From Eledone cirrhosa (Eukaryota): a DNA stretch of 64,000 nucleotides. Numbering within the stretch: the stretch's first letter is position 1; each line of letters begins with the position of its first letter. Made by a program: the position numbers and the translations under genes. The stretch covers positions 37,386,001 to 37,450,000 of the forward strand of contig OZ024754.1 of NCBI GenBank assembly GCA_964016885.1, read 5' to 3'. This document shows, one piece after another, positions 1 through 64,000 of this stretch. The notes beneath the pieces are model-generated. The model did not search any database. It saw only the letters and a program-made list of their open reading frames with translations, and was not told the DNA's origin.

Positions 1-191
1 CTATATATACTATTGTATTTTCACAGTAAAGGCTTTACCTCACATAATATCAAATCTATGAGATTTTGATACTGATTATTTTGAGAACAATACCTTAACA
101 TCAGTATGAGTGGCCAGTTATGATCAGTTTGAACAGAAAGAGGTGAGAGAATTCTAGCCGGATACGGCTGGTTTAAATGCTGAAGGGTTAA
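1..191 (-). mobile_element. piggyBac-like MITE (truncated by window edge)
   Basis: Ends ..TAAATGCTGAAGGG-TTAA; reverse complement of the 282-492 family. Confidence 0.75.
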
Positions 192-281
192 ATTGCTGGC
201 CTTGTGCCTGAAGTAAAAACAATTATTAATTTGGTGACTAAAACTATATATATGGAACCAAATACAATATGTTTACGGGTA

Positions 282-492
282 TTAACTCTTTAGCATTTAA
301 ACTGGCCATATCCAGCCAGAATTCTCTTACCTCTTTCTGTTCAAACCGGCCATAACTGGCCTCTCATACTGATGTTAAGGTATTGTTATCCAAATATATA
401 ATATCATAATCTCATAGATTCAACATTATGTGAGGTAAAGCCTTTACTGTGAAAATACAATAGTATATATATAGTAAACACTAAAGGGTTAA
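282..492 (+). mobile_element. piggyBac-like MITE
   Basis: TTAA flanks; family TIR CCCTTTAGCATTTA..TAAATGCTAAAGGG; several copies in window. Confidence 0.75.
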
Positions 493-1178
493 ACATACAT
501 GTAGTCTCACTGAAAATATTTTAAGCTGTGAATCACACTGTGTTAGTGCTATCATTGAATGATGTAATTGGGTATTGGCATAAACATTTGCAGATTAAAA
601 TCAGCAATACAAGGTATTAGAGGTGGGATGGAATAACAGGGCGGAGTCTGAATGCTTGTAATGTATAGAGTTTTGCTAAAGGTACTCAGACGAGATGAGA
701 GTGTTTCATGATAGTGGTGGGGCAGTGATCTGAATAGCTTTGCTAAACGTACTCTAGAGACCAGGTGAGAGTGTTTCACCTAGAGGTGTGATAAGCCTGC
801 CATTAAAAGTATTGGATCTGAAATGAGATTATGTGATAAAATTACATCAACTTTGCATCATTTACTCAAATGGTAAAATAACTACAAGCAATTGACTGTG
901 GTTGAAATAATCAACATTTTTTTTCTCCCCCCTACTTCATTAATGGGCCTTTTGGACAAGGAAGATAGCACATGTTCTTAAATATAACCAATATAATATT
1001 TTATTACACAACTTTAAAGGCTGTTGAACAAGTGGAAACCCCTCCAGCTTATTCAGATTCTTTGTAGGGTTCCAGTCACTTCACATATTCTGTGAGTACA
1101 GTTGGATAATCTCAAATATGACAAATTACCCCCCACCCCCCTTTTTTTGCCAGCTGAAAATCAAAATTTTCTTTCATT

Positions 1179-1738
1179 CTTTTACTGGTTTCAGTCATTA
1201 GACTGTGGCCATGCTGGGGCACCACACTCTGTTACTGGTTTCAGTCATTAAACTGTGGTCATGCTAGGGCTCCATATTCTTTTACTGGTCTCAGTCATTA
1301 GACTGTGGCCATGCTGGGGCACCACACTCTGTTACTGGTCTCAGTCATTAGACTGTGGCCATGCTGGGGCACCACACTCTGTTACTGGTCTCAGTCATTA
1401 GACTGTGGCCATGCTGGGGCACCACATTTTTTTTACTGGTTTCAGTCATTAGACTGTGACCATGCTGGGCACCACATTTTTTTTACTGGTTTCAGTCATT
1501 AGACTGTGGCCATGCTGGGGCACCACATTCTTGAACTGGTTTCAGTCATTAGACTGTGGCCATGCTGGGGCACCACATTCTTGAACTGGTTTCAGTCATT
1601 AAACTGTGGCCATGCTGGGGCACCACATTCTTGAACTGGTTTCAGTCATTAGACTGTGGCCATGCTGGGGCACCACATTCTTGAACTGGTTTCAGTCATT
1701 AGACTGTGGCCATGCTGGGGCACTACATTCTTTTACTG
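1179..1738. repeat. ~50-bp minisatellite, ~11 copies, apparently from a SINE 3' end
   Basis: Unit TTACTGGTTTCAGTCATTAGACTGTGGCCATGCTGGGGCACCACA.. Confidence 0.9.
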
Positions 1739-1913
1739 AATATTACTTGTCGCAGGAATGCTACTACTTAAAATAAAATTTCACCGGAGATAGGTTAGCA
1801 AAAATTTAATAAGCAGAGGGCTTGAAATAAAAGCAGGTTGTGGGGTTAGAAAAAATATATACATATATATATATACACACACACACGTGTGTGTGTATAT
1901 ATATATGTGTATC

Positions 1914-1981
1914 TCTATCTGACGACCGGTACAGACGTATATATTATTATCGTCTGGGATCCAGAAACCTTTGGTAATAGA
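1914..1981 (+). ncRNA. Type I hammerhead ribozyme motif (family D element, ~1911-2015)
   Basis: tctat-CTGACGA-[stem II cagacg/cgtctg]-GAAA-CC ttt GG-TA-ataga; predicted cleavage after GTA 1974-1976. Base of stem II is imperfect. Confidence 0.65.
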
Positions 1982-2016
1982 ATAGTTATATTTTGTGTTG
2001 TTCACTTTCTAATTAA

Positions 2017-2050
<34 letters not shown>

Positions 2051-2255
2051 GTGTATATGTATATATATATGTGTATATATATATATATGTGTGTCTGTAT
2101 ATATATGTATAAATATGTGTGTATATATATATGTGTGTGCATGTGAGTATATATATATGTGTGTGCATGTGAGTGTGTGTATATATATATGTATGTATAT
2201 ATATATATGTATGTATGTATGTATATATGTATATATATATATAATATATATATAT

Positions 2256-2605
2256 GGAGGCACATGGCTTAGTGGTTAGAGCATTGGCCTTGCAATCAAA
2301 AGGTTGTGAGTTCAATTCTCAGACTGGGTGATGTGTTGTTTCCTTGAGCAAGACACTTTATTTCACATTGCTCCAGTTTACTCAGCTGTAGAAATGAGAT
2401 GATAGGGACTGGGGTCCCTATCATTCCACTGTAAAGTGGTCGTGGAGGTGCTACGGCAAAAAAGCACCCAGCACTCACTGTAAATGAGGTTAGTGTTAGG
2501 AAGGGCATCCAGCTGTAGAAATCAAGTCAGAATCAGTTCCCGTCCCACCCTTGCAAGCAGGGAAAAAGCAGACGTAAAATGAAATGATGATGAATGATGA
2601 ATGAT
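2256..2605 (+). mobile_element. tRNA-derived SINE with RTE-derived 3' tail
   Basis: A box TGGCTTAGTGG, B-box-like GAGTTCAATTC; tail identical to the RTE 3' end at 3545-3595; (TGA)n end. Near-identical copies at 12770-13113 and 40135-40470. Confidence 0.85.
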
Positions 2606-3490
2606 GCATATATATCGCTTGATCAGTAAATATTATAAATATATAGCATTTGATGTACGTGAAATGAAAAAGTGTTTGATAAATTTTCCATTTGATGTTC
2701 TAATCAATATTACTTCTTTCAGTTCATCTAACATCTAGGAAAATATATTTTATATGTTTCATTGAGAAAAGTTTGATTTTCAGTGAACTTTATAAAATTT
2801 AACCATTAAAATGTAAACATGATTAATTACACAACCCCTTTAATCATTCATTGTGACCTATTTAGGGAAGGGCCAGATTTTCACCTGGTGAGGCTATAAG
2901 CTATATGAAATTTGAGGCCCTTCTCTAGAAAAATATTATTAGTTTTTTTTTATATTACTCTTAATTATAAGGGATGAATAATATAGATTGTTGATGAATA
3001 TATATAGATTGTTGGTCTGTAGGTGTCCGTGTGGGTAGTAGTAGTGTATCTATGCATGCTTTATGTATGTATAGATTGGGGGTAGGGTTTCAATCTTCTT
3101 TATTTAAAATTTACTCACTGTAAATGAGGTTGGTGTTAGGAAGGGCGTCCAGCTGTAGAAATCAAGCCAGAATCAGTTCCCGTCCCACCCTTGCAAGCAG
3201 GGAAAAAGCGGATGTAAAATGAGATGATGATGATGATGATATATATATGTGTGTATATGTATATATGTATATATATGTATATATGTGTGTATATGTATAT
3301 ATATGTATATATATATGTATATATATGTGTATATATATATGTATATATATGTGTGTGTGTGTATGTATATATTCTAATAAGAAACGAGCTTGGTTGTAGT
3401 GCCGTGATTTGAGCGTGGTATGGGTCGATGAGTGCTCCTCTACGGAAGTAAGAGTTATCAGAAGACTTACCAGTGTTCGGATCTAGCTAT

Positions 3491-3596
3491 GGAGGAGATG
3501 ACAAAGGACTGTGACGGGTGGAGAGATGCTGTGCTGAATAAGACCCGTCCCACCCTTGCAAGCAGGGAAAAGCGGACGTAAAATGATGATGATGAT
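3491..3596 (+). mobile_element. RTE LINE 3' end (5'-truncated)
   Basis: Encodes EEMTKDCDGWRDAVLN.., followed by 3' UTR and (TGA)n. Confidence 0.75.
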
Positions 3597-3600
3597 ATAT

Positions 3601-3837
3601 ATCATCATCATCATCATTTTACGTCTGCTTTTCCCTGCTTGCAAGGGTTGGACGGGTCCTATTCAGCACAGCATCTCTCCACCCATCACGGTCCTTTGTC
3701 ATCTCCTCCGTGAGCTTCAGCGATCTGAGGTCTGCTCTCACTACCACCGCCCATGTTTTTCGTGATCTTCTACTACTGCGTCTTCCTTCTGCTGCGATTT
3801 CTTGGCACTTCTTTAGCCAGCGGTCATCTTTCATGTG

Positions 3838-3843
<6 letters not shown>
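3601..3843 (-). mobile_element. RTE LINE 3' end (5'-truncated)
   Basis: MHMKDDRWLKK..GRRSSRRSRKTW..DL..MTKDRDGWR is typical of the RTE ORF C-terminus; (TGA)n tail. Confidence 0.8.
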
Positions 3844-3868
<25 letters not shown>

Positions 3869-3872
<4 letters not shown>

Positions 3873-3955
3873 AACGAGTAGGACCCCGACGGCTGAGCTC
3901 AAGCCGTTTCAACGGCTAATGGTCCATCTGTTTCCTTACCACATTTCCTTCGTTA
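3869..3955 (+). mobile_element. Short fold-back element, family A (collapsed copy), in (TA)n
   Basis: Inverted arm fused directly to the distal tail of the 33801-33994 family. Confidence 0.7.
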
Positions 3956-4217
3956 TATATATATATATATTGGAAAATTTGTGAAATCCTTGGTACACTT
4001 AGGTATATTTTAAAAAAGGAAAAGAATGACTTCACATGTAGTTCTAAACAATTTAATTTAATTTTATAATATTATGATTTTACAATTTGATTTTGTAGAA
4101 GGAGAAAGAAAGTTTGACATGTCGGGTTTTAGCCCTTCTTCGGGAGTACAAAAATAGAGACAGGATCACAAAGGATAGAACAGAAAATAAAATATATATA
4201 TATATATATATATATTA

Positions 4218-4795
4218 TCATCATCATCATCATCGTTTAACGTCAATCTTCCACGCTTGCATGGGTTTGGACGGGAGTTTTCCCACTTGAGGCAAGATTG
4301 GTTATCCTGCTCGTATAGGGCTGTCTGGTGGGTTTTCTACGGCTGGATGCCCTTCCTAACACCAACCACGTTTACAGTGTGGACTGGGAGGTTTTTACCG
4401 TGTTACCTACATGGCCACATTACAGCGTGGATTGTGTGTTTTTTTGTCATGACACCTACACGTCTGGCGGGTTTTCTATGGCTGGATGCCCTTCCCAACA
4501 CCAACAGCATTTACAGTGTGTACTGGGAGGTTTTTACCGTGTTACCTACACGGCCACATTACAGCGTGGACTGTGTGTTTTTTTGTCATGACACCTACAC
4601 GACCTCATTTATTTCGGACTGGATGTTGTGGTACCAACATACTTCACATTTAAGGGGGTGGTGTGGATGGGGTGGGTGTGGATGGGGTGGGCGTAGTGGG
4701 ACGGGGGTGTATTTTGTTAGAGGTGCCTACTGACTGTAGGTTTCGCTTTGTACTTAGGCAAGGCGGGTCTTCTGTATAACTTTGTAGCGCCAAAG
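4218..4795 (-). mobile_element. Non-autonomous RTE-related retroelement with internal duplication
   Basis: (TGA)n tail and GGAAGGGCATCCAGCCGTAGAAAA motif on the minus strand; same family as 7866, 27125 and 53105. Confidence 0.7.
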
Positions 4796-4849
4796 ATATA
4801 TGTATATATACGATATTAATAAATGGAAACTATATTTATAAACCATATT

Positions 4850-4914
4850 TATTTCATTATACATATTTCAAGGACACCAAGTTAAATTATGGTGTGCTTT
4901 CATCAGACAAAATA
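4850..4914 (-). ncRNA. Minimal type I hammerhead motif (family E element, ~4810-4992)
   Basis: Minus strand: tattttgt-CTGATGA-aagcacacca..tggtgtcctt-GAAA-T atgt A-TA-atgaaata. Confidence 0.7.
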
Positions 4915-4992
4915 TAATATAGATCAGTTTTATAAATAAATATTGACATACCCTTAAAAAATGCAACCATCACTGTTGGAAGCTCCCGGATT

Positions 4993-6053
<1,061 letters not shown>

Positions 6054-6339
6054 TCAACTACAAGTAGCCAATTAAAATACCTTTTATAAAAGGCATGAGA
6101 ATGTTTGAAAGAAAAGCACTCTCGCACTTCAAACGATTACTCTCCTTTCCATAGTTGCTTTGTAGTCCATATATTTACTATGCGTAAATTTAAAAATAAC
6201 CTAGCTTCTCTTCAATCATTCTCTTTCATTTTAATGATCATAGCACTTTTATCATCAAACTCTTTTTCGGAATCTAATAAACAGTTTATATAATCTCAAC
6301 ATACAACACACTGCGTCTTTATTTAAATATATTCCAGCA

Positions 6340-6533
6340 TGCTAAGAGTGGCTTTGAATGTAACTTGAAGAGTGACTGTATGGGAACCTTCCTCCAGTAT
6401 CAGACATCATCAAAGAGTGTAGAGTTAGATTCACAGGACATTATTGGAAGCCTAAACATGCAATCACGCTTATCAACAGACGCCATGTATATATGTATAT
6501 ATATATATGTGTTATATATGAACAATTATTAAT

Positions 6534-6571
<38 letters not shown>

Positions 6572-7040
6572 CCCATGCTAGCGTGGAAGATGGACTTAAA
6601 CGAAGATGATGATGATGATGAAGGCCATCCATTGGAACTATAGATATAATTATATGAATTCCGTAACGTAATTTCACATTCTTTGAAACACAAATACAAA
6701 TACACACAGAGAAACATATAATTTAAATGTACAACACACTACATTTTTATTTAAATATATTCCAACATGCTAACATGGCTTTGATTTTAACTTGAAGTGC
6801 GACTGTATGGGAACCTTCGTCCAATATCAGACATCATCAAAGAGTGTAGAGTTAGATTCACAGGACATTATTGGAAGCCTAAAGACGAAATTGTTAGTGA
6901 AGTACTTTTATGGGAGCCTACACAAGGAAGAGTTATCAGAAGATAAGCCAAACCTTATATCAAGCAGATTTGTAATGACATAAACTGCAATTATTCTGAC
7001 TTGCAGAATACGATGAACAAAAGAATTGGATGGCGACAAG
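6340..7040 (+). mobile_element. Degenerate RTE LINE ORF C-terminus, partly duplicated (6297-6455 vs 6727-6882)
   Basis: LYGNL.P.SDIIKECRVRFTGHYWKPKDEIVSEVLLWEPTQGR..MNKRIGWR, with a stop codon. Confidence 0.75.
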
Positions 7041-7865
7041 GGGGATCCGAACAAGCAGTACAACCTATTGATTGATAATAAATGTAATTAAAGTGGGATT
7101 TTGATTGATTTCTTTTGTGGAACAGCTATTTGGTTATACAGAGAGGAAATCTGTTGCTCTTAAGGTTCCTATTGGTTAATTTCATTGAAGCAGATAATTT
7201 TCTTTCAGTTATTCTATGGTATAACTTTGATAATTTTAATAGGTTTCGGCCAGTATTGGCCTAGGCCATGTCTAACTTAATAGTATAGCTTAGGTTTAGT
7301 TATGATGGCAGCTTCTCTGATTATTGTATTGCATATGATATCAGTTTTAAGATTATTCTGTAATGATATTACATTACAACTAATATTGCACTCAACAAGT
7401 AAGTTCAGTTTACTGTTCAAGTGTATACCAACCAACCCACCCACCGACCGACCAACCCACCAACCGACCCACCCACCAACCAACCCACCGACCAAGAGTT
7501 GGATTTATCCGGGGGAACAGCCATGGGTCCCTCAAAGCTGAACTGCTCCAGGACCCCCAAGATCTAAATATAGCTCTTTGAGTGATTTAATTAATTTGTT
7601 GTATCATCGTTTACCAACCAGAACCACCAGTTCTACCTGTTGGTAAACAGTCTAATATAAATTAAAAAGAAGTCACCAGCCATTGCTACAATGACAGCTT
7701 CTTTTTCAGTCTTTAAGGATCTTCACCCTATTTTATTAGCTAATTTATAGCATAATCGCTTCATTCTTTATATTAACTTTATCCTCTCAACACTTCGTAA
7801 AAATCAAAGAGATCAGCTACGTATACATGATGTTTGTCCATCCATCCATCCATCCATCCATCCAT

Positions 7866-8995
7866 ATCCTCATCCTCATCATCAGGTTTAGCGTCCGTGT
7901 TCCACGCTTGCATGGGTTTGGACGGGGGTTTTCCCACTTGAGGCAAGAGTGGTTGTCTTGCTCGCATAGGACTGTCTGGCGGGTTTTCTACAGTTGGATG
8001 CCCTTCCTAACACCAACCACATTTACAGTGTGGGGCTGGGAGGTTTTTACCGTGTTGCCTACACGGCCACATTACAGCGTGGACTGTCTGGCGGGTTTTC
8101 TACAGCTGGATGCCCTTCCTAACACCAACCACATTTACAGTGTGGGGCTGGGAGGTTTTTACCGTGTTGCCTACACGGCCACATTACAGCGTGGACTGTC
8201 TGGCGGGTTTTCTACAGCTGGATGCCCTTCCTAACACCAACCACATTTACAGTGTGGGGCTGGGAGGTTTTTACCGTGTTGCCTACACGGCCACATTACA
8301 GCGTGGACTGTCTGGCGGGTTTTCTACAGCTGGATGCCCTTCCTAACACCAACCACATTTACAGTGTGGGGCTGGGAGGTTTTTACCGTGTTGCCTACAC
8401 GGCCACATTACAGCGTGGACTGTCTGGCGGGTTTTCTACAGCTGGATGCCCTTCCTAACACCAACCACATTTACAGTGTGGGGCTGGGAGGTTTTTACCG
8501 TGTTGCCTACACGGCCACATTACAGCGTGGACTGTCTGGCGGGTTTTCTACAGCTGGATGCCCTTCCTAACACCAACCACATTTACAGTGTGGGGCTGGG
8601 AGGTTTTTACCGTGTTGCCTACACGGCCACATTACAGCGTGGACTGTCTGGCGGGTTTTCTACAGCTGGATGCCCTTCCTAACACCAACCACATTTACAG
8701 TGTGGGGCTGGGAGGTTTTTACCGTGTTGCCTACACGGCCACATTACAGCGTGGACTGTCTGGCGGGTTTTCTACAGCTGGATGCCCTTCCTAACACCAA
8801 CCACATTTACAGTGTGGGGCTGGGAGGTTTTTACCGTGTTGCCTACACGGCCACATTTACAGCGTGGACTGTGTGTTTTTTTGTCGTGACACCTACACGA
8901 TCTCATTTGTTTCGGCCTGGATGTTGTGGGACCAACATAACTTTACATTGAAAGGGGCGGTGTGGATGGGGTGGAGGTGGTGGGACGGGGGTGTG
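7866..8995 (-). mobile_element. RTE-related non-autonomous element containing a 112-bp tandem array (~8 near-identical copies, ~7970-8870)
   Basis: Identical ORFs recur every 112 bp (8110, 8222, ... 8670). Confidence 0.88.
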
Positions 8996-9214
8996 TTATA
9001 TATATATATATACATAATCATCATCATCATCGTTTAACATCCATCTTCCATGCTAGCACGGGTTAGACGGTTTTGTTCTATTTGACGCAGGAATGGTCGG
9101 GAGACCGTGTCTCGCTTGTACGGAAGTGTCTCTGGGAGGTTTTCTACGGCTGGATGCCCTTCCTAACACTAACCACATTTCCAGTGTGGACATATATATA
9201 TATATATATATATA

Positions 9215-9454
9215 CATCTTAGGTATTTCCGAAGAAAAAGCAAAGGAAAAAAGAGTGCTCTATGTATAGAACAGAGCTATTTAATTAGAAAGTGAACAAC
9301 ACAATATATAACTACTTCATTACCAAAGGTTTCAGGACCCTAGACAATATTAATATATGTCTAGATCGTTCATCAGACTAGACATATGTTAATATTGTCT
9401 GGGATCCTGAAACCTTTGGTAATGGAGTAGCTATATATTGTGTTGTTAACTTTC

Positions 9455-9460
<6 letters not shown>
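9215..9460 (-). mobile_element. Fold-back element family D with hammerhead motif (~9312-9376, minus), between (TA)n tracts
   Basis: Inverted arms ~9282-9364 / 9379-9460. Minus strand reads CTGATGA-stem II-GAAACCtttGGTA-atgaag. Confidence 0.75.
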
Positions 9461-9513
<53 letters not shown>

Positions 9514-9515
<2 letters not shown>

Positions 9516-9748
9516 GAAAATATTTAACCCCGACGGCAGAGCTCAAGCCGTTTCGACGGCTATTTCTGGACTAAATTAGAATTTTTATTTAGTCCTGAAT
9601 TCTAATTTAGTCTAGAAATAGCTGTTGGAACGGCTTGAGCTCTGCCGTCGGGGTTAAATATTTTCCTATTACCCACTCTACTACCCTAAGTATTGAGTAC
9701 TCTGGTGCGTTATGGTCCATCTGGTTCCTTGCCACATCTCCTTCGTTA
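9514..9748 (+). mobile_element. Fold-back element family A in (TA)n
   Basis: Arms ~9515-9583 / 9597-9666 plus the shared tail ACCCACTCTACTACCCTAAGTATTGAGTAC..CCTTCGTTA. Confidence 0.8.
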
Positions 9749-10402
9749 TTATATATATATATATTATAAATTTCTATCTCTATCTCTTGCTGCACCCCCC
9801 CCCTCCCCCTCAGTCGTAATATAAGTTTACTGCAGATACATGCACATGGAGATTTGAATTCACTAGCAACAAATGAAAGTATTAGTCATCATCCAATTGG
9901 AGTCAGTTCATAACATCTACTAATCCATGACAATGACCTAGTCCATAGCCATTTATTTTGTTGCTAAATAATTGCAATGAGTAACTATAGAAAATGGTAA
10001 CAATGACAACACCCAACTGTCACAACCTGTTCTCTTTTCTGTAGTTATATTTAAGATATTTATATATCAAGGTTACATCTTAAAAGGTTATGGGGAAAGG
10101 TTATGGACAAAGTAGATCACAGGCTTTGTGGAGACTTTTATTTTTTTTAAACTATTTTTGTTTCTGTTATTCAACAATGGATCAGGCAGTAATATTTATT
10201 TTAAAATAGATATAACAAGAAAAAAAAAATAAAATAAAATAAAGAGAACTGGAATTGTGAACATTTTCTTTTCTCATCCTACACTGAATGTTGACTTTTA
10301 AATCTGCATGATTTTAACCTTAAACTAATTTATTATGGAAACATTTTATATGACCAGGAAACATCTAGATGATAATTAATTTCCTTTTTTATTCTATTTC
10401 AG

Positions 10403-10433
10403 GCTAAGGATCTCACGCCTAAACAACGTGAAG
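10403..10433 (+). CDS. Exon (calmodulin exon-2 equivalent) of a squidulin-like calmodulin-family EF-hand gene; AKDLTPKQRE(E)
   Basis: Polypyrimidine tract + ttcAG acceptor and GTAAG donor. 31 nt, phase 0/1, the same size and phase as exon 2 of metazoan calmodulin genes. Joins in frame to 41972. Confidence 0.85.
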
Positions 10434-11339
10434 GTAAGCTAAAAAAATTACGTTTTTTTTTCAAGAATCCTTTGTCCCTCGCCACCAAAACAAATCCTCT
10501 AAAATCTCCTGAACCTTTTGAAAGATGTTATATCATGTGACTGTGACATTCCACTAAATATAACAAAAATGTAAAATAGCTGTGTGAACTGAAATATTTT
10601 GTTATTCACATGAATAACATAGTTAGTGATAATAGTAACTGTTAGTGACTAACACAACGCGATTCATGACAAAGGTACTTATCAACTCGTACACATCATC
10701 ATCATCCTTTTGACTTCAGAGTCGGGCCAGATCAATACAGATCGAACCTTGAGCTGATCAATAGCAAAACGCGCGTCACCAATCAATAAACGTAATGAAA
10801 GCTTAACAAATTTTAAACCTTTATGATCTGAGTTTAAATCCTGCCGAGGTTAACTTTGCCTTTCATCCTTACGGGTTTGATAAAATAAAGTACCAGTCAT
10901 GCACTGGGTCTTGTGTCTATATAAGAAACCATTATATGTATTGCAATCTGTGGTCATATCACAGTTATCTCAAATTTGATCTTGAATCAGCAAGAAAAGT
11001 AGATATCCCTTCAACAGCCTCATGTAGAGTCAAGTAGAGTCAGTATAGCATACTATGACAAGGCTGCACTTTTGAATTACAGGTTCAGTCCATTTAAAGA
11101 TATCTTCCTATGGTTTGATCCCTTCTCATCCTCTTTGCTGAGGGTCAGGGACCATGGATAATTGCACCATTGCTCATCATCATCATCATCCTTTTAGGTC
11201 CGCTTTTCCCTGCTTGCAAGGGTGGGACGGTTCCTATTCAGCACAGCATCTCTCCATTCGTTATGGTCCTTCATCATCTATATGATAATGTATGTCCATG
11301 ATTCTCATCTGGAAAAAGTGATGTCAGTGTGTCTCGAAT

Positions 11340-11525
11340 GCTCAACTGACCATTACTTAGAAGCAGGCGCTGAGCTAGCCAACTGCAGGTATGAACCTCG
11401 CGAGTTGGAATGGCTCTTCCAGCGCATCTCCCTTACCATCCTCTGGGCAAATGCCTTCTCCATCCTGTCCGCTGGGGCTGTGGGGAGGCCAGCACATGGG
11501 ACCCCATTTGCTCACCATACGGATT
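11340..11525 (+). mobile_element. CRE-like (RLE-type) non-LTR retrotransposon 3' fragment
   Basis: EPRELEWLFQRISLTILWANAFSILS resembles the CRE C-terminal QRISVAIQRGNA.SIL motif; second copy at 26140-26365. Confidence 0.65.
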
Positions 11526-12769
11526 AATAGGCAAAGTTATAAACTATTGTAAATAAATGTTTGTGAATCATATAATAAACACAACATATATGCTACCCAG
11601 CTACATCTCATCTGACATCATCACAAGAATGAAGCCATTGACAACTTGAAAGGTGACTAAGGAATCCTTCATAATCTGGTTTTGAAATTAGTGTGATCCT
11701 TCTCTATTACTATAACATATATTTCACAGCAAAATTCCTATCAAAGACAATATAGACATTGACAATCACGTCAGATTAAATTAAATAAAAGAATCTCAAA
11801 CCTTTATCATCACCAAAATGTAGTCAAAATGGCACAAACTCAAAATGTTCTCCGTTTGACTGTTAAGCTTATGGCCAGGTTTCACTTTATATACCAAGTA
11901 CCATACATCCTGTACAAACAATGGCCTCATAACAATAACTTGTATGATGCTTACGAGATGGTCAGAAATTTGAGCATTGGCCAATTGCAGCTTCCTTAAT
12001 TATTTCTCATGGTAATTATTTATTAATAAAGACATAGTTAATTAAAAGAATATATGGTTAATTGTCATTATATATATTGGTTTAAATCTCGCCGAGATTA
12101 ACTTTGCCTTTCATCCTTACGGGGTCGGTAAAATAAAGTACCAGTAATGCACTGGGATAATTGCTGGCCTTGTGCCAATAGTAGAAACAATTATATATAT
12201 TAGAGTGCATAACCAGAGAAAAATATCAGGTGATTGTATGTATACACTTGGTGACCTACATGATAAACATCCAGTACACTCTGTAAAGTGGTTGGTGATA
12301 GGGAGGGCATCCAGTCATAGAAAGCTTTTGCCAAAAAAAAAAAAAAAGAAATGGGAGAGCCCTTCACTTGTGTCAAGGACATGACACCCTCCCTAGTGTT
12401 GGTGATCTACAAGATAAACACCCAGTACATTCTGTAAAGTGGTTGGTGATAGAAAAGGCATTCAGTCATAGAAAGCTTGCCAAACAAAGGGTCGAGAGTA
12501 CCCTTCACTTGTGTTAGAGACATGACAACCTCTCCAGTGCTGATGCAACAATAAAATGCACTCAGTAGAATGTTGAGCCATATATAAGTGAGATGCAGAG
12601 CCCTGGCCTCTCTGGGAGGTCAGTAGCCCCACTTCAGTACTGACATGATCTGTGAAGACAGGTCCAACACTTGTTAGCAGTGAAAGCAGACATTAAATGA
12701 TGATGATCATCATTTATGTATATGTATGGTCTTTGCATTTATTATTAGTACTACTATATATCATCATCA

Positions 12770-13113
12770 TCATCATCATCATCATTTTACGTCCGCTTTT
12801 CCCTGCTTGCAAGGGTGGAACAGGAACTGATTCTGGCTTGATTTCTACAGCTGGATGCCCTTCCTAACACCAACCTCATTTACAGTGAGTGCTGGGTTCT
12901 TTTTTGCCGTGGCACCTCCACGACCACTTTGCAGTGGAATGATAGGGACTGGAACCTCAGTCCCTATCATCTCATTTCTACAGCTGAGTAAACTGGAGCA
13001 ATGTGAAATAAAGTGTCTTGCTCAAGGAAACAAAACATCACCCGGTCTGAGAATTGAACTCACAACCTTTCGATTGCAAGGCCAATGCTCTAACCACTAA
13101 GCCATGTGCCTCC
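12770..13113 (-). mobile_element. tRNA-derived SINE with RTE tail
   Basis: Reverse complement of the 2256-2605 family. Confidence 0.85.
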
Positions 13114-13135
13114 ATATATATGTATGTATATATAT

Positions 13136-13752
13136 ACATCGTTTAAAATCCATTTTTCATGATAGCATGAGTAGGACGGGCTGTCCCATTGTGACAGATC
13201 AGGTTGGAGGATTGTGTTTCACTCACACACAACTGATTTTGGCTTGGTTTCTACAGCAGGATGCCCTTCCTAATGCCAACCACATTTCAGTGTGTGTTGG
13301 GTGCTTTTTGTCATGACACCTACACGACCACTTTACAGTGTGGACTGGACACTTTTGTTGTGACACCTACATGGCCACTTTACAGTGTGGACTGGGTGCT
13401 ATTTGTCATGACACCTACACGACCACTTTACAGTGTGGACTGGAAACTTTTGTCATGACACCTACACGACCACTTTACAGTGTGGACTGGGTGCTATTTC
13501 TCATGACACCTACACGACCACTTTACAGTGTGGACTGGGTGCTATTTGTCATGACACCTACACGACCACTTTACAGTGTGGACTGGACACTTTTGTTGCG
13601 ACACCTACATGGCCACTTTACAGTGTGGACTGGGTGCTATTTGTCATGACACCTACACGACCACTTAACAGTATGGACTGGGTCCTTTTTGTCGTGAGAC
13701 GTACATGACCACTTTACAGTGTGGACTGGACACTTTTGTCATGACACCTACA
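13136..13752 (-). mobile_element. RTE-related element with 47-48-bp minisatellite (~9 units)
   Basis: Unit ACGACCACTTTACAGTGTGGACTGGGTGCT.TTTGTCATGACACCTAC. Confidence 0.85.
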
Positions 13753-14876
13753 CTATATGTATGTATGCACTAAGGAGGTTTCCACATTTTTGACACTCCA
13801 CAAGAGTCATCACAACCCTTTGTTTGGCAGGTTTTCTATGGCCGGATGCCCTTCCTTTCACCAACCACCTTATATATTCTGAAGAGGTAGCAATTATATC
13901 AAAGTTTCACTTATTGTTCTGAAAGCTAGATGAGAATTTGGAGGCTTTATTGTCTCAACAAAGCACAAGAATATCTAAATAAGCAATCAACACACTATTA
14001 TATGTGTTTGTTTGTGTATTCTTTAGGGATTTAGGTTTTTAGGTTGTTTATCCTACAGACCGACTTGCATGCGTGTGTCTGTGTGTGTCTGTGTGTGTCT
14101 GTGTGTGTCTGCATGAGAAACATTTCAACAGTATCACTAGGAATGGTTATTAAATTAATTCTCTTACATCTATTCACTCTGCGGAAGTTTTTTGTTTCTT
14201 AAATATGTAGTTGTACGAAACATGGTGCAGGCAGGCATTATTGTAGAAAGCGCAGTAGAATAGAAAGCCAGACAAAAATAAATGCATGAAATAATATAAA
14301 AAAGAAATATTTATATGCTTCTTTAATCAATTATTATTTTGATGAACAATCAGTGGATTGATTTTTACATTGAATGTCCATTATGGAAGAAGCATAATCT
14401 GTACAGAATTTGATGAAATGCCAATGAACAACAAATGGAATTGAAAGGTGATTCATAAATGTTTGTCAGATCTGTTATTTTCAAAAGTAGTTCCACTTCT
14501 AAACAATAAAAATCAATTATAAACACAACAATGTTAGCATGTTTTCTGTAATATAGATTCTGTGTGTGTTTTACATAGCATTCAGATCCATATCATGAAG
14601 AACAGAGATCAATACTATTAACTCATTTGTTAGAGAATGTAGTCCATAATTTAGTTTGTTATCAACTATGTATATGGCTATGCGATAGCATTTGTAAAAC
14701 ATATTGAAGGTAGATTGAAAAAATATGTTAAATGCAAATATCTTACAAAATGTTTAAGATACTTTTCTTGGCAGTCATCTAGTGCATTGATGAGCTTATA
14801 AAACTATTTCTTTTTGCTAAAAGAAAAATCTCTCAATCAGCAGCCTTTTCTTTTTTGTTTATTTTTAAGCTTAATA

Positions 14877-15225
14877 TCATCATCATCACCATTTTCCATG
14901 TTAGTATGTATTAGACAAGTTGTCCTGTTGTGAGTAATGCTAGGTCAGGTGACCATGTCTTGCTCATAAAAAAACTGATTTTGACCTAGTTTCTAAAGCT
15001 GGATGCCCTTCCTAACGTCAACCACATTTACAGTGTGTGCTGGGTGCTTTTTGTTGTGATGCCTACATGACCACTTTACAGTGTAGACTGGGTGCTTTTT
15101 GTCATGGCACCTACATGACCACTTTACAGTGTGGACTGGGTGCTTTTTGTCATGGCACCTACACGACCACTTTACAGTGTGGACTGGGTGCTTTTTGTAA
15201 TGGCACCAACACGACCACTTTACTG
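14877..15225 (-). mobile_element. RTE-related element with 48-bp repeats (~4 units)
   Basis: Same motif family. Confidence 0.75.
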
Positions 15226-16676
15226 TAATAATAAATATTTATTAAATTTTGTTCAATTTGCAACTTCTGGGAGAATTATAGGGGTACTGTATTGACACAG
15301 CATTTCTAGGGCAATTTTAAACCTGGTGGAGCCCATCTCCTCTCCAGGTCTGAATACAGCAGATTTCTTCCAGAGAAGGATAGCGAGAGAGAGAGAGAGT
15401 GAGAGAATGGAATTGAGAAAGAGATATAGAGAACAAACCAACTCCAGTATATGACTGGTACTTTCTTTTATGGATCTCAAATGGGATTTGAGCTCACAGA
15501 GCAGAAAGTCAGAACAAATACTGCAAAGCATTCTATCCAACATTCTAATGACTTTCCCAATTTGTGACTGTATGGTACTTGATTTAACTCTTAACAAAAA
15601 GCATAATACATACTACCAAGACATACTGAATTGCAAGCGACAGTTGTAGTAATTTGTATTTTATTATATATTAATAATAACAACACAATTATATGATCAA
15701 AGAGTTAGTTGTCTAGATTCAGTGGTTTCACATAGACCTTTTTCATAATGAGTCAGTCATACAAAGTATTCATTGAACTCTACTTCAGCCTCGGTCAACA
15801 CTTGTTAAAAACAGAATTTATTATACCTAATATTAATAAAAAAAAATACTTGCGGTCAAAAGTCACAAAAACAAAACATCATATGATGGAATATAATAAA
15901 AGATGGTGGTATATGGTGATGTATGGTGGTGTATGGTGGTTGTGTAAAGTGAAGAAAGCTAGAGAGAGTTTGATTTCTGATGAAAGTCATATACATTCAC
16001 TTTCATTTTATTACAAATTTGTTTTTGTATGTATGTATGTATGTATGTATGTATGTATGTATGTATGTATGTATGTATGTATGTATGTATGTATGTATGT
16101 ATCTATGTATATATGTATGTATGTATGTATGAGTGTGTGTGTGTGTGTTTGTGTATATATGTACATTTATATTTGAGTATATGTGTATGTATCTATTTAT
16201 CAATGTAAGTATGCATACGTACACACACACATATATATATATATACATACATACACACACACACACATATATACATATATGTACGTATGGGTTTTATCGA
16301 ATACTAATAATAATATTCGATTCGTTTGTAAACAAATGGAGCAATTTGAGGCCGTGCCGTGCCGGGTGACCGATTGTCACCTGTTTGTATCAGCTGTGCT
16401 AGGGTGAGAAATAAAATTCTAATTTTATTATCTATTTATCACATCTTTTTCTTGGTTGCATTAAATGCCAAGTACATGCTTGCATATGCCCTACTTCTGT
16501 TGATGGCACCTACATCTCACCACACATCTACATCTACATTTCTCCAACTTCTTTTAAGGGCGTATACAATTCTCTATCCTCAAAATGAATAAATTTGTTG
16601 GGTTAAAGATGCACTCTCTTTTGTGACATATATCATTCAACATCTCTCTTTCATTTTACTGGTACATGTAAGTCAT

Positions 16677-17283
16677 TGCCGTCAAGGTGCTTTTGTTGTT
16701 TGGATGAAAGCGCCCATGTTTCACTTCCATATTAGCAAGATTGGTTGAATTGTTACTTGGAAGAGTCTGATCTGGTGACACTTACACTCGCCTGCTTCAA
16801 CACATTCAGAATATAAGCTGGCGACATCTGACTTAGAGAAAGATATAAGCTGGTGATATCTGACTTAGAGAGAGATATAAGCTGGTGATATCTGACTTAG
16901 AGAGAGATATAAGCTGGCGACATCTGACTTAGAGAGAGATATAAGCTGGCGACATCTGACTTAGAGAGAGATATATGCCGGCCTCCCACACATATCTGTT
17001 GTTGTATGTAAAAAGGAGAGTAAGATATGCTGGCGACTGCCATCGTGCCACCTACGAGGCTGTGTCCCCATTAGTGCTTTGGAAACCACAAGTCATTAAT
17101 AACAGTCATTAATAACAGTCATAACCACAGTCATTAATAACAGGGGTTGCAAGCTTTCCTACCCCGATGTCATCTCTAGAGATTCTGGTGTTGAAATCTA
17201 GGACTTGGCAACAGCAATGAATGACAGACCCACGTGGAGATGAATTGTTGAGTCCATTTTGGCTGTGGCTGCCGGATGATGAT
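16677..17283 (+). mobile_element. 5'-inverted RTE LINE insertion with 32-bp internal tandem repeat
   Basis: Minus segment QIRLFQVTIQPILL/YGSETWALSSKQQKHLDG; plus segment TYTRLLQHIQNISWRH..VKRRVRYAG..LVLWKP..; (TGA)n tail; candidate TSD GTCATTG. Confidence 0.78.
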
Positions 17284-17417
17284 GTCATTGATTTTGACTC
17301 CCAATAATTGGAATAAGCAGTTGCTGATGTTCTTGCTGTTTACTATATTTACTACTATTGAAATTTATATTTCCTATATTTCCAACCCTATTTTTGCTTG
17401 TGTCTACCATTACACAG

Positions 17418-20400
17418 CTGTGTTTGACCCTTTACATTACTCTATATATATATATACTGTGGTTGACCCTTTACATTACTCTATATATATATATATACTG
17501 TGGTTGACCCTTTACATTACTCTATATATATACTGTGGTTGACCCTTTACATTACTCTATATATATATACTGTGGTTGACCCTTTACATTACTCTATATA
17601 TATATACTGTGGTTGACCCTTTACATTACTCTCTATATATACTGTGGTTGACCCTTTACATTACTCTATATATATACTGTGGTTGACTCTTTACATTACT
17701 CTATATATATATACTGTGTTTGACCCTTTACATTACTCTCTCTATATATATATACTGTGTTTGACCCTTTACATTACTCTATATATATATACTGTGGTTG
17801 ACCCTTTACATTACTCTATATATATATACTGTGTTTGACCCTTTACATTACTCTATATATATATACTGTGGTTGACCCTTTACATTACTCTATATATATA
17901 TATATACTGTGTTTGACCCTTTACATTACTCTATATATATATACTGTGTTTGACCCTTTACATTACTCTATATATATATATACTGTGGTTGACCCTTTAC
18001 ATTACTCTATATATATATACTGTGGTTGACCCTTTACATTACTCTATATATATATACTGTGGTTGACCCTTTACATTACTCTATATATATACTGTGTTTG
18101 ACCCTTTACATTACTCTATATATATATACTGTGGTTGACCCTTTACATTACTCTATATATATACTGTGGTTGACCCTTTACATTACTCTATATATATATA
18201 CTGTGTTTGACCCTTTACATTACTCTATATATATATACTGTGTTTGACCCTTTACATTACTCTATATATATACTGTGGTTGACCCTTTACATTACTCTAT
18301 ATATATATACTGTGGTTGACCCTTTACATTACTCTATATATATATACTGTGGTTGACCCTTTACATTACTCTATATATATACTGTGTTTGACCCTTTACA
18401 TTACTCTATATATATACTGTGTTTGACTCTTTACATTACTCTATATATATATACTGTGGTTGACCCTTTACATTACTCTATATATATACTGTGGTTGACC
18501 CTTTACATTACTCTATATATATATATACTGTGGTTGACCCTTTACATTACTCTATATATATACTGTGGTTGACCCTTTACATTACTCTATATATATATAT
18601 ACTGTGGTTGACCCTTTACATTACTCTATATACTGTGGTTGACCCTTTACATTACTCTATATATATATATACTGTGTTTGACCCTTTACATTATATATAT
18701 ATACTGTGGTTGACCCTTTACATTACTCTATATATATATATATACTGTGTTTGACCCTTTACATTACTCTATATATATATATATATATACTGTGGTTGAC
18801 CCTTTACATTACTCTATATATATATACTGTGTTTGACCCTTTACATTACTCTATATATATATATATACTGTGGTTGACTCTTTACATAATATATATATAC
18901 TGTGGTTGACCCTTTACATTACTCTATATATATATACTGTGTTTGACCCTTTACATTACTCTATATATATATACTGTGGTTGACTCTTTACATTATATAT
19001 ATATATATACTGTGGTTGACCCTTTACATTACTCTATATATATATACTGTGTTTGACCCTTTACATTATATATATATACTGTGGTTGACCCTTTACATTA
19101 CTCTATATATATATATATACTGTGGTTGACCCTTTACATTACTCTATATATATACTGTGGTTGACCCTTTACATTACTCTATATATATATACTGTGGTTG
19201 ACCCTTTACATTACTCTATATATATATACTGTGGTTGACCCTTTACATTACTCTCTATATATACTGTGGTTGACCCTTTACATTACTCTATATATATACT
19301 GTGGTTGACTCTTTACATTACTCTATATATATATACTGTGTTTGACCCTTTACATTACTCTCTCTATATATATATACTGTGTTTGACCCTTTACATTACT
19401 CTATATATATATACTGTGGTTGACCCTTTACATTACTCTATATATATATATATATACTGTGTTTGACCCTTTACATTACTCTATATATATATACTGTGGT
19501 TGACCCTTTACATTACTCTATATATATATATATATACTGTGTTTGACCCTTTACATTACTCTATATATATATACTGTGTTTGACCCTTTACATTACTCTA
19601 TATATATATACTGTGGTTGACCCTTTACATTACTCTATATATATATACTGTGGTTGACCCTTTACATTACTCTATATATATATACTGTGGTTGACCCTTT
19701 ACATTACTCTATATATATACTGTGTTTGACCCTTTACATTACTCTATATATATATACTGTGGTTGACCCTTTACATTACTCTATATATATACTGTGGTTG
19801 ACCCTTTACATTACTCTATATATATATACTGTGTTTGACCCTTTACATTACTCTATATATATATACTGTGTTTGACCCTTTACATTACTCTATATATATA
19901 CTGTGGTTGACCCTTTACATTACTCTATATATATATACTGTGGTTGACCCTTTACATTACTCTATATATATATACTGTGGTTGACCCTTTACATTACTCT
20001 ATATATATACTGTGTTTGACCCTTTACATTACTCTATATATATACTGTGTTTGACTCTTTACATTACTCTATATATATATACTGTGGTTGACCCTTTACA
20101 TTACTCTATATATATACTGTGGTTGACCCTTTACATTACTCTATATATATATATACTGTGGTTGACCCTTTACATTACTCTATATATATACTGTGGTTGA
20201 CCCTTTACATTACTCTATATATATATATACTGTGGTTGACCCTTTACATTACTCTATATACTGTGGTTGACCCTTTACATTACTCTATATATATATATAC
20301 TGTGTTTGACCCTTTACATTATATATATATACTGTGGTTGACCCTTTACATTACTCTATATATATATATATATATACTGTGTTTGACTCTTTACATTACT

Positions 20401-23400
20401 CTATATATATATATATATATATACTGTGGTTGACCCTTTACATTACTCTATATATATATACTGTGTTTGACCCTTTACATTACTCTATATATATATATAT
20501 ACTGTGGTTGACTCTTTACATAATATATATATACTGTGGTTGACCCTTTACATTACTCTATATATATATACTGTGTTTGACCCTTTACATTACTCTATAT
20601 ATATATACTGTGGTTGACTCTTTACATTATATATATATATATACTGTGGTTGACCCTTTACATTACTCTATATATATATACTGTGTTTGACCCTTTACAT
20701 TATATATATATACTGTGGTTGACCCTTTACATTACTCTATATATATATATATACTGTGTTTGACCCTTTACATTACTCTATATATATATACTGTGGTTGA
20801 CCCTTTACATTACTCTATATATATACTGTGTTTGACCCTTTACATTACTCTATATATATATATACTGTGGTTGACCCTTTACATTACTCTATATACTGTG
20901 GTTGACCCTTTACATTACTCTATATATATATATACTGTGTTTGACCCTTTACATTATATATATATACTGTGGTTGACCCTTTACATTACTCTATATATAT
21001 ATATATACTGTGTTTGACCCTTTACATTACTCTATATATATATACTGTGGTTGACCCTTTACATTACTCTATATATATACTGTGTTTGACCCTTTACATT
21101 ACTCTATATATATATATACTGTGGTTGACCCTTTACATTACTCTATATACTGTGGTTGACCCTTTACATTACTCTATATATATACTGTGTTTGACCCTTT
21201 ACATTATATATATATACTGTGGTTGACCCTTTACATTACTCTATATATATATATATACTGTGTTTGACCCTTTACATTACTCTATATATATACTGTGGTT
21301 GACCCTTTACATTACTCTATATATATATATACTGTGGTTGACCCTTTACATTACTCTATATATATATACTGTGGTTGACCCTTTACATTACTCTCTATAT
21401 ATACTGTGGTTGACCCTTTACATTACTCTATATATATACTGTGGTTGACTCTTTACATTACTCTATATATATATACTGTGTTTGACCCTTTACATTACTC
21501 TCTCTATATATATATATACTGTGTTTGACCCTTTACATTACTCTATATATATATACTGTGGTTGACCCTTTACATTACTCTATATATATATATATATACT
21601 GTGTTTGACCCTTTACATTACTCTATATATATATACTGTGGTTGACCCTTTACATTACTCTATATATATATATATACTGTGTTTGACCCTTTACATTACT
21701 CTATATATATATACTGTGTTTGACCCTTTACATTACTCTATATATATATACTGTGGTTGACCCTTTACATTACTCTATATATATATACTGTGGTTGACCC
21801 TTTACATTACTCTATATATATATACTGTGGTTGACCCTTTACATTACTCTATATATATACTGTGTTTGACCCTTTACATTACTCTATATATATATACTGT
21901 GGTTGACCCTTTACATTACTCTATATATATACTGTGGTTGACCCTTTACATTACTCTATATATATATACTGTGTTTGACCCTTTACATTACTCTATATAT
22001 ATATACTGTGTTTGACCCTTTACATTACTCTATATATATACTGTGGTTGACCCTTTACATTACTCTATATATATATACTGTGGTTGACCCTTTACATTAC
22101 TCTATATATATATACTGTGGTTGACCCTTTACATTACTCTATATATATACTGTGTTTGACCCTTTACATTACTCTATATATATACTGTGTTTGACTCTTT
22201 ACATTACTCTATATATATATACTGTGGTTGACCCTTTACATTACTCTATATATATACTGTGGTTGACCCTTTACATTACTCTATATATATATATACTGTG
22301 GTTGACCCTTTACATTACTCTATATATATACTGTGGTTGACCCTTTACATTACTCTATATATATATATACTGTGGTTAACCCTTTACATTACTCTATATA
22401 CTGTGGTTGACCCTTTACATTACTCTATATATATATATACTGTGTTTGACCCTTTACATTATATATATATACTGTGGTTGACCCTTTACATTACTCTATA
22501 TATATATATATACTGTGTTTGACCCTTTACATTACTCTATATATATATATATATATACTGTGGTTGACCCTTTACATTACTCTATATATATATACTGTGT
22601 TTGACCCTTTACATTACTCTATATATATATATATACTGTGGTTGACTCTTTACATAATATATATATACTGTGGTTGACCCTTTACATTACTCTATATATA
22701 TATACTGTGTTTGACCCTTTACATTACTCTATATATATATACTGTGGTTGACTCTTTACATTATATATATATATATACTGTGGTTGACCCTTTACATTAC
22801 TCTATATATATATACTGTGTTTGACCCTTTACATTATATATATATACTGTGGTTGACCCTTTACATTACTCTATATATATATATATACTGTGTTTGACCC
22901 TTTACATTACTCTATATATATATACTGTGGTTGACCCTTTACATTACTCTATATATATACTGTGTTTGACCCTTTACATTACTCTATATATATATATACT
23001 GTGGTTGACCCTTTACATTACTCTATATACTGTGGTTGACCCTTTACATTACTCTATATATATATATACTGTGTTTGACCCTTTACATTATATATATATA
23101 CTGTGGTTGACCCTTTACATTACTCTATATATATATATATATACTGTGTTTGACCCTTTACATTACTCTATATATATATATATACTGTGGTTGACTCTTT
23201 ACATAATATATATATACTGTGGTTGACCCTTTACATTACTCTATATATATATACTGTGTTTGACCCTTTACATTACTCTATATATATATACTGTGGTTGA
23301 CTCTTTACATTATATATATATATATACTGTGGTTGACCCTTTACATTACTCTATATATATATACTGTGGTTGACCCTTTACATTACTCTATATATATATA

Positions 23401-23418
23401 CTGTGGTTGACCCTTTAC

Positions 23419-23421
<3 letters not shown>
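17418..23421. repeat. 6-kb satellite, unit CTGTG(G/T)TTGACCCTTTACATTACTC(TA)n (~30-45 bp), with higher-order structure
   Basis: Direct inspection; identical ORFs recur at offsets of ~1.62-1.63 kb and ~2.13-2.14 kb. Confidence 0.97.
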
Positions 23422-23457
<36 letters not shown>

Positions 23458-23461
<4 letters not shown>

Positions 23462-23615
23462 TAGAATTTTGAGACTTATTTTAGGACAAAAGTAGTGTCT
23501 TCGGTGCATGGTAAACACTTTATTTCACACACTTTATTTGCCGGCACCGAAGACACTACTTTTGTCCTAAAATAAGTCTCAAAATTCTACCATGCGTCCT
23601 GGAGGCCGAAAGTTG
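23458..23615. mobile_element. Fold-back element between (TA)n tracts
   Basis: Perfect ~50-bp inverted arms 23458-23507 / 23544-23593 plus a short tail. Confidence 0.7.
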
Positions 23616-23629
23616 TATATATATTTTTT

Positions 23630-23795
23630 TTCTAATTACCCCAGTGCATTACTGGTACTTTATTTTATCGACCCTGTAAGGATGAAAGATAAAGTTAACC
23701 TCGGCGGGATTTGAACTCAGAATGGCAAGGGCCGTAACTCTATGCGTCAAAACATAGCATTCAACCCTCTACCGATACTGCCAATCCACCATCCT
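23630..23795 (-). mobile_element. tRNA-related SINE with Nin-like core (GCCTTTCATCCTTACGGGGTCGATAAAATAAAGTACCAG)
   Basis: B box GAGTTCAAATCC and (ATT)n tail; many copies in window. Confidence 0.75.
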
Positions 23796-24604
23796 AATAA
23801 TAATATGATGATGATGATGATTTATCTTTAGATAAAAGAATTATCGACCAGCAATAATATGCACTTCTATTGCCTTATTAAAACCTCAACGCTTAAGTTC
23901 CTTCGAGATTTGTCTGCTCAAAATACCTGAGTTTCCACAATTCTCTCTGCAATTGCTTTTCTTTCACCATGCAGATTTTCTTTTAGAAAACAATGAAAGA
24001 ATGGCTTCCTTTAATATCGATTGTTTTGTTCAATAACTTCTCTCTTTTTCTTCATCTTCTATAGAACTTTCACACTAAAAATATTTTAATTCTCGAGCCT
24101 TATCTAAACAACAGAGTAGTTACCTTCATTCTATTTTTGTCACTACTACTCTATGTATCAATCTATGTTGCTTTGTATGTGTATGTGTGTATGTGTACTT
24201 GTATGTGCATGCATGTGCGTAAGACATAAGTTCTTTTGAATCTTCTGCTCGTGTTTATAAGCACACATGTTCAGGAAATCTGCCTTCTACACTCAACACA
24301 CATTTTCTCCATTTCAACAAACTTTTCTATTTTGGGTGAACATTTTTTTTTTCTAGTAAAATGTGACTTCAGTGTTTGCAGTTCATCTCTCTACAAATTA
24401 TTTTATCTCCCTCAGTTTTCTTTATTCTCCATTTCATTCTTTTTAAGTTCATTTTAAAAGTTTTTCTCTGTTTGTATTCTTCTTAATGTTACACATTTCT
24501 TTAGAGTTTATTCTGCAATGGCTTCCATTGCAGTATAAGAATCTCATGATGTTCCCTAGCAAACCACAAAAAAAAATTCATCTATTGAAAGCTGTGGTAG
24601 AAAA

Positions 24605-25130
24605 TAATAATAATAATTGTTTCTACTTTTGGCACAAGGCCAGCAATTACCCAGTGCATTACTGGTACTTTATTTTATCGACCCCGCAAGGATGAAAAAG
24701 CAATGTTAACCTCGACGGGATTTGAACTCAGAATGGCAAGGGCCATAACTCTATGCGTCAAAGCATGGCATCCGACACTCAACCAATACTGCCAATCCAC
24801 CGCAATTTCCAGCAAAGAGTTACGGCCCTTGCCATTCTGAGTTCAAATCCCGTCGAGGTTAACTTTGCTTTTTCATCCTTGCGGGGTCGATAAATAATAA
24901 TAATAATAATAATGGTTTCTTATATAGGCACAAGGCCAGCATATTTTGGGGGAGGGGGAAGTCGATTAAATCGACCCAAGCGCATGACTGGTACTTTCTT
25001 TTATCGACCCCGTAAGGATGAAAGGCAAAGTTAACCTCGGCGGGATTTGAACTCAGAATGGCAAGGGCCGTAACTCTATGCGTCAAAGCATGGCGTCCGA
25101 CCCTCTACCGATACTGCCAATCCACTGCCC
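24605..25130 (-). mobile_element. Cluster of Nin-like SINEs (two minus copies, one short plus fragment ~24818-24893)
   Basis: Same core and tail motifs. Confidence 0.78.
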
Positions 25131-25811
25131 TAGGATGAAAAATAATAAAAATTATAGTTTCTAGGCCAACAAATTTGAAGGAACAGAGGGGAAATCTATT
25201 AACTCAACCCTGTACTTGACAAGTTCTATATTTTTTAGATCTTGCCAGGACAAAGAGGACTGGACTGAATACTTTAAAGCATTTATTTTGATGAATTTTT
25301 TAACAATTTTGCCAATCTACCACCATTTATTTTATTGAACCCAAAAAAGGATGACAGACAAAGTTGAATTCAGGAGGATTTGAACTCAGAACGTAAAAAG
25401 CCATAAATAAAGACCACGATGTTGAATTACAATAAACATTACAAAGATGGAAAACAAAATTTTTTTCAAATTTCTGTGATTTGTTTTTCTTTATGTCTGC
25501 CATCTTAGTGAAAGTATAGATAACTAATTGGATTATTTCTGAGTTGAACATAATGACGAGTGTACAACAAAGAAGAAAACTGAGGGGAATATCTTTTCTG
25601 GGAAATTTCATTAATTTTGGTAGAATTCTAATGAAAACATGGATAAAGAAATAGGTCAGAACTGCTACTTATTTCTCGTGTTCATATATTTCTGCCTTAA
25701 ATTACAGATTCGTAACTTGATACAGAGGTGAAAAATTGGATTTCATCCTTACTGGCTCAATAAAACCACTAACTGCTGTCTCTCTTTGTATATATAAACA
25801 CTAGCAACTTG

Positions 25812-26000
25812 TGGGATTGGCAGTATCAGTAGAGGGTCGGACGCCATGCTTTCCAGCATAGTTACGTCCCTTTACAGTCTGAGTTCAAATCCCGTCGAGG
25901 TTAAATTTGCCTTTCATCCTTATGGGGTCGATGAAATGAAGTACCAGTAATGTACTGGGGGTAATTGCTGGCCTTGTGCTAAAAGTAGAAACAATTATTA
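25812..26000 (+). mobile_element. Nin-like SINE
   Basis: GGATTGGCAGTATC.. head, B box, core, tail GTAGAAACAATTATTA. Confidence 0.78.
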
Positions 26001-26139
26001 TAGATAGTGATAGTAGACTCTCCCTCATATTTTTAATACTTCACTACCTCCTTATGGACAACTGATGCTGCACACCAGGAGGTCCGAACACAGGAGAGCC
26101 AACCTCCCACTATCATCACCTCCATCTCTCTCGCCCTCC

Positions 26140-26365
26140 CCATCTCTCTGTATTATGAGCAAAAGGTGTCCCATGTGCTGGCCACTCCATGACCCCGGGG
26201 GACAGAATGGAGAAGGCATTTCTCCGGAGGATGGTAAGGGAGATGCGCTGGAAGAGCCATTCCATCTTGTGAAGCTCACACCTGCAGCTAGCCAGCTCAG
26301 TGCCAATGGTAGTAAGTAGGAAGGTAGCCCTAGAGCCAAGGATACCAGAAGTCTCCACTGCTAGG
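26140..26365 (-). mobile_element. CRE-like non-LTR retrotransposon 3' fragment
   Basis: VETSGILGSRATFLLTTIGTELA..EWLFQRISLTILRRNAFSILS. Confidence 0.7.
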
Positions 26366-26611
26366 GGCTCAATAAAATAAAGAACCAGTAATATATTGGG
26401 GTTGATGTAATCAACTTTTCTTCTCCACCCAAAATTGTTGGCCTTGTACCTAAGTTTATTATTATTATCATTATAAGGGTAGTGGATAAGCAGTGTCGTT
26501 CGAGTGTTGGAAAAATGTTTTGTGACATTTAGTTACAGCCCTTTACATTCTGAGTTCAAATCCTGCCATGGTCAAATTTGCCTTTTATCCCTTCAATGTC
26601 AATAAAATAAA

Positions 26612-26802
26612 GTAATTGTTTCTACTTTAGGCACAAGGCCAGCAATTATCCAGTGCATTACTGGTACTTTATTTTATCGACCCCGTAAGGATGAAAGGCA
26701 AAGTCAACCTCGGCGGAATTTTAAATCAGATCGTAAAGGGACGTAACTATGCTGGAAAGCATAGCGTCCAACCCACTACCGATATTGCCAATCCACCGCC
26801 CT
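26612..26802 (-). mobile_element. Nin-like SINE
   Basis: Full-length copy inserted within an older plus-strand SINE (26477-26860). Confidence 0.78.
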
Positions 26803-27124
26803 TAATAAAATAAAGTAATAGTCAAGTATTGGGGTTGATGTAATTGATTTTCCTCTGTCCCCTAATTGGCAGAGCCATGAGATAGAATGCTTTATGTTAT
26901 TTGTTCTAGATCTCTGATCTCTAAGTTCAAATCCTGCTGAGGCCAACTTTGCTTTTCTTCCTTATGAGATTGATAAAAAAAAGCCAGTCAAGTCGAGTAC
27001 TGGGGAGATTCTTCCTCTATATCTCTTATATTGATATATTGATTTATATATATATAAGTATTGAGTACTCTGGTGAGTAATGGTTTAACTGGTTTTTACT
27101 GCTTCCATTCTGATTTATATATAT

Positions 27125-28411
27125 CATCAGCATTATCATCGTTATCATCGTTTAATGTCCATCGTCCACGCTAGCACGGGTTGGAAGGTTTTGTTCTATT
27201 TGATGCGGGATTGGTCGGGAGACCGTGTCTCGCTCGTACAGAACTGTTCCTGGCAGGTTTTCTACGGTTGGATGCCCTTCCTAACACCAATCACATTTAC
27301 AGTGTGGACTGGGAGCCTTTTTACCGTGTCTCCTACACGACCACTTTACAGTGTGGACCGAGTGCTTTTTACCACGTCTCCTACGTGACCACTTTACAGT
27401 GTGGACCGAGTGCTTTTTACCATGTCTCCTACGTGACCACTTTACAGTGTGGACTGGGTGCTTTTTGTCGTGTCACACCGACATGACCACTTTACAGTGT
27501 GGACTGAGTGCTTTTTACCATGTCTTCTACACAACCACTTTACAGTGTGGACCGAGTGCTTTTTACCATGTCTCCTACGTGACCACTTTACAGTGTGGAC
27601 TGGGTGCTTTTTGTCGTGTCACACCGACATGACCACTTTACAGTGTGGACTGAGTGCTTTTTACCATGTCTCCTACGTGACCACTTTACAGTGTGGACTG
27701 GGTGCTTTTTGTCGTGTCACACCGACATGACCACTTTACAGTGTGGACTGAGTGCTTTTTACCATGTCTTTTACACAACCACTTTACAGTGTGGACCGAG
27801 TGCTTTTTACCATGTCTCCTACGTGACCACTTTACAGTGTGGACTAGGTGCTTTTTGTCATGTCACACCGACATGACCACTTTACAGTGTGGACTGAGTG
27901 CTTTTACCACGTCTCCTACATGACCACTTTACAGTGTGGACTGAGTGCTTTTTACCATGTCTCCTACACAACCACTTTACAGTGTGGACTGAGTGCTTTT
28001 TACCATGTCTCCTACACAACCACTTTACAGTGTGGACTGAGTGCTTTTTACCATGTCTCCTACACAACCACTTTACAGTGTGGACTGAGTGCTTTTTACC
28101 ATGTCTCCTACACAACCACTTTACAGTGTGGACTGGGAACCTTTTTACCATGTCTCCTACACAACCACTTTACAGTGTGGACTGATTGCTTTTTACCATG
28201 TCTCCTACACAACCACTTTACAGTGTGGACTGGGAACCTTTTTACCATGTCACCGACACGACCACTTTACAGTGTACGGAAGTGGGACGATGGAGTAGGG
28301 TGTGTGGGGTGGGGTGTATATTGAGTTAAGAGGTGCGTATTGACTGTAGGTTTAAGTTTGTATGCAAGGTAAGGCAGGTCTTCTGTACAACTGCATAGCA
28401 CCAAATATCTC
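27125..28411 (-). mobile_element. RTE-related element with 49-bp minisatellite (~20 units, 27295-28275)
   Basis: Tandem ACCACTTTACAGTGTGGAC units between the element head and the (TGA)n tail. Confidence 0.88.
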
Positions 28412-28420
28412 AATATATAC

Positions 28421-28451
<31 letters not shown>

Positions 28452-28997
28452 TGTAAAAGTTCTATTTAAATTGTTGGGATACAACAAGCAAATATTTTTA
28501 TAACTGATATAAAGCACTCAACAAATATTTGGAGTAAAAATACGATATATTAACAAATGGAAACTATATTTATAAAACCATATTTATTTCATTATACATA
28601 TTTCAAGGACACCAAGTTAAATTATGGTGTGCTTTCATCAGATAAAATATAATATAGATCAGTTTTATAAATAAATATTGACATACCCTTAAAGAATGTA
28701 ACCATTGCTGTTGGAAGCTCCCGGATAGTGGAGTTGTAGCTTTAATTATATTATTAGTATTGGATATTTTTATTTTTAAAATAAGCCGTTGGGTTACGGA
28801 GAAAGAGAAAGATAGAGAAGGAGAGAAAGAGAGAATGGTTGCATTCTTTAAGGGTATGTCAATATTTATTTATAAAACTGATCTATATTATATTTTATCT
28901 GATGAAAGCACATCATAATTTAACTTGGTGTCCTTGAAATATGTATAATGAAATAAATATGATTTTATAAATATAGTTTCCATTTGTTAATATCGTA
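28452..28997. mobile_element. Family E fold-back element with two divergent hammerhead motifs (28585-28649 minus; 28891-28955 plus)
   Basis: ~160-bp inverted arms; plus copy tattttat-CTGATGA-stem II-GAAA-T atgt A-TA-atgaaata; (TA)n on both sides. Confidence 0.8.
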
Positions 28998-29863
28998 TAT
29001 ATATATATATATATTTATGCATTAGTACTTAGATTTGGGTGTGAAATACTGATTTATACTATGCAGGGTTCAAAACCTTGAATGATGAGTTTGAGAAGTC
29101 TATCTCTCAATTATCCCAATCCTACCATGTAATACTGTAACAATATAATTACTAACCTCCATCAGACTGGTAAATACATCTAGAGGTCTTGATATTTTCT
29201 ATGGATTTAGTTCATGTGATTGTTTTCACTGAAGTAATTATGAAGCTATTCAAATCTTACAATGGAATGCTGTCGGCACATCAGGATTCAATTAAGCTAG
29301 CTACGAACCAAATCAAAGTGTTATTTGGCGCTGAAGTGGCAAAAGGTGGTCTTTTTTTTTTTTTTTGAAGTGTTTGTTTATTCTATGCTTTGTGTTTTTG
29401 AATAAATGATTAAGTAATGCTGGTCCTTGTTTGTTTGGTTGTATTAGTTATTGGTCCTGGGAGGAAATTTGGCACAAAGCTGACACCATCCATTACAGAA
29501 TGGCAACAAATACTTAGTTTAGAGAACAAGCTTAATGCTGGTTTTCAACAATTGAGCTTTCAATTGTTATACATGGAATTGCCCAGGGAAGCAGCAACAG
29601 CAGCAACAGCAGAAACAGCAATAGCAGCAGCAACAACCCATTCGCTATATATGTCTGCAGTATTTAAGTTACACAAACTGAGATTCATTATCATACTCAT
29701 CATCATTTAACAATGAAGGTCAATTTTGTCATTCACCCTTTCAGGTTGAGAAATAAATAACCAGTCAACTACTATGGTTAATTTATCTCACTCTCCCTCC
29801 TCCTCTCTCTATTGATGTGTCTATATATCTATCTATCTATCTATCTATCAAACTATCAATCCA

Positions 29864-30402
29864 GTTGACCACCGAGTCCATTGTCATGATCAAACCGCCA
29901 CCCTCCTGCAAAAACGAAGGAGAGGCGGTTTTCCTTTGTGTGATAGCTATGGCGAAAGAGGTTGTATGGTGGACGAGGTTAAAAGGGCTGAGGTTAGACA
30001 CCTTTCTCTCCAGCCAACAACTGATTCTTTTTTTCAAATACCACTTTGGAAGAAGAATCAGGATGGAGAGAGAGGTGCTGTACCCCAGCAAGTTTTATGA
30101 AAGGTGGGTGAAAGTGGCGAGAATGGCCCGAGTGAATGGGCCTTCTCTCTATATCAGCCTGTAGGTTGAGGAAAAAGAGGAAGAGAGGAAAGGAGTACAA
30201 ACTCTTCGTACTCCTGGAGATGAGGGTTGCACATTTTTTTCGGGGGTATGTGTTACCCATATGAACTGTCTCCCCCTATTGGGGAAAATCGATTAACTTT
30301 TAATTTACATTTGTGATAACATTTTACACATTTTTATTGTATGTAAACTCCCCCCTTTGTAATTGTCCCCTTCTTTTGTGCCCCTGTGGCTAATAAAGAA
30401 AG
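29864..30402 (+). mobile_element. L1/Tx1-like LINE 3' end flanked by (TATC)n
   Basis: ORF ..IAMAKEVVWWTR..FFKYHFGRRIRMER..KFYERW; 3' UTR ends AATAAAGAA. Related ends at 30620-30865, 43581-43791 and 62845-63140. Confidence 0.6.
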
Positions 30403-31210
30403 ATATCTATCTATCAAACTATCTAGCTAGCTCTCTCTCCATTTATCTATCTTTCTCTCTCTCTCTCTATCTATCTTTCTCTCTCGCTCTCTATCTATCT
30501 TTCTCTCTCTCTCTCTATCTATCTTTCTCTCTCTCTATCTATCTTTCTCTCTCTCTCTATCTATCTTTCTCTCTCTATCTATCTATCTTTCTCTCTCTCT
30601 ATCTATCTCTCGAACTGTCTATATAAACCTGTAGGTTGAAGAAATCGAGAGAAGATGAGAGCACTTGCTAAACATGTTCCTGGTGTTTAGGGTTATTCTA
30701 TCTACAGGGTCTAACACAACCCTGCAGTGACGTTCCACCCTATTAGGGATTTCAATTGTTTATTTATAATTGTTAAATTTATTTACACGCTTCCATGTAA
30801 AATTCCTGCTGGCCCATGTTTTGTAATGTCTCATTTCTTGTGTGCCCTTGTGGCAAATAAAGAAATCTATCTACTTACCAACCTATCTACCTATCGAACT
30901 ATCTATCTATCTATTTGTTTACATTCAATTCCTGGCAACATATTGTGTCCTTGAGCAAGTCACTTTATTTTACATTGTTTCAGTCAACTTATCTGAAAAA
31001 AATGAATTCTACCTTTTAAATTCAAGGGGCCTGCCTTGTTACACTCTGTGTTATGCCAAATCTCCCTGAGCACTATGTTAAAGGTACACGTGATTGTGGA
31101 ATGCTCAGCCACTCACATGTTAGTTTTACTAACAAGTTGTTCTGTTGATCATAAAACTAGAAAACACTTTGTCAAACTGACAGCCATCTAACAACTGCGT
31201 TGGGTATGAA

Positions 31211-31247
<37 letters not shown>

Positions 31248-31941
31248 GTTTATCCCAGGTTCAATTAGGGGTAACCATAGTAAGTAAGGTACTCAATATA
31301 GCAGAGTATAAATATTTAATATATATATATATATATAAAGCTCATAGTGCATGTGTGTATATGTTTGTATGTGTATGTATGTAAGCACATATGTGTGTGT
31401 GTGTGTGTGTAGAGAGAGAGAGAGATAGAAAGCGAGAGAAAGAAAGAGAGAGAGAGAGAGAAAGAGAGAGAGCGAGAGAGAGAGCGAGAGAAAGAGAGAG
31501 AGAGAGAAAGAGAGAGAGAGAGTCCACAGTGTTGAGACCGGAGGGACTATTTATCATTTTCGAATAAATTTTGGTTTTACATTTAATTTTTTAAATTTTT
31601 TTTTTTGTCAAATTTCAGGTTGATTTATATTTTTGATTTTGTAGAGGTTGGGGGTTGTTTTTAGTTATTTTAAGAATTTTTTTTTTTTGTCAAATTAAAA
31701 CATTTACATGGTATTAAATTCTTCTAAAATAATTAATTTTTTCAAAAATGTTTCTATAATAATTTGGTCTTTTTAAGAATTTTCCTGAAAAAATCTTAGA
31801 CTTTTTTTTTTAAATTTGAATTGTTAAAAAAATAGAATTATAAAAAATATAGATTAAATGAACACTTGAAACACTCAACAAAAACTAATTGCAAGTGAAT
31901 AAAGTGAGTTTATCAGCTACTATATATATTAAGGGTACATT

Positions 31942-32170
31942 TTAACCCTTTAGCATTTAAACCAGCCATATCTGGCCAGAATTCTTTCACCTCTTTCTGT
32001 TCAAACTGAGCGTAACTGGCCACTCATACTTATGTTAAGGTATTGTTCTCAAAAGAAATATTACCAAAATGTCATAGATTCCATATCGCGTGAGATAATT
32101 ATGTAAGATAAAGCCTTTACCACAAAAATACAATAGTATATATAGAGTAATGTAAATTCTAAAGGGTTAA
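31942..32170 (+). mobile_element. piggyBac-like MITE
   Basis: TTAA-CCCTTTAGCATTT..AAAGGG-TTAA. Confidence 0.82.
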
Positions 32171-32626
32171 GCCCTCTACAAAAGCTAGTTGCAAGTGAAT
32201 AAAGTGAGTTTATCAGCTACTATATATATATTAAGTGTATATTTTAAGTCTTCTACAAAAGCTAGCTGTGAGTGAACAAAGCGGGTTTATCAGCTACTTT
32301 ACTTATTAACTAATTACACTAATTAACTACCCATTTCTAATCTATGCAAATTGATTAAACCAATAAACGGGCTCGATTCATACAACTATATAATTAGTCA
32401 AGGGAAAGAACCAGTTATATCTTCATTACTGCTTCTTGTTGTTTATTACTTCATCATGCTATGATCGTGTTTAATGTAGTCCAAAGCTCATTGAGGGAGA
32501 GAGAGAGAAAGAGGTGGGAGCTATTGTATACTATGAGTAATGAATCACTGACACAATCTAATTTAGGTGGTTCACTAAGTAAGTTCTATAGTCTATAGAG
32601 TTTCTCTTAGCCAACAGAAGTGAAAG

Positions 32627-32920
32627 CGCATGGCTTAGTGGTTAGAGAATTGGATTCACAATAGTGAGGTAACAAGCTCGATTTCTGGACTGTCTTTAGC
32701 AAGACACTTTATTTCATGTTCCTCTTTTCTGCCAGGAGTTGCAGCGGGGAGATATGTAACGGAATTCTTCTATGTTTTACCTGGCAAAGATTTAGAGGCG
32801 AGAAATTTTAGATTCGATTTCGAATCTTCGCCAGGTAAATCATAGAAGAATTCCGTTACAGATAGTATGACCAATGAAAAGAGCTATGCAAATATTGTCT
32901 CCTTGGTCTGATTTGACAAG
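32627..32920 (+). mobile_element. tRNA-derived SINE (second family) interrupted by a MITE
   Basis: A box TGGCTTAGTGG; homologous to the uninterrupted copy at ~56528-56730. Confidence 0.65.
32755..32860. mobile_element. 106-bp MITE with TGT..ACA ends and 4-bp TSD GATA (Ginger-like signature)
   Basis: ~38-bp TIR TGTAACGGAATTCTTCTATG..; GATA at 32751-32754 and 32861-32864. Confidence 0.75.
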
Positions 32921-33249
32921 TTCCACCCCATCGGTAAGTGAATGAGATCTGGGATCTTGTCGATCATATAGAAAAAAATATGTCTTAGTTAGGGAAAGGA
33001 AGAGATGTTCCCATGCAACGTTTTGCAATACTTGGCAAGCTGATATAAAAATTGAGATGGTTGATAGCAACTCTATCTATCTGTAAGTCAGCCTCTACAG
33101 GAAAGATGGGAACAGAGGGTGGGTGGGGGTAAACTAAGAGGCGGGTCTATTTTAGAATGCTTTTAGCATAATGAACTCTGTGAAAGGAAGCACCAAGGGT
33201 TAGGCTGGTGGCATTAAATGGAGCCACACACTCTCACACACACACACAC

Positions 33250-33282
<33 letters not shown>

Positions 33283-33405
33283 TTATATAAACTTAAAATA
33301 TATATGGAGAGAGAAAAAAGAAGTATATCCATTGATCTTTTTTATTGAGAAACCTGATCATCATACATTTATTATATATTGATACCTTAACATAGTATGC
33401 ATGAT

Positions 33406-33467
<62 letters not shown>

Positions 33468-33800
33468 TAGCCTTGTTTAATATTGACAGTGAGAAGAGTA
33501 TGTCCACAACACCATAGTAAACAGTAATTGTTTATTAAAGTCAAGTCAGAGTCCAGTTACTTTGGCATTTCACCTGTGTATTCACTGTGTGTGTGTGTAT
33601 ATATATGTATGTATGTATGTATGTAAAAGGTAAACAGTAATAACAACACAATTGGTACATTATATATGGAAAGAATATATTAGGTTAACGCTACTCCTTC
33701 ATCAGAAGAAAGAATGAGAAATTATATATATATAGAAATATATATATATATATAGAGAGAGAGAGGTATAAATATATATATAAATAAATATATATATATA

Positions 33801-33994
33801 TAGGAACAAGTATGACCCCGACGGCAGTGCTCAAGCCGTTTCGACGGCTAATTCAGTCCAGAATTAGCCGTCGAAACGGCTTGAGCTTTGCCGTCGGGGT
33901 TACACTTGTTCCTATTACCCACTCTACTACCCTAAGTATTGAGTACTTTGGTGCGTTATGGTCCATCTGGTTCCTTACCACATTTCCTTCGTTA
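33801..33994 (+). mobile_element. Fold-back element family A with hammerhead 3' half (GAAACGGC..GCCGTC|GGGGT)
   Basis: Arms 33801-33854 / 33861-33914, shared tail, TA-rich flanks. Confidence 0.8.
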
Positions 33995-34015
33995 AATATA
34001 TATATATAGAGAGAA

Positions 34016-34058
<43 letters not shown>

Positions 34059-34398
34059 GAGAGAGGTAAAGTCCATACATACAAATAAAAGGACACAATT
34101 TGGATTAAGAAGAGTGACTGAACAAAAGGTGACTGACTAGAGACAGCTTGAGAGGAGAGAGACTGCGAGGACATTACCTGACTGGAGAGGCCATGAGATC
34201 AACCAACTCCAAGGAACAGAAGCCATTATATTAATAGTAGAGAGAGGAAGGAGGAGTGTATTGGTGAGACATTTCATATATATATACATATATATACATA
34301 TATATACATATATATATATATAAAGTCTCTCACCAATACACTCAGAGCACAGTATATATTTATATGTATATATATGTATATGTATATATATATATATT

Positions 34399-34485
34399 CA
34401 GGTTGTCTCTAAAAAATGTATACATACTTTGAATATCTGTACAAACAATATTTATCAGAATGGTGTATACATTTTAGGGGACACC

Positions 34486-34488
<3 letters not shown>
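34399..34488. mobile_element. Tc1/mariner-type MITE
   Basis: Imperfect TIR CAGG(G/T)TGTC.C..TAAAA..TGTATAC; TA-rich flanks. Confidence 0.6.
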
Positions 34489-34559
<71 letters not shown>

Positions 34560-34611
34560 ATATATATATATAATATGTGTGTGTATATATATACATACAT
34601 ATATATATGTG

Positions 34612-34686
<75 letters not shown>

Positions 34687-34697
34687 CTGTGTATGTA

Positions 34698-34755
<58 letters not shown>

Positions 34756-34779
34756 ATGTCTGTATATATATATATATAA

Positions 34780-34836
<57 letters not shown>

Positions 34837-35354
34837 ATATAATGTGTGTGTGTATGCAAATATTGCAATATTGATATTGATATTTCCAAGTGATTGATTA
34901 CTTTGATCACATTGATCAGATCTAATTATATATCATTTGATTGAATTAGAAGATAATAATCGAATATCATATTTTCTTCTCGTGGGAAGAGAGTGAGAAT
35001 TAATTTCGAAATAATTAACATCACAGATTAAGGGACCAAATGTTGGGGAGGGGCTGCCTTAGTAGAGTCGGTAGAGCATCAGATAGCATTCATTGCAGTG
35101 TTTGTTACATTTTTCTGAGCTCTGAGTTCAAATCCCACCAAGGTCAACTTTGCTTTTCGTCCTTTCAGGGTCAAGATGTAAAGTACTAGTTCAAATATTA
35201 TGGTTGATCAGTCATACTCCTCTCTCCTTATCTATCAATATTGATCTATCAATCTATCTCCCTATCAATCTATAGGTCTATATATATCCTAATTGAACCT
35301 GAACCGATAAGGTCTGGTTTCTTGGATATGTCACCATTTATAAAACAAATTTTG

Positions 35355-35415
35355 TATTTTATCTGATGAGGGCGTACCAAAATTTTGGTACCCTTGAAAT
35401 ATATATAATAAAATA
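35355..35415 (+). ncRNA. Minimal type I hammerhead motif (family E-related element, ~35290-35550)
   Basis: Perfect 8-bp stem I tattttat/ataaaata; CTGATGA; stem II gtaccaaa/tttggtac; GAAA-T ATAT A-TA with palindromic stem III. Confidence 0.8.
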
Positions 35416-35559
35416 AATATGGTTTTATAAATATAGTTTCCATTTATTTAATATCATTGATATTATACTCCAGAAAAACTGTAGAGTGCTTCGAATCTGT
35501 TATAAATAAATTTGTTGAATAATCAACAAATTAAATATCTCTTTACTTTATATATGGTA

Positions 35560-35750
35560 ATAATAATTGTTTCTACTTTTGGCACAAGGCCAGCAATTAC
35601 CCAGTGCATTACTGGTACTTTATTTTATCGACCCCGTAAGGATGAAAGGCAAAGTTAACCTCGGTGGGATTTGAACTCAGAATGGCAAGGGCCGTAACTC
35701 TATGCATCAAAGCATGGCATCCAACCCTCTACCGATACTGCCAATTCACC
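35560..35750 (-). mobile_element. Nin-like SINE
   Basis: Same family motifs. Confidence 0.78.
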
Positions 35751-36840
35751 TAATAATAAATGTGAAGAGGGCTCGACAAGGATAATATATATAATCGATA
35801 TATATCGATACATATAAAACCATAGAGCAAATATTTATTAAAATAACAGATTAAAGTTTAAGCAAAGAATCGCTGCTTTCACCCTTAACGGGATCTTTCA
35901 CACACACATATCACACAGACACACTTTCACACACACATATCACACAGACACATCACACATAGACATCACACATACACATATACATATTCTCACATTCACA
36001 TATCAAACACACACACACATTCTCACATTCACATATCAAACACACATACACATTCTCAAACACACATATCAAACACACACACATATCAAACACACACACA
36101 CATCAAACACACACACACATTCTCACACACACATATCACACAGACACTTCTGAATGCAAGTTTCCTATGCAACTCTCTCACACACACATATCAAACACAC
36201 ACACATTACACATATCAAACACACATATCACACACACACATATCAAACACACACACAGACACACACATATCACACACACACATATCAAACACACACACAG
36301 ACACACACATATCACACACACACATATCAAACACACACACTCACACACATATTAAACACACACATTCTCAAGCACATATCACACACACATATCAAACTCA
36401 CACATACACACACACCACACAAGTCTCCTAACCAGAGAGCCATTCCATGTGTCCATATTGGAGGAATTGTCTATATGATGTACACAATACTATTACCTTA
36501 CATATAAGACAAGCATGCATGGTTTAACAGGAAGTAACTGACTTATATATCATTATGGTTTATTGTTGTACATCAAGTAGAGTTCAAAGGAAGAGCATTC
36601 AAACTGAAATTGTATGGTTAGTAATGGTGGAATTCAATAGAAACAGTCAATTAACTATTATATATGTGACTAAAAAATGTATATTTATCAAACACACTCC
36701 TTTTCTTATATTTTCCTTCTTGTCCCACCTTCTACCACACCCCTCAAAATTCCCTTCTGACTTATTACCATGGTAATTTTAATTCACATGGATTTTACGG
36801 CTTTCGAAATACACATACCCACTTTTCTTTTTCATATATT

Positions 36841-36901
<61 letters not shown>

Positions 36902-36986
36902 ATATTAATAAATTTGAAGACTAAAATCCAAAGAGGGCTCGATAAGGAAAAATATATATCAAATATATAAGAACCGTAGAGCAAAT

Positions 36987-37037
36987 AGTTTCAGAAGATC
37001 CTGTTAAGGGTGAAAGCAGCGATTCTTTGCTTAAACT
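36987..37037 (+). ncRNA. Degenerate hammerhead motif (family F; related copy 35760-35899 minus)
   Basis: agttt-CAGAAGA (one core mismatch)-tcctgttaagggt-GAAA-GCA..TGC-TT-aaact. Confidence 0.55.
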
Positions 37038-37300
37038 TTAATCTGTTATTTTAATAAATATATATATATATAGGTTTGTTTTAATTGATTTATTATTTTA
37101 AATCGACACAGGCAAACTGTATTAATTTAATTAGTATTTTTCAATCTAGCTAACTTGGTTGTTTGCAATACAAACACTTATATACTTGTATTAGTGTTTA
37201 TCCCTATCATATATTCATTTGTATTAGACGGCTCAGAAATATCCCTTTCTTTGAGCTATTTAATTGTAAAAGACTGTTTGAGTTTATAACTCTATATATA

Positions 37301-37364
<64 letters not shown>

Positions 37365-38032
37365 GTAATCTGAGTTTTTCGGATATCAATAATAATATTC
37401 AATTCGTTTGCAATTATGCAAAACAAGCCTCATTTTTAAAGCCATGTCTGTAAAATGAGCCCCTCATTCAGCCATGTAGAGCGAAAATTTATATATATAT
37501 ATCTTTATCAGACCAATGTGATAACACATTGGTCTGGCAAACCAAAAATGTGAGTTCGTGTCCCATGTACATCAATACTCATCCTTTTTTTCCATTCAAA
37601 GGTTTTTTTTTTAAATCCCAACTTACAGACTAATTCTATTTAGTCAAATACGGCATAAGCACATATTACTACCTAATTTTTAAATTTGCTAACTGTTTCT
37701 AAACAAAGCTTGCTTTGTGTCTCCATATATATATATATATATATATCACCTGTTTCAGAGGTATGGCAAAAAGCCAAAGATGGAACTGCTGTGTGTTTGC
37801 ACCATCTGCTTAAAATATCTGTCAAATCTTCTTCAAATTGTACTCTACTGTATTAGAATAAGAAGGACACGTTAAACATATCAATCATAGTTATTTACAA
37901 AAATATATTATGATCATCATGATTTGAACACCTTTTGATCATAGACCTGCTCAATCAGCATTGATCAGGAGTAAAAATCAACTTCAACAACAAGCCAGTA
38001 AAGGTCACAGATACAGCTCCTATCCTCTAACT

Positions 38033-38230
38033 CAGGCATGTTAAACATGTGGCCCTTTACAAGCACCCCTGTGGCCTGCACAAAGGTTTTTACAGTGCAA
38101 GCATGTTTTATCTTCGTAATATAAAATAAAAACAATTGTTGTAATGTGCGCAATTAGTTGTCATGTGTGGCCCTCAGACAATACATGTGACTCATGTGGC
38201 CCTCGGGAGACCCTCTGTTTGATATGCCCG
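38033..38230. mobile_element. hAT (Charlie-like) MITE
   Basis: TIR CAGGCATGTTAAAC / GTTTGATATGCCCG; exact 8-bp TSD CTCTAACT. Confidence 0.82.
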
Positions 38231-39369
38231 CTCTAACTAACCCCTAAAATATCCTACTCAATGTAAGTAAAGAGAGAGAAGAACAGATTTCCTTTATCGT
38301 TATTGTTCATCCTGGCCATTGTTTCTGCTCTTTGATTTTTGCTGTCAATGGCAATGGCAATAATTGGCAGCAACATTTATTTTCGTTTAGTTTTATCAAA
38401 TTCATATCTGCCTTCTCCAATAAATAGGCTGAAATTATTTAATAAAATGTGAATTATTTAGCAGCAGAGAATTGAAGCATATATGCATTAACCTTGTATG
38501 TACATCTCTTATATATTGTATACAATCTACAATCATGTGTATTGAACATAATGCACTTGTCTATAGAATATCTGTCTATATTATCATGTGTTACTACAGT
38601 TATATTTTTGAATAGCTTTTCTGTCATAATAGACAAGCAGACAACAAGATATTACAGATAATACATCAACCTACTTTCGCTTTTTAAAATTCTCTTATTT
38701 CTCTGTGGATATCAGAATTTTATCATTTTAAGGACAAAAACTGTATTGTGATTGTATATGTGTCCACATTTCATTCCATGTTCTATATTCTAGCTCATTT
38801 TAGAGATCAAAGATACAGGAAATCATTATTATTGTGCCATTTCTAAATGGAGACTTCTATCAATGTTTCATCAGAAATTTGATGAAGAAATTTTTTTATT
38901 TTTTCCACTTGTTTTCCTTCGATAATACATAAAATATAATATTCTGAACACACAAATTAAAATCGAAAGCTAATGGGATTTAAATCATGTACTTTGCTTC
39001 ATTTTGGTGTTTTATAGCGTTTCCTGCTTGTTCATTACCATACTATTGATTTCTATTGGGTGTTTAAATATTTCATATAAAACAGTGTTAGTTTGATAGC
39101 TTGATGGTAGGGTGTTATGGCAGATAGTTGCAGAATTCAAGATCTGACCCTTTTAACCCTTAGATTTAACTATTTAGGGGTGACAGCCATTAACATAGCA
39201 TTAGACTTTAATTAGGAGGACATGTTGTCCTGGTAGAGTCTATTATATTTCAAGCTATACCCCATGGAAAAGTGGAATTTAGCAGCTAAAATAATAGAAC
39301 AATCCTGAGATAATGTCAGTTTACTAGAACAGGACATTTGGATTTAAATGGCCTTCACTTGAATATAGT

Positions 39370-39809
39370 TTAATCCTTTAGCCTTTAAACTGGCCGTATC
39401 CAGTGAGAATACTCTCACCTCTTTTTGTTCAAACAGGCTGTAATCGGCCACTCATACTGATGTTAAGGTATTGTTCTCAAAATAGATATCACAATTTCGT
39501 AAATTCGATATTATGTGAGATAATTATGTAAGATAAATCCTTTACCACAAAAATACTTTAGTAACTATAGAGTAAAGTAAAGTAAATGCTAAAGGGTTAA
39601 ACCAGCTATATCTGGCAAAAATACTCTCACCTCTTTCTGTTCAAACTGGCTATAACTGGTTGCTCATACTGACATTAAGGTATTGTTCTCAAAATAAATA
39701 AATCTCAAAATAACAGATTTGATATTATGTGAGATAATTATGTGAGATAAAGTGTTCACCATGAAAATATGATGGTAAATATAGAGTAATGTAAATGGTA
39801 AAGGGCTAA
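39370..39809 (+). mobile_element. Two tandem piggyBac-like MITEs
   Basis: 39370-39600 complete; 39601-39809 lacks the left TIR. Confidence 0.75.
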
Positions 39810-40134
39810 AACCATCACTTGCATGTAGGGTGTTTTTAGCATAGTTCACTTTGTTGTAACATACAGACCAGTGTTACAGTCCATTGTAACATACAATATA
39901 TTTGTGTTATATATACAATAAATATCTAAGGTTAGCTTTGCCTTCCATCCTTACAGGGTCGATAAAATAAAATACCTGTCATACACTAGAGTCAATTTAA
40001 TCGACTTTCCCCTACCCCAAAATTGTTGGCCTTGTACCTAAATCACAAACCCTTATATGTATATAATATATTTGTATTATGTGTATACAATATATATCTG
40101 TATTATATCATCATCATCATCATATATATATATA

Positions 40135-40470
40135 CATGGCTTAGTGGTTAGAGCATTGGCCTTACAATCGAAAGGTTGTGAGTTCAATTCTCAGACTGGG
40201 TGATGTGTTGTTTCCTTGAGCAAGACACTTTATTTCACATTGCTCCAGTTTACTCAGCTGTAGAAATGAGATGATAGGGACTGGGGTCCCTATCATTCCA
40301 CTGCAAAGTGGTCGTGGAGGTGCCACGGCAAAAAAGCACCCAGCACTCACTGTAAATGCGGTTGGTGTTAGGAAGGGCATCCAGCTGTAGAAATCTAGCC
40401 AGAATCAGTTCCCGTCCCACCCTTGCTAGCAAGGAAAAGTGGACGTAAAATGATGATGATGATGATGATG
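40135..40470 (+). mobile_element. tRNA-derived SINE with RTE tail
   Basis: Near-identical to 2256-2605. Confidence 0.85.
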
Positions 40471-40471
40471 A

Positions 40472-40686
40472 TAGAACACTGGAAGGTAATATCTATAGTG
40501 GTGGAGCACTCAGTCCATGGGATGAGTTAGGTAGAAGTGGTAACACAACAGTTAGTTCACCATACCGAGAACAATTGTTTCACCTTAGCGGGTCCTCAGC
40601 GGGTCCTCAGCGGGTCCATTATGAGCTGAAGATTCACTAAGGTGAAACAATTGTTCTCGGTATGGTGAACTAACTGTTGTGTAACC

Positions 40687-40690
<4 letters not shown>
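40472..40690. mobile_element. Family C fold-back element with hammerhead motifs on both strands
   Basis: Arms ~40535-40588 / 40636-40690. Plus: tgag-CTGAAGA-ttcactaaggt-GAAA-C AATT G-TT-ctcg. Minus: CTGAGGA-cccgctaaggt-GAAACAATTGTT. Confidence 0.75.
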
Positions 40691-40732
<42 letters not shown>

Positions 40733-40733
<1 letters not shown>

Positions 40734-40932
40734 GTAGGTCCCGGGTTGAGTCGGGGATAACCACAGTAAGTAAGGTACTCAATACATGGCAGAGTAAAAT
40801 TTTTTTATTTTATAGAAGGAGCTTCTACAGGACTAGTACTGTTTCATTCAGATGAAATCTTCAGGAGCTTCCTGAAGATTTCATCTGAATGAAACAGTAC
40901 TAATCCTGTAGAAGCTCCTTCTATAAAATAAA
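40733..40932. mobile_element. Family B fold-back element in (TA)n
   Basis: Near-perfect palindrome ~40804-40932 centred at 40868, plus a tail; the tail alone also occurs at ~31253-31310. Confidence 0.8.
40863..40919 (+). ncRNA. Type I hammerhead ribozyme motif, complete
   Basis: 9-bp stem I aggagcttc/gaagctcct; CTGAAGA; stem II ttca/tgaa; GAAA-CAG..CTG-TA; predicted cleavage after GTA 40908-40910. Confidence 0.85.
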
Positions 40933-41290
40933 TATATATATATCATCATCACTGTTTTATGCCCATTCTTCCATGCTAGCATGGGTTAGACGGGTTGTCC
41001 TGTTGTGGGCAATGCCAAGTCAGGTGACCTTGTCTTGCTCATATAGAACCAATTTTGGCTTGATTTCTACAGCTGGATGCCCTTCCTAACACCAACCTCA
41101 TTTACAGTGAGTGCTGGGTGCTTTTTTTCCGTGGTGCCTACACGTCCACTTTACAATGTGGGCTGGGTGCTTTTTTGTGATGATACCTTCACGACCACTT
41201 TGCAATGGGAGGGGGGTGGGGACATATTGTCTATATGCTTCAGCTTTGGCTTATACCCGTGCAAATGCAATATATTTGTATTATGTGTAT

Positions 41291-41325
<35 letters not shown>

Positions 41326-41971
41326 TATGTATGTAATATGTGTATTATATATATACAATATATATATGTATTATATGTATTATATATATTATATATATAT
41401 GTATTATATGTATGTAATATATATGTATTATATGTATGTAATATATATGTATTATGAGTATACAATATATATATGTATTATATATTTGTATTATGTGTGT
41501 ACAATATATATGTATTATATATATGTATTATATATATGTATTATGTGTGTACAATATATATGTATTATATATATGTATTATGTGTGTACAATATATATAT
41601 GTATTATATATTTGTATTATGTGTGTACAATATATATATGTATTATATATATGTATTATATATATGTATTATGTGTGTACAATATATATGTATTATATAT
41701 ATGTATTATATATATGTATTATGTGTGTACAATATATATATGTATTATATATATGTATTATGTATGTACAATATATATATGTATTATATATATGTATTAT
41801 ATATTTACAATATATACATGTATTATATATATGTATTATATATATGTATTATGTGTGTACAATATATATATGTATTATATGTATGTAATATATTTTTTAT
41901 TAAATGTCTGATAATATTAAATGTTTCATAATATTTTCTACATTTTCTCTATTTCATAAACTTTTTTCCAG

Positions 41972-42115
41972 AAATCAAAGAAGCCTTTGACATGTTTGAT
42001 ATTGATCACGATGGTCAAATCACAAGCAGTGAACTGAAAGAGGTGATGAAATCACTGGGTCAATCACCTTCTAAATTGGAATTGGAGGAAATGATTAGGG
42101 AAGTTGACACGGACG
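41972..42115 (+). CDS. Exon (calmodulin exon-3 equivalent) of squidulin-like EF-hand protein; (E)[47 protein letters not shown](G)
   Basis: ttttttccAG acceptor and GTAAG donor. 144 nt as in calmodulin exon 3. Canonical EF-hand loop [12 protein letters not shown] plus the start of EF2 (DTDG). The motifs FDMFDID.DGQITS and [13 protein letters not shown] match my recollection of squid squidulin rather than true calmodulin. Confidence 0.93.
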
Positions 42116-42174
42116 GTAAGTGACAAACTTATAGTTATTGGCTTATTTCAGAGGACATGCAGAAAATATTCAAA

Positions 42175-42690
42175 TAATAATGGTTTCTACGTTAGGCACA
42201 AGGCCAGCAATTATCCAGTGCATTACTGGTACTTTATTTTATCGACCCCGTAAGGATGAAAGGCAAAGTCAACCTCGGCGGGATTTGAACTCAGATCGTA
42301 AAAGGACGTAACTATGCTGGAAAGCATGGCGTCTGACCCTCCACCGATACTGCCAATCCACCGCCCTTTCAAATAATAATAATAATTGTTTCTACTTTTG
42401 GCACAAGGCCAGCAATTATCCCAGAATGTAAAGGGCTGTAACTAAATGTCACAAAGCATTTTTCCAACACTCGAACGACACTGCTTATCCACTACCCTTA
42501 TAATGATAATAATAATTGTTTCTACTTTTGGCACAAGGCCAGCAATTATCCCAGTGCATTACTGGTACTCTATTTTATCTACCCCATAAGGATAAAAGGC
42601 AAAGTTAACCTCGGCAGGATTTGAACTCAGATCATAAAGAGCCATAACTATGCTGAAAAGCATGGAGTCCGACTCTCTACCAATACAATC
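42175..42690 (-). mobile_element. Cluster of Nin-like SINEs just downstream of exon
   Basis: Two near-full copies plus a tail fragment and an inserted SINE-head segment. Confidence 0.78.
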
Positions 42691-42691
42691 A

Positions 42692-43500
42692 CCGTTTAAC
42701 ATTCATTTTCCATGCTAGCATGGGTTAGACAAGTTGTCCCATTGCGAAACAAGTCAGATCAGTTGACAGACAATGTCTTGCTTATACAGAACATTTCTCC
42801 ACTACTTTTTGTTATGTCACCAACATGACCACCTTGCAGAGTGGACTGGGTGCTTATTTGATGTCACCAACATGACCACCTTGCAAGGTGGACTGGCTGC
42901 TTATTTGATGTCACCAACATGACCACCTTGCAGGGTGGACTGGCTGCTTATTTGATGTCACCAACATGACCACCTTGCAGGGTGGACTGGGTACTTATTT
43001 GATGTCACCAACATGACCACCTTGCAGGGTGGACTGGGTGCTTATTTGATGTCACCAACATGACCACCTTGCAGAGTGGACTGGCTGCTTATTTGATGTC
43101 ACCAACATGACCACCTTGCAGGGTGGACTGGGTGCTTATTTGATGTCACCAACATGACCACCTTGCAGAGTGGACTGGCTGCTTATTTGATGTCACCAAC
43201 ATGACCACCTTGCAGAGTGGACTGGCTGCTTATTTGATGTCACCAACACGACCACCTTGCAGAGTGGACTGGCTGCTTATTTGATGTCACCAACACGGCC
43301 ACCTTGCAGGGTGGACTGGGTGCTTATTTGATGTCACCAACATGACCACCTTGCAGGGTGGACTGGCTGCTTATTTGATGTCACCAACATGACCACCTTG
43401 CAGGGTGGACTGGGTGCTTATTTGATGTCACCAACATGACCACCTTGCAGGGTGGACTGGCTGCTTATTTGATGTCACCAACATGACCACCTTGCAGGGT
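42692..43500 (-). repeat. RTE-related element with ~40-bp minisatellite (GATGTCACCAACATGACCACCTTGCAG.GTGGACTGG.TGCTTATTT-type units)
   Basis: Tandem units 42812-43500; a diverged version of the 48-bp motif. Unit length and copy number are approximate. Confidence 0.82.
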
Positions 43501-44067
43501 GGGGATGTTAGATTTACCTTTCATTCTTACAGGATCAATAGATAGATAGATAGATAGATAGATATCTTTATTACAGATAGATATATTTCTTTATTTGCCA
43601 CAAGGGCACACACAAAAAGGGGACAAAACAAAGACATGCCGGGGATTTTACATACAATCGTGTAAAAATATGAAACAAACAAATATAACAATCGAAATCC
43701 CCAATAAGGGGGAAGATAGATAGATAGATAGATAGATATGTTTCTTTATTAGCCACAGGGGCACAAAAGAAGGGGACAAATACAAAGGGGAAAGATAGAT
43801 AGATAGATAGATTAGTGCCTGTTTACATGCATGGACATGTGATTTGTGAGTACCTGCATGGCTTGTGTATGTGTGTATGTGTATGTGTGTATGTGTGTGT
43901 GCGTATATGTATCTATGTATCTATGTGTGTGTGTGTGTAAGGAGATGGGGGAAGGGAGATAATTCTTAACTATTCTTCAGGAGATTGAAAAGTGAAGTGA
44001 AAAAGACAACATTGATCAAATGAAATTGCAATTAAATCTACGAAAGAGATATTGATGACAGGAAGAT

Positions 44068-44700
44068 ATAGCAGCAGCACCAGCACTAACAGCAGCAGCA
44101 CCAGCACCACTAACAGCAGCAGTACCAGCATCAGCATCAGTAGCACCAGCATCAGTAACACCAGCACCACTAACAGCAGCAGTACCAGCATCAGTAGCAG
44201 CAGCACCAGCAGTAGCATCAGTAGCACAAGCAGCAGTAACACAAGCATCAGCAGCAGTAGCACCAGCAGCACTAACAGCAGCAGTAGCAGCATCAGTAGC
44301 AGCAGTTGTTCCAGTAGGCACTACCAACAACAACAACAACTGCTACTACAATAGAAGCAGGAACAACTACAGCAGGAACATCCACCACCACCACCACCAC
44401 TACCACCACCACAAACACCACCACCACTACCACCACCACAAACACCACCACCACTACTACCAACACAAACAACAACAACTACTATTACTATGATTATACT
44501 ACTACTATACCACCACCACTACTACTACTACTACTATACCACCACCACCACCACCACCACAACCACAACCACCACTACTACTACTACTACTACCACTACA
44601 ACCAACGAGTAGCAACAACTATATCCTGAAACGATAGAAATAAAACGCCACCACTACCACCACCAACCATAATAACAACAGCAGCAGTAGCAGCAGCAAT
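44068..44700. repeat. (CAG)/(CAC)/(CTA) trinucleotide low-complexity tract
   Basis: Direct inspection. Confidence 0.9.
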
Positions 44701-45456
44701 AGCTGTCAAAACAAAATGGTGATGATGATAAGAAGAAGAGAAGGAGGAAAAATAAGTAGAAGAATGTAGTTTGTTCGTTTTAATTCTCTAATCTTTTAGC
44801 TGTATAAATGAAGAAAGAGAGATTTACTTTAGTTAAATCAATTTATTGCCGTTACTGTTCAAAACAAGATTAGATTTAAGGTGTCAGAGACAAATGTGTC
44901 GGGTCTCATTATATCTTCTAAGTCTAAAGTCTGCCTCAAGCCCGGAGACTCATCAAGCTGGTACTTAGCCCAGTTTCTCTGACATTAAGCAACTGAGAGT
45001 ACAAGACTGCTCTCTGGACAGGATGCCAGTCCATTGCAAGGTTAAAGTCTGTCTTGAACCCAGGTTAAAGTTGCAAGGTTAAAGTCTGTCTTCATCAAGC
45101 CAGTGCTTTTCCCAGTTTCCTTGGCATTGAGCAACCAAGAATACAAGGCTCCCTGCTAGACAGGACACCAGTCCATTCTATTGCAGGGTTAAACCCCAAA
45201 CTATTGCTGGTACTCATTTTCAGCCAAGTATACTGGAGCAATGTGATATGAAGTGTTTTGTTCAAGAAAAAAAAAACACACAACCCAGTCAAGGAATCAA
45301 ACCCATGACTTAATGATCATAAGACCAACACCTTTACTACTAGGCCACTTGGTCAATGAAGTTCAAGTGAAACTTCTAGAATCATCCACATTCTCCTTCT
45401 CAGCACAACACTGCAAGAGAGGATTTGCTTCATGAAGCTTGGGCTGAAAGATGGTG

Positions 45457-45750
45457 CAACACAATAATATATCAGTGGACCAGATGTTATAACGCTACAC
45501 AATAATATATCAGTGTACCAGATGTTATAACACAACACAATGATAGATCAGTGTACCAGATGTTATAACACAACACAATGATAGATCAGTGTACCAGATG
45601 TTCTAACACAACACAATGATTGATCAGTGTACCAGCTGTTATAATACAACACAATGATAGATCAGTGTACCAGATGTTATAACACAACACAATAATATAT
45701 CTGTGGACCAGATGTTATAATCAACACAACACAATAATAGATTTGTGTAC
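45457..45750. repeat. 38-bp minisatellite (~7 units)
   Basis: ACACAACACAATGATAGATCAGTGTACCAGATGTTATA. Confidence 0.88.
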
Positions 45751-48059
45751 CAACAGTAAATCAGGCTAAATGTTTATAACACCAGTCTAATAGATCAGTG
45801 TGTAGTGGGTGTTGATGATAGGGGCCTTTATAACAGGCTGGTGACTTTTCCTAGTATGTCTCAACCTCTTTCAGACCTACTACAGCTCATTTGTTTATAA
45901 TAATTGTTTCTACTTTTGGCACAAGGCCAGCAATTATCCCAGTGTATTACTGGTACTTTATTTTATCGACCCCGTAAGGATGAAAGGCAAAGTTAACCTC
46001 GACGGGATTTGAACTCAGACCATAAAGGGCTGTAACTCTATGCTGCAAAGCATGGCATCCGACCCTCTACCGATACTGCCAATCTACCGCCCTTTATAAT
46101 AATTGTTTCTACTTTAGGCACAAGGCCAGCAATTACCCAGTGCATTACTGGTACTTTATGTTAGCAAAGTAGAGCTCAAACCAATAACAGCCGTCAACAG
46201 TACCAGATAACATGAGACCCCCACTGTTCTCTATTGCTGGAGGGGATATTGGGATCTTGTGTCAAAATAAAGATAGTTGATAGATTGATAGTTTCAATGT
46301 TTCAAATTACATGACTGATAAACTGATGAGTTACAACTGTAGAAAATATCTTGACATATTGATCATTCTGTATAAACAAATCTACTAGAATCAATAGTGT
46401 TTGTTTTCATATAGAAATACTAATTATTCAGTGATGTATCAAATGTTGGTTTCTAACGTACCATGAGCTGTATAGGTCATTTTTAGAAATAAATTTTATA
46501 TGAGTTGTCTCTATTTAGAGAGAAAACAAGCATCCTCTGTTTTAAACAAACCTATAAAACATGTAACTTAAGATCCTCAATGACCTTAAATAAGTTATGA
46601 GCAAACTCAGAATATACATCTGGGACAGAGTTTATTTAGATAATAAGAATAAGTTACATAGGAGTAAAAACTAAATTGACAAAGATAAAATATGCTGATA
46701 TTTTGAATTGCTATTTCTTTAGATAAGATGTTTAGATACTTATACATCAAATCTACACAAGGGGATAATATTTTGAAAGTTTTTCATCGTTTCTGAATAT
46801 TTAAGGATAATTAAAACAGTTTTCTAATGTAAAAGCCTAAAGAACTTAATGATTAGTTCAGTACAACAATTTTAAATACACAAGTTCTTGTGTGTAACTT
46901 ATCTTTAGTAGTTTGAATAGTGTAGTGTGTTATCCAAGATCGATAGTGTCTTTTGACAGGTTACACATGAATTTAGAATGGCCGAATGGTTAAGAGGTTT
47001 GCACTGCAATCATTAAGTCCTGGGTTTAATCCTACCATGTGGTATCTTGGGCAAGTGTCATTTACCATAATCTAGGATTAACCCAAGCCTTGTAAGTGAA
47101 ATTGGCTATATGGAGAGAGTTAGCAATGTCTCCACAGTTTTACAATCTTTTTAGATATGATTGGATGTTAACAGAACCTAATACCAGCAGATACTCTGTC
47201 TACTATTACCCAGCACTACTACTACATTCTATAGAGGGTTAGTGGAGAGCAAGAGCAATGACAACCCTGGGAAAACTGAGTGTCGACGAAAGCCAACTAG
47301 CTATTCTTTTCCGGAGGACTTTTGATCCCGGGCCAATGGATAATTTCCAGAAATCCCTGTCCTGACTTTGTATGTTTTTTCTGCCCAGATGGCACCCATA
47401 GCCTTTTGGACCTGGGACTCAGTCTCCCATTCCACCTGGCGTGATTTGTGTCCAATTGTACAGTATGAGACTGTACACAGACGTCGGTTTTTCAGGACGT
47501 CGGGTGGATGGGGGAGACTGACTCTGTGGCTGCTCTTCTTCACCAAAAGCTTTGCCCCCCCCCCCTCATCTTCTCATTGCTGGCATGGACCCTTTCTACG
47601 TTTTTAGTTGCCCTCGCGAAGGATACGGTCCTTTGGGTGGGTCCTATCTGCTTCGAGGGTTCATCATCTCTGCTTCTGCTGTTGCTGTTGTTGCTGCTGC
47701 TGCCACTACTGCTGTTGATGCTGTTGGTAGTGGTGGTGGCAGTGTTTGTACTGGTGTTAATGTTAGTGAGTGTGGTGGTGGTGGTGGTGGTGTTGGTGAT
47801 GGTATAATTTACCTTCAGGTCTACATCTGACATACTAAAATGGCGCATACTTTTCTCGTGCAAAGTTTTTGTGTTTTGGCTCATGGAAGGGGACCGGGGG
47901 TTGGTGGGTTACCTCCATATTTCTTCTTCTGTAAAGATAAACCCTGTTATAGCAGGGGAAATGGTTTTACCATGCTTGTTGTTGTTACTTGACTTGCGGT
48001 GGTAGTATCTCAGATTTATAGATATTCCTTTCACCTTCAGACTGTTATACATGTTATAC

Positions 48060-48840
48060 ATAATACCATGTTAGTAATATATATTATATATAGTACCTTG
48101 TTAGATATATATATGTCATACATAGTACCTTGTTAGATATATATATATATTATACATAGTCAGACATATATTATATATAGTACCTTGTTAGATATATATA
48201 TGTCATACATAGTACCTTGTTAGATATATATATATATATATATATTATACATAGTCAGACATATATTATATGTAGTACCTTGTTAGATATATATTATATA
48301 TAGTACCTTGTTAGATATATATTATATATAGTACCTTGTTAGATATATATATTATATATAGTACTTTGTTAGTAATATATATTATATATAGTACCTTGAT
48401 AGATATATATAGTACCTTCTTAGAAATATATATTATATATAGTTTCTTGTTAGATATATATATATATGTTATATATAGTTCCACACTGTAAATGTGGTTG
48501 GTGTTAGGAAGGGCATCCAGCCATAGAAAACCTGCCAGATAGTCCTATATGAGCGAGACACGGTCACCCGACCAACCTTGCCTCAAGTGGGACAACTCCC
48601 GTCTAACCCATGCTAGCGTGAAAAATGGACGTTAAATGAAGATGATGATGATGATGATGATAGTACCTTGTTAGATATATATATTATATATAGTACCTTG
48701 TTAGATATATATGTTAGATATATATATGTTATATATAGTTCCTTGTTAGATATATATATATGTTATATATATAGTACCTTGTTAGATATATATTATATAT
48801 AGTACCTTCTTAGATATACATATTATGTATAGTACCGAGC
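48060..48840. repeat. ~29-bp TAGTACCTTGTTAGATATA.. minisatellite interrupted by a SINE tail (48481-48660, +)
   Basis: Direct inspection. Confidence 0.82.
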
Positions 48841-49190
48841 TAGAAGTTCACATTATACATAATGCCTTAGTAGAAATATTTATTAGATACATTGTTGTTA
48901 AAAAAAATCAATATAAAAGTTGATCACAGAATCTGTTTTCACATTTCCATGTAATGCAAATGAAGCCGTATAATAAGTCAAGTTTTCCTATTACTAAAGG
49001 CTATACTTGTAAAAACAACCTGGAAGAAAGAAGAAAAACTTTAATCCAATAACTCCATTCTCTACTTCAAACACATTAAGAATATCTTAAATCAAACTTT
49101 AGATTATTTTAGAATCTTTTTAGTCTCATTCTATAGATAATTAGCTTTCACCAGTAACATACAGTTTTATCAAATTTTAGTATTACTACA

Positions 49191-49872
49191 AATAATTGTT
49201 TCTATTTTAGGCACAAGGCCAGCAATTACCCAGTACATTACTGGTACTTTATTTTATCGATCCCGTAAGGATGAAAGGCAAAGTTAACCTCGGCGGGATT
49301 TGAACTCAGATCATAAAGGGATGTAACTCTATGCTGCAAAGCATGGTACAAATAATTGTTTCTACGTTAGGCACAAGGCCAGCAATTACCCAGTGCATTA
49401 CTGGTACTTTATTTTATCGACCCCCGTAAGGATGAAAGGCAAAGTCAACCTCGGCGGGATTTGAACTCAGATCGTAAAGGGACGTAACTATGCTGGAAAG
49501 CATGGCGTCCGACCCTCTACTGCCAAATAATTGTTTCTACTTTAGGCACAAGGCCAGCAATTATCCAGTGTATTACTGGTACTTTATTTTATCGACCCCG
49601 TAAGGATGAAAGGCAAAGTCAACCTCGGCGGGATTTGAACTCAGATCGTAAAGGGATGTAACTATGCTGGAAAGCATGGCGTCCGACCCTCTACTGCCAA
49701 ATAATTGTTTCTACTTTAGGCACAAGGCCAGCAATTATCCAGTGTATTACTGGTACTTTATTTTATCGACCCCGTAAGGATGAAAGGCAAAGTCAACCTC
49801 GGCGGGATTTGAACTCAGATCGTAAAGGGACGTAACTATGTTGAAAGCATGGCGTCCGACCCTCTACTGCCA
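49191..49872 (-). mobile_element. Four head-to-tail Nin-like SINE copies
   Basis: Units start ~49191, 49351, 49526 and 49700. Confidence 0.85.
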
Positions 49873-50037
49873 AATAATGTTTCTCTAACATTGGCTACAT
49901 TTCAACAGTGTTAATCTAGTTAATCTAGTTAATCAGTTAATCCATATTTTCAAAGGTGTTAGACTTCTTTCCAATTCATGATACTAAAATCATGGAATCA
50001 TACTTGAAACTTAATTTTGTTTCATTCTGTTTTATAA

Positions 50038-50290
50038 ATCACCATCATCGGGCAGCCTCAGCTGAAATTGACTCAACAATTGATCTCCGCGTGGGTCTGT
50101 TGTTCATTGCCGCCACCAAATCCTGGATTTCAATACCAGAATCTCTAGAGATGACATCGGGGTAGGAGAACTTGCGACCCCTTGTGGTTTCCAAAGCACT
50201 AATGGGGGACACAGCGGCAGTAGCCAGCAAATATTACTCTCCTTTTACGACAGATATGCGTAAGAGGCCGGCATACATTTCTCTCAAATA
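50038..50290 (-). mobile_element. RTE LINE 3' end, same family as 16975-17283
   Basis: ..GRKFSYPDVISRDSGIEIQDLVAAMNNRPTRRSIV.. then a TGATGGTGAT tail. Confidence 0.78.
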
Positions 50291-51703
50291 TATTTCTTAT
50301 AAATAAATGTTGACCCAATTTGACCTATAACTAAAAGAAGGATCAAGGTGATAAGGCTGATAGGGCATTATCAACTCAAATGAAGTGAAATAGTTGCAAA
50401 CAGGGATAGAATGGTTAAGATAGGACCTACCTTCTTCTGTATATCTTTTTGTAATGAAACAAAGTTGCATTAATTTGCAATCAGAAGCATCTATTTAAGC
50501 TGATCATCAGTTTGGACATAGAAAACAATGTTTCTATTGGTCTTCCTATTGTTGATAATATCTGATACCAACCTGCCCAAAACTAGCTCTGATTCTATGG
50601 AACAAAATCATACATTTTAGAGGGTTCCTATTTAAATTAAAACCTTCTAACATACTTGATATAAGAATCTTTTGTTAAATTATATTACAAGTACCAACTT
50701 AATAGTGAAATAATTAATATATTTATAAATCCACTCAAATTCCTCATTAATTAATTAAAAATATAATGTATTTCATCAGAAATATGGTCACACAGTTTAT
50801 AAGACTTATGTCAATCTTGAGGTATTTGAATTGAAAAAGAAAACTTTAATTTAGGATCAGAACAGTATCTCACTTCTGGTTTGTCATGTGCTTAACTGTG
50901 ACTTTACAACTTTCAATATAATGTGTTGCAAATTTATTTCATGTGGAGTTACATGTCCAATCACCATAACAGGTCAGATATATAATTAATTAAGATTATT
51001 TAAGTACATATCTGGGACATGTCAGAGAAAGATGGATGACAAATTTGAACACTGAACAAATGAAGCCTGTATTGTATTATAAAGAGAATCAACACAAACT
51101 ATTGTAATGCATTTACTTCAGCATTCAACTGACTTAGCAATCTTCTTTGATCTTACCAAGAATAAATATTGATTAATTGATTGGCCTGAGTGGCATTCAG
51201 AAATTATTGAAAAATCATGATTGAAAAGTATTAGATATCTAATGTTTTTAATAATGAATATATTACTTCTAACGAAGAATTTATTTTGACTAATGAAATT
51301 ATGCTCAAAACATTTAGAGATAATAATTGTTTCTATTTTTGGCACAAGGCCAGCAATTACTCAGTGCATTACTGGTACTTTATTTTATCGACCCGGTAAG
51401 GATGAAAGGCAAAGCTAACCTCGACGGGATTTAAACTCAGACCGTAAAGGGACGTAACTATGCTGGAAAGCAAGGCGCCTGACTCTCTACATTTAGAGAT
51501 AATAATGTAATACCACAGCTATTTATTCAATCTATATAAATATCAATCACAGCAAACAGAACAAACAGAACATGTATCGATATTAATTCAGTATAATTAT
51601 AGATTATATTTGAAGAAGCATATTCATATGCACATAGAAACACACACACACATCCATATATATATATATACAGACTCTCTCACTCTCTCCTTTTCTATAT
51701 GTG

Positions 51704-51735
<32 letters not shown>

Positions 51736-51743
51736 AGCATGTG

Positions 51744-51789
<46 letters not shown>

Positions 51790-51848
51790 AATATATATAT
51801 ATATCCAGGGAGTGGAGTAATCATTCGTCCTTGTATTATTATTATTAT

Positions 51849-51959
<111 letters not shown>

Positions 51960-52027
51960 TATGTATACATGCGCACACACACATACACACACATATATAT
52001 ATATATATTTATATACATACATATGCT

Positions 52028-52073
<46 letters not shown>

Positions 52074-52150
52074 GAAAAGGAGAGAGTGAGAGAGTCTGTA
52101 TATGTGTATGTATATATATATGTATGTGTGTGTGTGTTTCTATGTGCATA

Positions 52151-52193
<43 letters not shown>

Positions 52194-52436
52194 CAAGGAC
52201 GAATGGATATATATATATATTGGCAGTGTCGGTAGAGGGTCGGACGCCATGCTTTGCAGCACAGAGTTACGGCCCTTGCCATTCTGAGTTCAAATCCCGC
52301 CGAGGTTAGCTTTGCGTTTCATCCTTACGGGGTCGATAAAATAAAGTACCAGTGATGCACTGGGATAATTGCTGGCCTTGTGCCAAAAGTAGAAACAATT
52401 ATTATTATATATATATGTACAAATATATATATGTGC

Positions 52437-52482
<46 letters not shown>

Positions 52483-52487
52483 TTATA

Positions 52488-52684
52488 TAATGAAGGAGTT
52501 GTGGGAAGGAACCAGATGGAGTATAACGCACCAGAGTACTCAATACTTAGGGTAGTACAGTGGGTAATAGGAGAAAGTATGACCCCGATAGCAGAGCTCA
52601 AGCCGTTTCGACGGCTATTTCTGGACTCAGTCCAGAAATAGCCGTCAAAACAGCTTGAGCTCTGCCATCGGGGTCATACATTTT

Positions 52685-52688
<4 letters not shown>
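52488..52688 (-). mobile_element. Fold-back element family A
   Basis: Palindrome centred at 52628, tail on the left, TA-rich flanks. Confidence 0.8.
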
Positions 52689-52736
<48 letters not shown>

Positions 52737-53104
52737 TGTACATGAGGGGAGATGGAGCAGCATAGAAACTTTTAATGCTGTTTCCCATTTTTGATGTACA
52801 TATTTTCTATCCTATTTCCTCACCAAATAATGATTCTAAAACGTTCGTCTGTGACTTTTCCATTGATCAGCATTCTTTTATGTGGCAAATGGCAGAATCA
52901 TGTGGCAAATCCTGGAATTGGCCACGTTTAAAGAGTTCTTTGATGTGTGTTAGTTGGTTACTCAGCTAACACCACATCAGACAACCTCCAATGATGATTC
53001 ACTATCAAATAAACTCAGACTTAGCATTGATGACATTTCATTAATAGTTGTCATAGAAACCAGCATAGATATTTATGTATATATATATCATCATCATATA
53101 TAGA

Positions 53105-54823
53105 CAGAAAACCGACCTTCCCTTACGTATGAACTTCAGTAGGCAGCTCTTAACCTAATATACACCCCCACCCCACACCCTCTACTCCACCCTCCCACTT
53201 TTGTCCGCACCACCCTTTCTCTGTAAAGTTATGTTGGTACCACAGAACATCTAGTCCACACTGTAAAGTGGTCGTGTTAGGTGACATAACAAAAAGCACC
53301 CAGTCCACACTGTAAAGTGGTCGTGTAAGTGACACGGTAAAAAGACTCCCAGTCCACACTGTAAAGTGGTCGTGTAGGTGACATGACAAAAAGCACCCAG
53401 TCCACACTGTAAAGTGGTCATATAGGTGACATGGTAAAAAAGCAACCAGTCCACACTGTAAAGTGGTCGTGTAGGTGACATGACAAAAAGCACCCAGTCC
53501 ACACTGTAAAGTGGTCATATAGGTGACATGACAAAAAGCAACCAGTCCACACTGTAAAGTGGTCGTGTAGGTGACATGGTAAAAAAGCAACCAGTCCACA
53601 CTGTAAAGTGGTCGTGTAAGTGACATGGTAAAAAAGCAACCAGTCCACACTGTAAAGTGGTCGTGTAGGTGACATGGTAAAAAAGCAACCAGTCCACACT
53701 GTAAAGTGGTCGTGTAGGTGACATGGTAAAAAAGCAACCAGTCCACACTGTAAAGTGGTCGTGTAGGTGACATGGTAAAAAAGCAACCAGTCCACACTGT
53801 AAAGTGGTCATGTAGGTGACATGGTAAAAAGACTCCCAGTCCACACTGTAAAGTGGTCGTGTAGGTGACATGACAAAAAGCACCCAGTCCACACTGTAAA
53901 GTGGTCATGTAGGTGACATGGTAAAAAAGCAACCAGTCCACACTGTAAAGTGGTCGTGTAGGTGACATGGTAAAAAAGCAACCAGTCAACACTGTAAAGT
54001 GGTCGTGTAGGTGACATGGTAAAAAAGCAACCAGTCCACACTGTAAAGTGGTCGTGTAGGTGACATGGTAAAAAAGCAACCAGTCCACACTGTAAAGTGG
54101 TCGTGTAGGTGACATGGTAAAAAGACTCCCAGTCCACACTGTAAAGTGGTCGTGTAGGTGACATGACAAAAAGCACCCAGTCCACACTGTAAAGTGGTCA
54201 TGTAGGTGACATGGTAAAAAAGCAACCAGTCCACACTGTAAAGTGGTCGTGTAGGTGACATGGTAAAAAAGCAACCAGTCCACACTGTAAAGTGGTCGTG
54301 TAGGTGACATGGTAAAAAAGCAACCAGTCCACACTGTAAAGTGGTCGTGTAGGTGACATGGTAAAAAAGCAACCAGTCCACACTGTAAAGTGGTCGTGTA
54401 GGTGACATGGTAAAAAGACTCCCAGTCCACACTGTAAAGTGGTCGTGTAGGTGACATGACAAAAAGCACCCAGTCCACACTGTAAAGTGGTCATGTAGGT
54501 GACATGGTAAAAAAGCAACCAGTCCACACTGTAAAGTGGTCGTGTAGGTGACATGGTAAAAAAGCAACCAGTCAACACTGTAAAGTGGTCGTGTAGGTGA
54601 CATGGTAAAAAGGCTCCCAGTCCACACTGTAAAGTGGTCATGTGGGAGACACGGCTCCCAGTCCACACTAAATGCGGTTGGTGTTAGGAAGGGCATCCAG
54701 TCGTAGAAAGCCTGCCAGAAACAGTTCTATATGAGTGAGACACGGTCACCCAACCAATCTTGCCTCAAGTGGGACAAACCCCTCCCACCCATGCTAACGT
54801 GGAAGATGGATGTTAAACGATGA

Positions 54824-54826
<3 letters not shown>
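53105..54826 (+). mobile_element. RTE-related element with ~1.4 kb 48/49-bp minisatellite
   Basis: CAGTCCACACTGTAAAGTGGTCGTGTAGGTGACATGG.. units 53252-54668; (TGA)n tail. Confidence 0.88.
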
Positions 54827-54854
<28 letters not shown>

Positions 54855-54857
<3 letters not shown>

Positions 54858-55019
54858 CGAAGGAAATGTGGTAAGGAACCAGGTGGACCATAACGCACCA
54901 AAGTACTCAATACTTAGGGTAGTAGAGTGGGTAATAGGAACGAGTAGGACCCCGACGGCTGAGCTCAAGCCGTTTCGACGGCTAACGGCTTGAGCTCAGC
55001 CGTCGGGGTCCTACTCGTT

Positions 55020-55024
<5 letters not shown>
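54855..55024 (-). mobile_element. Fold-back element family A
   Basis: Perfect 40-bp arms 54935-54974 / 54984-55024 region, tail, (TA)n on both sides. Confidence 0.82.
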
Positions 55025-55082
<58 letters not shown>

Positions 55083-55371
55083 TTGTTCAACGTTAATTTT
55101 TCCATGTTTGCATGGGTTAGACAGTTCATCCATGTCAAGAGACAAGTATGACCAGAATTGGCTGTGCCATACCTAGCTTAGACATCAAGGAACAGCTTCA
55201 AGCAGTCACTGAAGACAATCTGTGACAAAGTTCCCATTGCCAATACAAACCAGTTAAATTCTGCAGGTTATCAAAATATAATAAATATAAATGTTAAATA
55301 CTCTGGTTTACACTTTCTCATGAAACCTGTTGCATTATGGATAAACAAAACAAGAAAATAAATATACATTC

Positions 55372-55520
55372 GAAATAGAAGCTTTCGCCGCATTTTTTAC
55401 TAAAGAAATTTTAGCCTGGCAGGTATGCCATACTCATCTTTTTCCATTTCTTAGAGGGTTCAAAACCCTACTGTCAGGCTAAAATTCTTTAGTCAAAAAT
55501 ACAGTGAAAGCTTCTATTTC
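55372..55520. mobile_element. Hairpin/MITE-like element
   Basis: ~50-bp imperfect inverted arms GAAATAGAAGCTTTC../..GAAAGCTTCTATTTC; no clear TSD. Confidence 0.55.
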
Positions 55521-57218
55521 TATTTTCAAACTCGCTCGCTGTTTCAAAACGAACTTACTTGTAAATATATATTCAGTTAATCAGTTGAAATATCAATAAG
55601 ATGGTTGTTTAATTGTCACATTTAATTGTCAAAGCTCTTTTGTCACCTTCTCAGTGACTATTGTTGTTGCTCTGTGTGTATTCTTTATTTCGATTTCATT
55701 TTATTTACTCAATCTTGTATTTTTGGAATAGCTTAAATAATTAAACTGCCTGTCGGTTGGGATGTTGTTACAATCTGCTATGTTGTGTGTTAACAGAAAC
55801 AGAATGAAATATTAATTCATAAGTTACCATTCTAAATTGTATTAGCATATAAGAGAATTGTAGGAATGTTAGAGAAAATAGAAAATAAATTTGGTTTTCA
55901 TAATTAAACTTTTCTTCAGATTTGCTAATGTATTTACATCAATGTATTTATTTAGTTCGGTTCGTGGTATTCACATAATAAATTAAATAGATTTACGACA
56001 ATTATTGGGATTTACAAAGAAATATCTAAGATGGTAGTATTAAATTCGACAAATTGTTTGTTTTTAAGTAAATTAATTTCACTAACTTAATGAAATTAGA
56101 AAGAAACTGCATGTTGAGAACAATTCAGCAACTTTAATCTCATTGCCCCCAAATCACGATTATTTTCAAGACAAATAAAGTTGCTTAATTACACTAATTA
56201 TCCTGTCATTGTATCATTGTGTGTTGATTGTAACCGTCCTTCATCATCTCCTCGGTGAGTTTCAGTGATCTAAGGTCTGCTCTCACCACCTCCGCCCATA
56301 CAGAAAATTATTTACTTCTTGTATATGATCATTTCTAAAGTCTTAACTGTATATAAAACTATAGAGGACACACCATTAACAAGTGTTGTTTAGCAGCAAA
56401 GTTCAAATGATTTTCTACGGTAACATGATTGCTCTAAGTATATGAGATGTTAGCAAGAGTGAGTGGCATGGTCATTTGTAACCGAAGAGGATCTTTACCC
56501 TTTATATACTGACTAATATACGCATGAAGGCACATGGCTGAGGAGTAAGAGAATTGGATTCACAATCATGAGGTTGTGAGTTCGATTCCTGGACCGGGCG
56601 ATGTGTTACGTCCTTGAACAAGACACTTTATTTCATGTTGTTCCTTCTACCTGGAGTTTCAACCGATAGATAGTATTAGCAATTGCAAAGACCAACGGAA
56701 ACATTGTTTCCTCCGTCAGATTTGACGAATGTCAATTGACTGTTAATACTGACAGAACAAGGAAATGGGTGACTTATTGTTATACAATCTTAGTGAGGAA
56801 AAAAAAAGTCGCTCACAATCTCCCCCCCCCCCCCAAAAAAAAAGTCAAAACAAAATGGTAGAGAAAATATTGTAATACATCCATTTTCTTTCATATTTCT
56901 CTGGCCGTGTGAACCTCTCTTGTCACATATCATTCCTTAATCTAATTTACTGCGTCAACAAGAGTGAGAAGAACAATATATTTGTTGATCAATATCTTGT
57001 ATGAGACGATGAAAGAGGAGTTTGGAAGAGAAAGAAATGATTGCAAATATTGTTTGCTTCTCCCTGTTCAACTTGATTAAATAGAAATACATACAAGAAA
57101 AAAACCCTCATTATATATTAGCTCTGACAACTTGCTAATATCTATTTCCCATATATTGAGAAATTCACTGATCTCTCTTTAGATTATATTTCATACACAC
57201 ACACACATACACACTTAT

Positions 57219-57260
<42 letters not shown>

Positions 57261-57279
57261 GGTGGCTGCCAACTCGTTT

Positions 57280-57867
57280 TCGAGTACGGCCACTACTTTA
57301 TATCCATGTAGGAGAACCCCTACCGATGCGCTGAACGAATGTGACTTTTTAGTCCAGCCAGCGACTTGAAAACTCTGGTACAAAGACTACACTTGTGACC
57401 ATTATTGACACATAGTGCAGGGCCCATGGTACCATGTGATGACAAGTGCAGAGAGATCTCCAGATATAAAGCAATGCCTGTGCTGTGAAGCTTTTATAGT
57501 GAGCAAAGGCACTGCACAAAGCCAGTCCCACTCTCTTAACCAAGATGATATTTACCAAAAAGAAGAACAAGTCAACATCATTGGATACCATCAGGGTTGC
57601 AGGTGTTATATCAGAGTTTTCCTTCTCCTAGAATTCTGCCTTGACAAAGGCTAAGGGGTCATCTCTCCCGGTGATTTTGGATGGCTATTGACTCTTAAGA
57701 GCTCCCTTGCCCTTTGACAGGTTTTGTTTTTAGTCCTGCAGGATGTCCAAAGTCACCCTCCTCACCAAGAAACCTTGGTGGGGTTGCCAGTTTAGTCGCC
57801 AACGACCCGACCATGAGACAGGTTGTACTGGGATACATGTTACCAGTAGCACCAACTGGTGACCTGA
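57280..57867 (-). mobile_element. Probable 5' portion of a degenerate LINE (UTR plus decayed endonuclease-like coding)
   Basis: GC-richer block; its 5' end is homologous to 60440-60510, where a 31-bp unit is repeated 4x (60477-60605). Protein similarity is weak. Confidence 0.4.
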
Positions 57868-58061
57868 CATATATATATATATATATATATATACATACAT
57901 ACACACACACATATATATATATATATACACGCATATACACACACACACATACATATACACACGCACACATATATACACACACACACATATACACACGCAC
58001 ACATATATATACACACACACCTATATAAATATATATACATACATATATATATACATACATA

Positions 58062-58092
<31 letters not shown>

Positions 58093-58447
58093 CAGGGTGT
58101 TCAGAAAGTCTCTCCACAGTGAGTATATTATTACAAAATTAAATAAAATGAAATGCAAAATGAAAACAAAATTCTTCATTATAAGACATTATAAGACATT
58201 ATTCGACTTTATAAGACTTTATATGAGGTGTTCAATTCATAAGGTGACTCTTTTGCACTTGTTTTGAAATGCATCTTGGAGAGTTTAACGCACTATGGAC
58301 CGTGTGAAGGTTGTGAGTGCATCTTTCAGTTTGTTAATTGTTTGGGGGCAATTCTTGTACACAAATCCTTTAGCTGCTCTCCAGAAAAAGAAATCTGGTG
58401 GTGTCAAATCAGGTGATCTTGATGGCCAAAGTTCCTTTGAAATAATC
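58093..58447 (-). mobile_element. Tc1/mariner transposase C-terminal remnant with TIR
   Basis: WPSRSPDLTPPDFFFW..KGFVYKN.P.TI..LK motif; TA-CAGGGTGTTC terminus. Confidence 0.85.
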
Positions 58448-58449
58448 TC

Positions 58450-58935
58450 ATCATCCTCATCAACATTTAACGTCCATTCTTCCACGCTAGCCTGAGTTAG
58501 ATGAGCTGTCCTGTTGTGAGACAAGCCAGATCATGTCTTCCTCGTACAGAACTGATTTTCGCTTGGTTTCTATGGCTAGTTGCCCTTATAACACCGACCG
58601 CATTTACATTGTGTACTTTTTCTTGTGACACCTACACGACCACGTTACAGTGTGGACTGGGTACTTTTTGTCATGACACCTACATGACCACTTTACAGTG
58701 TGGACTGGGTACTTTTTGTTGTGACACCTACACGACCATTTTACAGTGTGGACTGGCCACTTTTTATCATGACACCTAAACGACCACTTTACAGTGTGGA
58801 CTGGGTACTTTTTGTCATGACATCTACATGACCACTTTACAGTGTGGACTGGGTACTTTTTGTCATGACACCTACATGACCACTTTACAGTGTGGACTGG
58901 CCACTTTTTATCATGACACCTAAACGATCAATTTA
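58450..58935 (-). mobile_element. RTE-related element with 48-bp repeats (~6 units)
   Basis: Same minisatellite motif. Confidence 0.78.
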
Positions 58936-59818
58936 CATAGTTATATACTTAAGTACTATTTGAAAAAAATACGTTTATGTTTAAATGAAAGTGCTATGAC
59001 ATGTTAATATTTTGTAAGTATTCATACATGAACTGAAATAACAGCTGGAGTATTTCTATTATATACATCAGAGTTTTTTGTTGATTAAATCCTGTCACAT
59101 AATGCTAAACGTTGTTTTTCACTGTCTTGTGTATGAATCTATCTTTCATATTTGGCCTTATAAAACACTTCCTTATGCCAGGTATTTTCTGGTATTTCAC
59201 CTGCTTTACCTGGTATTTTAGGACATGGATTCCCATAATCCAATATTTATTTGCTTAGGAGATTTGTGATACATGATTGCAATATTTGTTGATTTAATTA
59301 ACTGATTAATTAATATGAAAATTATTGTTGATGTTTCTAATTACATTTCATTAAATCAAAACGAACGTAGAAATTAATAAAATGATTTAAAATATTATAT
59401 TTGTTTTTTTACTTAAACTAAATCACATATTTATATATGTGTATATAAGATGTGTATATATATATATACACACACAATGATTGCTGACAATATTGTACAA
59501 TGTTAGTTTTACCTTATGATAATCAACTCAAAAAACAAAGTACTAGATAAATAAATGAATTTGCATTCTAGATGAATGCTGGACAATTAAAGAAACAGTA
59601 TTTTACCTATTTGTTTTCTTATTCAAACTACTTTTTTCAATGAAACATTTTATCCTTTTTCCCCTCTGTCTATTCTTTTCTATTTTTTCATAATATAAAT
59701 TTTCTCAAGAACAGCTCAGTCTGAAAGAATTTTGTTTCCAATTCTCATTCAAAATTTCAACAGTTGTATCTATGCTCAATTGTGAAATGTTTGTTATAAG
59801 ATCTGTTCATTTCATTTC

Positions 59819-60027
59819 TTAACCCTTTAACATTTAAACCGCCCGTATCCGGTCAGAATTCCCTCACCTTTTTCTGTTCAAACTAGCCATAACTGTTCGC
59901 TTACACCCACATTAAAGTATTGTTTTCAAAATAAATAATATCAAAATCTCGTATTTCGATATTATGTGAGATAAAACCTTTACTGCAAGACTACAATAGC
60001 AGAGTAATGTAAATGCTAAAAGGTTAA
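59819..60027 (+). mobile_element. piggyBac-like MITE
   Basis: TTAA flanks and family TIRs. Confidence 0.78.
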
Positions 60028-62402
60028 TCAGCAATAAAGAACACATTAATATGTGGATTAGCAGTATCGGTAGAGGTTCGGACGCCATTTTTTCGGACGC
60101 CATAAAATCAAGTACCAATCATGCACTGGGATAATTGCTGGCCTTGTGCTAAAAATAGAAACAATTAATATATCTTATCTAATCCATGGCCTTCTCGATT
60201 CTATTGGAGGAACCCCTCTCTGGTTGACCACAACAGCTTTCTGTTTGATTTTGGTCAAGTCAGGGAGGGGTTCCTGCAGTGCTCATCGTGTTATGCCAAT
60301 TGTGGGTTGGTGAGGCTATTTAATTCATAGTTGGGGTGGATGGTCGTTGACTCTGAGAAGTTCACCCTCCCTTTTTATCAGCTCCTGTTTTTTGTGCTGC
60401 TGGGGTTCCATTTATCATCATTACAAGATCAGCTTCTGGTGAGGGAGCCAGTTTAGTCGCTGACCACTTGACCTAAAGCAGGTTGTACTGGATTACACGG
60501 TACCAGTAGCAGGTTGTACTGGATTACACGGTACCAGTAGCAGGTTGTACTGGATTACACGGTACCAGTAGCAGGTTGTACTGGATTACACGGTACAAGT
60601 AGCAGGCAAAAAAAGAAAACCAAAAGAACAATCATGAATGCAATCTAAAATCTGTCAATGTAATATATCTTTGACAATCAAATCAAGCATTTATCTATCT
60701 ATCTACATACCTATCCATCTATCTGTCTGTTTATCTATGTACCTGACTCTCTTTATCTATCTGTGTCTATCTCTCTATCTACATATCTATTTATTTATTT
60801 AAGAAACATATCTATTTGTCTGCCTATCTATCTATCTACATACAGTAATCTATCTATTTATCTACCTGTCTTTCTTTATAACTATCTTTCTATTTATCAA
60901 TCTATCTGATATCTATCAAATGATGTTCCTACACTTATTTCCATACATCTATCTAGTTTATTTACAATATTGAAGTCAGTACTAGTTGTATTTTCCAACT
61001 AAATACATTTAACCGCCTAACTTAACTTGTATGGTGATTAAATTTTAAATTACTTTATCTTCTCTACGACTCTCTTGAGAGATAAAAAAAAATAAAGGGA
61101 CAGAAGATGGCATTAATTTTCGAGGAAAATATGTCATTAATTTCTAGATTTAATCTATAAATTCTAATTTCAGTTTTGATTCTTTGCCAGCTCCAATGAC
61201 TGAATTTCTCTATATTTTAAGATGTACAACATTTTAGAAGAATGTTTATTCAGGTTTATTCAGATAATTTTTCCATTTTGGAAACAGAAAAAGAATTTGT
61301 ATTCTTTTGGATATTTTCCATAGATGGTGAGAAGGCTTCGAAAATAGATTCATTAAACAGTAATTTCAATGCAGTCAACCTTAAAACATTGATAGGTCAG
61401 TGTATTTCATGTGCTGTCACATTATTGATACCTTCGACAAGTGAGTTAAATTTTATGGCTCAATCTGTAAATGAGACCATTCAATGAATACATTCCTATG
61501 TTCAGCATATTTTGAAGCAAGATATTTTGTATTTCTCCAGGGAAATATACTGGAAATCTGTTAGAAAAACCTACCAAGCATAATTTCTCTATTATTATGA
61601 TTTAGTATGTTTCTCTGCCTATCACAGTTGTAATGCCTTATTGATATCAGAGGGATAGTTTAATGGAAAAGAAGAAATGCATTATAGTTATTAATCTGTC
61701 TTCTTCCTTCATTACAGTTATTAAGTACATTCCCTGCCTTCCCCATGTGTTCTAGCCCTACCGAGGTCAATCTTTCATTTTCATTCCTTCCAGGTCAATT
61801 CAATAACTTATGTAGGTACTGAAGTCGATTCAAATAGCATTGCTTCACATCTAATGTGAGGAATCGTTATTACTACCAAATAGATAATGAATAGTAATGG
61901 CCCTAATGTTATAGCATTTAGTTCAGAACATGACAGTAGCTTGTTTATTGATCTATATAATCTTGAGATCAAATCCCACCAATATCAACTTTGCCTTTCA
62001 TCCTTGACGAGGTCAGGATATTAAGTACAACTAAGAGAACGAAGAGGTAATTGAAATATTTGATCTCTTATCTGTGAGTCTGGAGGTGGGAATCAACAGT
62101 CAGGTAGTTTATTGGCCCACAACAGTAAAATGAAGATTATATATCAACATACCCAGTTCACATATAGCTGTTGTGTTGATTTACACATGTCTGTACTGCC
62201 TCACAACTTACTAACAGAATTAACTATCTCCTTACCATATTTCTAACAAAATACTCTTTCTATATGCTTCAAGTTATTTTGAAAATAATCAAGAGTTTAG
62301 AAAGATTTAGTAACATGACTAACTTTCTCATTAAGCTGGTGTTTATAACATAGGTTTTTACATAAAATTATGATAGCCAGTTTTTAGTAAAATGTAAACA
62401 CT

Positions 62403-62631
62403 TTAACCCTTTAGCATTTAAACCTGCCATATCCGGCCAGAATTTTCTCACCTCTTTTTATTCAAACCGGTTGTAACCTGCCAGTCATAATGATGTTAAG
62501 GTATTGTTCTCAAAATAAATAACATAAAAATCTCATAGATTCCATATTATGTGAGATAATTATGTGAGGTAAAGCCTTTACCATGAAAATACAATAGTAT
62601 ATATAGAGTAATGTAAATGTTAAAGGGTTAA
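62403..62631 (+). mobile_element. piggyBac-like MITE
   Basis: TTAA-CCCTTTAGCATTTA..TAAATGTTAAAGGG-TTAA. Confidence 0.82.
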
Positions 62632-63321
62632 AACAAACAGGGGTGGTTTCATTTGGTTTGGTATAAAAAGGGTTAAGGCATCAAATCTATAATTTCTTGA
62701 GATATATGAAAGGATTTATAAGTTGAAGATAATCATGTCAGCCATATCTATGTCTCCATAATGAGGCAAAAGAAATAATTGATAAATCACTAATTTGAAT
62801 AGTTAAAGCCAAATAGAGAGAGGCACTGTACCCCAGTAAATTTACTGAAAGGTGGGTGAATGTGGCAAAAATGGCCCGAATGATTGGGCCTTCTCTGTAT
62901 AGGTTGAAGAAGAGAGCAAAAGGAAGAAAGGAGCACTTGCACAACACGGTCCTGGAGTTGAGGGTTGTTCTATCTACGGGGTATAAAACAACCCATTTGT
63001 AACGCCTCTCCCTTATTGGGGATTTCGATTGTTGAATTTGTATGTTAACATTTTTTTACACAATTGTATGTAAAATACCCGCCATATGTCTTTGTATTGG
63101 CCCCTTTTCTTGTGCGCCCTTGTGGCAAATAAAGAAATATATCTATTAAAGCCAAATATATTAGCATTAAATTGGTGCGTCAAAATTTAAGTTAACTACC
63201 ACATATATTCAAATATAAGCCAATACAAATATAAACTGACCACACTATTTTATGTCAGAGAAATGGGCAAAAATCTAAAACTTATTTAGTTAGAATTTGA
63301 AGTTGGTGAAAATCATCAAAA

Positions 63322-63738
63322 TATTGGTTTCTGATTTAGGCACAAGGTCAACAATTTTGGGGGAGGGAAAATCGACTGAATCGACCCCAGTGCATTACTG
63401 ATAGATATTTTATTTAACGACCCTGTAAGGATGAAAGGCAAAGCTAACCTCGGCAGGATTTGAACTCAAAGTAAAGGGTCGTAACTCTCTGCTGCGAAGA
63501 AGGGTGTCTAACGCTCTACCGATACTGCCAATCCACCACGTCAAAAAATTGGTTTCTTATATAGGCACCAGGCCAGCAATTTTTGGGGAGGGAAAAGTCG
63601 ATTAAATCGACCCCAGTGCGTGACTGGTACTTTATTTTATCGACCCCCGTAAGGATGAAAGGCAAAGTTAACCGCGGCAGGATTTGAACTCAGAAAGTAA
63701 AGGAGATCGATGCTCTACCGATACTGTCAATCCACCGC
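63322..63738 (-). mobile_element. Two Nin-like SINEs
   Basis: Core and B-box motifs. Confidence 0.75.
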
Positions 63739-64000
63739 ATCAAAATATTGACTCCAAATATAAGCTGACTCCACATCTACCATCGAATTTTTTGGTTACA
63801 TAAAAATCAGCTTATATCCGAGTATACACGGTAATTATGTGTTAATATAACATGGTTGAATTCAAATCTAGAAGACGTTAACATTCTTGATAAGAGAAAT
63901 ATTTTAAGTTACTATAAATCGATTCTTACCTTTCTAGATATGTTTCATGCAATATAATTGAATAAGAATTTTAAATGTAGCTATTACTAGCTGCTGCTAA

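Follow-up and report, generated by a model that had tools for sequence, protein, structure and literature searches.

A recent in vitro study of the Poseidon element PAc of Anolis has shown how the tail of a Penelope-like insertion is bounded by two internal reverse transcription starts, both target strands being cut and extended (Frangieh 2024, PMC11167929, for the portion of the article covered here). The same portion describes the RNA lying 3' of these starts, up to +172, as required, and an AC-rich stem-loop at the start site; a protein-binding motif is placed only within 172 nt. By eye, the PAc template in that portion also contains a 3'-bulged hairpin at +121 to +147 (5-bp lower stem, 3-nt bulge, 4-bp upper stem), which sits 2–9 nt 3' of the mapped start at +111–118.

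The Hydra clade, with its C-terminal endonuclease (EN+), shares many features with the elements described below. The part of its description covered here (Craig et al. 2021, PMC8557442) includes (TA)n targets, CTGANGAT..TGAA hammerhead cores, partial tandems, an adjacent inverted 5'-truncated copy and a one-sided tail. The tails are 30–40 bp long there, in contrast to about 55–95 nt in the present locus, and that part describes no tail or leader structure. A 2026 preprint (bioRxiv 10.64898/2026.07.22.740005, also covered in part) deals with type I hammerheads in pLTRs and with short non-coding derivatives, which have counterparts here, the hammerhead core being intact in four of the six families. 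Its subject is the ribozyme or tandem circles, whereas the hairpin reported below is a separate element, 43–64 nt downstream, and the window copies form inverted pairs in place of tandem monomers.

That Penelope-like elements insert head to head and with a tail on one side only has long been noted and left unexplained. The head-to-head fold-back architecture is already published. The hairpin is apparently the new part: the first-pass annotation knew of no description of the motif, and a search of published papers found none, although preprint supplements, Repbase or Dfam may contain one.

Truncated elements, probably of the Hydra clade, in the window

The window is the whole 64-kb stretch of Eledone cirrhosa DNA analysed. 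Its elements (Table 1) are best explained as 5'-truncated 3' ends of Penelope-like retroelements inserted head to head into (TA)n, with a tail that corresponds to the beginning of the 5' leader of the following unit. Since the copies are 5'-truncated, at most about 370 nt long, it is expected that they carry no ORF, and none with a telomerase-like RT and a GIY-YIG endonuclease was found in the 64 kb. Each of the ten inverted pairs combines a short end with a long one, and (TA)n adjoins 19 of their 20 ends, the exception being the long end of family C, at (ATC)n.

Table 1. Positions of the elements and hairpins of families A–F in the window
Family	Feature	Position	Strand	Details
A	hairpin with RCTNT flank	33921..33949	+	ACTC/GAGT, inner TAC/GTA, TT bulge; short end at 33915
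A	head-to-head insertion in (TA)n	33801..33994		short arm −, long tailed arm +; hammerhead 3' half only
A	hairpin, second copy	9675..9703	+	element 9515-9748
A	hairpin, third copy	54900..54928	−	element ~54855-55024
A	insertion	52488..52689		hairpin mismatched (ACTG)
A	minimal pair	3868..3955		of the tail, long arm retains just the final 37 nt, lacking the hairpin
B	hairpin	40772..40795	−	ACTC/GAGT, TGC/GTA, TT bulge; 8 nt past short end
B	insertion	40735..40932		hammerhead cores 40842-40864 (−), 40872-40894 (+)
B	second tail (B2)	31286..31307	−	tail-only copy, begins just 5' of hairpin
C	hairpin	40503..40527	−	variant form, ACTCA/TGAGT with 1-nt C bulge; 7 nt past short end
C	insertion	40472..40690		flanked by (ATC)n on one side and (TA)n on the other; hammerhead cores 40578-40599 (−), 40626-40647 (+)
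D	hairpin	9252..9277	−	GCTC/GAGC, TGT/ACA, TA bulge; 0-4 nt past short end
D	insertion	9213..9460		hammerhead core 9330-9376 (−)
D	short-ended relative	1918-2019	+	
E1	hairpin	28511..28535	−	ACTC/GAGT, CAA/TTG, TT bulge; 4 nt past short end
E	insertion	28452..28998		hammerhead cores 28601-28641 (−), 28899-28939 (+)
E	short-ended copy	4802-4970	−	
E2	hairpin	35467..35492	+	inner CAG/CTG; hammerhead core 35363-35399
F1	hairpin	35766..35828	−	GCTC/GAGC, TC bulge, long AT-rich apical stem
F2	hairpin	36932..36982	−	long arm tail only (36900-36987)

The long arm of F2 abuts its short arm (about 36988-37061, + strand). Six hammerhead families had been announced by the first-pass annotation; an intact CTGANGA..GAAA core is present only in B, C, D and E, family A retaining the 3' half of the ribozyme and family F a damaged core. 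No hammerhead family appears among the best 150 of 165 Rfam matches listed, which comprise only (TA)n-driven miRNA noise and tRNA-like matches.

Families A–F most likely belong to the Hydra clade, an assignment that, like that of their partner enzyme, is indirect in a window devoid of ORF. The cores of B, C, D, E and, in part, F resemble by eye the tabulated Hydra cores, a shared trait that is not a published diagnostic. Outside the window, four loci that carry the hairpin described below (L010, L026, L038 and L055) encode proteins assigned to the Hydra type from motifs read in their translations against the published definitions, namely DKT, CxCX5C, a C-terminal GIY-YIG and a short unit, with RWK where the N-terminus is present. 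Homologues of these proteins are mostly of about 700 aa, on contigs of 2.3–2.9 kb, and one, at 52%, is named from Hydra vulgaris. A Pfam scan of five Hydra-type ORF pieces returned nothing meaningful.

Two other origins were considered and rejected. In the case of Naiad, compared through cephalopod consensi, the 4 of 54 3' ends covered show no likeness and, by eye, no hairpin, and B–E possess canonical hammerhead cores, the lack of which is taken here as a mark of that clade. In the case of a non-LTR retrozyme, the window contains no hammerhead-bearing tandem array, its copies being inverted pairs or solos.

A bulged hairpin next to the short ends

All eight ACTC/GAGT or GCTC/GAGC pairs listed by the first-pass annotation are present in the sequence. 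The 4-bp helix that they form closes a larger structure, a bulged hairpin. On the element RNA strand it begins with RCTC and an inner stem of 3 bp enclosing a variable loop, continues with a bulge of 2 nt on the 3' side and GAGY, and is followed by RCTNT (RCTC-NNN-loop-N'N'N'-TN(bulge)-GAGY-RCTNT). The inner stem, the bulge, the RCTNT flank, the clade and a second copy in the 5' leader had been overlooked. The order of the pairs holds for A and E2, on the + strand; for B, C, D, E1, F1 and F2 the hammerhead-sense orientation is that of the − strand, so that the 4-mer cited first is there the 3' strand of the helix. One of the four full tails of family A (the 52488 copy) departs from the ACTC ascribed to that family.

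A 4-bp helix alone is weak evidence, as had been conceded: the window contains 64 RCTC..GAGY pairs, and 20 block-wise dinucleotide shuffles give 64.9 ± 13. Its position is what exceeds chance, since a helix starting 3–8 nt into the tail arose in 0.02–0.84% of shuffled tails for each of the six families (5000 shuffles per tail, the tails having been chosen after the motif was seen and the families sharing ancestry). The position past the short end ranges over 0–8 nt in the six families, more widely than the about 3–8 nt first given. The short end lies at −5 from the helix in A (four of four copies aligned), −8 in B, −7 in C, −4 in E, −2 in F and 0 to −4 in D, where it is blurred by TA microhomology; the E copy at 4802, aligned to +2 through (TA)n, is uninformative. 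E2 and F1 have no adjacent inverted arm, and their position relative to its end is given by homology only. The short end thus tracks the hairpin, while the distance from the hammerhead GAAA to the hairpin spans about 43–64 nt in the window, a spread that comes mostly from family E.

The switch of the closing pair from A–T to G–C is compensatory, as had been claimed: it is A–T in four and G–C in eight of 12 representatives, an outcome reached by 40 of 20,000 permutations. The inner stem is paired in 45 of 48 cells (16 representatives) although its sequence varies, with five pair types at positions 2 and 3 and a double-sided change between E1 and E2. The permutation mean is 32.0, and none of 20,000 permutations reaches 45, in a control that ignores the relatedness of the representatives. 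Of the registers compared, only that with a 2-nt bulge works, giving 33 of 36 pairs, against 17, 6, 9 and 15 for bulges of 0, 1, 3 and 4 nt. Since the loops are of unequal length, MAFFT misaligned the hairpins, and the stems served as anchors for the pair counts. A pseudoknot between the loop and downstream bases, seen by eye in A and B, was dropped because it is not common to C–F.

The inner stem has seven G–U and no A–C pairs in the 16 representatives, which argues for folding of the RNA in sense orientation. In 19 of 19 instances the lower stem consists purely of Watson–Crick pairs and can thus fold on both strands, which would suit a hairpin acting in cDNA or in antisense RNA, for instance by joining two cDNAs or by self-priming; antisense self-priming has been proposed for Penelope palindromes, in the part of that source covered here. 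Such a role is very improbable, since G–U still outnumbers A–C by eight to two when all 19 instances are counted and the short arms lack the hairpin entirely.

The wobble pattern also bears on the suggestion that the motif serves RT or endonuclease recognition: an RNA-level signal on the RT side is favoured, a DNA site for the endonuclease disfavoured. On the DNA reading, what is conserved is duplex DNA, either a symmetric GAGYRCTC sequence recognised by the GIY-YIG endonuclease or an internal-promoter element in two copies. GAGYRCTC is indeed strand-symmetric and all four YR centres are present; the tail of D. virilis Penelope is needed for endonuclease recognition of plasmids (earlier work cited in the covered portion of PMC11167929), and Penelope has an internal promoter, according to the part of the source covered. 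However, the palindrome's last C is kept in only 7 of 16 representatives, in contrast to the next T (15 of 16), and a duplex site leaves unexplained both an inner stem that stays paired while varying and the presence of G–U without A–C. This makes the DNA reading quite unlikely.

Recurrence outside the window and a second copy in 5' leaders

The descriptor was fixed beforehand and then tested blind on metagenome loci found by their ribozyme core alone. The motif follows the hammerhead by 48–53 nt in 8 of 32 loci (seven at the strictest level), or 4 of 17 clusters, against 0.12 and 0.03 in shuffles and 41 and 9 of 7781 flanking windows; 24 of the 32 loci are without it, and a single assembly supplied 19 of the 32. 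It is visible in four of six published Hydra-clade consensi, with no recognisable hairpin in the other two, Amil-1 and Obim-1. Six 8-mers from the 3' half of the hairpin matched 22 places in the covered part of the Craig supplement: three Hydra termini with the whole hairpin, one near-match inside a Naiad, and 18 places without hairpin. In viral contigs, a GAAAC-plus-motif pattern gave four loci, none with a ribozyme core in the stretch inspected, and no relatives of the Hydra proteins were found. Looked for in further families, where it might have been absent or randomly placed, and in shuffled tails, where it might have kept its frequency, the motif was not refuted, and its constant distance from the ribozyme in unrelated hosts, together with the published consensi, points to a conserved cis signal, as the first-pass annotation had proposed.

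Shared ancestry or chance, with no present function, would be compatible with a bare helix at background, with a full descriptor fitted on the window families and with modest folding energies (z −0.2 to −2.8 for six sense-strand stretches, that of family A preferring another fold). This is hardly credible: the flanking sequence is unalignable between window families, yet elements from coral, sea cucumber, copepod and metagenomes repeat the hairpin in its sequence, structure, register and spacing, and the test with the pre-fixed descriptor largely refutes it.

Two copies of the hairpin, 38–44 nt apart, are present in all three read-through leaders (L055, L038 and Hydra-1_Ajap). L055 offers a contiguous tandem junction, with the endonuclease end, hammerhead, hairpin 1 (837), 42 nt, hairpin 2 (899) and ATG (943) in succession; in L038, which was found by its protein alone, the copies are 44 nt apart. 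L055, L057, L070 and L071 were retrieved with an RCYC-containing pattern, a search that is half-circular for hairpin 1 and spares its 3' half as well as hairpin 2 of L055. The long ends of seven window tails lie 34–64 nt after GAGY, at about the distance between the two hairpins. In no family was a mapped long end found together with a contiguous hairpin 2 (the antisense copy in L036 is truncated). The sole same-family hint comes from Hydra-1_Crog, where the distance would be 6 nt if the 3' and 5' ends of the consensus are contiguous. By eye, the tail end of Hydra-2_Amil corresponds to a point about 21 nt before the clear second copy in the L038 leader, where a minimal extra ACTC/GAGT is found.

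A putative docking site for reverse transcription starts

We infer that the hairpin is probably an RNA docking site for the Hydra RT-endonuclease, which would position two internal starts of reverse transcription and so produce a one-sided tail. The RT–GIY-YIG protein would bind the invariant CTC/GAG stem, the bulged U and the single-stranded RCUNU flank, and reverse transcription would begin a few bases 5' of the hairpin, so that the bound hairpin itself is not copied. Both strands would be cut in (TA)n; one 3'-OH would be extended from the start before hairpin 1, giving the short arm without tail, and the other from a start lying more to the 3' side, presumably ahead of hairpin 2, giving a long arm that copies hairpin 1 as its tail. 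Joining of the two cDNAs would follow, in head-to-head orientation and in many cases inside the palindromic stems of the ribozyme. The first-pass annotation had also considered a start of second-strand synthesis; first-strand starts are favoured, tail ends being mapped to two internal RT starts in Poseidon (Frangieh 2024).

A more specific version, which we hold only tentatively, is a bipartite signal: each hairpin may bind a single subunit of an RT-endonuclease dimer and fix a start about 5 nt on its 5' side, tail length then equalling hairpin spacing. With one subunit priming each side of the double-strand cut, every insertion would have one short and one tailed end. A homodimer prediction for residues 1–470 of protein P0001, run without alignment, speaks neither for nor against a dimer (score 0.01).

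Alternatively, the hairpins could serve RNP assembly (cis-preference) or translational control near the AUG, the ends being set otherwise, for example by U/A-rich stretches pairing with the (TA)n primer or by a small sequence-free hairpin before the long ends. In L055 and L038 the start codon does follow the end of hairpin 2 by 25–28 nt, the hairpin is in most cases immediately preceded by A/T-rich sequence, and small hairpins, several of them weak, are predicted before the long end in seven of seven folded window tails. Short ends also scatter in one metagenome host. Metagenome copies that stop before the hairpin do so at −6, −9, −9, −10, −11, −17, −19, −25 and −33, a wider spread than in the window, which tells against the docking reading. 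(An offset of +15 in L029 was dropped as a spurious local alignment, that copy stopping just after the core.) This reading is nevertheless rather unlikely, because in the window the short end stays within 8 nt of the hairpin while the ribozyme distance varies by 21 nt, and because family A has a single sharp end despite other T/A stretches, 3091 raw reads leaving into (AT)n at 33915. The docking reading is also favoured by the family A read variants listed, which are all but 35: they amount to 3.5–15.9% of X1 depth in the loop and 9.1% in the bulge but hardly touch the stems (one site, 0.7%); runs X4 and X8 gave one and no read records, respectively.

Small bulged stem-loops beside an RT start are familiar from hepadnavirus epsilon and from the template-flanking elements of telomerase RNA. 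The likeness is by analogy only; the template copied here would lie 5' of the hairpin, not in a bulge. PAc belongs to a different clade and its hairpin has a different sequence; the covered portion of PMC11167929 contains no duplicated, sequence-conserved hairpin. If the bipartite reading is true, the 3'-bulged hairpin just past the PAc start would extend it to a rule for the RTs of Penelope-like elements in general (telomerase being their sister group), and the hairpin would be an RNA address that could be moved into any template to start RT there. Should the hairpin alone set an internal start, this would bear on template choice by telomerase-related RTs and on the engineering of RNA-templated insertion. 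Short, conserved at the levels of both sequence and structure, duplicated and situated beside both ends, the motif lends itself to exact mutations and spacing shifts. It is also a marker by which Hydra-type fragments without an ORF could be classified and their limits drawn. Such fragments abound in this organism: in one run, 22,663 of 12.47 million reads fall on 160 nt of family A.

Uneven ends of the fold-back inserts

The window is AT-rich and animal-like (34.7% GC), and (TA)n arrays, minisatellites and tRNA-derived repeats are abundant; its SINEs may point to octopus-like DNA. Families A to F are short fold-back inserts in (TA)n, each with two 5'-truncated copies lying head to head and their 3' ends outward, an architecture already published for Penelope-like elements (Craig 2021, PMC8557442). 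The tail is one-sided in all ten inverted pairs: one arm stops early (the short end), and the other runs about 55-95 nt further (to the long end). A hammerhead had been attributed to all six families; the core is intact in B, C, D and E, whereas A retains the 3' half only and F has a damaged core. No reverse transcriptase (RT) or endonuclease remnant was found in the window by tblastn and an 82-sequence profile, and the putative assignment to the Hydra clade is indirect, from target, ribozyme type and motif.

The junctions between inverted arms often lie within the long palindromic stem II of the hammerhead. The arms extend past the cleavage site on its 5' side, which means that the templates were uncleaved. 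The two F copies share 98% identity in the terminal repeat (pLTR) part and only about 73% in the tails, so the tailed and short arms of F2 may derive from RNAs of different subfamilies. The sharing of one (TA)n tract by neighbouring families is consistent with repeated targeting of one microsatellite.

Coordinates of the inserts and of other repeats in the window
Feature	Position (nt)	Remark
Inverted-arm junction	9330-9460	in or just 5' of hammerhead core
Inverted-arm junction	33801-33900	in or just 5' of hammerhead core
Inverted-arm junction	40578-40690	in or just 5' of hammerhead core
Inverted-arm junction	40842-40932	in or just 5' of hammerhead core
Inverted-arm junction	52488-52689	in or just 5' of hammerhead core
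D with A	9181-9750	single (TA)n tract
C with B	40472-40932	single (TA)n tract
F1	35741-35897	
F2	36900-37061	
Family A short end	33915	confirmed by 3091 raw reads of run X11, which exit into (AT)n
Family A hairpin loop	33929-33935	contains one CCCTAA unit
Family A long end	~33995	nearly all raw reads switch to (TA)n
SINE-like repeat ends	3541-3659; 24674-24889	fold-back pairs with no relation to the hammerhead families; the centre of one is (ATG)n/(CAT)n
Insert of 150 nt	55372-55520	inverted ends of ~50 nt (88%); MITE-like or other fold-back; no hammerhead core found
Array of 6 kb	17418-23436	37-nt unit containing a (TA)n run

Elsewhere in the window, several 47-50-nt minisatellites have one SINE-like unit in common.

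A bulged hairpin at the start of the tail

The first-pass annotation had described a 4-bp RCTC/GAGY helix at a fixed position in the tails, and all eight of the pairs claimed are present at the positions given. As it had cautioned, the helix is weak on its own: it occurs 64 times in the window versus 64.9 +/- 13 in 20 shuffles, and thus carries no weight as evidence alone. The argument from positional constancy holds up better, a helix 3-8 nt into the tail arising in only 0.02-0.84% of 5000 shuffles per tail (six families, post hoc). Where about 3-8 nt past the short end had been proposed, alignment of short to long arms gives 0-8 nt. Relative to the helix, the short end lies at -5 in family A (four copies), at -8 in B, -7 in C, -4 in E and -2 in F, and between 0 and -4 in D. 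The helix follows the ribozyme GAAA by 43, 45, 49, 64, 47 and 51 nt in A, B, C, E, F and D, respectively.

When the ribozyme-sense strand is read, the helix proves to be the lowest part of a longer hairpin, which consists in order of RCTC, an inner stem of 3 bp, a loop whose length ranges from 1 to >40 nt, a 2-nt 3'-side bulge (mostly TT or TC), GAGY and RCTNT; family C has a variant with a 1-nt bulge. A descriptor of this form, fitted on the same window data, gives 11 matches, every one in an element tail, versus 2.05 +/- 1.5 in shuffles. The stem has a mismatch in one of four full family A tails. Among 12 representatives the lower stem is Watson-Crick throughout, a pairing inherent in how the instances were selected. 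The compensatory switch noticed at the outset is borne out by the closing pairs of the 12, of which 4 are A-T and 8 are G-C, a result reached by 40 of 20000 permutations. With a 2-nt bulge the inner stem is paired in 33 of 36 cells, as against 17, 6, 9 and 15 in other registers; four added instances bring this to 45 of 48, with a permutation mean of 32.0 and none of 20000 as high, the permutation controls on stem pairing ignoring the relatedness of instances. The inner stems of the 16 representatives include seven G-U pairs and no A-C; that the hairpin acts on the antisense strand seems very improbable. At the flank RCTNT, the same 16 have R in 15, C in all 16, T in 15, any base at the fourth position and T in 15. 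The last C of the palindrome GAGYRCTC is conserved in only 7 of 16, which weakens the case for a DNA palindrome serving the endonuclease; this reading, or that of a promoter element, is improbable.

Raw reads of family A (run X1 depth) carry loop variants at 3.5, 10.8 and 15.9% and a bulge T>C at 9.1%; among the variants listed, the stems have one variant site, at 0.7%. The CCCTAA unit in the family A loop complements the telomere repeat common in animals; as the reads differ at these positions, its presence is probably due to chance. Folding is energetically modest (z -0.2 to -2.8 for six sense-strand stretches) and the family A sequence prefers a different fold, so that the structure would need a protein for stability.

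Recurrence in metagenomes and published consensi

A metagenome scan by ribozyme-core pattern, devoid of any tail sequence, gave 32 loci in 17 clusters (19 loci from one assembly), to which the descriptor was applied unaltered. The bulged hairpin is present in 8 of the 32, in its strictest form in 7, and in 4 of the 17 clusters, 48-53 nt after GAAAC. The corresponding background is 0.12 and 0.03 in shuffles, and 41 and 9 of 7781 flanking windows; shared ancestry or chance is hardly credible as the explanation. By eye, 10 of the 24 negative loci stop before the hairpin, 1 breaks within it, 2 reach a contig end or a short end, 5 resemble decayed or shifted copies and 4 show nothing visible; the remaining 2 are probably chance matches amid prokaryotic-type ORFs.

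Craig 2021 gives six new Hydra-clade consensi, and four of them have a recognisable hairpin at the ends inspected; Amil-1 and Obim-1 show none there. It stands in the 3' tail of Hydra-2_Amil and Hydra-2_Ajap (51 and 46 nt after GAAAC, manual count) and at the start of Hydra-1_Ajap, with a second copy 38 nt further on. In the Hydra-1_Crog tail there is one copy, whose third pair is a T-T mismatch; another, of different sequence, lies 6 nt inside the 5' terminus and shows the double-sided change GCCC/GGGC. In the supplement as a whole, six 8-mers of the 3' half occur at 22 places, of which 3 are these Hydra termini, 18 lack the hairpin and 1 is a near-match inside a Naiad. This Naiad consensus holds a near-complete hairpin (G-U closing pair) in non-coding-looking surroundings, reflecting either chance or a wider distribution; the four Naiad 3' ends inspected, of 54, lack the hairpin.

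Motif-bearing metagenome loci also encode Hydra-type proteins, with DKT and a CxCX5C linker (L026, L010) or RWK and DKT (L038, L055). A total of 2629 homologues were found, mostly of ~700 aa, one being named from Hydra vulgaris. L038, found by protein alone inside a bacterial MAG, is probably host DNA, and has two hairpins 44 nt apart upstream of the ATG. L055 is a contiguous tandem junction, in which an endonuclease end is followed by the hammerhead (758), hairpin 1 (837), hairpin 2 (899, after a gap of 42 nt) and ATG (943); the tail thus forms the beginning of the leader of the following unit. The hairpin is doubled in all three leaders that could be read through. Two bacterial MAGs include Hydra-type retroelement contigs (L037, L038, L055, L057, L070, L071), a probable host contamination; the database entry for the L055 protein reads 'hypothetical protein [bacterium]'.

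The elements themselves are of a known kind, and the hairpin is a real feature which appears undescribed. Neither it nor its duplication was found among the matches listed from full-text searches of open-access papers on tails, structure, hosts and bulged hairpins; the available text of PMC11167929, PMC8557442, PMC7229834, PMC3846280, PMC4209133, PMC2377424 and bioRxiv 10.64898/2026.07.22.740005 (main text) has no description of it.

A possible role in two reverse-transcription starts

Beyond its established sequence, covariation-based structure, position, duplication and Hydra association, the hairpin may bind the protein, set start sites and be used by a dimer. Frangieh 2024 (PMC11167929) showed for a Poseidon element that each strand of the target is cut and extended and that RT has two internal start sites, which are the two tail boundaries; RNA 3' of these starts is required, and the protein is a predicted dimer. 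By analogy, the short and long ends of A-F would correspond to two RT starts. The position of the conserved hairpin, directly 3' of the short end, is the one expected of a docking site that is bound and uncopied, and a second hairpin just past the long end would supply the second start. Long ends fall 50 (A), 42 (B), 44 (B2), ~35 (C), ~42 (D), 38 (F2) and 64 (E1) nt after GAGY, in the range where hairpin 2 begins. A long end next to hairpin 2 of the same family was not found directly; the interval is 6 nt in Hydra-1_Crog, only if the ends of the published consensus are contiguous, and comparison of Amil-2 with L038 by eye suggests ~21 nt. A small free-sequence hairpin often occurs shortly before the long end (window tails A-F, L009, L010, L011, L038), between the two conserved hairpins.

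In one metagenome host the short-type ends spread from -6 to -33 relative to the hairpin, which counts against a strict start rule; a role in RNP assembly or translation control, the start sites being set otherwise, is rather unlikely. As for the proposed two starts, most inverted pairs overlap as far as the ribozyme, so that strand displacement or two RNAs would be needed. F2 fits a single RNA serving both starts, because its long arm, made up entirely of tail, borders directly on the short arm. As a lead only, the Poseidon PAc template (Anolis) displays by eye, at +121 to +147, a hairpin with a 3' bulge, which lies 2-9 nt beyond the mapped start.
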